Origin: Bispira polyomma
Taxonomy: Eukaryota
Length of the DNA: 64,000 nt
NCBI GenBank assembly: GCA_965649765.1
Contig: OZ287749.1
Coordinates: forward strand, 5,766,001 to 5,830,000
Direction: 5' to 3'
Shown: positions 1-64,000 of the stretch, one piece after another
How positions within the stretch are numbered: the stretch's first letter is position 1
Layout of the letters: each line of letters starts with the position of its first letter
Program-made: the position numbers and the translations under genes
Notes under the pieces: generated by a model
Databases searched by the model: none
The model's input: the letters and a program-made list of their open reading frames with translations, nothing else
Told to the model about the DNA's origin: nothing

Positions 1-1250
1 GTTTGGCCTACCTGTTTGACCTTGCACGAGGGATCCAAGGTCAAATCTGACCACAGCAAAAGATTTGCAGCCCATGATTTCCTATATATCCTTGGTTTGA
101 CATCCCAAACCCGTACGACCAATAAAGAGCTAGATATAGGAACTTTCAAGTTTGACCAAGACTGACCTTGAACGAGAGGCCCAAAGGTCAAATTGGACCA
201 CATCACAAGATTCCCAGGCCTTGATTTTGTACAGGTTAGTTTCACATTTGAAACCTGTCGGACCAATGATAAGCGAGATACAGGCACTTTTAAGTTTGAC
301 CATCCGCATTTGACCTTGAACGAGGGCTCAAGGTTAAATCGGACTACATCAAAAGATTCCCAGTCCATGATTTCCTATAGGTTGGTTTCACATCCAAAAC
401 CTGTTTGACCAAAAATAAGTGAGATATAGGCAGTTTTAGGTTTGGCCATCCCTGTTTGACCTTAAAGAAGAGGGCCAAGGTCGAATCTGAGCACATCAAA
501 AGATTCCCTGCTTATGATTTCCTATAGGTTGGTTTCAGATCCCCAACCTGTAGGACCAATATTAAGCAAGATATAGGCACTTTTATGTTTGGCCATCCTC
601 ATTTGACCTTGAACAAGGAGCTCAAGGTCAAATCGGAACACATAAAAAAAAGATTCCCAGCCCATGATTTCCTATAGGTTTGTTTCAGATCCCAAACCTG
701 TAGGACCAATATTAAGCGAGATATAGGCACTTTTAAGTTTGGCCATCCGCATTTGACCTTGATCAAAGGGCCCAAGGTCAAATCAGACCACAAGAAAAGA
801 TTTCCAGCCCATGATTTCCTATGGGTTTGTTTAAGATTCCAAACCTCTAGGACCAATATTAAGCGAGATATAGGCACTGGGGAAAGTGTGGCCAAAATCG
901 GTCACTTAGGGTACTTTAGCACTCTGTCGATGACCTTAAATGAGGAGATTCAATGTCAAATGTCTGCATGCTTATAAACGACATATATATCCATTAAACA
1001 TATCACCTGTAAAGAGATTCAACCTTCTACAGCTGAGAAACAGAAACAGTTAAAAGCCTGATTATTTTCAAAGAAACGCCCGTGGCGGCCATCTTGTTTG
1101 TCAAAATGAGGCCAAAATTATTCCCAGGCAAGGTTTTGTAATAAAGAACATTTCCTGTAAATTTCAGGAGCCTTGGTGTAAAAGTTTTCCCAGGAGAGTG
1201 GTAACGGTAAAATCTCTACATACTGATGTGGCGGAGGCGTACGAGAAAGA
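1..1250. mobile_element. Helitron/Helentron-like non-autonomous element with internal ~118-120 bp tandem array (1-880)
   Basis: About 7 diverged units, each with TTTGACCTTG-n-CAAGGTCAAA; followed by GGCGGCCATCTTG motif seen in such invertebrate elements. Family is inference. Confidence 0.6.
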
Positions 1251-2151
1251 GGTCAACATCAGAAGACAATTAAAACGAAAAACAAAAATTTTAGAATTAT
1301 CTAAAAACCCCAACTTCTGCCCATTAAGGGCACATAAAACTTGTGACCCTACATTGTTGATGATTAAATAAATTAAAGCACAGATATTATGTACAAGGAG
1401 TCACCTATTATTTCATTTTAAATAGAGTTCAAACTTATCTAAGTCTAACCTCAAGGGACAAGGGAAAACTACCTCTACTTAAGCGGGATTTCCACTTGAC
1501 AGACCTATTAACAGACCTTTGTTGGACTTAAGATTTCTCTCCATATAAAGTGCAGTGTCACAGAATTCGAACCCACAGTGTTGAGAGGCCAGTGACTGTG
1601 AAGCAGGTGCTTCTAATCACAACAAGCAAACACGGCCCACTGCCTTGCCTTTATGACACAATAAATACTTTTGAAAAAAAGAAAAAAGAAAATTCTCAAC
1701 AGAAAAGGCCGTGTGGGACTAAATATTGCTCTCCACATCAAAGGAAAATTGACTTAACAGAGTTCTACTAAACAGGGTGTCCACTATACATCCTCCAAAT
1801 GCCAATGAAGTATGAACTCCCAAAACTGATATCTGCACGATGTAATGTTCCCTTCTACAATGTACCCATATAAAATGCTTAGTCTAAACATTATAAAATC
1901 CACAAAGTCATTTTATATAATTTACCATTTGTTGTTTCTACCAACAGTAAGTGTATAATGTCTCATAGTGAGGCTCATGAATATAGATCTGGGTTTCAGG
2001 ATATAATAGTTGTATCTAAGGAAAGAAAAGACTCGAAGTTCTGTATGACAGGCAAGGTAGAACAAATAAAATAGTTTAGCCAGAAATGTGTGTTTGTTTA
2101 ATTAATAATAAATACAGACATAAAAGGCAAACATTATACACAAATACTTAC

Positions 2152-2343
2152 TGCCCTGTGAAGTAGCACTGACATTCTTGGCGTCACTGGCTCCGTTGAA
2201 GGCGATCATAGAAGCGTAATAGCTGGTGTTGTGTTGTAGACTTAAACCAGTAAAACAGTAACTGGCCTCTGTGTGGGGGAGTGAGATGTAAGGGTTGACA
2301 CCCTGGGTGTCAGGGGAGGTACCCACAGCAATCAGGTACTCAC
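2152..2343 (-). CDS. exon 46 (SEYLIAVGTSP...LQHNTSYYASMIAFNGA...QG); gene continues past window start
   Basis: ttttag / A|gtaagt; FN3-like; no stop. Confidence 0.88.
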
Positions 2344-5300
2344 CTAAAATAGAACAGTAAATCACACAGCAATAAGGTACTCGCCTAAAATGGAACAATA
2401 GATCACACAGTAATCAGGTACTCGCCTAAAATAGAACAAAAAATTGCGCAGCAATAAGGTACTCGCCTAAAATAGAACAAAAGATTGCGCAGCAATAAGG
2501 TACTTGCCTAAAATATAACAATAGATCACACAGCAGTAAGGTAATCGCCTAAAATGGAACAATAGATCACACAGCAATGAGGCACTCTCCTAAAATGGCA
2601 TAGAGTACATGACAATGGTTGTAAGATATGGATGACATTATGAATCATCAACAAGATGATAATAGACACTATACCTGTGCCAAATGTGAAAGCATGTCAG
2701 CATGTCTCTGAATAAGTTCTGAGATTAGGCTTTCAACACCACCATCAGAGCTGTTGCTGAGGCTCTTTCACTTATTCGTGTTATTTCTTTAGAATATAAT
2801 ATTTGTGATATCAAGGCATTATTTGTGATCTACAGAATTTATCACGATTGGTGGCATAGTAACACAGAGGCGAAGCCTGAGTGTTTGTACGCTTTCAAGA
2901 GTGATAAAATTCTGTATATCCCTTGGTTTGGAGAGGGTTATCACTATAATTTAAACAAAACCAATAAAAATAATTACTGAATTCTACCTATTTACTGCAA
3001 TATTACATTACTGTGAGAACTATTTTCATCTGGGCATGAGAACACTACGGAAAAAAATAGCAGTGTATATACTGAATTTTATCAAAATTTTTGACCAATC
3101 CGAATGAAATTTATATGAGAGTATGTGTTAAGAATGTACAGACCTAGGGCCGTATTCACTAAGATGGATCAAGCTGAGCGATCAGTTCAGGATCAAGATC
3201 AGCTCAAAAAAAGGCTCAGCTGATCTTTGGATCAAATCAGTATTCACAAAGAAAGGATCAGCTGAGCCAAAAGTTAGATAATTTTTAAACAACAAAAACA
3301 CAAGTTCAAGTTTTTATACATATTAAACAGCTGTTTTCATGTTTTATTATTTTCCATTTAGATTATATTTTTATGCATTAGGTTGATTATTGTAAGCAAA
3401 AGAACATTTTAAATATTTTGATTTTCATCCAAAAACTTGAGCTCCACCCACTTTTGATCCTTGGAAAAATACACAAAACATAGCCTCTTTTCACAACAAT
3501 TTAAACCAACATAAAACTGTAAATAGCTACTCTTAAGATAACATATGTGAAGTTAAAGAATCCGAAATAATTTGTCAAGGATTTATTTTATGAACACATT
3601 GTTAGTTTGTATATTACAAAGCTTCAAACTTTGATCCAAATCTTGATCCACCTTACTGGATGGATCAAAGTTGAGCCAAAAGATGAGCGAAAAATCAGCT
3701 CAACTTTTTAGTGAATACCAAATTTGATCTGATCCAAAAATTTGAGCTGATTTTTGGGTCAGCTAATTTTTGACTTAACTTAAGCTGATTTTTGGCTCAA
3801 CTTGAGCTGATTTTTTGTTGATCCCTTTTGTGAATACGGCCCCTGTATATTAGATAATGTCAAAAATAACAAGGACATACACATTACTAGAACCACCAGT
3901 GAAACTTACTGGTCAATAGAATTGAATAGTAACAGAGGAATTGTGATTATCAGAACGTCTCCAAAGACATGGTTTTGTTTGGACAAGTAAGGTGTACGGA
4001 CCCATGGGTGACCTACATAACGATATAGTGTTAGGTATATAGGAGTGTGATTGAAAGTCTGTTTAGCATTTAATAATATTAATTGGCAACGTAAACACAT
4101 ACACCAAAAAAACACAAAAACTAGAATAATTTAAAAAGAAGTATCCAATTAAGTGTTTCATATTCTTCATTTTATATACTAAGTCAACATCTTAAAAACA
4201 ATCACTAAAAGTAATACATGTATACAAGTTTTCCAGTAAGGTAGTCTACATAATGTCTTAATATCTGCTTGATCAAAACCCACATTATGTCACTACAGAA
4301 AGATATTTCTTTGAGATTTGCTTATAAATATGATGTACATATATTTAAAATTTGTGTGATGTCACAATGCAAGGATCATTATATGGGTCTTTTACGTCAT
4401 TTCATTACAAAATCTTACGGCATTCAATTGTGTAGACATATAAAAAGTGGTAATAAAAACATACTGAAGGAACATCAATAGTGGTTACGTAGGCTCAAAT
4501 GAAGTATCTCAAATGCACCATAAATGGTGTATGAAACCATGCGTTGTTGAAACAACCACCCAACCACCCATCTACAGCAAGCAACTACCAAACTTTCTGC
4601 AGATTCGGAGGAACGGCAGGTCAGACAATCAGACCTTTTTTTGCTATTAATATAATACAAAAGAGGAACAGTAGACCAAGGGCCGAATTCACAAACGGTC
4701 TTTGTCCTAACTTCGTCTTAAGCTTAAGAGTTATGAAAAAATATTTAAGACTGACTGCTGCTGTTGGTCTTAGTGTTCAGTGCCAAAGTAACCCTGAACC
4801 AAAAAAAAACTTTCTTTCTGTCACTGGGACTGACCCCAAAATCTTAACCTTTTTGGAGAAAATCAAAGACCAAAACTTTTTGGTCCAAAATCTTAAAAAA
4901 AGACCTTTTGTGAATACGGCCCTTGGTTGATTTTTATTTAGCATGTATGTCATAAAGATTAAAAAGGGGCAAAACTTACTAATTCCACTGTCTGGATCAT
5001 GAAATCCTTCCCAGACCAGACACAAGGAGTCACTCTCCCACTGGGACAGTCGGTGGTAACCAATGTAATTACCCCAGAAAATCTCCCCAGATAGGGGTGG
5101 ACTCAAGTCAACAAACAGGGCTCTTGGTGCGTGGCCAATGGTCTTCAGGTCAACTAGAGACACAAAAATCAGAAATTGTTATCAATTTGTATTTAATGTA
5201 AAACAGATAATCTTCAGATATATTAACCTCCATGCCACCGATGGAAAGTAATTCACCTATACCGAGGGAAGATACTTTGATAACGTCACAAATGACATTT

Positions 5301-8300
5301 TTACAACAACTGATTACATCACAAATGAAAATGATATGTTTCTTTACGTTAAATGCAGCATACCAAATAGATTCCATTCCTGTGTGATGAGGGGGCTATT
5401 CAATAATATTTTAAACAGACGACTGCTTGCCAATGGGTAAGGTCATAAAGAGGTTAAGCTAAATGGTCAATATGAATCACTACATATATTAATCCTGTCA
5501 GCCAAGAAATTTTTACTTTCTATGCAATCAATTAAGAAAAACTTAATTTTTATTTATAGAATTTATTTGACCATTAAAGTACTTCAATTTGCAATCGAGG
5601 ACCAGTTCAGCTCTTGTTGCCAATTAGTACTTGGTTACTTGTGTTAGCCCTAATAGTAGCTTCTATTTTCAACTTTGGCTACTGTTCCACATCACAGCAA
5701 TATTATAATTACATACGAATGACCGGCTGCTTGGGTACATCAATGTCATAACATAATATTTTCTGAAATCACAGCGAATGTTCTTCTCTGCACAGGCAGA
5801 GTTAACAAGTGCCTAATATATATTACTCAATATTCAGAATTTTGACTAATTCAAAAGTATACAGTTATCCAAATGAAGTAGTATTTCACACGATTCGAAT
5901 TCAGATTTTTTATACTCTGTGCAGATATCTAACTTCATTTTGTATTCAGAGCGCCAAGTAACCCTTTCCTGACTGTAACAACAGTCAACTGTCTCAGTTA
6001 CTCTCATTCTCCCTAACTAAAGAGAGAGACTTGAGGATGACACCTTTAATCAACATCCTCAAGGATCTTTAGCCTGCCACTGGAGATAGGAGACCAAGTG
6101 ACAGAGGACTGCTATATTAAGTGGTCATTGAAGCAACAAATGTGTGTACACATCTTGCTCATGGATGTTATTGTACCAATGAACCTGGCAGTCTGTACCA
6201 GGAGTAGAACTCGGAACCTTCTGATCACCAGACCAGCTACTAAACCACTAAGCCACACGGGACCAGACAGGTATCCCAACAGGCACTCTGCACATGTAGA
6301 TATCTTACCATTATTAGTGACCCTGACCTTGACCCACACAGGTATCCCACCAGGCACTCTGTACACGTAGATATCTTACCATTATTAGTGACCCTGACCT
6401 TAAGCCAGACAGATATCCCACCAGGCACTCTGTACACGTAGATATCTTTCTGTTATTAGTGACCCTGACCTTGGGCCACACAGGTATCCCACCAGGCACT
6501 CTGTACACATAGATATCTTACCGTTATTAGTGACCCTGACTTTGACCCAGACAGGTATCCCAACAGGCACTCTCTACACATTAGATATCTTACCATTATT
6601 AGTGACCCTGACCTTGGCCCACACAGGTATCCCACCAGGCACTCTGTACACGTAGATATCTGACCGTTATTAGTGACCCTAACTTTGGCCCACACAGGTA
6701 TTAAATCAGGCACTCTGTACACATACATATCTTACCATTATTAGTGACCCTGACTTTGACCCACACAGGTATCCCATCAGGAACTCTGTACACATAGGAG
6801 ATGTTCTCATAGTCCTCAATATCCTGCCACGCCAGGATGTATGTGTCCCTTGGAGACCGGCCAAGTCCAAACTCTCCATATTTGATCAGTGACAGATCAT
6901 CACTATACACATGGCGAAAATACAAAGAAATACCACATGTACACAATAGATATTCAGCTTGTTACTGTTGTCAAATTATACATGGGGAATAGAAAGGTTG
7001 TAACCAATCAAAAGAAGTTCCCTTAAACCAAACTCTCCAGACTTGATCAGTGACAGATCATCACTGTACACATGGGACATAGAAACAAATATCAAATGTA
7101 CAGAGCTTGGGTGGTCTTCACAAAAGGGCTAAGCCGAGATTTTGTCTTAGATCTAGTATATTTTTGTGCTAGATTTAGGACATTGTCTAGACTTAGCCCT
7201 TTCTGAATACCGGCCAGATCGTCACTGTGGTTAAATAGGGGAACAGAATTATGATTATGGGATTTTTACATTGATTTTTCAACAGCTTAAGTCAGATCGT
7301 ATCATAATGGCCATAATCAATTTTGGAAAAACCAGTGCGGCAGCAAGGCAAACCTCTGACCTATGGCAAGTACCTGACAGACTTTCCATATGGAAGGAAA
7401 GAAGAAAATTCACAATAGTGAGAGGCCAGTGATTGTGAAGCAGGCACTTGTAACCACTAGACCACCGCAGTGATAAATTAAAAGGGTGAGCTACCTCATT
7501 ATAGAACATTTACATCACTATAATACAAGACATTAAATATATAACATATGTACAAAGTATATCTTCAGATCGTCACTGTTGTTAAATGGGGAATAGAAAG
7601 GTGTATATAATATATGTACACATATACTGAAGAAGTTTCATTAGCCGAAACCTTAGAGACAATTTATCACTGTAAGACGGGAATATGAAGAGAGATACAG
7701 CCAGCAGAACTTCCATGATCTAAACTCCCCAAAACTCTGATCCAAATTTAAATGTTGTAACTACTAGGCGACAGGAAGCACAAACTTACCATGTAAGGAA
7801 AAAAAGATGACAAAACATACTAACGTTGCATTCACTCTGATTACTATTTCTTCAGTGTCCACATCATAACTCGCATCACTGACTTCGTAGATAACAGGTG
7901 GGGTGTTATCTACGATGAATGGCCGATAATGGCACACAGTCAGTGCTAACGGACCTCCATATTCCACTGTGTTCAGTGCTCGTACTGTGATGAAGTGAGG
8001 ACCATCTGTGAAGTAAATGTAAATGTGTAGGTTTATAGTCTGATACCACCCCTAATGAGGTGTCATCTGCCTCCATATTTTAGGTGGATAGTTTCTACTT
8101 TACCAGTAGCAATTTCGTTTACACAAGATATTGTTGTTGCAAACGACAACATAATTTTCAAAGCAGTTACACCTATACTAAAATAAAATGTTGAGGATTC
8201 GTCCCAAACTTAATTTCAACCAATGAAGAGGTTAGAGATATTCCCCCAAACTACAGTAAATTTGCCTTATTCATTCACTGAAAAAAATCAGAAGCTGTAT

Positions 8301-11300
8301 ATAATCTTTTCTTCTTTATCGTAACAAGAAAGGTACACGATTTCCAGTCTATGACCTACTTTTTGATGTACAATTTGATGGTAACATTATTTTTTTGTAA
8401 AATTTTACAGTTTTCAATTGAACTATTTCACCCTATTAGAAACCTTGTATTGATATCTGTTGTAAGTGAAATCTCATTAAAATCATTTACTAGTAAAATA
8501 GAACTTCTCACCAGCTACTACCCTCCTACCATATTTATCATCAAGTTGACTAGCTCTGTATCAATATCCAGACCTGCAGCAAGGATAGAACCTGGGACCC
8601 TGGGATCCAAAGTCGAATGTTCTTACCACTTAAGGCCACAGAGACCATAAAGTTGACCTGAGGACGTTGTCCCACCAAATGAAACTAGTGGTCGGTACAG
8701 GGAATAACCTGATACCTTCTGATCATCAGACCCAACAACCTAACTACTATATGTAATAAATATCTGCAGCACTTGTCTTTTAAATGGACAGAAAGCAAAC
8801 TCAGATTGCGGCAGGTGAAGCACAAAAACAGGGTGAACATAACACATTAGTGTCCATTCTAGAAATTTTGAAATGTGGGGGCACTTCCCCACTGTCACTG
8901 AAAAAGGGAGGCAATGAAATTTTAAATGGGGGATAGCAATTTAGCCAACATTTAGCCATCAAATTAAAATGGCTTATATTCTTGAAAAAGTATAGTGAAA
9001 GCAGACCACAGGTACATGCTGTGTGATATATGCATCTGATGTGCAAAAAATGAAAACTTTTATGGTTGCTAGGGTTTGAATAATTACACACTGTATTATT
9101 ATTCCATGCTGGTTTAATGTGGTACCAAATCCACTCGCTAGCTGGTGCTTGGAATTTGCTAGAAGAAAGCTAGCTGTTGATTGGTTGTCACAGCTACTCC
9201 TCGATTTTGAATCAATGAAACTGTAGCAGACAAACAGCGACTGTAGTTTAATATTTCAGAAGCTGCGCAGAGTAAGATATTTGGTTGTTCTGTTTTCAAA
9301 ATAACAGAATCCGCGATTGAAGGAAATGTTATAAAATAAATCAGATACAAGGTATTTTACTGCTTTAAAACATTGCAGGATGCATGGACTTCAAACCCTG
9401 TATATCGCTCATGCATTGAAACAATAAAAATATGTTTTACCATTTCTTATTTGGGTAGTGGTAGCTGCATACCATAACTCATCTTGGGTTTTGCAATTAA
9501 AATTTGGGCGATCTCGCACAATACGTACCCTAGAATGAACACTGCACATGATTGCTGTAATCGACTGCACTTTAGTCCCCTAAAAGTTTACCACATTAAT
9601 GTATGAGCTAAAAGGCCAGGGCCTCATAGCCCAGATAAATACAGCGACAAGATGCCGTATTGAAGACGTATTGATTTTTCTTACTGATCTTGTAACAGAA
9701 CACTTTTAGAGTATTCTATCTACATCCACAGTGTCCATCTATTTACTGCACGGTACATTGGTTATAGTGTTATTGAACTGTCCATATTTTAACACATTTT
9801 ACGTACCTTCCAATTCGAGTGGAAAAACGATTCCTACATGTGTCCACTCCGACTTGTGAGGCAAGTGTTTGTGTGGGTCATTGTGGGGGTGGATGTCGAA
9901 CCCACAGTGTTCTGTACCCACAGACCACGTGTACAGAAGGATACCAGTCTCATAGTCATAGATACCATCCCAGTTACCTGTAAATACATGTATATATCAA
10001 CACAATATCAAAAACCCTCAGGGTTCCGTACCCACAGACCATGTGTACAGAAGGATACCAGTCTCATTGTCATGGATACCATCCCAGTTAGCTGTAAATA
10101 CATGTATATGTACACATGATATCACACCCGCAGGGTTATGTACCCACAGACCAGGGCCCATATTCACGAAGGGACTTAGCCAAGTCTTAGGCTTAAATCT
10201 AGCACAAAAGTACAGAGAGTTAAGCCTAAAACTTGGCTAAGTCCCTTTGTGAATACCACCCCAGGTGTACAGAAGGATATCAGGCTTGTTGTCATGGATA
10301 CCATCCCAGTAAGTTGTAAATACAAGTATATAAATATGTAGACAAACATGATATCAAGCTCCACAGGGTTCACAATACGTGTAAAATATATATGGTAAAA
10401 CCATTTTTATATAGTACATGTTTTACTTAAAATCAGATTCTTTTTTCGTCTTCTCAGTATACACAGAGCAGATGTACAGCAGAATACCAATCTTATAGAG
10501 CCTCTACTCTACTTTAAAAAGCACACGACAAACTATTTAAAAAGGTTCGAAAGTAGTTGTTTGAATAAATAGAATGCTTAAAGATTTAAGAATAAATTAA
10601 GACTAAATGCATGAACAAGTTTTGAGGGAATATATATGAATATAGTTTTGTAGATTTTTCTATGATAATACTTACTATTACTAATTACCCACCTGAGGCC
10701 ATTCTTCTGGCCCGTGTGTACAATAAGTCCACCATGGGTTCCAGTCCATTAAATAGACACAGAGACCCCTCTCCATCAGTGATATATCTGGTGAAAACAA
10801 GATGTAGCCTTTTTAGAGACAAGCAGCGTTACACATATGTAATCAAACCGGACATTTTAAAAGTGATGACCAGCCTGTAAAGAAATATTTCACAAATGTG
10901 GACATAAAGGACTTTTTGAGGGGTTTGTTGTCGAACACAAAAACTCTCCTCGAAGTTAGAAGTTAGTGCTCGAAGTTTGAAGGTGGTTAAAGTAGCCATT
11001 TTGAAGACTACAACTACTGAGCAAAATATTGAAGCTATCGTGCTGTAGTTTACTTGCAAGATTCGGCTAGCATTTTATATCGAGACAGTAAATGCACCAC
11101 AATTTGTGTCACAATTGTTTAATGATTTATTGTGTAATATACACAGAAGATATTGTACACTGTGATGTGTGCTTTATAAGATCAGCGAGAAAAATCAATG
11201 CCTCTAGCATATAACAATCACTGTGTTTGTCTAGCAAATGAGGCCTTGGCCTTTTAAGTCATACAGTCATGTGGTGGACTGTAATGGGACTAAAGTGCAT

Positions 11301-14300
11301 TTGATTACACTTGGATAGCCACAGTGTTCAACAAATGACTAGTCCGCCGCCTTGAGCACAAGTAAATGGAGAGGAGGAAAGACAAAACCGTACATTGCTT
11401 CGGAGTATAAGTACAGAAAAATACACTGGGAAAGATCAGATGAGAACTATACTTGTTTAGGTAATAGGTTATATTATTCAATGAGGAATGTGTTTGTATT
11501 TGTGTCTCATATTTCTAGTTAATAAATTTTTGAGGTTTGGTGAATTTTGATTCGTGTGGTCTTTATCGTAAGTTACAAACCATTTATTATAATAAATGCA
11601 CTTGCTCTTTTATTCTAAGAAAATGTATCGCATAAACATGTGTGAACCTTGCAAAAATGAAGTTTAAATTAATTTAAACCTGTTAAATTTAGTAAAAACG
11701 GGTACCCGGTCGTCAAATATTAAACCGGGTGCTGTTCCCTATTTTGTTTACCCAGGTAACGTGTCTCGATCCAACAGGAAGTGGATTCTAGGAAATATAG
11801 GAATGTTGTGAAGCCTCTAGTATACAATACAAACCTGTAATTTGGTATAGGTGTCTGTATACTACATCTCTGGTGTAAATAGTCTGGTGTAAATGCCGTA
11901 CATGGCTCTACTGAGGTCTTATCTAAACTGGCATTTTGTATGTAGCCTGGGAAAGGTGTAGTCAGGTCTACTAGTACACCCTCTGAGGACAGGATGCTGG
12001 TGTAACCTGGAATATGAATATACATAGAATTACACATAGGAGACTCGATGTGAATATTATTCTATGAATAATAGACATAACTCAGAAGAGTACATACTTC
12101 CTCCAAGGTGCCACAGTGCCCCAAAAAATATAAAATAAAAATTCCTGGGTCTGCCCTTCAACAAAGATCGCTCCCAAATTTTGTGGTTTCTTTCTTGGCC
12201 TATTTCTAACCTCTCCACAAAATATCAAGGGCCTCGGTGATCCAGTGGTTAGACACTCGCCTCCCACCTCTAAGGTCCTGGGTTCGAATCTCGGCCCAGG
12301 CCTTAAGTGGGAAAGTTGGCAGTTACTTGCTGATGGGTGATGGTTAACAGTGCAGAATCTTGACCAACTAGTAGGTGATATGATCCATACAATGTTTTGA
12401 AAGGGACGTTTAACCATTGAGTCATCTGGTTAAGTCGGCCAACAGATGTGGTAATTGATTATAATTTATGTTTGTATCTAGAAATTCTGTATAACTCATG
12501 CCTTATGTTAAGGTGACCTTAACTCTTTAGCCTGTAAGTATATATACTTACCCTCTGGTGTTGTCAATATAAATTTAGTATTACAATAAACAAAAGATGT
12601 ATTCTTGCAACAATGAGTTCTGCTTTACAAAGGTCACACAAAGGTCACAAACCAGGAGTACAGTAGAACCTCTATTATCCCAATATATTTGTTCAATACA
12701 ATATGTTGCAACACAAAATTGGAAAAGCGATATGTATTGGATACACCATTTTTACATGAATATATGGTTCACGTCTTGGTATTCTAGACATAAAGGTAAG
12801 AACATACAAGATATTTGTCAGCAACAGGGTCAGAAATAAAGCAACGCATGCAGTCTACACAGAATCAATTAAATATTGCTAAAAATAATTATTACAGTTT
12901 CTTCCAAGAAACCACTGATGTTTACTGTGCAAGTTTTTTGTGCATGGGCAGAAACTCACTGACAGTTGAGTTTAAAGCTTACTTTACTTTTCACAATAGT
13001 ATTCTGATCAAATATATGGCAATACATATTGTGAATATGACTGGAATATCTCACGATTTAACAATACAATTTTCAAGCACAGTACACCCCTTCTTACTAC
13101 ATACCCAATTTATTTCTCACGTAGACATTGAAGAACAACAGTTTGTCATGTTGAATGTCAAGATCTTTAAAATCAAACTCGGCCACTTTACCAATCCCTC
13201 GTCTTTCATAGTAGTAGTATTGACTACTCTGTAAATACAATAATTAAATGTAGTCAAAGTAAGTTGTGTACTTTTGTCATTTTCTGTTTTGTAGTGAATT
13301 AAATTATTTGCTATTGAAGCTCACTTTAAAATGCAAGCAAGAGGTAAACTTAATGAATTAATGCATTAACGAAATGTGAATGAATGAACTGGTTATCTTA
13401 GTACAGTAAGAACCAGATGTGACCATATGTCAATAAAATCTTGCACTAACTATTATGTTACATGAAATCTCGGATACATTTGACTGGACAAAGATTTTGT
13501 AATACCTGTCCTGTTTACTATTTCTGTTCTGTAAAAATCAATAACAACAAAATTTATGCTAGTGTATAAAAGCCATCATCATTGAATTAAACCTTTCACC
13601 ACAAGAGAAAACTATCACTGTCATGGAACTGAAGAAGAAGTTTTGGGTTAAAGGGGACAGATAGCTCACTAAAAAACACACCACAGACTACTTCTAGTGT
13701 GCGATAATGGCTTTATGTATTTTTTTTAACAAAGGAGTCTGATGTAATAAAATTTCCTATTGCGAGGAACTGAAGGAAAATGAAATGAATTTAGGGTCTC
13801 AACTGCTTGCCGACACACATAGGTTCTAGGAGTAAGAAATAATGCTGGCTAACCTCAGAGTAAACGGACGTTTATAATACCGGTCGGGTCACAATACTGT
13901 TCGACGCACATTTCAATGCTTAAAGCATCTTTAGGAAATAAAATATCGACCATAAGAGAAAACTATCACTGTCATGGAACTGAAGAAAATTATTTTGGTA
14001 AAAGGTTACAGATAGATCACTAAAACACACACCACAGACTACTTCTAGTTTGAGATAATGGCTTTATTACACAAAGGAGACTGCTGTTCTAACAATTTCC
14101 TATTGCGAGGAACTAAAGGAAAATAGTACACGGGCGGTCATAATACTGGTCAGGTCACAATACCATTCAAAGCACATTACAATGCTTAAAAGGTAGATTT
14201 TTAAAAGATAAAATAAGTATTCTGTACTTGAATTCATAAGGATAAAGTAGTATTTGTTCTTAATATTAATTTCTGTCGTTAAAGTCTTTAAAAATGCAAC

Positions 14301-17300
14301 GGACGATATTGTGACCCAACCGGTATTATGAATGCCCATGTATATATTAAAGGTTTGCCATTTATATGTATATCTGCTATAACATAAAAATTACTTTTTA
14401 AAACTTTAAAGTTATTGGTGATGACATGGCCACCGGGTGCCATTTCAAAATGCCACCGGTGTTTAAATATCCCTCTACTGACCTGTCTAAACTTGTGCTC
14501 ACAAACCTTGTGTAATTCCACTACTCCTTCCACAATATCCAGTAATTCACAGGAGCCGCCATCGTGATAATCGTAGTTAAACCCCTGGCACTTAGATGGT
14601 GGGTAAGCCAGGCAAATCTGGGCACACACTTCAGGTTCATCGTGGCTCTCGTGGAAAAATGGTTGCCATGCTAGCTTGCCTTCCTTGGGAGCTAAAAAAA
14701 GTTTTAAATGTAAATGTGTAGGTTCGTACTGTAGGTTTATCATCGGAGTTTACAGTTTACACCTCAGCCCAGGTTCTTCCACTTGTCAACTGTTGTTCAC
14801 TCTCAGCTCCCTTTACTGCAAGCCAAGAGACATAGCTTCTGGAAGGAGTACCAAATACTGTTAGCTACTAGTCAACAATATGGGGTCACAGTGTAATCTA
14901 CCACTAAAACGTAGATCACTCACACTTAATAACAAAAATAAATCACCGTAAAACATACCAGACGAATTTCATAGAAACAATCTGTGGAATCTAGATCAGT
15001 ATATCAATGGATTCGATTGTGATATGGACTGAATTGTGATCCGGTTCAGTGATCTGTTAATCTTCTTCAAGAGGCAGTTCAGCGGATTCAGATTAAATGG
15101 ATTACCCACAATTCATTGAAAAAATGGAGGGAAAGTCACAGAAAATTACTATTAAACTTAACTATACTAAATATACACTCAGAACAGCAAATCATCTTGA
15201 ATATTATCAAATTAAATTGAGGAGTACTCTATTGTAAATGAGTAATAGTACAATCTATATCATTGGTAGCCTTTTTGAATCTAAAAACAACTTTTTGCAT
15301 TTTACCAATCCAGCAAATCTAACTGATCCAGATCGTAGTCTAAATTGCACAGATTCAACAGATCCTTGTCTTGTAAAATGTGACAGATGCCTATGAGGCC
15401 ATTATGTATCATACACAGTACTGTTATAGTGGCAAAACCAAGTTATTGATTTTACTGTTAAAATGATCTATATATAGTAATAAACACATGTGTATGAAGT
15501 GAAGTAGACACCTTTAATGCAATGGTATATCAGTTGATGATGTTTTTAAATTAGTGATCTTCAGTCAGTAGTTTTTTGGGTCGTAAGCTTCAAACATCCA
15601 TGAAAAAATTAACATGAACTGTCTGTACAAATAAATACTGGTCTTACAAAATGAGGACACTATTAGCAACTGAGCACTGTAAGGATCACCCCTGTGACGC
15701 ATACACAGAATGTACTTCCGAAGTGTTTTATAGTTAACTTTTTGAATATAAGATGGCACTTCAATCAGATTATTAATGGGTGTTGTTAAATCGGTGACAA
15801 AAACCTTCTCAAGTTGAATATGAAGTGACCAAAGTTACTTTCACTACCTTACCAAGGATATTGTTAAAATACTACTTAAAATGGTGATATGTGACAAAAA
15901 AATAGCTTCACTTAAGTCAGGTTTTTTTCACTCAATCTTCTTCCTTTACATAATTTAAAGGTATAAATTAGTTTTAAAGAATCACTTTTGGCCTAAAGGG
16001 TAACCGACTCACTTACAGAGGACCTAGGTTTGATCTCAGCTTGGGGCATCCAGGTACTGTCAGATACAAAGTAGCTCAGATAACCACTCGAAATGGCATT
16101 GAATCCTCTCCTAGTGGCAGGCTAAAGAACCTTGGGGACATTGATAAAGGGTTTGATCCTCAAGCTTCTGTCTTCAATTAGGGGAATGACAGTGTTAGAT
16201 GGCCATCTCAAAACCGGGGGCCGATTTAAAACAGCACACCATGACAGGTGACTGTATTCCTTAGCAAATCTTGTACACAAACCATACCTACTAGATGTTT
16301 TTAACTGTTACTTACATATATATTCCATGTGTTTAGCTGAGTTGTTGGTTGTTCCTCCAGTTGAAATTTGACAGTGGGTGGCAAAATACATTGACAATGC
16401 TATCCTAAATCAAATTTAGCAGAATTGGAAACTATGCCATCCCAAAAACAAAATTAGCAGAATTATAAACTAAAGTAGAAACTTAAAATGATACACAAGT
16501 TAGATCCAGTTCTGTCTGTTAAAATACTTATAAAGACAATTATATAAGACTATAAAGTATATTTTCCAACAAATTTTCAATAATATTATTTTTCTATACT
16601 GGTGCAAGATGGCTGCACTTGTGTAGTCAAGAAAATACAAAAAGAGTGCTTTGAATCCCTAGAAAGCAGGGGTATTTGAAGACTTAAATACAGCAGAACC
16701 TCTATTATCTGAACATGGTTGGAGAGCAGGGGTTTGTATATTAGAAGGTCTTTCAAATATAGATCAGGCCTTTTAGTCTAAAACAACAGGAAAATATCAA
16801 TTTGGCAGAAGTGGAAATGTGTTCGTAAAATGGAAAACTTGCAAAACAGAAGTGTTGTTTTTTATATTATAGAGGTTCTACTGTACGAATTACTGAACAA
16901 AACGTTTATTTTTTATATTATAGAGGTTCTACTGTACGAATTACTGAACAAAACGTTTATTTTTTATATTATAGAGGTTCTATTGTACGAATTACTGAAC
17001 AAAACGTTTATTTTTTATATTATAGAGGTTCTACTGTACGAATTACTGAACAAAACGTTTATTTTTTATATTATAGAGGTTCTACTGTACGAATTACTGG
17101 ACAAAACGTTTATTTTTTATATTATAGAGGTTGAACAAAACATTTACTCACTGTGAAATCTAGTGAGGGGGTCATTTCCAAAATACGTAGAATCATCATC
17201 GTGCTGTGGTGTAAACTCCAACCAATTAATGATCTGGAATCCGTAGATTTCTTCACCATAACCGAGGCTGACCTAAATTATTTAGGACAAATTGTTTGAT

Positions 17301-19804
17301 CAATAGAGGGAAAACAAAACATACTTCAGTACCCAGTGGCAAAAATAAAACATACTTCAGTACCCAGTGTATTAGGAAAAACAAAATATACTTCAGTACC
17401 CAGTGTATTAGGTAAAAAAAACATACTTCAGTACCCAGTGTATTAGGAAAAAATAAAACATACTTCAGTACCCAGTGTATTAGGAAAAAACAATGTAATT
17501 TTGTGTTTTTTAACGTAATGAAAATGAATTTGAAATGAATTTTGCATATTGAATGTATAAGAGGTAAATGAAGCAAATAAAACATATTTAAAACGTGGCA
17601 AACAAGATTAAAATGTGTGAGGTAATCATATAGAATGTAATTTAAAAATATTTGGCCAAAGTCACAAATGCAGTCATAAATTCACATGCTGTAGGTCTCA
17701 ATATGTGTGAAGAACGTGATAGAAAAGTTCATGTTTTCAAAATTTTCATTTTGTTTACTTACATCTTATCAAAGAAAAAATGAAATGAACGTAAACCCAA
17801 ACATACTTAGTGTGACTGCCCCATTATGTAGGTCTAAGTGAATGGAACAGCTTTCCTACAGATATCTGTAATCAGGCAAGCCTAAGTGCATTCAGGAGAA
17901 ACCTTAAGTCATACCTTTTTAGACCACACACTTTCCTTACAAACCCCATTATGTACCAGGACTATATGCTATCTAATAAAACCATGAAGGATGCCTGGAG
18001 ATCACTTTGGTGATGCAGACATGACTGATTTCATTACCTGAGTTTGTGTGATATCGGAATCTTCTGTCATGAGTATTGATGCCTGCACTTCCCCTGGGTG
18101 ACTGCTGGTCTTATAGGCTGGAATCACACGGCCAGTGGGTAGGGTCATGTCATAAGTGTACAGCTCACAAGTGGAATGCGTGGCCATACCAGCATTGTTC
18201 CTCGCAGTTATTTTAAAGTACAGCCTCTGGCCTGTGTGCATAGTCTGTCAAATAGACAATATAAAACGTCAGGGGCAGTAATTTTTCTGTGTCCAAACAA
18301 ACAAATGAACCAATGGACAATTGGCCAAAAACCTTGGTTCAATAACTGATTTTTAAATTATAAAACATACACTATAAATTCCGTAGTAAACACTCCTGGG
18401 ACTTTGTGTTTTTTTAAATAGGGAAAGTCTCATAATTAAGAAAACAATGTGGCTATGTGGGGGGTGTTAAATAATGTAGTAATATGTATAAACTATCTAG
18501 ATGGATGAGCATAGGTCATAGAAGCATAGAATTTAACAGGCTGATATGTATTATTATACAATTATTGTACGTATATGTCACTACTTTAACATTGCCAACA
18601 CACTGCCTGAAGGAGAGATTAAACAGGCTGATATACATTATCATACACTTATTGTATATACATTTTTATTACTAATTTAACATTGCCAACACACTGCCTA
18701 AAAAGAGAGATTTAACAGGCTGATATACATTATCATACACTTATTGTATATATATATATATATGTCACTACTTTAACATTGCCAACACACTGCCTAAAAA
18801 GAGAGATTTATCGATTTTTCCAACTATATTTTAGTGTCGTACTTGCTGAAATATTGACATTTAGTGATCTAAATATCTCTTAAGAGGGCAGACAGGGGGG
18901 GCTATAATTAGAGAGAAGGCCTGTATTACAGAAAATACGGTATATCTGCTCACCTCAGTAACAATGGTAGTCCCACTTAATTCACGATCTCTAATGATGT
19001 CACAGCCCCCCTTAAATGTCCCCACACAGTAGGTCATGCTGACTGGACTCCGGTCATCCTCAACAGCTACATTTAACATCACATGAGTGTTATATTATGT
19101 GAACATAATTTAGTGGAATATTGTGGTTTACATTGTTACGTAATGCTATCCCTAATTCTATTGATAATTGATTTATAAATTACCAACAGAAGGTGAAATT
19201 AAGACAATGAGAGCAAAACTGAGTATAGAACTGAAGGTACATGTATATTAATTAACTGTTTTCCACACTATTTTATACAAGTAATTGAAAATAAATGAGA
19301 AATGAATTTGGTGTAAAAAGCCTGTACAGATAGCCTTTCGGCAACACTTTTCACCAAATTTTACCCATGACCGAATTCAGCGAAAATCAATTGGGTGGCA
19401 CCCACAAGATGTCACATGTTGCTGCACCTGCCACTGCCCAAACAGCCTGGACGACAATAACCCTAGCCAGCCTTTTATAGGCCAGGGTTAAAAATTCCTT
19501 CATACAAGCAGCCCGTTAGATATCCTTTATACTGTGCCTATGCGTCGTTTTGGACCATTTTTTGGTGCTCTATAATGCCGTTTGGAAGCCGTCAGAATTT
19601 ATGCATTCAGAAACTTCCTTTGAAATAAACTTTTGGGACTTTGTGGCTTTGTGAATGTTTCAGCCTGCCTGATGAAGGTTGAAAAAAGTCCAATGAAGTA
19701 CACATTCAGCACTTATATAGTGATTTTCAGTAGGCACTTTATAGGATATAATGTGAACAAGATAATAATTCTACGCTCTGGCATTTTGATAACCCCCCCC
19801 CCCT

Positions 19805-19847
<43 letters not shown>

Positions 19848-22800
19848 CCCCCCCCCCCCCCGGCTCATTCCTTCCTTCACTGTACTAAAAACACTTACCA
19901 AGTTAAATGACATAGGCAGGCTCTGTATAATCCCTCCCCACCACATGATACACTACACACAAACACACTTACAGAGTTCAATGACATAGGCAGGCTTTGT
20001 ATAATCCCTTCCGACATCCTGATACACTGCACTCACCCACTTTCCCAGTTCAATGACATAGGCAGGCTCTGTATAATCCCTTGGGGCCGCGGTGGCCTAA
20101 TGGTTAGCAAGCATTGCACTTCACAATCACTGTCTCTCACCTCTGGGCGGCGTGAGTTTGACTCCCGTCGATGCCTATGTGGGAAATATGGTAATTCCTT
20201 ACTGCGATCCGATGGTTTCAGTGCAGAACCTTGATCAACTGTATGCAGTGTTTCCTCCAGCGTTTCCAACTACCCGTCCCAATATAACCTAAACAGGTAC
20301 TAGAGTGGACGTTAAATATCACAATTCAAATTATAATCCCTTCCCAGAACCTGGTACACCACACACTCACCCACACTTACCCAGATCAATGACATAAGCA
20401 GGCTTTGTATGATCCCTTCCCAGAACCTGGTACACCACAAACACACACCCACACACTACCACACTTATCCAGTTCAATGACATAAGCAGACTCTGTATAA
20501 TCCTTTCGCACAACCTGGTATACTACACACACACACACTTACCCAGTTCAATGACATAGGCAGGCTCTGTACAATCCCTTCCCACAACCTGATACACCAC
20601 ACACACACCCACACACACACACTTACCCAGTTCAATGACATAAGCAGGCTCTGTATAATCCCTTCCCACAACCTGATACACCACACATCTGGGTGTTTCT
20701 CCCACTGCCTGCCGCTTTCTACGACTCCTTTCTTCAACTTCTTCACAGTTAGTGCAGTTCTGTAGAAATTGACACAGTTGTATTACACAAAACAAGGTCT
20801 TACTAATTAACATACACCCATTTCCTGAATGAAAAAAGGAGCCTCTATTATGTAAACTGTTACATGTTATCCAAATATTCCATTTTTATCAACACTTTTC
20901 CACATTACAACATTGATATCAATAAACTATTCCACCATTTATCACCCATGTGGTATTAATTTACCAGCCGCCTTTAAGCCCCATTTACACAAGTTATGAG
21001 CAGTTCACTCCTGTTCACGCCTCAGTATGGCCCCAGAATTGCCGTTTTCTCAAGTTCTCTCAAGATGTGATTTCAGAGCTGTCTTCCCACAGAAGTTTTG
21101 AACATGTTCAAAATTTCCGGCTGTAGCTGCCGTTCCTGCCATTCACCCCAGTTCTACCCCTGTTTATGACCAATTCTCAAGACGTTTGTTCAAGTTCTCA
21201 CACATTGGGAGAACAAGGACATAGAACGTGGACAGTGTGAACGCTACTTCAGCAAGTCTACAGCCACCATTCTCAAATAAATGTTGTGGCTGAGATTCAA
21301 ACCGACACCTGTAGAGCTAGGAGCAGAGTGTTGTGCACTATTTCCAGGAAACTTGTGACACTACACGGCTTCTCCACCCTGTTTATTTCTTTCACTTCAA
21401 ATGTGTATACAAGACTATTTTTAACATCTGCACCAAAGTTCCACTAGAATTTGGAATTTTGATGTAGAAGCTTTACACTAGAGTAGCACACACATCCTAT
21501 CATTGCATGGCTGCCAATTTTTCCAATAACAGAGATAATTTGGGGGAAATAAGGTAGGCTTTGCCTATCTGACGATGTAATCCATCCTATGCCTGGCAAT
21601 ACTAACCGCTTTAGAGTACCAGCTGAAATCAGGTGGTGTGTTGTCTGGCTCTGCGTTGTTGATGTTAAAGATGTTCTTATTGATGGTTGAGGAGGTGTAG
21701 CTCCAGATTTTGGCCCTATAGAGGGTGATTGTGATGGAGCCAAACCACCCAAGGTCAATATGCAGCTGAATCTTCACATAGAGCTCTATGCGGAGGGGAA
21801 TAAGCTGTAAATCCATCCGGGCTCTGAAAACAAATACCCAACTAAAATACAAGTAAATTAAAACCCAAGTGAAGTATACATTAAGGGTTTGAGGGTATCA
21901 CAGACTGCCGATTACAAGACGCTACACAAATATAGGAATACAACATTATATATTGATTATTCCAACTGCCTTCTACACGACAGTGCAGTGACGTGTCATT
22001 CCCTATAGCGTAGTGTCATGTAGTCGGCGGTTTATAAAGCCCTTTCGTAATGTATAAAAACAATTGTGCCTCCGATATATGTACACGTATGGCCACCTTT
22101 AATAAATGGTCCTTTAGTAACAATTTTAACTATTTTTAATGTGCCATCAATATTTTTGTGAGAAAGTGGCTGAAACTGCCACATAACGATTCCTGTATTG
22201 TGAAATCACACAATTTACGTAGAATGTCATATTTGTAAACAAATCTAAGGCAGAAGCCTTTCTGTTGTGACACAATATGGTTTATTTATCCAACACTTTT
22301 TGAATATATAACTTAAATTTATTTTTGATCTTTTATGGTATTAAGTAAAAACCACACCTAAAGTAACAAGAAATCAGATGAATGTTACTGTGTTCCCTGC
22401 TCTTAGATAAGTTGGAGAGAGAAAAAATTGTATGAACACAGAGATATATAAAACAAGCATCCAGTGGTACCATTAGTTTTTTTTTAACGAAATGGAACAG
22501 GTTTTTGCCAGGTGCAGCTAGTATACACTACATATTTTATTTCAAAGCATTTCAAAATTTAGGAGACCCGAAAAAACGTTTTTCACGAAATAATAATCTG
22601 TTTTTGTGAAGTTAGGTCAGTCTACCGTACTAGTGAAGTAGACAAAACTGTAAAAGTGTATAGAAAGGTTTTATGTTACAGTCTGGAAGTAATCAAAGAT
22701 GACGTAACTTTAAAATCATTATAATACGTTTGCTGTTAAGAGTTTAAGGCCACCATACTATAGGGTTCTTCCTGAGGTCCACATGCATATGTGTACCAAA

Positions 22801-25800
22801 TATGAATGAAATCTATCAAGTAGTTTTGGAGTTAGAGTCCAGAATGACTAAAACATGCTGTAACCTTAAAGTCGTCATGAAATTTTAACTCTTCAAAGTT
22901 TAAGGTCACCATACAATAGGGATCCTCCTCAGGTCCATATACATCTGTGTAGTAAATCTGAATGAAATCTATCACGCGGTTTTTAAGTTAGAGTCAAAAA
23001 TGACTAAAACATGCTGTAACCTTAAAGTTGTCATAAAATTTTAACTCTTAGGAATTTACGGTCACCATACAATATGGTTCCTCCTCAGGTCCATATACAT
23101 CTGTGTACGAAATATGAATGAAATCCATCTAGTGGTTTTAAAGTTAGAGTCAGAAAACGTAAGCGTGACAACGACAGACAACAACACCGACAACGGACAA
23201 AGCAATCCCTATGTATCCGCCAGAGCAGGTGACACAAAAACTTGGTATATACATATGACAGCCATTTAATTACTGTAAAATTGTCCCATATTATATAGTA
23301 AGCCTTATCTCGTCCCCCTGTCATGTACCTATCTAAAAAATTCAACAAACCTGACTTCTAGCGGGAATTTGTTAAACTCCACTTCCGCCTTGGTTGGGAA
23401 GGAAGTGGTCAGTAGGTAGCCGTTCAGCCTGAATTCTACCCTAAAGATAAAGATTTGAACAGCCAGCGACCCCCACACTCCACTGCCAATCCTGGGTGTA
23501 ATACGGGCCTGGGAGATACAAGTACAACATACAGTATTAAAAACCATCAGTCTTTTCAAGAATAAAGGAGCGAATACACATGGCCAGTTTTGGTTCCGAA
23601 TCCAACATCAAACCTTCATTTTCCATCTAAAGTTGCAAATACACTACATCCGAAAAGCAGGCCGATTTTTCTGGTAATGATTTCTTTTACTACAAGTGTT
23701 TGAATGTAAATAATATTGTGTATGTGTTTTATTTATTCACTGCCTGATTTTTTCCTTCTAACTAATAATACATATGCAGTGTTTTAGCATTGAAATCATT
23801 GTTTACTTGTTCTTGGTGATACATAAAGGTTTAGTTGGGTATTTGGTTCCAGAAACTTGGATTTAGGTAGGCAGCTACAATCATGGGGCCCAGGTTACCT
23901 ATTGAGGTCACTAATATATATATATATATACTTTATGTAGCGCTCAACTTGTATATATTATTAAGGAAGGACGTGGGGATGTATATGAGTCACTGAATAA
24001 CAGCGTTAAACATGACTTCAATGGCTGTGCACAGTTTTTAAGTTTTGGTGAGATAATTATTAACATCTTGAAAACTGGTGAGACAAAAAAAAAAGGATAT
24101 ATATTTACAGTTTGGAAGAAATGGACTTTGTAAGGCAGATGTTTTCTGCTGAAAGAAAGAATAAAGCTGGCACTGTTCTAATGCACATGTTGTGCTATAA
24201 TAATTTCCAAACAAAAACATTCAAGCCAATAAAGCATTAATATAACTTAACATTAGGTTAACCCTTTCACCAAGTCTATTGACTAGCAGCCAATGGCATT
24301 AGTTACTCCCAGAGCCTATGTCTGTCGGCACACAGTCGACACCCCAAAATTGTTATTTTATTTTCCTTTAGTTCCTCGCAAATAAGAAATTGTTAGTAGA
24401 GTTCTTTGTTTAAAATATTACACGTGAGGCTGTTGTTGAATGCTGGAAGCATTCTGTGGGGTGTGTTTTACTGACTCCAGCTACGATCTGTAAGCGATTG
24501 CTCCCCCCTATAAAATTCCTTCAGTTCCTGGTGATAGTTTTTTTTCTTGGGGTCAAAAGAGTTAAAACATGTTAAGTCCTTGGGTAATTTCTTGAAATCA
24601 AACCTGTGACATCTGTACTTACCACAGCCTTCATGGAGAGAACACATAGATTAACAGAAAAGTCTGATCCGTAGTATCCATCTATACCCATACCTGTATA
24701 AATAAAGAGATATAAACAAGTGTACAAGTTTGAAACTAGATTGTACAGGGAATTTATGCCTAGGTCTCATTTGCACTGATGGCAGTTATGAATGTACACC
24801 AAACGGCTTCGTATTGATCCGTGATTGTACGTTTCAACATTCATCTAGATTAGGAGCACTTCGGAACCCTATGTTAATATCTGTGAGCATTAGTCGAGCC
24901 TTCAAGAACGTATATGTCATTTTTTTGACAGGTCCACCACAGTTTCGTTTCGAAGATGCGTCAACTTCGAGGCACTTGGGCTGGTGGATTTTTTTGGGGG
25001 TGAGGAGGGCTATTGATGATCTATACGTGGACGAATAGTCACAAAACTGCTGCAATGTATGCTCACGGACGTAATGTCTGAATGAGACCTAGCCTTAAGC
25101 TTGGTATAGATTCTGTTGTTTTCTGCTATATTTTCAAAAATATTCTGTGGTTTTCTGGTATATATTTCAAGGTTGTTTGATTTAAATCAATTGACCTTAA
25201 TCAGTGATTTAAATAATATTTTATTTCTCATAAATTGTTTAATATTTAAACCTGTGTGGTTTATTGTTTAAATGACACTGATTTTTTTTTCAGAAGAAAT
25301 GTTCCCATTTAAATACAAAGTTTGTATCATCCAATTTCATTGATTGCCAAAACAGTAGTAGACAAACCTGTTGATTTGGTTAAAACTGAAAATATAAGCC
25401 CTGGTTCAAAGTAGTGGGATTTTTTATGGTGTTAAAAAAATATAAAACATCATCTATCAAATAAAGTTAAAATTTCAAATCAAAAGCCCGCCTCTTCCTA
25501 TAGATTAGTTTCCCTATACTTAACTCCTTCACAACCAATAAGTTGGAACAAATTTACCAAATAAAAAGCACTTTAAAAGGTTTTTAATTTAAATTTCTTT
25601 CTATTGCGTATTTACTTTATAGTTAACTGTCTAACATTGTCCCTTGGGCTTCAGGCACAGCAAATCTAGGTCTATTAAACATCACTACAGAGAAACGATT
25701 TTATCAAGTAGTAAAGTGGAATATACAACACTTTTAAATACACATTCTAATCACTACAGAAATGTTTATAGATCACCACCCAAAACAAATATAAAGAAAC

Positions 25801-28800
25801 CCGTAACAACAAATATATACATTACCCGTAAAACACCGGCTCTGCCTCCCATTCTTGCCGATCTCACCAGTTTATGCCCAGATGTTAAACTCCAGTTCAC
25901 ACAGGTCCTTCAAATTGGGAGCAACGGCCCCTACAGAACTTGAGCATGTGAATGGGGTATAAGTTAACTGTCAGTCTTTTAACATTGGATCCTATCCCTT
26001 TTGTAGCAGGCTAAAGCAGAACCTTGTGGAAATTGAAAAGTTATGAGATTCTCAAATCTGTAGTTGGAGGAATGACAGTTACCAGTACCTGTATGACTTA
26101 AGTTAATGTTTTACTTCTAAAGCACCACAAGGATGATGGCCAGGTTTCCTCTGTGGCACACATCTAAATTAGGTAACAAAAGAATAGTCCAATAGGAGAA
26201 AAAGGTTTGTGAGCAGATTTGCACTGACTATTAGGGGGAAGTCCCAACACAGTAAATATGTTTTGAGCTTTTTCCTGAAGCCTGTAATCCTTGTCTCATT
26301 GAGACTAGTCGATAGACTATTCCACTCAGCAGGTGATGCAACTTTGAATGATTTTGAACCAGCCATTTTTTTTTACTTGGGTGCAATTAAGAATTATAGT
26401 GCTTTTGATACCAGAAACAAGACTCTAACTTACTTCTCCTTTTCTCTGCTGGTGGACCTATATAAAGCCTATATCATTTTGAACCAGCCATTTTTTTCTA
26501 CTTGGGTGCAATTAAGAATTATAGTGCTTTTGATCTCAGAAACCAATCTAACTTACTTCTCCTTTTCTCTCCTGGTGGACATTTTTAAAGCCTTATCGAC
26601 AAACCTGTCGCCACACAGTCCTGTTTCTCTGCTAACATTCCTTCCCCCCCCTAGGACTTGTTCAAATCCTTCAGCTCTCTTTCTACAGTTCTCCTCTGTG
26701 TAGACTCTAAGGTCTCTACCTGGTCTCCTTTTCCCTGGTGATGGTGTCAATCTAAAGGCCATTTTGGGGAGTTCTAAAGCTTTTTATTGGTAGAACAGTT
26801 GTCCCAACCATTTAATTGTCTTCTCTTTACTTTGTCTTCAAGACAACTGCTGTTTCTCTTTTCCTTAAAAATCATTGAGACCCACTTCTTTTAACCCACT
26901 CACTTACCCTCCATAGACATCTTTCCCCAAGTTTCCAAGTCACATACACATTTAATTGTCTTCTCTTTACTTTGTCTTCAAGACAACTGCTGTTTCTCTT
27001 TTCCTTAAAAATCATTGAGACCCACTTCTTTTAACCCACTCACTTACCCTCCATAGACATCTTTCCCCAAGTTTCCAAGTCACATACACATTTGCCCCCC
27101 CCCCCCCCCCCCCCCCGCACCCTCACCCCCACCATCATTTCATTGCTCGTTCTTTGATATGATGGTTGGCCAAAATATTTTCGCAAAATTATTTATTCAT
27201 TTACAGAAACCAGAGATATATTGAATTTGAGTTTCCAAAATAAAAGATAATGTAAATGTACTTAAAGAACCTTAGTGTCTCCATTGACTTCGCTTTCTCA
27301 TTTGATACACAGATTAGCAAAATTTGTCGCTCATGTTACTATCACATTCGTGATATCAAAAGAATCAGAAATCATTTGTCCCTAGATGCTGCCATCTCTG
27401 TGGCTAACTCTTTTGTTAGGAGCCATTTAGACTACTGCAATTCCCTTTTGGAGCAAAAAGGTCTCACTTATTCAAGTTGCAGTCTTGGTACCCGTACTGA
27501 TGTCTCTTCATACTTCAAAAAATTACATTGGCTTCCCATTCACTAGCAAATCCTGTTTAAAGTGCAATTACCACTTCCAAAGCCGTTATTTCTGAACAGT
27601 CCTCTTACCTTGCTGGCCTTTCCTTCATCAACCAGAAGAAGGGAAATAGACTTTCTGTTTCCTCTGTTAGACCCACCTGGAGGGCTGGATCAAGAGCTTG
27701 CCCTACTGCCCCTATCTGATGGAATGGTCTCCCAGTAAAGCTAAGATCGCTTAACACACTATCTGGATTTAGAAAAAAGCTTAAAACGCATCTTTTTAAA
27801 CTCGCCTACCTCCACAGAGTTCCCCTCTTTTGGTTTACTGATTCTGTTGCTGCACTTTAGGCGATGCCTAGCATCAATAAGGCACGTTAAAAATCAAAAA
27901 AACAATACAATACTTACGAAATACAAGAACAACAGGCCCTGCCGGGATGACGATTGGGGGTGACCTGTAAATCACCACTTTATAGGGCCCAAACGCAAGG
28001 CTGTAGCCTTCCAAACACATGTCCTGGAGGTCAAACTCATTGCCAAATATCTGGGCTATGGCATTCTCTATCTGCTTCCTTAGCTTAAAATAAGAGAACA
28101 AGGCACTGTGATGTTGCTGTGACATCATGGAAGTGTCTATATATGACGTTCATCAATATATCAATTAAAGAAGACAGAAGGATTAAGTTAGGGTTCATCT
28201 TGGAGATGGATTAGATGGATCAGGGGGTCGTGTTGACAAAAAGGTCTTGGTCTTCACTTTATCTTCAGCTTAACATTTATATCTAAAATATTTGAGACTG
28301 CCTACTGTTAGTCTTAGTATTAAGAACAAATTTAGCTAACTAACCAAAGATCACTGTCACTGTAACTAGGACCAAAATCAGTTGATCAAGGTTCTACACT
28401 GAAACCAGCAGCCCACAGTAAGGAACTAACACCTTTCACACATAGATATCGACAGGAGGCGAACTCGGAACCATTTGATCTCCAGAGGTGAGATCAGCGA
28501 TTGTGAACCGCACTGCTTGCTAACCACTAGGCCAACGCAATATCTGGTGAACAAGGATTACCTTTTCTAACCCCTTAGAATGTAGCAGTAGAAGACCGGG
28601 TACTAGGACAATTGTAATTGTGAAGCGCAATGTTTGCTAACCAATAGGCCACCGCGGCCCCTGAAATGACTTGAAACAGAAATACACTATCATATTTATA
28701 TTGTAATATCAGTGTATATCAGTGCGTTAAACACTAGGGCTTCTGGGGTCTCCCCTTTAGTTTAACTGTTATGCGTGCTTGACTATTACATCTCAAGCTC

Positions 28801-31800
28801 CGGGGATGGAATCCAGGCAAACACAAGTTTCTTTTACTTGTTTACATGGTCGAGATGCCTCAAGATCTCCCCGTCTCAGCCAAGCGAGTTGCCTAGTAGT
28901 ATCATGATGTAGTAGTATAAGACCTAAGGACAGGTCTTCATGGAGGAGAGGCATGTCATATCAATGCATATCAGCGAATTAAACACTCAACCTTCCGGGT
29001 TAGCTTAACTGTTAAGTGGTTGACCATTAATCTCCAGAACCACAAGATCCAGTGATCAAAACACAGCAGAGCCAAGTTTTTTTCAGTTGTTTACAATATA
29101 CAGAATTGCAAAAAAAATAATAATTTGTAAGATTTTATACCCGAGGGATTCATCTGTACACTTATGGGGTGTCTTATTGCTTTAAATCCAGTGAAAAATA
29201 TTGCAGGTTATAAATTACACAAGAGGAGAATGGCCTAGCAGCCATATCATTATAATGCCACTATAAAGCAAATTACTGACGAGTCTGAAAATAGTGAACC
29301 AGTTAAAAAGACGGGTCTTCAAAAACTTCTCTTATCGCTCACAGCTCTCATTTTTCATTAAATATTAAACAAATCAAGGGTACTTGCATCTATTAAGGGT
29401 TTTCACCTTTTTGTCAAGTCGTGAAGTGTTGTCACATAATTTACTGCATCCTATTTAACTTTATAGATATTTTGCAAAACTTTTAATTTTTCCTTTTGCA
29501 CAGACTGTATAGATCGTTCGGTATGCAGATTTTTCGCGACAATAAAATTTTGACTGCCACATAGAATTTACAGTAATATATGTATGTATAATATAAAGTC
29601 TACTATCTCAGTCAATATTCAATCAAATTTTATTCTGTAAAAAGGGCCAGAAAGTCTATTAATTGCTGTTTCATGATATATAAATCTTAAAATTTTAGCT
29701 TGAGTAATAACAGAGAAATCATAATTTGATCAATGCTCATTTATCTCAAAACTTTTAAGATTTTTACAACAATTTCTTCACAAAACTCAACTAATATTTA
29801 TTGGATCTGGAAACTGTTTGGACTGTCGAAAAGCACAAAAATGATAGCTTTCTGGTGATACAAAAACCAAATTAGGAAGAGGGTATTGATTGTTTCACTG
29901 CGTATGCTCGGAGATCATGTGACCTTTCTTCATACTCTACTTTCAATTACAAAAACAACGAAAACTATCCATCAATGAATTGGCTGATGAGATCACTTAA
30001 TTTATTCTACAGAGACGAAAAATTGTCTAGAAACTAAAAAAACGGAAACGTGAAATACACCGAATATAAAATAGAGCCTTTATTATCTGAACATGTTGGG
30101 AGAGCAAGACTTTGTTTGGATAACAGAAAAGGTTCATAAAATAGACATTTCTGTATAAAACAATAGAAAAACATAAATTTGGGAGAGTAGAAAGGTGTTC
30201 ATAAAATTCAGTGTTCGGCTAATAGAAGTTCAACTATAAATATAGATAAGGTATATAGTTACCCAAGCCTGGAAAGCCTCCCTGAGATATTCTGTCAAAG
30301 CCTCCAGCTCATCCTCATCCAGTCCACTGAACTCAATCAACTTGATGACATCAGCAATAGTTGTATTTAGAAGGGAGTCCACAGCTGTCACAAGAAGATA
30401 TAGCCATTAATAACAATGCAATTGAAGGGTGCCTAACAAAGACATTTTTTTTGTATATGACAAATAAAATAAACTAGGACACAAGTGTTTGACACAAGTG
30501 TTTAAAATTTAGATTACATGATTTTTTTGTCCTTGTGTTTTGCTCCATCCAAAAACAATTTGTAATTACACTTACATTAAAAGCTTTATATTAATGTGTT
30601 AGCCAATATATTTAATGTCCTCTGGTTATTACATTCAGATTTTCTTTCTGTTGAAGGAAATATTTAGGGTATAGTTTATGGATAGCTGAAGTCACCAAAA
30701 CACACACCACAGTTAAATCAGTTAAGACAAAGAAAAGTCTGAGAATAGCAGTTTAAAATCTTTGTGAATATATCTCCACTTAATATGTAAAATTTTACAA
30801 GAAAAATATTTCTATTCAGGCCCAACTCTAGACTTACAAGACGCTGTTGTAGTTAAGGACAGAGCATTACTGGTACTAGTGTCATCACATGACTTCATGT
30901 CCAGTTCTGCCTCTGTGATAAACATGATAACATCCTGACATTCCTCAGATTTCGTGGAGCACCACCTGACTCCCAGGGACACCTACACAAACAAATAAAC
31001 ACCTACATAAACACAGGTACTGTCATCTCTGTAATAAATGACCCCAGGGGCCCTGTGTTTTTATTAAGGGGTGGGTGTGGGGGAGGGGAGGGGGGCTATT
31101 AAATAAAAAAAAAATTTTTGATATATGTTGAGGTGTAACATATATTGTTAAAAAATCATAAGTCAATGACATTTAAATGCTGATTTGTAGTATCATACAA
31201 CTGTCTAATACAAGTCAGTTTTTTTTTATAATTTCAAACACTGCCTGAAGAAGAAATGCAACAATGTCTGATAACAATTTAGTGTAGTACCTGTTGACAT
31301 ATCGACATTTATAGTTATCTAAAAATATCTCTAAAAAGGGAGGGAAGAGGGGCTCACATTATAGAGGGGGGTCTTCATCACAGAAAATATGGTAGTCATC
31401 AAATCTCTTTTACAGAACCTAATCTTCAAACAATATTACACAAGTAAATCTGCATTGAAAGACATTTGAATACTTTCCTGCATGGGAGTTGAATAATGTT
31501 TTGGGTGGGGACATCAAATGAAGGTTATCGGTTATCAATGCTCTTGCCAAATACAATGCCGGAAATCACCGTTTATACATATTTGATCATACCGAATTCA
31601 AATGACAATAGAGTAATACATGCGGTCTGCACTGAATCAATTAAATATTAACTCAACTTTCAGTTTTTTCTCTATCTGATTATTCTTTTGCTTACCGATT
31701 TGGATGTGCTCCACAGAGGATGCCTAGAAGTAAAAACATTACCATTTAAATGATAGTATACGGGTGGGGGGGGGGGGGGGGTGGACCAATCTATGGAGAA

Positions 31801-34800
31801 TGTTACCTTGAGTACTCCACCCTCTTGTTTCACTCTATACACCACCTGTAGCTGGGCCACATTGAGTAACTGCACATTGCTCTCCACTGGTTCACTGCCA
31901 GCTGCAGCTGTAACAAAGACACAGACAGTAAGCTCTATTGGAACACGCTTTTCTCATCCACACATGCAATTTGGATGACTGGATTCTTAAACAATTTTTC
32001 AATAACATTTAACCAATTTCTTCAAACTCGCTTAACCCCCCAGACAGTTTCCTGTCCCAGTACACCCCACATCCTTCCTTACCACCTTGGCTATGTCTTG
32101 TTTTACCTTCTCTATTAGTTAATTGATTTGGTTGTTTCGTCAATAAGGTGCATTACAAATACAAAATACACTACTATTTAATGAATCTACTTCCTCAATT
32201 TTTATAGTCCTACAACTTCTATTATCCATGCAATGAACATTCTGCTATCGAAACAAGCATTCCATTGTACGTTCAATTCTTTAGTCTTACCACTGGGGAT
32301 AGAACAAAAATGATGGAGGACTGCTACATTAAGTGATCATAAGAATCACTGTATATCTGCCTGGAACTGGTTGCCAAAGATTGGAATTGAAACCAGGTTT
32401 CCTACATTCCTCAAGCAGTGTGGTACATACTATGCCACTGTGGCAGATACTGGTATAATGGCAAGCTACTGGATGGCTTTGCTTGAGCAGTCAAGAAAGG
32501 AGGTTTTTTGAATACCATAAGCATTTTGAATGGCAGATAAAGGTAGATGAATGCACAGAGTATTGTACTACTACTGCACTTAAGTCCCATAAAAGTTCAC
32601 CACACCAGCTCAAAGGCCAAATAAACACAGCAACTATATGCATAGCAGTATTGTTTTTTTGTCAATGATATTATAAATCACACTTGTATTCTCTTCATGT
32701 CTACAATGTACACATATTTTCTGTACAGTACGGTATACATTTAAATACAACAATAAGGATGTGGGCATATATGCAGGGAGGGAACTAAGAGGAGTAAGAG
32801 GAAGGTGTACGTTTTCTCTTAAACCCAGAAAGTGTTTCTAGTGATCCAACCTTTTCCCATATCAGACTATTATTTTGCTTACTAATTGGGATTTTCTCCA
32901 CAGAGTATGCGTGGCTATTTGATTGGGGCACTATAGAAGGAAAAAACATTAACATTAATTGTTTGAATGAAACCTTTTTTCTATTTTACTCACTGGCATC
33001 TGGAGACACTTCTATCACTTTAGTCCACTTGCCAACTCCAAGGATTACACTCGCAATACAGGGATCATATCTCACAAATGCCGACACAGCGTGTCTGTAA
33101 ATGAAGAACTTGAGGTCCAGACAACACGACAGTCCCAGACAATCCGACTGGTATGAACAGTAGATGTTTTCAGTGACATGACTCTTTAGGCCAAAGCATT
33201 CTGGGAAATACAGAAAATTAGCATCTTAAATGTCATATTTACTTCATTGTTTTACTATATATACACATTGTGAATGTGAACGTCTAGAGTTTTGTCAAGT
33301 GGGTTTCACTAAGATTTAAAACCACCTGCACAAAGCTCATCGCAAGAGAACTGAATTGGACTAGATTTTCACAGCCTCATTGTGCACTTAGGCACTAACC
33401 AATATGTGTAACTCATGAATGTGTTTTCAATCCACAGCAAGGGGCCGCGGTCAACCTTCAAAAGAGAATCTAAATCTAATAGCCTAAATTAAAGTAAGCT
33501 TTAAGATTAAAATTTAAAAGTTACAAAACATTGTAAAAATTAAATTTAAAAAATCTATTTTCTTAAGATTTCACCAATTTAAAGCTTTTTGTAGAGCAGT
33601 TTAAATTGTTAATGTACTATTATTTCACTCTTCTGGCTGCATAGATGGTTGTGTTTTTTGTTTTAATAATTTGTTGTTAATATTTGAATTTATGCATATT
33701 TCAAAGATGACTTTGACATATTATATGCTGTTTAGATCACACTTTTTGGTTCACTATAGGATATTTTGGCCAGCCCCATGGCTGCTCTGAATGACTATAG
33801 CATTTGTAAATAGTAAATAATACTCACTGGTTTCAGACTCCAGATATCTATTTAGCAGTGTCTGTCTGGCGCCAGAAGTCGACTTTCCTCGTAGAGTTAA
33901 GGCAGCCTTCAGTTCTTTGTCATCCAAGGAGTTTGGATTGGTACACGTCTCTTGATTCACAAATGTCTGCCAATAGATAAAATTACATACATCCTTTAAC
34001 CCATGGACAACAATAGTTAAAAAAAAATTATCAATATGCGGAGAATAAACATAGTTTATACCAGATACCGCAAAGCTTCAAAATCCCCCAGCCATTACAT
34101 GTTGTCAAAAGAAGGAAAAGAAATAACTAATCAGGGCTGAAATGGGCCTATAAAAATGGCTTGAGTAATCGCAAACATCTGGCCACCTTGAATCCGGGTA
34201 TCCATGCACTTAGTATAAAGAAATCCCAGACACCAGTCTCAACGATGTACACAAACTCCATCAAGCAAAAGTAGTAAATTTCTGGGAAAATACTGAGGAA
34301 ATTATTGGGAAAAACATATCTTAGATGCAAAAATTAGACTAAAATTTTTGTTTTGACGAAGTGAACTAGATACCTAGGCGATAATGTACTAATAAATTTT
34401 AAAGATCTTTGTTGGATAACAGAATGTTTCTCCACATAAAAGGCTAATCAACATAAGAGAGTTATTTTTAAGGTATAATGGCTTAGAGTATGTGTATTTG
34501 TAATCAAAATTTATACTAATTTATCTCGAACTGATCAACACAAGTAACTGTCATTCCCCAAATGTAGACAAAGGCTTCAGGATGACCATTTTTTATTATA
34601 TCGCTAAAGTTCTTTAGCTTGCCACTGGGGATTGTACCCAGTGACATGAAACTGATATTTAAGTGGTAATCAGAGCCGCTACCTACATGGTCGCCCAAGG
34701 CTGACATTGGAACCTAGGTCCTGTGGGCTCCTATTAATGAGTTGTGTCACTCGCAAGGCCACACAGTGGAAGATTGATAAATAAAATAGATTGATGATTA

Positions 34801-37800
34801 CGAAAGGAATTTTAACAAAAAGTTGTCTCAAACTGACATCGTAATACGTATCACATGTTTGTTTACTTACCTCCACCTTGAGAAGGAGCTTGATTATTTT
34901 CTCCTTCAATCCAGACAGTCCAAAGTCATCCAGATAATCCAGGGCCTTCCCTAAGGTCACCTTGTTAATGTTCAGGCTGAAGATTTCTTTGAGTTTGTCA
35001 AACCCTGGTAGTCCTAAGCTCTTGGTGAAATCTGAAAAGGTCAGACAGAATAAATAATCAGTGAATATAGAGGAAAAATTACAAAAAATTATCACACAAG
35101 TCATATAAAATTTGTAACCCAAATAAATATTTTTTATGTTTTATCCCTTAGCCATGATTTTTAAATAATTATAGTGATTTACCTCATTTTCTGCCATTCT
35201 ATATATATTTCAACAAGGAAAAGATCATAAACTGTGTGTACTAAATTGATGAAATAGCCAAATTTCCGGAAATATAATAAATAAACACCCTCACTTGGGT
35301 GTTGATTTCTGATCCTTTGTAATAAAACTCACTTTCTAGCTTGTCCACAATGTTATCAAATACGGCCCTCTTTTTCCTTCCAGTTGTTTCATCAGTGATT
35401 TCTGCCACGTTGACCTCAGAGCTGTCGGGTTCATTCGGTATGTCCGGTGTCTCGTCCTCTAACTGGGGATCCTTGGTCACTTGACCTGAGGATATTGTCT
35501 TTCCCTTTGTTTATAAAATAGACAAACCGTTTTTGGTTTAAATGAAAATTTTGGCCGGAGACCTGAAGGGATAGCTGGAGTCAATAAAAAACACACCATA
35601 GAATACATACAGCATTCAACTTTGGAATCATCTTTTTTTTCAACAATGGCATCATGTACAAATGTTTAATGGGGTATAGTTTAAACTAGGGATTCCTATT
35701 GCGATGAACTGAATGAAAAAGTTGCCGGCCACATGCTAGTTTAATTTTATGAATATAGGCCATGTTAATGTTCTCTCTTTGAAAACAGAGAATAGTTACC
35801 GAAGTCCCAAAGGACTTAAATTACACATTAACAGTTACAATTATATATTTGTGTCTGAATCACATTGATTTCTTGATTCCTATTTATGACATCAATAAGT
35901 GTACACTACAATAAGTGTACACTCATTGAAAATAGTGGCAAACTTTTTTCAATGGGAAAATCCCCAGGTGTAATTTGAGAGAAGTTCAGTGACTCACTTA
36001 CCAGCCAGACGAGTTTGTAGTGGTCACACTCTTCCCTCCACTTTGGTGGTGGCATCTTCCTTCTCTCCATGTATCTAGAAGGGTTAATGTAGTCTCCAGT
36101 GACATTAGTCTTCCTCATAGAGAAGTGGACGTGTCCATCTAAACACCACCTGGGGTTGGACACTGTACCAATGACATCACCAGCCCCTACCTGATAGATA
36201 TATAATAGTCATTACAACACAGCCAGATAGGGCGCAAGTCGGCTGACCAAACCACCACCTGGGGTTGGTCACTGTACCAATGATATCACAAGCTCAAACC
36301 TGATAGAGATATAATAAGCTATTACAACACAGCTAGACAGGGCGCAAATTTAGCTGACTAAAACACCTTATTACATCTCAAATTTCCGCCAATCTAAATC
36401 AAAGTAGCATCAAGTCATTCAAAAATTCAAATATTCAATCCTAAAATTCAAGACAGGTGGGCACGAAAACAAGATTCAATCTTCATATGATCAGGTATAT
36501 TGCACGAGTCACTACCACCCATGACAACTGACCATGGCAACTAAATATCAACCTCCGAAAAGTTTATTCAGATCTATGAAATGTATCAAGATATCTGCAC
36601 TGTGGCTTGGTGGACAACACACTTGCTTGGGAATACAGAGGAAGTGGGTTCAATCCCAACCTGGGCCTCTCAGGCACAAGGAGACACAAAGTTAGTTATG
36701 TTGTTAGTGGAATTGAAGTACCTGTAACTTGGTTTTTAGTTGGTGGCATTGGGACAGACAAAAAATGTTATTTAGTACTTTGGATACCAGACAAATATAG
36801 GGAAATAATAATTATTTAGAGTAATCTGTACCTGTTTATGGTTCAGATCTGGATTTAGCTCCACATTAATCATGACGATCTGTGTGTCCTTCAAATCCTC
36901 CACATCCAAGGTCACCTGGGATTTACCAAACTCACTGGTGTCGTGGATATAGCCATTAAACGGAGCCACAATCTGAAAGGACAATGTGAATAATATCATA
37001 CACATATATATACATGTATATAAATTGAGTTATCAGCTAACTTTTTCAACATTTAAAATATTTATAGATAATAGTGACAAGTGGGAATTTTCACTAGATG
37101 TCAATTTTGAGCTATTTTGGGGAAGAAGTGCTTGGGTAGTGAAGATTAATTGCCACCCCAATAACTGTCACTCCCCTAATTGAAGACAAAGGCTTGGGAT
37201 GACAACACTTATGGATGTCTCCTATAGGTTCTCTGGCCCTGCACACTGGGTTTTGGACCCTTTGACAGAGGTCTGTCATTTTTATGTGGTCATCCAAATC
37301 ACTACAGTGCAACCTCTGTAATCAATCTGCATGGATAGCAGTAGGCTCACGAAATGGAAGAACTATTAGTGCATCAAGAAATAGAAAGAATATATATATG
37401 AACTATATGAACCATATGAACTATATAAAAGCAAATTTGAAACAGAACCCTACCTCTTCTTTAATTTAACAAAGAGAGAGATCTTTACTTGCTACAATTT
37501 TCATACTGGTATACTTCCCTTAAGGATTGAGACTGGTAGATTTCACAATATAAAATACCATGTAACAGGAAAACTTCGTAGATATAAACCTGAGGAACAG
37601 CTGTGTCAAGTTTGTAAATCGAATGAAGTTGAGGATGAAATGTATTTTTTATGTACCTGTCCCCTATATAATTCTATTAGGAAAAAATTATATTCAAAAA
37701 CTATTGCAAGAGAACAAAACTTCAATAATCTAAATGTACGAGAAAAATTTGTATATACTGTACCTATGATCTTGTGAAATATGTGCTTAAAGCATGGAAT

Positions 37801-40800
37801 GTTAGAAACCAAAATTTATTTTTGAAAAATTATATTTTGATGTATGTATTTTTTCTGTATTTAAACATGTTTAAATTTTGCAAAACGCTGTGTAACTAAA
37901 TTGTGTTAAATGTGATGTATAAGCCCTGTATGAGGCTGGGCAACTAAAAAAGTGTATTGCTTAATATGACACCAGAATGATCAATAGGATATAACACCAT
38001 TTGACAAGATCTACACATACCCTTGTATGACTATGTATTAGGATCACGATTAATGTTTTTTCAATTCCGATGTTGCCCTCAAGAAGATGCCTGATATCAA
38101 TCAAGCGGGTTACAAATGTTCACAACAAAATTCATACCATGTATGATATGTATTGTAAACTCCTGAGGTGGACTTGTATTTTGATGTGTGTTTTTTTAGT
38201 GTAAAAAATGTAACTAAATTATTTTTACTTAAAACAGGAATCTACAATACTAATAGAATGCCCTAGTCATCTCATTTATCTGTAGAGTCATTTTTCTCTG
38301 GCAATCCGTACTGATGTTTCTCCAAACCTCAAAAATTTATAGTCGCTTCCTATTCATTTTAGAATTCTATTTAAAATCCATGTCACAAGTTTCAAAGCTG
38401 TTGTCTTCTCAACACCCATCCTACCTTGTTACTCGTATGTTTTTCTCTACCCTCAAGAGAGGAAAGACACTTACTATTTCTTCTGTTTAACCCACCAAGA
38501 GGGCTGGATCTAGAGCTTCCTTAATTTCTGACCCTAAACTATAGAAAAGTCTCCCAACTCAGCTCAGATTCCTTGAGACACTTTCTGGGTTTAGGAGAAA
38601 ACCGAAAACCTATCTCCTTAATCTTAATTACCCCCTTAGTTCCATTCCTGTACACCCCAACATTCTTTCTTATGACCTGGTTATACTTTTTCTACATCTT
38701 GATTGGTTAATTAATTCTGTTGTTGTGCTTTAGAAGATGCCTTGCATCAATAAGGCCAGTTAAAAATGCAAAATACACCACAAAATAAAATTGAGAAGGA
38801 ATCTCTTACCGGTGATCCAATCTCTGCCCCAGCATCAACACCTTCATGTTTGTAGTTGTTCTTCCCAGTACTGGGCCAGAATCCACTGCCGCAGGTTTCC
38901 GACTCTAAATACTTCCTAGGAAATGCCTTGTTTATCTTCGGGCCAAACACTAAATCTAGCAGAGTTCTGGCTTCCTGGTACCTGCGGTTATAGTTGATAG
39001 TCCTTATTATGCCACAATAAGTTTGTTTGATGAATCTATCTGACATACGTATACCATGTATATTATATTTAAAATCTTGAGTCATTTATTAGTGACATTA
39101 CAGCCATCTGTACATACAGTAGAACCTCTATTATCTGAACATGTACAAAGAGGAAGATTTTGTTCAGGTACTAGAAAGTCCATCAAATTGAAAACTCCAC
39201 ATAAGAATAAAGCAATAGGAAAACTTAAATTCGGAGTGTCAAAATTTGTACTTTAATTAATATTTACCTTATGCCTAGCAAATGCTTGTAAGATGTAGAC
39301 ACAGCTTTACCCATCTAACAACAGTTTCTAGTCTTAGATATATGGACAGATGTAAACACAGCCTTACCCTTCTGACAACAGTTTTCAGTCTTAGATACAT
39401 GGACAGATATAAACACAGCCTTACCCTTCTAACAACAGTTTACAGTCTTAGATATATGGACAGATGTAAGCACAGCCTTACCCTTCCAACAACAGTTTAC
39501 AGTCTTAGATATATGGACAGATGTAAACAGAGCATTTCCCTTCTAACAACAGGTTCCAGTCTTAGACTTATGGACATATGTAACCACAGCCTTACCCTTC
39601 TAACAACAGTTTCCAGCCTTCCTTCACATTGTTTACTGTTTCTGTAAAGAACTTGTAGGTCTGTAAAAACGGGTCCAGAAAGCGTTTGATGTGCTCTAAT
39701 GGACCCTGGAGTAAATCTTCTTCTAGAATCTTCCACACTTCTAACAATGCTTGTCTCTTCATGGTTTTCTATGGAAATGTATTTTAGGATATCATAGAAG
39801 AAATGTGAATAAATATATTGGTAATCAAGTATTATTTTTTCAAGACAAAATAAATAAATTTTTGTTTGTGAACAAATTTGATTTACTGGGTTAATCTAAA
39901 AAAAAAATTGTTTACAAAACAAATTTAATTTTGATAAAATATCATATGAACAAAAAATGTCTGTAAAAACACAAAAGGTTAAATTTTAACGCAAATTTTT
40001 CGTTTTTGTTATAAAATAGTATCTTGTTTGAAATAAAATTATTTCATGCAAAACAAAGTCATCTGGACAAATTGGAATTGTTTAACTTGTGACATATGTG
40101 GAGCGGGGTGGTCATCCGGTTTGCAAGACAGTGAAGCATTGACATTGACAAACATAGCAACATAATGAGAAGATTCGCCAGCAGGACATTGAATGCGAAT
40201 AAGAGCCAGAGGGGAAATGAAATTTAAGGATTCTGGAGAAACACAGAGATAAATAAAACAGGAAAGATAAAGACAGCAAGAAATCAAGGAACGAGAGAAA
40301 CAGAGGCAAAAGAGATTGAGAATGAGAGCAACAGCAAGAGATTAAAAAATAGGAGAGACAGCACGAAAAAAGGAAGAGAGAGCATGAAGAATGGCAGAGA
40401 CAGCATGAAGAACGGGAGAGACAGCACAAAGAATGGGAGAGACAGCACAAAGAAAGGAAGAGACAGCACGAAGAATGGGAGAGACAGCATGAAGAATGGG
40501 GGAGACAGCATGAAGAATGGGAGAGACAGTACACAGAATGGAAGAGACAGCACAAAGAATGGGAGAGGCAGCACAAAGAACGGGAGAGACAGCATGAAGA
40601 ATGGGAGAGACAGCACAAAGAACGGGAGAGACAGCACAAAGAACGGGAGACAGCATGAAGAATGGGAGAGACAGCACGAAGAATGGGAGAGACAGCATGA
40701 AGAATGGGAGAGACAGCACAAAGAATGAGAAAGACAGCATGAAGAATGGGAAAGACAGCATGAAGAATGGGAGAGACAGCATGAAGAATGGGAGAGACAG

Positions 40801-43800
40801 CATGAAGAATGGGAGAGACAGCACAAAGAATGGGAGGAAGAATGGGAGAGACAGCATGAAGAACGGGAGAGACAGCATGAAGAACGGGAGAGACAGCACA
40901 AAGAACAGGAGAGACAGCATGAAGAATGGGAGAGACAACATGAAGAATAGGAGAGACAGCACAAAGTATGGGAGAGACAGCACAAAGAACGGGAGAGACA
41001 GCACGAAGAATGGGAGAGACAGCATGAGGAACGGGAGAGACAGCATGAAGAATGGGAGAGACAGCACACAGAACGGGAGAAACAGCATAAAGAATGGGAG
41101 AGACAGCATAAAGAACGGGAGAGACAGCACAAAGAACAGGAGACAGCACAAAGAACAATATGGCTGGAACACATACTTTAGAATTGCACAGTATAGAATA
41201 GTGAACAAATATAAGTTTTTGTTTGTAAATACAGAGCTACATCATTTATGTGACAAACTTACTAAACACACTGTGTGTTACACAAATGGCTATAACTTAA
41301 GGTATCCATTCATGAATGTAACTTGTTATCCTCACACAATATTTATCAACTGAAAGGGTTCAACTGTATCTTTTAAATCTACCCATCAATTACATGGCCA
41401 TTTTATAGGTTACATTACCAGGTTCACCCAGTATATCTGTCCATAGAGTATCTGTACTATACATTACCAGGTCCACCATAGAGTATCTGTACTATACATT
41501 ACCAGGTCCACCTAGTATATCTGTACTCTACATTACCAGGTCCACCCCAGTATATCTGTACTATACATTACCAGGTCCACCCCAGTGTATCTGCCAGCCT
41601 CCTCCTCATCCTCATCAGATCCTCCTTTCAGCCAATCAACGGTGTCCTCTATGGCCTGTTTGATTTCTAGTGCATCCTCCCAAAGGTCGCCCAGTACTTT
41701 AGAGAAGTCAAACCAGTAGGGACGGTTGTCTGAAACATAGGACAAGATGGTCATATGTAGCAACCTACTCTATAAAGATACTCAAACTGAGACTCAATTC
41801 AGATTATTGTGTAACATGTATATAAATACCACCCAAGGAAACCCTGAAAAGTGGTCTTTATTAACAGGTGGTCTTTATATAGAGGTTGAATACTATTAAC
41901 CATTAGTCCTTGGGAAATGAAACGGTGGTCTTTATTCAGAGGTGGTCTCTTGAGCATGTTTAACTGTATCTGCTTTCAAAATGACCTTTAAACCAATAGG
42001 GATAAGTGTCTGCAAAATAGAGGGGTCCTATGTGGTCTACTGGGTAACATAGTTGTTTATGAATGCAGAAGACCTGGGTTCGATCCCAGTCTGGGACTCC
42101 TAGGTACAGGCAGATACATAGTGGCTCTAACAACCACTTAAAATGGTCAGCCTCAGTCATTGGGTCCTATTCGCAGTGGCAGGCGAAAGAATCTTGGGAA
42201 CTTTGAAAAGATGGTTATACTCAAGCCTCTCTCTTCAGTTTGCAGAATGGCAGTTACTGTTGCTGGTTGGCTGTACTTGTGCAGTCAGGAAAAGGTTAAC
42301 TAGCACTTTAAATACCATATATACCCTCCCGACCCCCATGCACACACACACCCAACAATTACTTCCCTCCCTGTACACACCAACATCTTTCTTTTCAACC
42401 TGGATGTGTTTATTTTACTTCTCAATTGGTTGATTGATTCTGGTGTTAGTCTTTAAAAATGCCTTGCATGACTAAGGTGCGTTAAAAATGAAAAGTACAA
42501 TGTAGGGGCACTTGTCTGAGGGGTGATATTTGTAAAGTATTCTCAAGTGCAATTTTATGCACAACTCAAATTATGCTGACAAAGTAGTGGCGGTTGTTTA
42601 TTCAGCTAGTTAAAGGATGGATTCTAACTTGACACTGTACACAGTATGTGATATAAGAATATCCAATGTTCTGATCACTCGATGAAAACTTTCCTATTGT
42701 TTCAATAAATATTAGTGACTGGCAACCGAGAAGAACCCTGTTTAGCCGCATTGAAATTGTGAAACATCTACACTTAAGCAAGATTTCTAATTAACTGGGT
42801 TGAACTTAATTATGACACTATATATATATTATCACAAAACATGACTATACATAGAATAATACACAATTTCAATCACTCAAATATCCAGTCAGGTTTTCCT
42901 TCACTTCTCTCTAGCCAGAGATATGGGGAGTTCAGATATGAGCTTGTGTCTGAGGTGAGCTTGAGATCTTTGGAGATTATGGACACAGAAATACAAGATG
43001 AGTAGCTAATAACAGTAATGGAATTACCTTTGTCAAAAATATTGGCTTCAACGATTTTATCTTTAGCTGCCAGAACTGCTGCCACAGCTGCGGAAATCCT
43101 TTAGAAAAATATAAACATTAAGTTGGGATAAAAATGTAGTTCTTAAACTGCACTTTTTTATGATGGTTTAGTGATGGCTGTACCAATCTATAAAAAAAAA
43201 CCAAGCATGTGTTTTATGTCATAAGAAAATATTTAATGAAGAGTACTATTAAGTGTCAGGAAAAGCTGCAATTATAATCAACAATATGTTCAAGGATATA
43301 AAGTTTCTGTTAGCATTTTTATTTCAAAAACATCTTATTAACCCTTTTGACCCGAAGAAAAAACTATCGCCCTGAACTTTAGAAAATTTTGCGCGTAATA
43401 GGTTAGAAATATAACCACAACCAAATATAGTCACGAAAACGTACACCACAGACTACTTCCGGTGTAACACCAAATTTTGCATCCCTGTCATATTTTACAC
43501 CCTCTCTTTTTCTTTTAGGGAGCGCATTATATGGCTGAAATATTTTACACCCCCATCATTAAAGATCAAATTAGTGATATCTATTCTGTCTGGAGGAATG
43601 GCAATTAAGCTTAGGCAATCGTTTTTCACTACATCTATGTTATTTAGACCTCATTTACACTCTATTTAAGTAATTGTGGAAAACAAAAAGTCAATGATTT
43701 AAAACACATGGTAAAATGACATGACCAATTTTTTTGTATTTTCAGTTAAAAAACATGATATTTACAACATTATTTTTAACTTTGATTATAGAGTATAAAA

Positions 43801-46800
43801 TGTGATATTTACAATATTATTTAACTTTGATAATACAGTATAAAATAAGTACTTTAGTATACAAGAAGTTTAAATATTATTATATATTAATCCAATAACC
43901 TGAGGTAGTACATTGACAATAGACAAGACCACAATGCAATTAACTACACTAATCAAGTCTTAATGACCCTACCCTGCTTGATTCCATTCTTGATATGGTA
44001 CTACACCGGCATTCAATAACGACCTGACCTATAATTTCTTAAACAGGGGACTGTACTAACAATTTCCTATTGCGAGAAACTAAAGGAAAATAAAATACTG
44101 ATTTTTGGGGTGTCAACTGATTTCAGACATACGTAAGATCTGGGAGGATGAAGGGGTCAAAAGGTTCAGATGATTTTAAAATTGATATTGAACAAACATT
44201 AGACAGGAAATTAGAATAGACCAGAGTTGGGAACAGTAACTTACTAATTCTTTATTTAGGTCAGATCTGTTGAACCAATCCAAGATTCATTAATACACAT
44301 ACTTACTATACATATTCATACAATCATGAACACCCATATATTTCAGTTTCAAGCTATAAATGAATGCACATTATCATTGTAATATCACGTAATATTAGAT
44401 TTCAGAAGAAATATACATAAAGCCGTCTTTATTTTATATTTTAGGGGGTTAAAGAAATAGTCAGACATTTCACCTTGCAGCTCCTTTCCCGATGTTTTGT
44501 ATTGCTGTTTTCGGACCCTTTAGTATGGTTTTAAAAGCCTCCACAATGTCATTAAAAGCTGCCTTAATTTCATCCCAGGCCCAGGGTATGGTGGTAGTAA
44601 CAGTGTCCACAATGGCCTGCAAAAAGGGCAATGAAATATGTTATAATCATTATTATCAATGCTGAACCCACACCTCTCAAGATCGACACCGGTATTTAGA
44701 CATTTCACACCAGTGATAATCACACACATACAGCCACACAAAAGTCAGTGTGTCAGAGCAGTGCTTACTACAGTTTGAGAACCTGGAAAGCAATAGATGT
44801 AGGAGACTGTAGAATTGTCATGGATTTTCAAAACTATACACTGTAACACCCCTCGGTATCAACCAGTATGTCTCATTATGGGTGACAAAAAAATGTTTTT
44901 ATTTTGTCATCTCAAATACACTCAGGGTGGCCCCTTCTTTTTAACTGAAATATAAATATAAATTTATACTATAAAAGCTACAGACAGGAATTTAATTTGA
45001 TTTAGTTAGTGCTAAAGTAGCGTTCACACTGTCCACATTCTCTGTCCCCGTTCTCCCCCGTTCTGAGAATGGGTGAGAACTGGAACAAACGTCTGAGAAC
45101 TGGGCATAAACGAGGTTAGAACTGGGGCGAACTGGAGCGAACGGCAAGAACGGGAGCTACAGCCAGAAATTTTGAACATGTTCAAAACTTCCGTGGGAGG
45201 ACGGCTCTGAAAACACATCTTGAGAAAACTTGTGTGATCTGGCCAGAACTGGAGAGAACTTGAAAAAACATAACATAACCTGGGCATAAACAGGGCTAAA
45301 TGGGTCTAAAACAGGGCTAAAATGTGTCATAAACAGGGGATGCAAATATATGCAAATGCAAATGAACATTTTCCTGCCTTTTCTCTCCCGATTGGCCAAG
45401 TTCAGCCAAGTTCTTCAGGTCTTGAGTAAACGGCAATGCCGGGGGGATGCCGGGGCGATGCCGGGGCATAAACTTAGACAATGTGAACGCCCCATGAGCA
45501 TCACATTTAATAGATTTGTATTGTATCACACTTATTATCAACAGCACTTTAGTCCCACAAGTGTTCACCACGTAATGTATGAGATAAAAGGCCAACACCC
45601 CATAGCCCAAAGCCAAGATGACAGCACACAATGACCAGTTACTGGTATAAGATGCCAATACAGGATCTAATTGGTCAAGAATTAGTCCCCAGTATCTTTT
45701 GTAAGAACCATATCTTCAATTCATAACATACAAATTACCCTCCTTATTCCCCCACCATGTTTCATAAGGCAGTACAAGATCTATACTGAATCTGATTGAC
45801 TACAAATTAAGGTAATATTAGTGCACAAGTCAAATTATTTTTTTGAAGTCTCTTAATATTTAAGATGCCCATTTTACTCAGTAGATGGCTCTAACTGAAG
45901 CAAATAATCAGAATTAGTAGGAATATTCTGCACAAGAAATGCAATTTTAGGTCCATTTGTACCAATAAAACATTGACCTCCTTTGTTTTAGTACTGTATA
46001 TAATGTGTGGATTACAATATTCACCATATTTAACAACATGAAATAGAAAAAAGGGCTCAAAACCAAATTGGTTGATCAGTGCTAAGAGAAAACACATTGT
46101 ACATACTCTTGACATGTATATATATACATGTCCATAACTTTTGCAATGAACTGAAGGAAAACCAAAAAATCCAACATCATAGGAGTCGAAACAGTTAAGG
46201 ATTGGTAACCTACAAGGAGCCTGTTAAGCCGAATTGCAAGAGTGAAACATCTCCACTTAAGCAAGATTTCTAGTTAACTGGGTTGTCATAAGTGTACTCA
46301 CATTATACAAAGTCATTACATCTGTCTTGATGTCATTAAACAACGCTATCACTCTCTGCACTAAGTCCTTTATCAGTGTGTACACAGGGGGCAGATCAGC
46401 GTATTCCTCTAAAGCTTTCAGCACCTTTCTCGCCACTTTACGGAGATGTTGGACATCTTTGGGTAGTGCTTTGACAGAATCCACAAAATCTGACCAAATA
46501 TCACCCACGTTGAAGCCTTTCCAAGATGCTGATAAGCCCTTGAAACTGTTAATGGATTCTTTGACGATCTTCACAATTTTCTTGATGTAGTCGTTATAGA
46601 TTCTGGCAAGAGATTTTAAATCCTCATGGCCATATTCCTGGCAAAAAATGAAAATATCACTGCATTTTTTAGTATTATATAGTTAGAATTTAACATATAT
46701 TAAGTGTAATTTACTACATGATGAAACATTTACAAAAATAAACCAAACAATACAAAACTAAATAGAAGATTCTATTCACATACATTTATGTCAGCTTTTG

Positions 46801-49800
46801 CATCACATATTTTACAGGGCCATACGTGACTTACATAACCTCACATAAATCCAGTGGGACCGGGGCTTAAGGGTGGATGAAACCAGTGATAAAACACTCT
46901 TAACCAATGACCTACGACAACTGCCAGAGAAACTTTCATACACGAAGGAACGGAGAGGATTCGAAACTCACATTGGTGAGAGAGGCCAGTGATTGTGAAG
47001 CAAGCATTTCTAACAACTAAGTTCCACCACAACCTAAACTTTAATTAATCAAAACTCTAACTTACCCCCAAGATATTGAGTTCATATTCCATACTTCCCT
47101 TGAAGCAAATCTCAGCTCTGAAGATGTCAAAGTGGAAGGACAGTATTCCGATATGGATGGTGGCCCAGGCTCCATCGTGTATGTCTACTTTTACATGACC
47201 AGCTAATGGAGCTGTGAAAATAAGTAACATTTAGGTTGTTAATTCCTTCTTTTTAGTATCTTTATTCACCCTCGTTGTAAACGCTAAATTAACACTTTAA
47301 ATACCATATAAAGGTAGTAGATATTGTGCTGAGTATAAATTTCAACACCTCAAATGGGTACCATTTTATTTTCCATCAGTCCTGCACAATTGCTATGTCA
47401 GGCAATTATGAAATCCCAGCGAAGTCGGCTGTGGTGTTTGTTTTCGTATCTTTAGCTGTCTTCGGCCTGTCACCCAGAAATTTACCAAATGGGTTACCAC
47501 TGATGACTCACCTATTGCAATGTCCAACAGATTCTTGAACACCAGTCCAAATGAGGCTCCCAGGGATTTGCCTCCAATCCACTTTTGCCAGTCTTTAGAG
47601 GGTGTCTCTAGCTTAAAGTTGAACCCTTTCCAGATCCTACTGACAACCTCTTTCAGCCCTCTCCTCATACGCTGGTGTTCTAAACTTGTCACATTACTGT
47701 ACCTGGAGGTTTAGATAAACAACAAACAAGTTCCTGTATCTGTGTAAACAACAAACATATTACTGTACCTGGAGGTTTAAATAAACCACAAAGAAGTTAC
47801 TGTATCTGTGTAAAGAACAAACATATTACTGTACCTGGAGGTTTAAATAAACAAGAAACATGTTACTGTTCCTGGAGGTTTAAATAAACAAAAAACATAT
47901 TTTTACAATTTATTTTCAGTCATTTTAGTACAATATTGTAAATTTTTTATCAAATAAGTTCCAAATTGCCCAAAATTCAACTTTAAAGTCACGATTTTTC
48001 AAAAAATTCAAACTGGTGTATGAATTGAAAGTGAAGGCCATATATTTTGGTTCCATTTAAGTCGAAAAAATCTTTCATTTTTCTTGTGTTATATGCTTCA
48101 GTACAAATTCTAAATCCAACCAAAAGAGTCTTAAAGTCACACATTTTTCAAAAAAGTTGACTGATGTAATGTCAAGATTGTATCCACTGGTATGTCAAAA
48201 ATAAACAATATTCAAATATAACAGGCAAAAGGAGAGTATAGAACTTGTGCTACATCTATATGTCAAAACTTAATTACCAAATCCTTTAAAAGTCAAACTT
48301 GAAGTCAGCTGTGTTCATAAGATGTAAACATATTACAATGTCAAGGTCATTATTTTGACTATCTTAAACAGTAGAGACAAAAAAAGGTTTTGTTTTCAAA
48401 CTGGCACTATATACAAACTTAAAAGACAACAGAATGTCTTAAAACCTACAACAGCATGTGCCAAAACCTAAGTCTGTGAATAAGCAGTCGACACCGAGCA
48501 ATTTTTTGGAAACCTTTACTCCAGTTTGAAAATTATACATGAGGGATGTTGAGGCTGTTATTAAATTAGTGACTCCATCTATCTGTAACTTATTACCTTT
48601 AGTTACTGGCCATAGTTTTTTCTTTAAAGGGTAAAAATAACAACACCTGTACAATTCCTGGTCAATGAATTCCTGTACATCCCCTCCTCCATGTGGATGT
48701 CTTTTGTAAGCTTGGATGGCATTCCTTCTCACATTGTCTTCTTCATCAGTCAAAGCCACTTGTAACAACAGCTCAGCAGCCTGGAAAATACAGAAAAAAA
48801 ACAGTGTTAAAAGGGGTTTAAATAAATTTTTACAAGGGTAACCAGTAAAATATAGCACCAACAAAGGTTAAAGGTGTAAATTATGTAAACTATGATAAAA
48901 GTTTAAAGGTGTTATCTATCTCAGAATTATACACAATACAAACAATGCACAATATGCAGTAACCAGTTTACTTATCATTTATGTTGTCTATCAGCAATCT
49001 GACTAGAGGAAATTGAGAAAACATGACCTTGGTGAAGGTTACAATTAATTGTATACAATACCACTCACCTCTGGATGTTGATAGTTGGCTATAGCCTCCA
49101 CTGCACTAAACCTGAGCTGCATGTGAGACTCAGTGGTGTTCAGATAAGACACAAAGTAATCGTAGGAAGACGTCTGGCCGGCATTTCCCAGGGCGTAGAT
49201 GTGGACACTCTTCACAGACAAGTGAACTCGCATGTCTTTTTGTGCCATGGTAGAGCGCATCTGCCTGTGGTGGAAGGGGTCTGGTGGGAAGATACAGTAA
49301 AATATCTGTGTAAGACCACCTGTGTATAACGACCAGTAACTGTCTGTGGTGGAAGGGGTCTGGTGGGGATATATAGTACAAACCTGTATGTAAGACAACC
49401 TGTGTATAAAGACCAGTAACTATTGGTGGTAGAAGAGGTCTGGTGGGGAAGATACAGTAAAATATGTGTGTAAGACCACCTGTGTATGAAGACTATTTAA
49501 AATCTTTCTGGGTAATGAGCAAAACAGTCTAACCAATACAGTCCAACCTGTCTAAAGCAACCCCTGATGGAAAATTTTAGTAAAAACTTTGTACAAGAAA
49601 CCTATGTATAAAAACTACCAACTGTCTGGCCAAAAGGTTTGGCCAAAATATTGTAAAAAATTGTGTGTATATTAAAACCAGTAACTGCTTGAAAGTTTTT
49701 GCGGATTAAAAATACAAAACAATGGTAATATACTTATAAAGAGTATTAAAGTATTTGTGGTAAAACGGGTGCGGGGATGTCATGACAGTCGCTCCGGTTA

Positions 49801-52800
49801 GAGGAAGGGGCCATGGTGGCATAGTGGCCTAGCTCTTCCTACACATTCACTGGTCTCCAACCAATGTGGGTTTGAATCCTGTTTGTTTTTTCATGTGGGA
49901 AATGACCTAAGCTGTTGAAAGAAATTACAAACCCAACTAAATTCAAACTCTTTTACGTTTTATGTCAGCATTTTGCTGCATTTTAAACACCTCTACTGCC
50001 GCCCATTTCTCACCCATATACAGGTGCAGTAGAAAGTCTTTTTATTTATTTTTACTCCATATTTAAAAGGTCACACAGGGGCCACCACAGCCCCCCTGCA
50101 GGTCAAAATCCAAAACTTACGTCTCCAGCAGGATGAATGGACCAGTGTATTCACGAAGGGGGATATCTCCCTTAAGTACCCACAATGACATGGTCTCACT
50201 AATGGCTAGGGAGTTGGTCAGGTGATCAGATGGTCCCTGGTTTGACTCCTAATTAGGTGATTTGGTCTGGTGATCTGAAGGTTCCCGCTTCAACTCCAGC
50301 TAATGCCACTAGGTTTTTTGGTGTGGATAACATCCTTTGGATAGATGTGAACACAACATTGCCTACTGATAAAGACCAGGGCTATGTTGTAGGGCTATAT
50401 CTTTTGTAGAATAGGAGGCCACAGTGGCTTAGTGGTTAGAAGCACCTGCTTCTCAATCACTGGCCTCTCACCTGATGTGGGTTTGAATCCCATTTGTTCC
50501 TTCATTTGAGAAAATTTGTCAGGTACTTGCCGTTGGCCGGTGGTTTACAGTGGCTTCAGCATTGGGTTCTTCAATCGTTGAATTTGGCATAAAACCCAAC
50601 TAAATTCCAAATTTTTTTTTACAAAATGAGCTTGTTAGAGGATAATTTGTCAAATTAGGACGCTACATAGATTCTGATTTCGTAGTAATAAAACAAAAAT
50701 ATCACAAACTCCGAAATAGACTCACCATGTACACCCACAAGACCCTCTAGTCTACGAGTCACATGCTCTCCCCAGGTCTGGTTACACTTCATCACCATAG
50801 AAACCATGGCACCAACCACTAACTTGGTCCTGTCGTTGACTTGACTGCTTATGTGGTCATCTGGAAAAATTATTGGTTTAAGCCCTGTTTCCATTAATCA
50901 GTGTCTGTTATATGTCAGTTTTAAGTTAAAATTTTATTATTAGTTGCCTAAATTATAAATTTATTTTGCCATTTTGGTCAGCATTTCAAGTCAAAAAGTT
51001 TCACTTGACTTGACCTGACTGCTGACATGCTCATCTCTGGAAAGTATCATTGTTGCCTTAGGCCCTGTTTCTGTGCATGCATATGTGTTATCAGTACATG
51101 TCATACCTATCAATAAATGAAGCAGAAATGAGTATCATAAATTTATCATTGGTGGTCTGATTTAACATATCCTTCACCACTTTGCTGAGTATATTTTAAG
51201 TTGGAAATTTTGCTGCCCTCAAAATAACGATATAGATTTAAGTAAAGTGTACTTTTCATACAACTTCTATATTAAAAAACGCATCCAAAGCTATTTTTAA
51301 CAGATATACCTGATGCACACAGATGCATGAAAACACTCTTGGGAAAAAAATGACCTAAAAGCAATTTGTTTAGTAGAGAAAAATAACTTGCTCATGGTTG
51401 ACTGTAAAGGGTTTCAATCAAAGTTTATTTATGTTGAATGTTTACTTTATCCTTAAATTTGTAGTTTTTTGTTTGGCTTTCAGCCCAGAGGGAATGCTGG
51501 TGTATAAAACACTACCACAGAGAAAAGCTTTCCTTAAGTAAAATAGAATCTCCATCATTTAAATACACATTGTAATCACTAGTAAATCACCCTAAATAAC
51601 AGATATACGTCCCAGTAAAACATGTACAGTCTGAGTGTCTCAAATGAGGTCATTTATAATGATTCATTGTCACGTCACAATAGCACACAATGCAGTGAAA
51701 CCAGTTAATAATTTTGTTTTGATTTGATAGATATTTAACGTGCCAAATTGATGCCCTGTATGTTCAATACACAGATAACAGAAGCCAGTGAGAAAATATT
51801 CTATATTAATAGCTATAAAAACCTTTTTAAGATGTATATTACTGCCAGGTCTCACCCGGCACATAGACAACTGTACAATAGTGAATCCATCGGATGTAAT
51901 ATCGGGCCTACAGGCTGTCAAAGGCTTAAGTGAAAATGTAAATACCTTCAAAATCCCACGGTTCTTCAAATGCTCGCCATTGTAGCTCATTCAACAGCAG
52001 CTTTAATAAAATAGAAATATCACTCTGTTAATTGGGAAAATATGAATTGATAGCCATCATATTAATTACTACTTTTTTGCAACAAGAAAAGCTTGATAGC
52101 TACAGTTTTCATTTCTGCTTTTTACTTTTCTGCATTTTCTTAATTTTCAAATTCAACTATTAAGGTTAGTTATTTTCAGTGTACTAAACTGACATGATCA
52201 TCTGTTTACATTTACTAAACAGGGTGCCTACCTTGGGTGGACAGGTTTCTAGGTGTACCAGATGTACCAATGCATGCATGACCTCTTTGGCCGTACTGAC
52301 GTCATTGGTCAACACTTCTGTTGTCAATAAATACAGAGCATCTTCTGTCCCTGCTGCTCCGAGGGCGTCAATCATAACCAACCAGCCTTATAGAATGAAT
52401 ATACCAAAAGTATGTCAACAGATTGTATTAAAATTATATATTTTCATATTTATCCACCATTATCTGTACCCATGTCATGTTGTCCTGAAGTTTAATTGCT
52501 GTGCAGTTTATTTTTTTTGTACATTTTAATTAACAAACAGAACAAATATGAGTCTAATAACAAGATTTTAAAATTACATGTTCACGATATGTTTTTGAAG
52601 TGGAGTTATCCAACTTGTTGCGCATGATAACGAAAGCGATTGAGAACTGTAGTTCAAACTTTTAACACCCAAATGTAACCCATTTTTGAAACACAAAGTA
52701 CGCCCTCTGCAATCTTAGTTTAACCTTCTGAAAGCACAACCATTGTAAATGATATGTTAATTCATCTTGAATTAGAACCATTTGTACATTACTATTGAAC

Positions 52801-55800
52801 CCTTAAAATTGTTAAATATAAGTCAACCCTTTTGTCAATTAAACACAGGGACAAAAACTATCGCCAGGGACTGAAGAAAAATTTTGGTAATATGTTTGAG
52901 ATAGCTGGAGTCACTAACACACACCACAGACTATTACCGGCATTCAATAATGGCCCTTTGTATAATTTTTTAAACGGCAAACAATTTGCTATCCTGGGGA
53001 ACTGAAGAAAAGTAAAATAATATTTTTGGGATGTCAACTGATTGCTGATTGATTCTTGGAGTAACAAATGCCATCAATTGCTAGCCTGGAAAATAGGGGT
53101 TGAAAGAGACTTGTGTTAGAGTCCAAGATAAGTACAATTACTGCAACCCCTTTATGAATACTATAAATAGTACCTGATGATAGACAGTCGAACCCCTTGA
53201 TGTAGAACTCTGTTAAGTGATTTCCTCTTTTAATAGGAGAAAATTTTGTTGTCTCACCAAAAACCTTCTCTTTTAAAAATCAACCCTGTAAAATGGAAAT
53301 CTTGTTTAAGTAGAAGTATTTCTCGCGACCTTTTTGAGGTTTGACTTAAAGGGGTTCCACTGTACTGATACTGTTGACTTCACCTTTCTTCTCTTTGTAG
53401 GACAGAATCAGAGTCTTCAAGTCATCAAATGATACTCTTTGTAGGGCAACCCGGATCTGTCGGAAACAGGGGATTGACCGATGGGAATCTGACGAAGAGA
53501 AAAGTATAGATAAATACACAGTAGAAACTCTGTTATCCAAACTTTTGGTGTCTCCAAATTTATATTTATCTAAAGTTTTATACTAAAATGTCTCCTCTAT
53601 TTTATGAACATTCTATTATCCGAACAAAATCCTACTCTCCCAACATGTGTTCGGATAATAGAGGTTCTATTGTACATTCACAAATGTTAGCAATATTTTA
53701 GTGTTCAATTAATTTAAAATTCGGGTCAGTTTAAAACTGAATATGATGAATCATATAGTCAACTCACTAAGTCTATTTACATGTATAACCAATCATTTGT
53801 AATGATATATTGATCTATAAATTAATTCAATGACATTTCATTGACCAAGAATTACAAAATCATGAATTCAATGCACTGTATTTCTTAAATATGCAATATT
53901 TTCCTCGAGAACACACTAAAATAGGCAACATTTTACTTGATTTTATATCTGTTCTTCCTATTATTTCTGATCATACAGAATTCTATCTGAATACACAAAC
54001 AAAGCCAGTGAAAATTGTTTTGAAGTCTTAAGTACTGCTTCCATGCACACATACACGTCATCCATTCATGTCATACGTACACACCAGAAGATTAATCTCC
54101 CTTTGTATGTGGTTGTTTTATGACGTTTCAAATCTTATATAATTTTGGAGCTAATGCTGTTGACAACCTTAAAAGTTTCACATTTTTAATATATTAGTAT
54201 GTCCATATAAATGTTGTGACAATTAATTGTCAATATTACTGTAGTACTGAGCGGAAAAGGTATCTACTGTAAATAGTTTTATGTGGCTAAGTAACATGGC
54301 ACCATCATATATGTATTTCTTTAGACTGTTTCAGGTGTACGTACAGGTTATGTATATTCAGCATACAGATGCCCAAAGTTAGATGAAATATGTATAACTT
54401 TACATTGATCTAAATTTAGTTTGAAATACTGAACAAAATGGCGAAAGTATTTTCAAAATCAGAACCACAAATTAGAAAGTTATTACCTCAAACACAAATT
54501 ATCATTATATACTGTTCCCTACTTCATAATAACGTATGAGGTGAATGGATAACAGACACATGTAAACAAGGCTTATGGTATTACAAATTGTAGTCTTACC
54601 TTTATACTTAAGTACACAACTCATGTTAGATCTAATGATATCTTCAGCTTCAGTGAGGTTGTAGTTATCAGGAGGTATCTAAACAGAAATATACAAGTCC
54701 ACAAATGTCTATTAACATCCCTCAGACTGAGTCCCTCTCCCCACCCGCCCAGAAAAAAGACCAATAGAGGAAATAACAGTTTTCACAGATTAAGATGGCT
54801 TCGGCCTACCCTCAGCTATATCAAAATTTACATTAAATTTGTACAGATTTTACTGGATGGCCAAGATCAATGGTTGGCCGAAGCCAGCACCCACCCATGT
54901 ACTCTTTCTGTGTACATTTACTGACACTAATATACTACATCAAGTTATTATTCTGTACTATATACATCAGTAAACATAATACACAAATTGCAATCACTTA
55001 CAAGCCTATTACAAGACATACAAGGGTCAAGGGAGGCTAATGGTGGAAAAGCCTTGCTAAATAGGTAGGTTTTAAGCTTGTTTCTAAAACCAGCAAGGAG
55101 TCATGATGTATCACATTAGTCAACACCCCCAAGGTCACCTTTGGAAACTGTATTAACCTGTGGTTAAGAATGAAGAAATTTTGTAGGTATTTTTAACTAT
55201 TTTATACACATGACATGTGATTTTTAAAGATATGTTACACTTCCACATATTAACAGCATTTTTTAAATGATAGCCCCCCCCCGTTGAAAAAACACAAAGA
55301 CCCGGGGGCCTTTTTTTCTCAGAAAAAACAGTATGTACACTTTAAATTAGTCCCACAACAAATGAGATTTTCTGCCATAAACTTTTCCCACCTCTGTCGT
55401 CATGGGTTCAACAGTTGCTAGTAGACTTGCTGAAGCTGGGGGATTTTGAGGATCTGAAGGCAATAGCCGCTAGTTTCATTGGTGGGAGGTAAACCTTGGG
55501 CAATATGTGTACATGCGTTTGCCTGGTGGCTCAGATGACCACTTTATATGGCAGTCCTCTGTCAAACGGGGAAATTAGCACTCTAAATATCAGATAAAGG
55601 TAGATATATTGCGCTGATTATAAATATGAACACAAACAAATTCTAGTGAACTGCCCATTAATGGTGATATGACACAAACATCACAAATCTGACAAACTTG
55701 AGCCTCAAGGCTATTACATTAAATCGTCTGTAGATCTTACCAGATCTGCTTTTAGAGTAGTTTCCAGAAGGTCTTCCTTGTTAAACTCTGTCATCAAATC

Positions 55801-58800
55801 TAGATCAGAAGATTCTACACTCTCTAACTTCAGCCTTGATGTGGATTGACTGCCCATAGTTGGGAAGTCTACAAAACATGACACAAAAACAATAATCTTA
55901 AAGAAAGAAAGATGCTTTTAATCAACTGCACTTTAGTCCCAATAAAGTTCACGTTACTGTATGAGATCAAAGGCCAAGACCCTCACAGCCATTATATGCT
56001 AGTTATTGATATTTCTCACTGATCTTATATAGCAAACTTGTAGAGTCTTCTATTTAACATATGTGTACACATGTTCCCTGCATATTAAACAGTGGATAAA
56101 CTCCTCTATCATCCAAACCTGTTGGGAGAGCAAGATTTTGTGTTTGGATGATAGAAGGTTAGTAAACTCAAAGAGGCATTTTGGTATAAAAAGTGCTAGT
56201 GTTTTGAGGAAATCAATTTATTTAAATAATAGAAGTTTGGATAAAAGAGGTTTTACTATGTGTAGTTTGAAAACGCAGCTTTTAATTCAAAGGTGTTAAT
56301 TCAAAGGGCTAAACTAGGAGCATGTCCTGCAAATTATATTTTGGGTGTAACCCATTTGACCCCCAAGGTTGTCAGCTAACAATCGATGGCATTTGTTACT
56401 CCCTCTCACTAGGGGAAATTATTAGTACAGCAGTACACCCCCATTTATAAAAAAATATATGTGAGGCGTTATTGAATACCGGAAGCATCAAATAAAATTT
56501 TGGGGGTGTTGATTGCTTGTCGACAGATATCGGTTCTGGGAGACAGGTTCTAGCTGACAATTTAGGGGTCAAAAGGATTAAATACTTAATAGCACAATAC
56601 TTACTCATAGTGAATTCTGGATCAGCACCTGGTTCACTGAAACAGAAGTAAATACTAATATAAATAATTATTAATAGGACGTAACCTTATTTAATTGTAT
56701 CAGTTTTTTGTGTGCTGCTGAGCAAGCATGTAAATGCCTTAAGTACCTTTTGAATGTTGATGGATTTGAGGAAACCAAGATGACCCAATGTTTTATTATG
56801 CAATTACAATATCAAATCTAAGCTAATCTATAATTCTTTGCAGAGATTGACTCTTTTTTACCTCTTCTCAGAACACACACATATTCCCTCTACCTACAAT
56901 GCACACATCTTCCCTCTACTTACAATGCACACATATTTCCTCTACCTACAATGCACACATAATCCCTCTACCTAAAAAGCACACATATTCCCTCTAATTA
57001 CAATGCACACATATTTCCTTTACCTACAATACACACATATTCCCTCTACCCACAATGCACACATATTTCCTCTACCTACAATGCACACATATTCCCTCTA
57101 CCTACAATGCACACTTATTCCCTGTACAGCACACATTTTTGGGGGGTCGGAGATCTTTAAGATGACTAATTTGTGGGGACATAAAATAAAGCTCTTGTAA
57201 TTCAACCAATTTGCCATCATTAAAAGGGTTTATTGCTGAAATATGGGGTGCAAACTTTTACACTGTAAAAAAATATATTTTGATATTCTTCCAGACATGA
57301 CAAAAAACTTTATTTAGCTTTAATACTTTGTTGATATAAACTCTGTAATGTTTATTATATTGTAATTACAAATTGGTTTTCTTTCTTTTTAAAACACAAG
57401 TACCTTCAAAGTAAGCCTATCTTTTCTGTGCAGAAGGTTTTGTTAACTACTCTTTAGCAACACATGGCATAACACTGAAATAACAAGAATAGCCTTTAAA
57501 AAGGCACGTCAGCAGGCGGGGCAGCAACGGAAGATATTTCTCTGAATGTAGAAGTCAACTTTTAATGCATTACTATTTTAAATATTATTCTTGTTGGCCT
57601 AACCAAACCCCATGGATATCATATTTGGTATTGCAGGCTTTAAGTGTCCTATGAAGTGACTACAGCTGTAATACTTGAAAACCAAATATGTTTTAAAACA
57701 ACAATTAATACTTTTAATATTTTTGTATAGTGCTTATAAACTTGTCTTCACTCAACATACCCATATAGATGACTTTACAAAGGCCTAGACTCATCAAACC
57801 ATATTGACTTGATAAATATTACGTTAGATGACCTATCCTGTTGACGCTAGTTTCTTTATATTGGTATGATGTATTGATTTACTTTACTCATCTAAATAAA
57901 GACTATTTGCCAGAAATTCTCTTGTATTTTTTTTGGGTTTGAAAAGTCTTTGAGAATGCCATCCAATTTTTTGTATAATAACATATGCTAAAGAGCAACC
58001 AGTACACTACATATTCCTGCCACAATGACAAAAATGATTCCAAAGAATTTCTGAATCAACACTTCTACCCAGATCTACTCCAAACTTGACCAGGTTCTTC
58101 AATGGCCTCAAACAATTTCATATCAATCAGTTCTGCACTTTTTAATCCTTTCAACCCCAAGAGAAAACTATTGGTGATAACCGAAAGAAATCTATCCACA
58201 ATAGGTTACAAATAGCTGGAAACGTACACAGCCTACCTATGCCGACATTCAATAACGGCCTCACATACAATTTTTAAATGAGAAAGACTGCTTTACTAAC
58301 AATTTCCTATTGCAAGAAACTGAAGAAAAATAAAATAATACTTTTTTGGGGTGTTGATTGCTTGCCGACATGATAAATATGTTCCAGAAGTAAGAAATGT
58401 TGTTGGCTCCCGGTCGACAACCCAGGGGTCGAAATGGTTGTGTAATCTTGGTGACAAACAAACCAAGGACATGTGTGAAGACATAACTTACTTGGTCGAG
58501 GTCAATATATCTTAGGATTTACTCTAGTAGAACATGTGTGAAGACATAACTGACTTGGTTCAGGTAAATATATCCTAGGATTTACTCTAGTAGAACATGT
58601 GTGAAGACATAACTGACTTGGTTCAGGTAAATATATCCTAGGACTTACTCTAGTAGGACGATTGTGAAGACATAACTGACTTGGTCCAGGTAAATATATC
58701 CTAGGACTTACTCTAGTAGGACAATTGTGAAGACATAACTGACTTGGTCCAAGTAAATATATCCTAGGACTTACTCTAGTAGGATAATTGTGAAGACATA

Positions 58801-61800
58801 ACTGACTTGGTCCAGGTAAATATATCCTAGGACTTACTCTAGTAGGACACATGTGAAGACATAACTGACTTGATCGAGGTACATGTATCCTAGAGCTTAC
58901 TCTAGTAGGGCATGTGTGAAGACATAACTGACTTGGTCAAGGTAAATATATTATATGACTTACTCCAGTTCTGAGTCTTCTGGTGTAGAGAAATCATCCT
59001 GTATGTGGAATTCTTGAGGAACATGCGATGTTCTATGGACTGCAATTTTCTAAACACAAAGTATATAATAATGTATTTCTGAAGAAAGAAGTTGTTGTTC
59101 TTAAAACTTAAATTAGTCATTTTTTACCTTTATGTATGCACAAAGTTTTTTCCCTAAATAAAAAATAAATAATAAATGTCTCTAAATAAAAAAAATAATG
59201 AATACAACATTTCTAATAAAACACAAATTCTCTCGTTATCAAGTTTTGCATTCAAGTAAAAATAAAACATCTTAAATTACAGTCAAAAGGAAACTGAAAC
59301 AGTGATATTTAAACAGGGATTGTGTTACAAGTCAAGTTCAATATTTTGCATAAATGTATCAATTATTACCTTAATATGTTGGAGTTTAACACTGATCATT
59401 TTGGTGGTCTTGGACTTTACAATAAAATAGAATCAGAAATAGCTTTACTCTACATAAAGTACCTTGTTACCTTAACATGTTGGTGTTTAGCACTCTCCAG
59501 AGCTTTGGTCGTCTTGGTCTTTACAAAGTTCACTGTTATACCCGATGGCTCGGCCTGATAAACAGCGCTGTGACTTCCTGATACAGAAACAGATTATCTA
59601 GATTAGAGTACCGATTGTATAACTTCTTATCTATTTAAGATAAGGCGGAAGTGGAAATTGTTACAAGAAATTCATTTTTGGGTGGTTTGATAGCAAGAAA
59701 ATGTATAAAAGTAAAATCTTGGTGAAAAAAATACACTTATGAGTCAGGAATATAAAATTTGCCACTTCTAAATCTTCAGCCAAATTTTAAGAAAAACTGG
59801 GCAAATAAATAAAAGGAATTTAGGTAAGTGACACAAAAAGGTCGCAAAAATCTTGATTTCCACAAATATACTAAAACCATAAGACTTTCTAGGTGGCGAA
59901 TATCAGATATAGTGGCAATTCTAGAATTTTTACACTATTTAGTAAAATGCTCACAAAAGCCCGTAATACCATAAAACTTTTCAACCTTTTGAGAATCCAT
60001 TTTAATACAAATCATAACCCAGTTATACTTGCAGATATCTTGTTTATAATTATACAGTTGTAGCCCCTTTAAGTAAAACTCTGTTAGTTTGATTTTTCTT
60101 ATGTTGAGAAAAAAATGTGGTCACTCAAAGACAATCCTATTTGAGCAAAAAATATTTCTCGTATAGCCTCAATTGAAGTTTAATTTAAAGGCTTCCGCTG
60201 TGAATAAACATGACTTTATTCACATTTTTTGGCAACTGTGGCTTCTTGGCCGAGGTGTGTGCTCCAGTGAGTGACCTTATAGTTTATTATGAACTGGTCA
60301 AATTTTGTCTATATTCATTAATGTATTGTAATACTATTCTATCACTGAGTTCGGACTGAATGCAGGCTATTTTAAGCCATTTTTTTCTGACTAAAAATAA
60401 GGAAGTTTAAATATGCCAACTCAATTTCCAGTGTATTCAGTATGTAAACAACTCCCCACCTATTTATTAAAAAAGTATGTGTAAAATGAGATGTTCATGT
60501 TTTTGATACACACAGAGTGTTACGTTTTCCACATAATTATCACCTTCAATGCAGCCTACCAAGGAAAAAACTTAACCATTCATTATACAGATTTCTTTTT
60601 GCAGGGACACAATATGCCTTTTTTGAATATAAGGTACTTTGTTGTCAAAATACTATTATTAAAATTTGTCTATAGTTTATTACCTAAAATTACGGGGCCC
60701 CTTTTATGACAGATTTAATACCACAAGATGTAAAATCTGAATATTCAAAATTACTAACTTTACTCAATTTTTATCCTATTTACTATTAACTTTCACCAAA
60801 GTGCTGACCCTAAGGTCACCTTAAATATTAAAGGTGTCCTCAAACGTTGATAAGTTAATTAATGTTTGCATACAATAAGTTTAGAAAAGTTAGCATTAAC
60901 TTTAAATTTTCAAAATAAAATTTATATTCTCTTTCAGACCTAGGGCCATTTTAACTCTTGTTAACGTCACCTTAACATTTGGGTCATTTTGGTCACAGCT
61001 TTGCTTTTGATGCTCCCATTGTTTGGAATACTCTTCCTGAAGTGATTCGTGCTTTCCCCCACTAGCCTGTTTTAGAAAGCAGCTTAAAACCCACTTGTAC
61101 AGTAAAGCATACCCACCTTAGTCTCAATCATCCCCCAGCGAACTCTGTGGTACTGACCTTATTCTCTCCCTTATATTGGAAATTGGATTACTGTCTTTTG
61201 TGTTGTTGCGCCTCAGAGTCCCCTTCATTAAGGGGAGATTAAGCACTATAAAAGTCTAATTACAATTACAATTAACAAGTAAAAATATAATATATGGTGG
61301 TGTTGTACCTACATGTAATACTAAGTCAAATAAAATATATATATGTGCAGTTTCCTGTCGGATTGAGTTTTCATTATTTAATAAGCTAAGTATGTAATTA
61401 CCTTTTACATCAGTTTGGTTAATCCTGATATCTGTGAGAACAAAGGTCGGTTAGCCAGAATTCTTCTGTGCTACATGTGGTGTGTGGACGAAGTATTTCT
61501 TAACTTTTGGCATTACTTAAAGATGAATCAACCACTTTTAAGTTATTAAGTTTGAGGTAACCTTTTAGTGACAGGGAATTTAGTTCTGGGATGGTTCATA
61601 CATGTGTAAACCAGCCATTAGATGAAGCTTACTATTAAACTCAGCAAAGATTTGACTCAGGAACTCCAGTGCTTGTTGTACAGGTCGTGTGACCATGCTT
61701 GAATGACTTGGTTTGAGTCATGGACTTTAGGTAAGCTGGAAAAAGTAATGCGTGTTCAAAGTATTTGAGTAATTTTATTGGAAACCAGACATAACTAGGG

Positions 61801-62047
61801 TGACGGTCTGAGTGTAAATAAAATAGAATTTAAAAAAAACAACAATATTATAAGTTTACCTTCGTGTCCCGACTCATTTGTACTGTACGCCCACCTCTGT
61901 CCCTTGTCTATCTGGGACCTAGAGATCACCAGCTTTGAGGACATTAGGTTGAGGATGGTTTTCTTGGCTGACAACACAGCGGCTCTCTCGCTACTTTCAT
62001 AGTAAATGGTGAGAACTTCTCCATCCTCACTCAATTCAAACAGCAAG
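2152..62047 (-). CDS. Giant multi-exon gene (46 exons traced, partial at both ends): LLT/vitellogenin-N-like + M23/LECT2-like peptidase + SAP + FN3-like + PAN multidomain protein
   Basis: 46 exons, each with AG acceptor and GT donor, join in continuous phase without stops (6830 nt); motifs recognised by eye. Confidence 0.9.
2324..2600. repeat. 41-bp tandem array containing exon 46 acceptor
   Basis: CACAGCAATAAGGTACTCGCCTAAAATAGAACAA units, about 7 copies. Confidence 0.9.
3147..3842. mobile_element. MITE, PIF/Harbinger-like
   Basis: TIRs GGGCCGTATTCAC / GTGAATACGGCCC with subterminal GATCAA/AGCTGA repeats. Confidence 0.75.
4680..4922. mobile_element. MITE, PIF/Harbinger-like
   Basis: TIRs GGGCCGAATTCACAAA / TTTGTGAATACGGCCC. 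Confidence 0.75.
4980..5153 (-). CDS. exon 45 (VDLKTIGHAP...WEGFHDPDSGI)
   Basis: ctctag / A|gtaagt; WxGFxDPxSGI motif. Confidence 0.9.
5965..6262 (-). mobile_element. tRNA-derived SINE
   Basis: Minus-strand head GTGGCTTAGTGGTT...GGTTCCGAGTTCTACTCC; body similar to 15985-16250. Confidence 0.55.
6255..6800. repeat. 71-bp tandem array containing exon 44 3' end and donor
   Basis: About 7.5 copies of ~58 nt exon end plus GTAAGATATCTAC. Confidence 0.93.
6736..6902 (-). CDS. exon 44 (DDLSLIKYGEFGLG...VRVTNN)
   Basis: gtatag / G|gtaag. Confidence 0.87.
7110..7215. mobile_element. short palindromic MITE (family of 10155-10261)
   Basis: GGGTGGTCTTCACAAAAGGGCTAAG ... CTTAGCCCTTTTCTGAATACCGGCC. Confidence 0.65.
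7300..7469 (-). mobile_element. tRNA-derived SINE fragment
   Basis: Reverse complement of head at 20083 and 50414. Confidence 0.6.
7825..8005 (-). CDS. exon 43 (DGPHFITVRALNTVEYGG...DNTPP...VNAT)
   Basis: tcacag / AC|gttagt. Confidence 0.88.
9807..9977 (-). CDS. exon 42 (GNWDGIYDYETGILLYTWSVGT...LELE)
   Basis: ttacag / G|gtacg; WxGxxDxExGIxxYxWxVGT repeat motif. Confidence 0.9.
9915..10370. repeat. ~114-bp tandem array containing exon 42 acceptor and 5' exon part
   Basis: Three copies; third interrupted by a MITE. Confidence 0.88.
10155..10261. mobile_element. 107-bp hairpin MITE with CAG target-site duplication
   Basis: Near-palindrome TATTCACGAAGGGACTTAGCCAAG...CTTGGCTAAGTCCCTTTGTGAATA; CAG both sides; empty site visible in sister repeat units. 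Confidence 0.85.
10693..10787 (-). CDS. exon 41 (YITDGEGSLCLFNG...RRMAS)
   Basis: caccag / G|gtggg. Confidence 0.83.
11835..12006 (-). CDS. exon 40 (GYTSILSSEGVLVDLTTP...PNYR)
   Basis: ttccag / AG|gtttg. Confidence 0.88.
12229..12425 (+). mobile_element. tRNA-derived SINE
   Basis: A box CAGTGGTTAG, B box GGTTCGAATC, non-tRNA tail. Confidence 0.7.
13105..13228 (-). CDS. exon 39 (SSQYYYYERRGIGKVAEF...VRNKL)
   Basis: ttacag / G|gtatgt. Confidence 0.86.
13590..14190. mobile_element. two adjacent copies of piggyBac-like MITE family
   Basis: Shared AACTATCACTGTCATGGAACTGAAG, CACACCACAGACTACTTC and TTCCTATTGCGAGGAACT blocks, also near 24258, 35540, 43338, 52850, 58142. Confidence 0.6.
14507..14691 (-). 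CDS. exon 38, PAN/apple-like (CAQICLAYPPSKCQGFNYD...CELL)
   Basis: ttttag / AAG|gtttg; CxxxC...CxxFxY...CxL pattern. Confidence 0.88.
15985..16250 (+). mobile_element. tRNA-derived SINE
   Basis: Degenerate A/B boxes; body shared with 5965-6262 and about 42020-42240. Confidence 0.5.
16690..17140. repeat. Tc1/mariner-type MITE whose right end is amplified as a 51-bp tandem array (16850-17140)
   Basis: Left TIR CAGCAGAACCTCTATTA; about 5.5 units containing TATAGAGGTTCTACTGTA. Confidence 0.8.
17152..17272 (-). CDS. exon 37 (VSLGYGEEIYGFQIINW...TRFH)
   Basis: atttag / A|gtgagt. Confidence 0.86.
17310..17490. repeat. ~40-bp minisatellite
   Basis: AAACATACTTCAGTACCCAGTGTATTAGG, about 5 copies. 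Confidence 0.85.
18038..18244 (-). CDS. exon 36 (TMHTGQRLYFKITARNNAG...DMTLP...QTQ), FN3-like
   Basis: tgacag / CAG|gtaatg; YxxxxxAxNxAG FN3 signature. Confidence 0.9.
18530..18810. repeat. ~90-bp tandem repeat, 3 copies
   Basis: TTAACAGGCTGATAT...TTTAACATTGCCAACACACTGCCT. Confidence 0.85.
18954..19066 (-). CDS. exon 35 (AVEDDRSPVSMTYCVGTFKGGCD...TE), FN3-like
   Basis: atgtag / GAG|gtgag. Confidence 0.85.
19793..19861. repeat. poly-C / (CA)n / poly-C microsatellite
   Basis: Directly visible. Confidence 0.9.
19890..20690. repeat. ~80-bp tandem array containing exon 34 3' end and donor
   Basis: About 7 copies of ACTTACCCAGTTCAATGACATAGGCAGGCTCTGTATAATCCCTT with variable (CA)n spacer. Confidence 0.9.
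20083..20331 (+). mobile_element. tRNA-derived SINE with TATAATCCCTT target-site duplication
   Basis: Head GGGGCCGCGGTGGCCTAATGGTTAG, B-box-like GAGTTTGACTCC, AATTCAAAT tail, 11-bp direct repeat flanks. Confidence 0.85.
20627..20759 (-). CDS. exon 34 (NCTNCEEVEERSRRKR...YVIEL)
   Basis: ctacag / G|gtaagt; RRKR site. Confidence 0.87.
20976..21249. mobile_element. MITE (inverted relative of 45016-45494)
   Basis: Shares end GTGTGAACGCTAC and internal palindrome TTTTGAACATGTTCAAAA. Confidence 0.7.
21607..21823 (-). CDS. exon 33 (ARMDLQLIPLRIELY...DNTPPDF...KA)
   Basis: tttcag / GCG|gttagt. Confidence 0.87.
22700..23240. mobile_element. Helitron-like element with 156-bp internal tandem repeats
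   Basis: Units at about 22746, 22902, 23058; 3' end CCCTATGTATCCGCCAGAGCAGGTGACACAAAAA. Confidence 0.6.
23351..23508 (-). CDS. exon 32 (ARITPRIGSGVWG...KFPLEVR)
   Basis: tcccag / AG|gtttg. Confidence 0.88.
24258..24565. mobile_element. piggyBac-like MITE
   Basis: TTAA|CCCTTTCACC ... GGTCAAAAGAG|TTAA. Confidence 0.65.
24623..24693 (-). CDS. exon 31 (RMGIDGYYGSDFSVNLCVLSMKAV)
   Basis: atacag / GTG|gtaag; phase joins exons 30 and 32. Confidence 0.85.
24760..25092. mobile_element. MITE
   Basis: TIRs CTAGGTCTCATT / AATGAGACCTAG. Confidence 0.65.
26809..27093. repeat. apparently perfect 140-bp tandem duplication followed by poly-C
   Basis: Units start at 26809 and 26949. Confidence 0.9.
27256..27900 (+). 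mobile_element. L2/CR1-clade LINE 3' fragment (degenerate ORF2 C-terminus and tail)
   Basis: ICRSCYYHIRDIKRIRNHL...LDYCNSLL...LHWLPI; related tails at 38490-38775, 42430-42500, 60985-61275 and 26170-26370 (-). Confidence 0.85.
27918..28083 (-). CDS. exon 30 (LRKQIENAIAQIFGNEFD...GPVVLVF)
   Basis: tttaag / C|gtaagt. Confidence 0.85.
30263..30384 (-). CDS. exon 29 (SVDSLLNTTIADVIK...FQAW)
   Basis: tgacag / TGG|gtaac. Confidence 0.85.
30838..30982 (-). CDS. exon 28 (VSLGVRWCSTKSEECQD...TTAS)
   Basis: gtgtag / T|gtaagt. Confidence 0.83.
31807..31907 (-). CDS. exon 27 (TAAGSEPVESNVQ...GVLK)
   Basis: ttacag / AAG|gtaac. Confidence 0.83.
32994..33200 (-). CDS. exon 26, Cys-rich (CFGLK...YCSYQSDCLGLSCCLD...YDPC...)
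   Basis: tcccag / A|gtgagt; 207 nt open. Confidence 0.88.
33828..33966 (-). CDS. exon 25, SAP-like motif (LDDKELKAALTLRGKSTSGARQTLLNRY)
   Basis: tggcag / A|gtgagt; matches SAP consensus LxxxELKxxLxxRGLxxSGxKxxLxxRL. Confidence 0.88.
34871..35031 (-). CDS. exon 24 (NFTKSLGLPGFDKLK...LKVE)
   Basis: tttcag / GAG|gtaag. Confidence 0.88.
35333..35504 (-). CDS. exon 23 (GKTISSGQ...GRKKRAVFDN...LE)
   Basis: acaaag / A|gtgagt; acidic linker plus RKKR. Confidence 0.85.
36002..36190 (-). CDS. exon 22 (VGAGDVIGTV...HVHFSM...INPSRY...VWL), M23 HxH
   Basis: tatcag / CTG|gtaag; VxxGDxIG, HxH and NP motifs. Confidence 0.9.
36144..36360. repeat. 109-bp duplication of exon 22 acceptor region
   Basis: CACCACCTGGGGTTGG..ACTGTACCAATGA..CCTGATAGA..ATTACAACACAG occurs twice. 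Confidence 0.85.
36832..36972 (-). CDS. exon 21 (IVAPFNGYI...LNHKQ), M23 core
   Basis: tttcag / CAG|gtaca; APFxG motif. Confidence 0.88.
37440..37830 (+). mobile_element. non-LTR retrotransposon 3' fragment (C-terminal Cys knuckle)
   Basis: Plus-strand translation GILPLRIETGRF...LCQVCKSNEVEDEMYFLCTCPLYNSIR. Confidence 0.75.
38810..38981 (-). CDS. exon 20 (YQEARTLLDLVFGPK...HEGVD...GSP), M23 HxxxD
   Basis: ccgcag / CCG|gtaag; HEGVD motif. Confidence 0.9.
39290..39620. repeat. 57-bp tandem array containing exon 19 donor
   Basis: CACAGCCTTACCCTTCTAACAACAGTTT..AGTCTTAGATATATGGACAGATGTAAA, about 5.5 copies. Confidence 0.92.
39596..39768 (-). CDS. exon 19 (KTMKRQALLEVW...WKLLLEG)
   Basis: ccatag / GG|gtaagg. 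Confidence 0.87.
40350..41155. repeat. 21-bp purine-rich minisatellite
   Basis: GAGAGACAGCAYRAAGAAYGG, roughly 38 copies. Confidence 0.95.
41409..41592. repeat. ~35-bp tandem array containing exon 18 donor
   Basis: TACATTACCAGGTCCACC..AGTATATCTGTACTA, 5 copies. Confidence 0.9.
41572..41729 (-). CDS. exon 18 (DNRPYWFDFS...TGVDL)
   Basis: tttcag / CTG|gtaatg. Confidence 0.87.
43028..43098 (-). CDS. exon 17 (ISAAVAAVLAAKDKIVEANIFDK)
   Basis: ctaaag / G|gtaat. Confidence 0.82.
43338..44167. mobile_element. piggyBac-like MITE carrying a nested insertion
   Basis: TTAACCCTTTTGACCC ... GGGGTCAAAAGGTT; family blocks interrupted at 43463-44005. Confidence 0.65.
43463..44005. mobile_element. TGTA...TACA element with CCGG target-site duplication (Ginger1-like MITE or solo LTR)
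   Basis: CCGG|TGTAACACC ... GGTACTACA|CCGG; uninterrupted site ACTATTACCGGCATTC near 52930. Confidence 0.7.
44474..44616 (-). CDS. exon 16 (AIVDTVTTTIPWAWDEIK...GAAR)
   Basis: ttgcag / AG|gtgaa. Confidence 0.87.
45016..45494. mobile_element. MITE
   Basis: TIRs GCGTTCACACTGTC / GACAATGTGAACGC; relative at 20976-21249. Confidence 0.75.
46302..46637 (-). CDS. exon 15 (EYGHEDLK...VMTLYN), amphipathic helices
   Basis: tgccag / AAT|gtgagt; 336 nt open. Confidence 0.9.
47066..47211 (-). CDS. exon 14 (APLAGHVKVDIHDGAWA...LNILG)
   Basis: tcacag / GGG|gtaag. Confidence 0.87.
47512..47702 (-). CDS. exon 13 (YSNVTSLEHQRMRR...DIAI)
   Basis: ctccag / G|gtgagt; RMRR site. Confidence 0.87.
47690..47900. 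repeat. 66-bp tandem array containing exon 13 acceptor
   Basis: ATTACTGTACCTGGAGGTTTAAATAAAC, about 3.5 copies. Confidence 0.88.
48647..48780 (-). CDS. exon 12 (AAELLLQVALTDEEDNVRRNA...ELYR)
   Basis: ttccag / AG|gtgtt; HEAT-like helices. Confidence 0.85.
49069..49280 (-). CDS. exon 11 (DPFHHRQ...ALGNAG...QHPE)
   Basis: ALGNAG motif of LLT helical domain; caccag / GAG|gtgagt. Confidence 0.9.
49263..49492. repeat. 79-80-bp tandem array containing exon 11 acceptor
   Basis: GTGGTGGAAGGGGTCTGGTGGG..GATACAGTA..TAAGACCACCTGTGTAT, 3 copies. Confidence 0.9.
50414..50612 (+). mobile_element. tRNA-derived SINE
   Basis: GGCCACAGTGGCTTAGTGGTTAG...GGGTTTGAATCCC; sister at about 49807-49950. Confidence 0.7.
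50726..50860 (-). CDS. exon 10 (DDHISSQVNDRTKLVVGAMV...GVH)
   Basis: ttccag / G|gtgagt. Confidence 0.85.
51946..52000 (-). CDS. exon 9 (LLLNELQWRAFEEPWDFE)
   Basis: ttaaag / G|gtatt; bridges phase 0 to 1. Confidence 0.72.
52232..52386 (-). CDS. exon 8 (GWLVMIDALGAAGTEDA...CPPK)
   Basis: DALGAAGT motif typical of vitellogenin/MTP helical domain; AAG|gtagg donor. Confidence 0.88.
53384..53488 (-). CDS. exon 7 (DSHRSIPCFRQIRVALQRVSFDDLKTL...)
   Basis: cgtcag / G|gtgaa; start of LLT alpha-helical region. Confidence 0.82.
53519..53673. mobile_element. Tc1/mariner-type MITE
   Basis: TIRs CAGTAGAAACTCTGTTATCC / GGATAATAGAGGTTCTATTG; relatives near 12660, 16690, 30070, 39116, 56092. Confidence 0.7.
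54600..54678 (-). CDS. exon 6 (IPPDNYNLTEAEDIIRSNMSCVLKYK)
   Basis: gtttag / G|gtaag. Confidence 0.82.
55741..55868 (-). CDS. exon 5 (NFPTMGSQSTSRLKLES...LKADL)
   Basis: ttgtag / CTG|gtaag. Confidence 0.82.
56605..56636 (-). CDS. exon 4, 32-nt micro-exon (DEPGADPEFTM)
   Basis: tttcag / A|gtaagt; bridges phase 2 to phase 1. Confidence 0.7.
56870..57135. repeat. 26-bp minisatellite
   Basis: TGCACACATATTCCCTCTACCTACAA, about 10 copies. Confidence 0.92.
58470..58972. repeat. 60-bp tandem array containing exon 3 donor
   Basis: GTGAAGACATAACTGACTTGGTCCAGGTAAATATATCCTAGGACTTACTCTAGTAG, about 8 copies; last unit is the true junction GACTTACTCCAGT. Confidence 0.9.
58964..59049 (-). CDS. exon 3 (KIAVHRTSHVPQEFHIQDDFSTPEDSEL)
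   Basis: gtttag / GA|gtaagt; phase-consistent. Confidence 0.8.
59471..59577 (-). CDS. exon 2 (GSHSAVYQAE...HQHVK)
   Basis: tatcag / AAG|gtaac; phase matches neighbours. Confidence 0.85.
60985..61275 (+). mobile_element. L2-like LINE/SINE 3' end
   Basis: WNTLP...FRKQLKTHL-type terminus and (TACAAT)n tail. Confidence 0.65.
61860..62047 (-). CDS. exon 1 in window (LLFELSEDGEVLTIYY...NESGHE), LLT N-terminal beta region
   Basis: tttatag acceptor, G|gtaaac donor; KKTILNLMS resembles vitellogenin-N. Confidence 0.85.
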
Positions 62048-62509
62048 CTATAAACATTTAGAATATACACTGGCACCCTGTTAAGTCGAATCTAATGGAA
62101 CAAAATTTGTCCTACCATTTTTTTTACTTGACTGAACAATAAAAACTGTCTGGATACATGGTCTCAGCCCCTATATATGTTTTTTGGAGGGAAATCTAGA
62201 GGTTTTGAGGTCGCCCCATGTCAGATAGTTGGAAGTGAATGATTATGACGAGACAGTACAATTCACAGATTATTTTGATAAATCGAAATAAAGTACCTTG
62301 CTTTATTGACTTTATCTTATCAAGATAATATGTTACCAAATAAAAAAAAAATTAAATGTGATGTTGCAGTAATATTCAATAACAGTGAGATAAAAATATT
62401 CATCGTGGGAGTTTGCTACTAATATTTGCTACTACCACCAAGATCTGCACCCGCACCCACGGCGGTAGTTTGGAAACTGATTAATCAAGATATACAACAC
62501 GATATATCG

Positions 62510-63810
62510 AAAAATCCATCAGTGTCAGATATTGGACAAGATATCGTACATGTGGTTAAAAATACACCTCTCAGTGATTTTTTGATTCTGTCAGATATTG
62601 TGTCTAATTTTAACTAACCATATCTTCATTAATATTTCATTAAGATTGAAATTGGTAAAGCTATCACAAAGTACTTAATAACAGCTTTCTAATGATACCA
62701 AAACGAAAAATGTAGGTGAAGTATTTATAAAGATATAGTCATAATTTCATAATAAACTAAAAAAGTTGTAAGATAACTACATAAAATGTGACGTTTAACA
62801 ATTGAATGACGTCAATCCCATCCGATATTGCATCAGTGAAACAATTTTCACGTGCACTGACACAGACACGGATTACTAGGAAAAGCACGGATCACGTATG
62901 ATAGCGCTTACTGAAAGCTGTATTTTTAACAAGACAATATATAAGGATCTATATTTCACGCTCACGGACCCATGTACTGATCGTGCCATATCGCAGAGGT
63001 GTATTTCCAGGTTTAATATTTAAATGATTACGATGTTCAGTCTAAAACCAAGGATTTCAATATAAAATGTTTTATTGTATAACCTTATAAGATTTGCAAC
63101 TTGAAAATAAAAAATTTCAAAAACAAAAATATTTTTACCATTTATTGAAGTCCATTTCTGGTTTTTGTGCTTCTTGTGCTGAAATATAGAAGACAGACAA
63201 TATGGGTGTCATTGATGAAAATAACAATACATGGCACATAGTCAACATTGTATTATATTAACAAAGTCCATTGTGTAAGGAAATAGTAAAATATATATAT
63301 GGAGTTGGACCACTATTAATTTTGTTATATGTTATCTTATAGCCTGTTGCGCTACACTGAAGTCCGGCCAAATGCTTGCCCTACAAATCACACAGTTCAA
63401 TTTTGGAATTTCCCACCGACCATAACGTCCACATCCAGTTGACGTCTTTTTTTAAAAAAAAAAAGACTCGCCGTTAAAAAACTTACACATAAATTTTAAA
63501 CGTCACAAACTCACTGAGATATGATCTAATCAATAACCTCCACTCTAAAAACAGCAACTTTAACCCACAATATCATCATTACAATTTTACTAGAATTAAA
63601 ATTTGTGAGAAGTATCTTTATGCACATAATAAGGGCTTTCTGGTGATACAAAAACGGGAATTTTAGGTCAAGTATTCATATAGATACAGCCATTTAATCA
63701 ATTGAAATTTTCGGGGAAACGAAGCTGACACGATATCTAACAGGATCAAAACCATGTGTACGATATCTCGTACGATATCTAACACTGATGGATTTCACTG
63801 AGAGGTGTAT
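62510..63810. mobile_element. degenerate DNA-transposon relic(s)
   Basis: Inverted ATACACCTCTCAGTGA (62563) / TCACTGAGAGGTGTAT (63795); GCTTTCTGGTGATACAAAAAC block also near 29850. Confidence 0.5.
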
Positions 63811-64000
63811 ATCCAACCTTAAGCGAGATTCGTTGCTGATAATTTGCCGACAGCATTGCGAACAGATCGTTGTGCTTACTGACAGTAAATCAAAGCATCA
63901 GCGAGGACAGAATACTCGGTCTACATGCATATATCAATTTCATTAATTTCGGGAAGATAGAGTGGGCGCCGTAATCGCCACAAGAACGTCATGATTACGT

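What the first reader, a model, noticed from the sequence alone, without database searches (positions are those of the whole stretch)
2152..62047. Giant LLT / M23-peptidase / SAP / FN3 / PAN mosaic protein
Seen: one continuous spliced frame of about 2276 codons joining a vitellogenin/MTP-like module, amphipathic helices, an M23/LECT2-like domain, a SAP-like motif, Cys-rich and beta-rich regions, FN3-like repeats and a PAN-like module. Established: canonical vitellogenin and apolipophorin follow the LLT module with DUF1943/vWD, not these domains. Inference: an uncharacterised secreted lipoprotein-like polyprotein, plausibly an innate-immune effector combining lipid, peptidoglycan and DNA binding.
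Basis: partly seen in the sequence, partly recalled or inferred. Interest (0 to 1): 0.8.

Follow-up and report, generated by a model that had tools for sequence, protein, structure and literature searches.

The report
Giant membrane-anchored lipid-transfer-like protein
This window holds about half of a real, intact gene for a roughly 5,000-residue cell-surface protein whose head looks like the fat-carrying proteins apoB and vitellogenin but sits on a long stalk anchored in the membrane; relatives occur in many marine invertebrates and amphioxus, and I found no paper describing them.

Summary
This is only residues 109-2384 of a ~4,975-residue, 79-exon gene that starts about 21.5 kb beyond the window and ends about 37 kb before it. 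The named modules hold up in relatives: LLT fold (MTP, lipovitellin, apoB), LECT2-like M23, SAP, PAN, FN3. Two corrections. (1) It is not simply secreted: it ends in EGF domains, a transmembrane helix and a short tail, and has furin-type sites, one present in 17 of 17 relatives. (2) The M23 keeps its zinc ligands but has Asn for the second catalytic His, and no relative has a full site, so it is probably a pseudo-peptidase. Colinear relatives (~40% identity) occur in amphioxus, acorn worms, echinoderms, molluscs and an annelid, with automatic names only. This chromosome has five copies (dN/dS 0.13). Best reading: an undescribed membrane-tethered, convertase-processed LLTP subfamily that handles lipid at the cell surface; an immune role is untested. 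No RNA evidence was obtained. The scan earlier noted this gene's first exon and its head-to-head neighbour on adjacent DNA (s1-590172).

The parts
63139..63178 (-). ATG and likely signal peptide lie beyond the window at +78107-77993 and +85538-85368
   Evidence: (paralogue has a 40-nt phase-1 exon at the same place)
54676..62047 (-). LLT N-terminal beta-barrel, in-window part (aa 109-290); includes the 32-nt exon 56636-56605
   Evidence: fold of amphioxus relative matches apoB barrel Z 21.8 and lipovitellin Z 21.0; exons
47672..54678 (-). LLT alpha-helical domain (aa 290-591)
   Evidence: Vitellogenin_N in 21 of 24 relatives, best E 1e-17; weak hit on window exon 49280-49069; Foldseek MTP E 5e-19
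47660..47671 (-). Furin-type site A, RMRR (aa 592-595), at the end of the LLT helical domain
   Evidence: R-x-K/R-R at this junction in 17 of 17 relatives; chance 0.044 per 50-residue window
47069..47632 (-). beta-1: amphipathic beta-hairpins (aa 605-692), where LLTPs have their first lipid-lining sheet
   Evidence: strands in both models; beta hydrophobic moment z 2.3; not covered by the VIA alignments to LLTPs
38972..47068 (-). About 300-residue amphipathic helical region (aa 693-990)
   Evidence: long helices in model; helical moment z 9.1; only noise-level fold matches
36014..38974 (-). M23/LECT2-like domain over three exons: His1032 (38848), Asp1036 (38836), His1111/His1113 (36133, 36127) kept; Asn1080 (36867) in place of the second catalytic His
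   Evidence: profile's best PDB hit LECT2 E 6e-7; fold Z 13.5, rmsd 2.5, 115 aligned; Asn column aligns with the Y-A-H His of Csd3; motif table
35367..35378 (-). Furin-type site B, RKKR (aa 1197-1200), after the M23 domain
   Evidence: 10 of 13 relatives
33840..33933 (-). SAP-like motif (aa 1277-1308), flanked by conserved cysteines
   Evidence: Pfam SAP E 0.0012 on the exon frame; above cut-off in two relatives; two helices in model
30845..33831 (-). Cys-rich beta module (aa 1311-1460), single here, 5-12 copies in some mollusc and sea-star relatives
   Evidence: no Pfam name; weak Atlas lead DUF4773 at 0.83
21658..28035 (-). beta-2: long amphipathic beta-sheet (aa 1520-1690)
   Evidence: strands of 15-25 residues in model; moment z 5.7; no PDB sequence hit; conserved in 23 relatives
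20712..20729 (-). Basic site C, RSRRKR (aa 1718-1723), before the repeat stalk
   Evidence: relatives have only K/R-R-A/S here (8 of 13), no full motif
14507..14691 (-). PAN/apple-like exon inserted in the repeat stalk
   Evidence: PAN_1 21.3 bits vs cut-off 21.4; above cut-off in two relatives
2152..20693 (-). First part of the FN3-like repeat stalk (aa 1730-2384); it continues below the window to cadherin-like and EGF domains, a transmembrane helix (aa 4935-4953, about window -36.9 kb) and a short tail
   Evidence: in-window repeats cross-match downstream repeats; fn3 E 2e-14 only for the downstream part in a relative; TM

Best explanation
A single gene encodes a ~4,975-residue type I membrane precursor of an undescribed subfamily of large lipid transfer proteins. 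Shown: one open spliced frame, LLT fold at the N-terminus, amphipathic sheets and helices behind it, a long FN3-like stalk, EGF domains, a transmembrane helix, conserved R-x-K/R-R sites. Inferred: furin-type convertases cut the precursor in the secretory pathway (after the LLT helical domain, after the M23 domain, and near the membrane); the pieces stay together, as apolipophorin II and I do; the LLT head with beta-1, the amphipathic helices and beta-2 forms an apoB-like lipid-binding surface split by inserted M23, SAP-like and Cys-rich modules; the stalk holds it away from the cell, and the membrane-near cut can release it. It would capture, carry or hand over lipid (from lipoproteins, food or microbial membranes) at a cell surface. 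The M23 is a zinc-binding, non-catalytic docking module like LECT2.
For: Frame and controls. LLT fold: Foldseek MTP E 5e-19, lipovitellin 3e-16, bee vitellogenin 1e-14, apoB 2e-14; VIA Z 17-22. TM helix here, in the neighbouring half-copy and in 13 of 25 long relatives. Site A in 17/17, site B in 10/13, membrane-near site in 10/12 relatives; apolipophorin and apolipocrustacein are cut at such a site within the LLT module (PMC1783640). Amphipathicity z 9.1, 5.7, 2.3 against 0.3-1.8 for barrel and FN3 parts. The model of residues 612-1790, which lacks barrel and helical domain, still draws MTP (E 5e-4) and vitellogenin (E 3e-3) in Foldseek, and its top Atlas match spans residues 7-1080, from beta-1 to beta-2. 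No His at the second catalytic position in 19 of 19 relatives (residue role from PMC9662197).
Against: No expression, localisation, cleavage or lipid-binding data. The fold match covers barrel and helical domain (model 1-580), not the lipid-cavity sheets; pTM of both models is low (0.49, 0.41) and they are of an amphioxus relative. The beta-1/beta-2 pairing rests on weak hits. Three amphioxus relatives end in sushi domains (with a C-type lectin) and have no TM, so anchoring is not universal and those versions look immune-like. Tandem expansion (five copies on one chromosome) is as typical of defence genes.
Confidence: 0.45

Rival explanations
1. Innate-immune pattern-recognition or effector protein: LLT head binds microbial lipids, M23 binds peptidoglycan without cutting it, SAP-like motif binds extracellular nucleic acid.
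For: LECT2-like M23; zinc ligands and HxH kept in this gene and its paralogue; M23 exons are the best conserved between paralogues, 85% vs 72%; sushi and C-type lectin ends in amphioxus relatives; tandem copies; vitellogenin and apolipophorin have reported defence roles (PMC1783640). Not exclusive of the best explanation.
Against: No expression or challenge data. Most relatives have lost zinc ligands too (His+Asp of motif I in 3 of 19, HxH in 7 of 19, both in none). dN/dS 0.09-0.17 in every region that could be scored, no sign of diversifying selection. SAP hit is weak in several relatives.
Confidence: 0.25
2. Adhesion, receptor or matrix protein that uses the LLT head as a protein-binding module, perhaps paired with the product of the head-to-head EMI/EGF/FN3 gene.
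For: FN3, cadherin-like, PAN, EGF and TM make a classic receptor/adhesion stalk; an opposite-strand signal-peptide-like exon lies about 2.1 kb from the ATG and an EGF/FN3 gene faces the paralogue; the barrel and helical domain of LLTPs are protein-interaction parts (own knowledge).
Against: Does not explain the conserved amphipathic sheets and helices. Cytoplasmic tail is short here and not conserved among relatives.
Confidence: 0.17
3. Convertase-activated membrane-inserting effector: the LLT head is a prodomain, and the cut at site A frees beta-1, the long helical bundle and beta-2 to insert in a target membrane.
For: Invariant cut right before amphipathic hairpins; helical bundle draws ClyA-family pore formers (HblL1 Z 10.6, AhlB 10.7, MakE 10.0; ClyA Foldseek E 0.03).
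Against: These Z values are below the tool's noise level for helical bundles (about 13), tied with TTYH, synaptophysin and designed bundles. No hydrophobic stretch above 1.63 outside the TM.
Confidence: 0.1
4. Two or more adjacent genes joined by the model, or a pseudogene.
For: No RNA reads could be laid; introns up to 14.8 kb at the 5' end; many database relatives are fragments that stop after the LLT or M23 part.
Against: Phase-compatible GT-AG chain with no stop over 79 exons; colinear ~5,000-residue relatives in four phyla; one relative of 5,047 residues is called on a 16,248-nt sequencing-run contig, so it must be nearly one uninterrupted frame from the LLT helices to the TM; dN/dS 0.13.
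Confidence: 0.03

Closest known systems
Large lipid transfer proteins: MTP large subunit, apoB, lipovitellin/vitellogenin
   Same: Signal peptide, N-terminal beta-barrel plus alpha-helical domain (Foldseek E 5e-19 to 2e-14; VIA Z 17-22), followed by amphipathic beta and alpha regions.
   Different: Only 10-15% identity in structural alignments; no DUF1943, DUF1081 or vWD hit; inserted M23, SAP-like and Cys-rich modules; FN3/cadherin-like/EGF stalk and a transmembrane anchor, which to my knowledge no described LLTP has. The genome's better Vitellogenin_N matches lie elsewhere (C3, C6).
Insect apolipophorin II/I and crustacean apolipocrustacein
   Same: Very large LLT precursor with a conserved R-x-K/R-R convertase site in or at the end of the LLT module (PMC1783640).
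   Different: Their site is near residue 725 between motifs N19 and N20; here it is at 592-595 and equivalence was not tested. They are soluble and end in vWD.
LECT2 (vertebrate M23-fold protein)
   Same: Best sequence-profile and fold match of the M23 domain; zinc ligands kept, one catalytic His missing (PMC9662197).
   Different: LECT2 is a small free protein; here the domain is embedded and flanked by basic sites; most relatives have also lost zinc ligands.
Uncharacterised ~4,600-7,500-residue proteins of Ptychodera, Glandiceps, Saccoglossus, Branchiostoma, Patiria, Amphiura, Owenia, Lottia, Batillaria, Potamilus (e.g. XP_078620548.1, XP_038050862.1, LOTGIDRAFT_236952)
   Same: Same domain order, 38-44% identity exon by exon. 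This is the gene's own family.
   Different: Some have 5-12 Cys-rich repeats or sushi/lectin ends. Database names are automatic (uncharacterized, SELE, JAG1, vitellogenin domain-containing); six identifiers found no paper.

Membership tests
LLTP superfamily | N-terminal LLT module (Vitellogenin_N; beta-barrel plus helical domain) | tested here: met
   Pfam hit in 21 of 24 relatives; fold matches. On the window's own exons only a weak hit.
LLTP superfamily | Lipid-lining C- and A-sheets after the helical domain | tested here: inconclusive
   beta-1 and beta-2 are amphipathic; weak Foldseek hits to MTP and vitellogenin; not covered by VIA alignments.
LLTP superfamily | Binds or transfers lipid | not testable with these tools
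   Needs biochemistry.
Vitellogenin / apolipophorin / apoB subfamilies | DUF1943, DUF1081 and/or C-terminal vWD; soluble | tested here: not met
   No such Pfam hit in full-length relatives; TM helix present.
MTP | About 890-residue ER-lumenal protein ending after the A-sheet | tested here: not met
   About 4,975 residues with stalk and TM.
Active M23 peptidases (LytM, lysostaphin) | H(x)nD and HxH motifs | tested here: met
   HEGVD 1032-1036 and HVH 1111-1113 in this gene; complete in none of 19 relatives.
Active M23 peptidases (LytM, lysostaphin) | Second His about 30 residues before HxH (LytM His260) | tested here: not met
   Asn1080 here; His in 0 of 19 relatives, Asn in 14; column aligned to the Csd3 His.
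LECT2-like pseudo-peptidase | M23 fold, zinc ligands kept, a catalytic His lost | tested here: met
LECT2-like pseudo-peptidase | Extra loop over the groove; no activity in assays | not tested
   Model coordinates not available; the primary paper was not held.
SAP domain | 35-residue two-helix motif scoring above the Pfam cut-off | tested here: inconclusive
   18.9 vs 23.9 bits on the window frame; 30 bits in two relatives, none in two others.
SAP domain | Nuclear location and DNA binding | tested here: not met
   Lies between signal peptide and TM, so extracellular by topology; binding itself not testable.
ClyA-family pore-forming proteins | ClyA helical bundle with hydrophobic tongue | tested here: inconclusive
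   Z 9.5-10.7, below noise for bundles; no hydrophobic stretch.

The most novel reading that the evidence does not exclude
A fourth, membrane-tethered branch of the LLTP superfamily, kept across lophotrochozoans and invertebrate deuterostomes and not found in vertebrates or insects in these searches: a convertase-armed, apoB-like head on a long stalk that docks on microbes or lipoproteins through a dead M23 domain and extracts or inserts lipid at the target membrane, working with the product of its head-to-head neighbour.
Probability: 0.2. Interest if true: 0.85.

Novelty: new variant of a known kind. Interest (0 to 1): 0.62.

Why it matters
LLTPs are known as soluble carriers (vitellogenin, apoB, apolipophorin) or an ER chaperone (MTP). 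An old, conserved, membrane-anchored and convertase-cut form would add a branch to the family and offer a candidate route for lipid uptake or hand-over at cell surfaces in molluscs, annelids, echinoderms, acorn worms and amphioxus. It also shows a LECT2-like M23 domain inside a large animal protein, relevant to where LECT2 came from. These genes are mislabelled in databases (vitellogenin, SELE, JAG1) or split into fragments, which can mislead studies that count vitellogenin genes. The sequences are public, so the novelty lies in recognising the family and its anatomy.

Tried and rejected
The joined model was never sent to a search or folding tool: it was joined only inside scripts for frame, motif, hydropathy and dN/dS checks; BLAST comparisons were exon by exon, and folding used an amphioxus relative (P0069). 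The aligner's exon 58712-58649 lies in a 63-nt tandem array and was rejected for a 32-nt exon matching the paralogue. The copy at C2:6.29 Mb is not a mere haplotype duplicate (flanks about 89% identical). beta-1 and beta-2 are not detectable repeats of each other or of the barrel (hhalign probability under 1). LLT profile finds no LLTP in PDB by sequence, only HEAT-like designs. beta-2 profile found only family fragments. Long frames at 40115-41350 are a 21-nt tandem array, not exons. P0081 was too long for the contig look-up, so its organism is unknown. Six literature searches aimed at the family found nothing describing it (plus 90); the library lacks most subscription papers.

Full report
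Setting. The window is G000:C2:5,766,001-5,830,000 of a 1.035-Gb animal genome in 75 contigs, about 36% G+C, no N. Six-frame reading shows many short coding-like frames on the minus strand among introns with tandem arrays.

Check of the observation. The longest exon (46637-46302) found 56 relatives in the large protein search, including long proteins of amphioxus, acorn worm, sea star, annelid, snail and bivalves. A search with an amphioxus member returned 24 proteins of 2,960-7,473 residues, nearly all called uncharacterised or hypothetical. From 17 relatives I built a 5,096-column profile and a spliced aligner. After replacing one weak exon in a tandem array by a 32-nt exon seen in the paralogue, this stretch has 46 exons, 6,830 nt, 2,276.7 codons, all GT-AG, no stop. 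Score 2,182 bits; opposite strand -570; shuffled profiles -435 to -458. The paralogue at C2:5.56-5.62 Mb has equal exon length in 34 of 37 cases, 72% identity and dN/dS 0.13 over 1,753 codons. No RNA could be laid.

The gene is larger than the finding. With 304 kb of flanking DNA the model has 79 exons and 4,975 residues, from an ATG at window +85538 with a plausible, only moderately hydrophobic signal peptide to about window -37,000. The finding covers residues 109-2384. Below the window come more FN3-like repeats, a cadherin-like domain, EGF domains and a transmembrane helix at 4935-4953 (hydropathy 2.87, next best 1.63). A stop follows about 22 residues later, as in a neighbouring half-copy, though a splice donor overlaps it and a further tail exon is not excluded. 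Thirteen of 25 long relatives have such a helix; several of the others are truncated, and three amphioxus proteins end in sushi domains, with a C-type lectin, instead. A relative of 5,047 residues is called on a 16,248-nt run contig, which argues that head, stalk and anchor are one frame.

Domains. LLT: Vitellogenin_N hits 21 of 24 relatives. A model of amphioxus residues 25-720 (pLDDT 77, pTM 0.49) matches MTP (E 5e-19), lipovitellin (3e-16), bee vitellogenin and apoB; VIA aligns model 4-575 to lipovitellin 17-620 at Z 21.0, rmsd 6.7, 498 residues. So barrel and helical domain are LLT; no DUF1943 or vWD is detected. Behind lie beta-1 (605-692), 300 residues of helices and, after the inserts, beta-2 (1520-1690); all three are more amphipathic than shuffles (z 2.3, 9.1, 5.7), barrel and FN3 parts are not. 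A second model (612-1790; pLDDT 67, pTM 0.41) still draws MTP and vitellogenin weakly, and its best Atlas match, a myxobacterial protein, spans residues 7-1080 (TM 0.37 by the match). This hints that beta-1 and beta-2 form one split lipid-lining sheet, but is not proof. M23: best matches are LECT2 by profile (E 6e-7) and fold (Z 13.5, rmsd 2.5, tied with bacterial LytM domains). This gene keeps HEGVD and HVH, but the His that lies about 30 residues before HxH in active enzymes (PMC9662197) is Asn1080; the column aligns with the Csd3 His. None of 19 relatives has His there, and none has both zinc motifs complete. SAP and PAN are just under cut-off on window exons and above it in some relatives. 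The SAP-like motif is extracellular by topology and flanked by conserved cysteines. Pfam fn3 is strong only for repeats below the window; the in-window repeats are called FN3-like because they cross-match those. The Cys-rich module has no name and is repeated 5-12 times in some relatives.

Processing sites. R-x-K/R-R occurs at 592, 1197, 1718-1720 and twice near the C-terminus. Site A is present in 17 of 17 relatives, site B in 10 of 13, a membrane-near site in 10 of 12, against 0.044 per window by chance. Apolipophorin II/I and apolipocrustacein are cut by furin-type enzymes at such a site within the LLT module (PMC1783640). Cleavage here is inferred, not shown.

Family in this genome. Five copies on contig 2 carry the LLT helical, amphipathic, M23 and beta-2 exons; four more M23-like loci lie on contig 1; better Vitellogenin_N matches are on contigs 3 and 6. 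I see an opposite-strand signal-peptide-like exon about 2.1 kb from the ATG and such a gene facing the paralogue; I did not test the amphioxus claim. That note calls the pair secreted; the TM helix says otherwise for this gene.

How it most likely works. A membrane-anchored precursor is cut by convertases; an apoB-like lipid-binding head with non-catalytic docking modules is shown on a long stalk or shed, and captures or hands over lipid at a cell surface (0.45). Rivals: immune recognition (0.25, compatible with the above), adhesion or receptor role with its neighbour (0.17), membrane-inserting effector (0.10; ClyA-like matches are at noise level), several genes (0.03). Shown: frame, selection, folds in a relative, motifs, anchor. 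Inferred: cleavage, lipid binding, lack of peptidase activity, biological role.

Novelty. The sequences of the family are public but carry automatic names, and no paper on them was found (open-licence library only). It is an LLTP by its head, but not a vitellogenin, apolipophorin, apoB or MTP. To my knowledge no membrane-anchored LLTP has been described. Verdict: real; a new variant of a known kind; interest 0.62. The joined model was not searched or folded.

Noticed in passing
G000:C2:5,693,000-5,702,000 (window -73006 to -64019, + strand; loci L012-L013): 3' part of another copy of this family (12 exons, 53-91% identity, with EGF and TM), tail-to-tail with this gene; no matching 5' part seen in the fetched DNA.
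   Followed up: partly
G000:C2 about 5,625,000-5,667,000 (window -141k to -99k, + strand) and window +87,660: EMI/EGF/FN3-type gene head-to-head with the paralogue; its repeats resemble this protein's stalk repeats. A signal-peptide-like exon faces this gene's ATG at about 2.1 kb.
   Followed up: partly
G000:C1:14,038,000-14,619,000: Four further loci with an M23-like domain and the same N-terminal lead-in, possibly a more distant subfamily or LECT2-like genes.
   Followed up: no
window:36002-38981 vs paralogue: M23 exons have both lower dN (0.087) and lower dS (0.62) than neighbouring regions (dS up to 2), as do LLT helical exons (dS 0.85): possible gene conversion between copies.
   Followed up: no
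window:6263-6797: 71-nt tandem array (7.5 copies) that repeats the 3' end of exon 6902-6736, including its coding motif.
   Followed up: no
window:20332-20687 and 19887-20082: 74-88-nt tandem arrays repeating the end of exon 20759-20627; possible alternative exon ends.
   Followed up: no
window:26188-27960 and 37385-37774: Decayed LINE-like reverse-transcriptase remnants in introns (by eye).
   Followed up: no
window:1-878, 40348-41143, 58466-58969: Intronic tandem arrays (147-, 21- and 63-nt units); the 21-nt array gives long spurious open frames on both strands.
   Followed up: yes
P0081: A 5,047-residue relative from an unnamed sequencing run lacks sites B and E and is among the most distant; its organism could extend the family's range.
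   Followed up: partly
P0069:1500-1715 and 1318-1457: Atlas look-alikes of beta-2 in ciliates and bacteria (0.92-0.93) and of the Cys-rich module in giant viruses and molluscs (0.91-0.94); recognition scores low, leads only.
   Followed up: no
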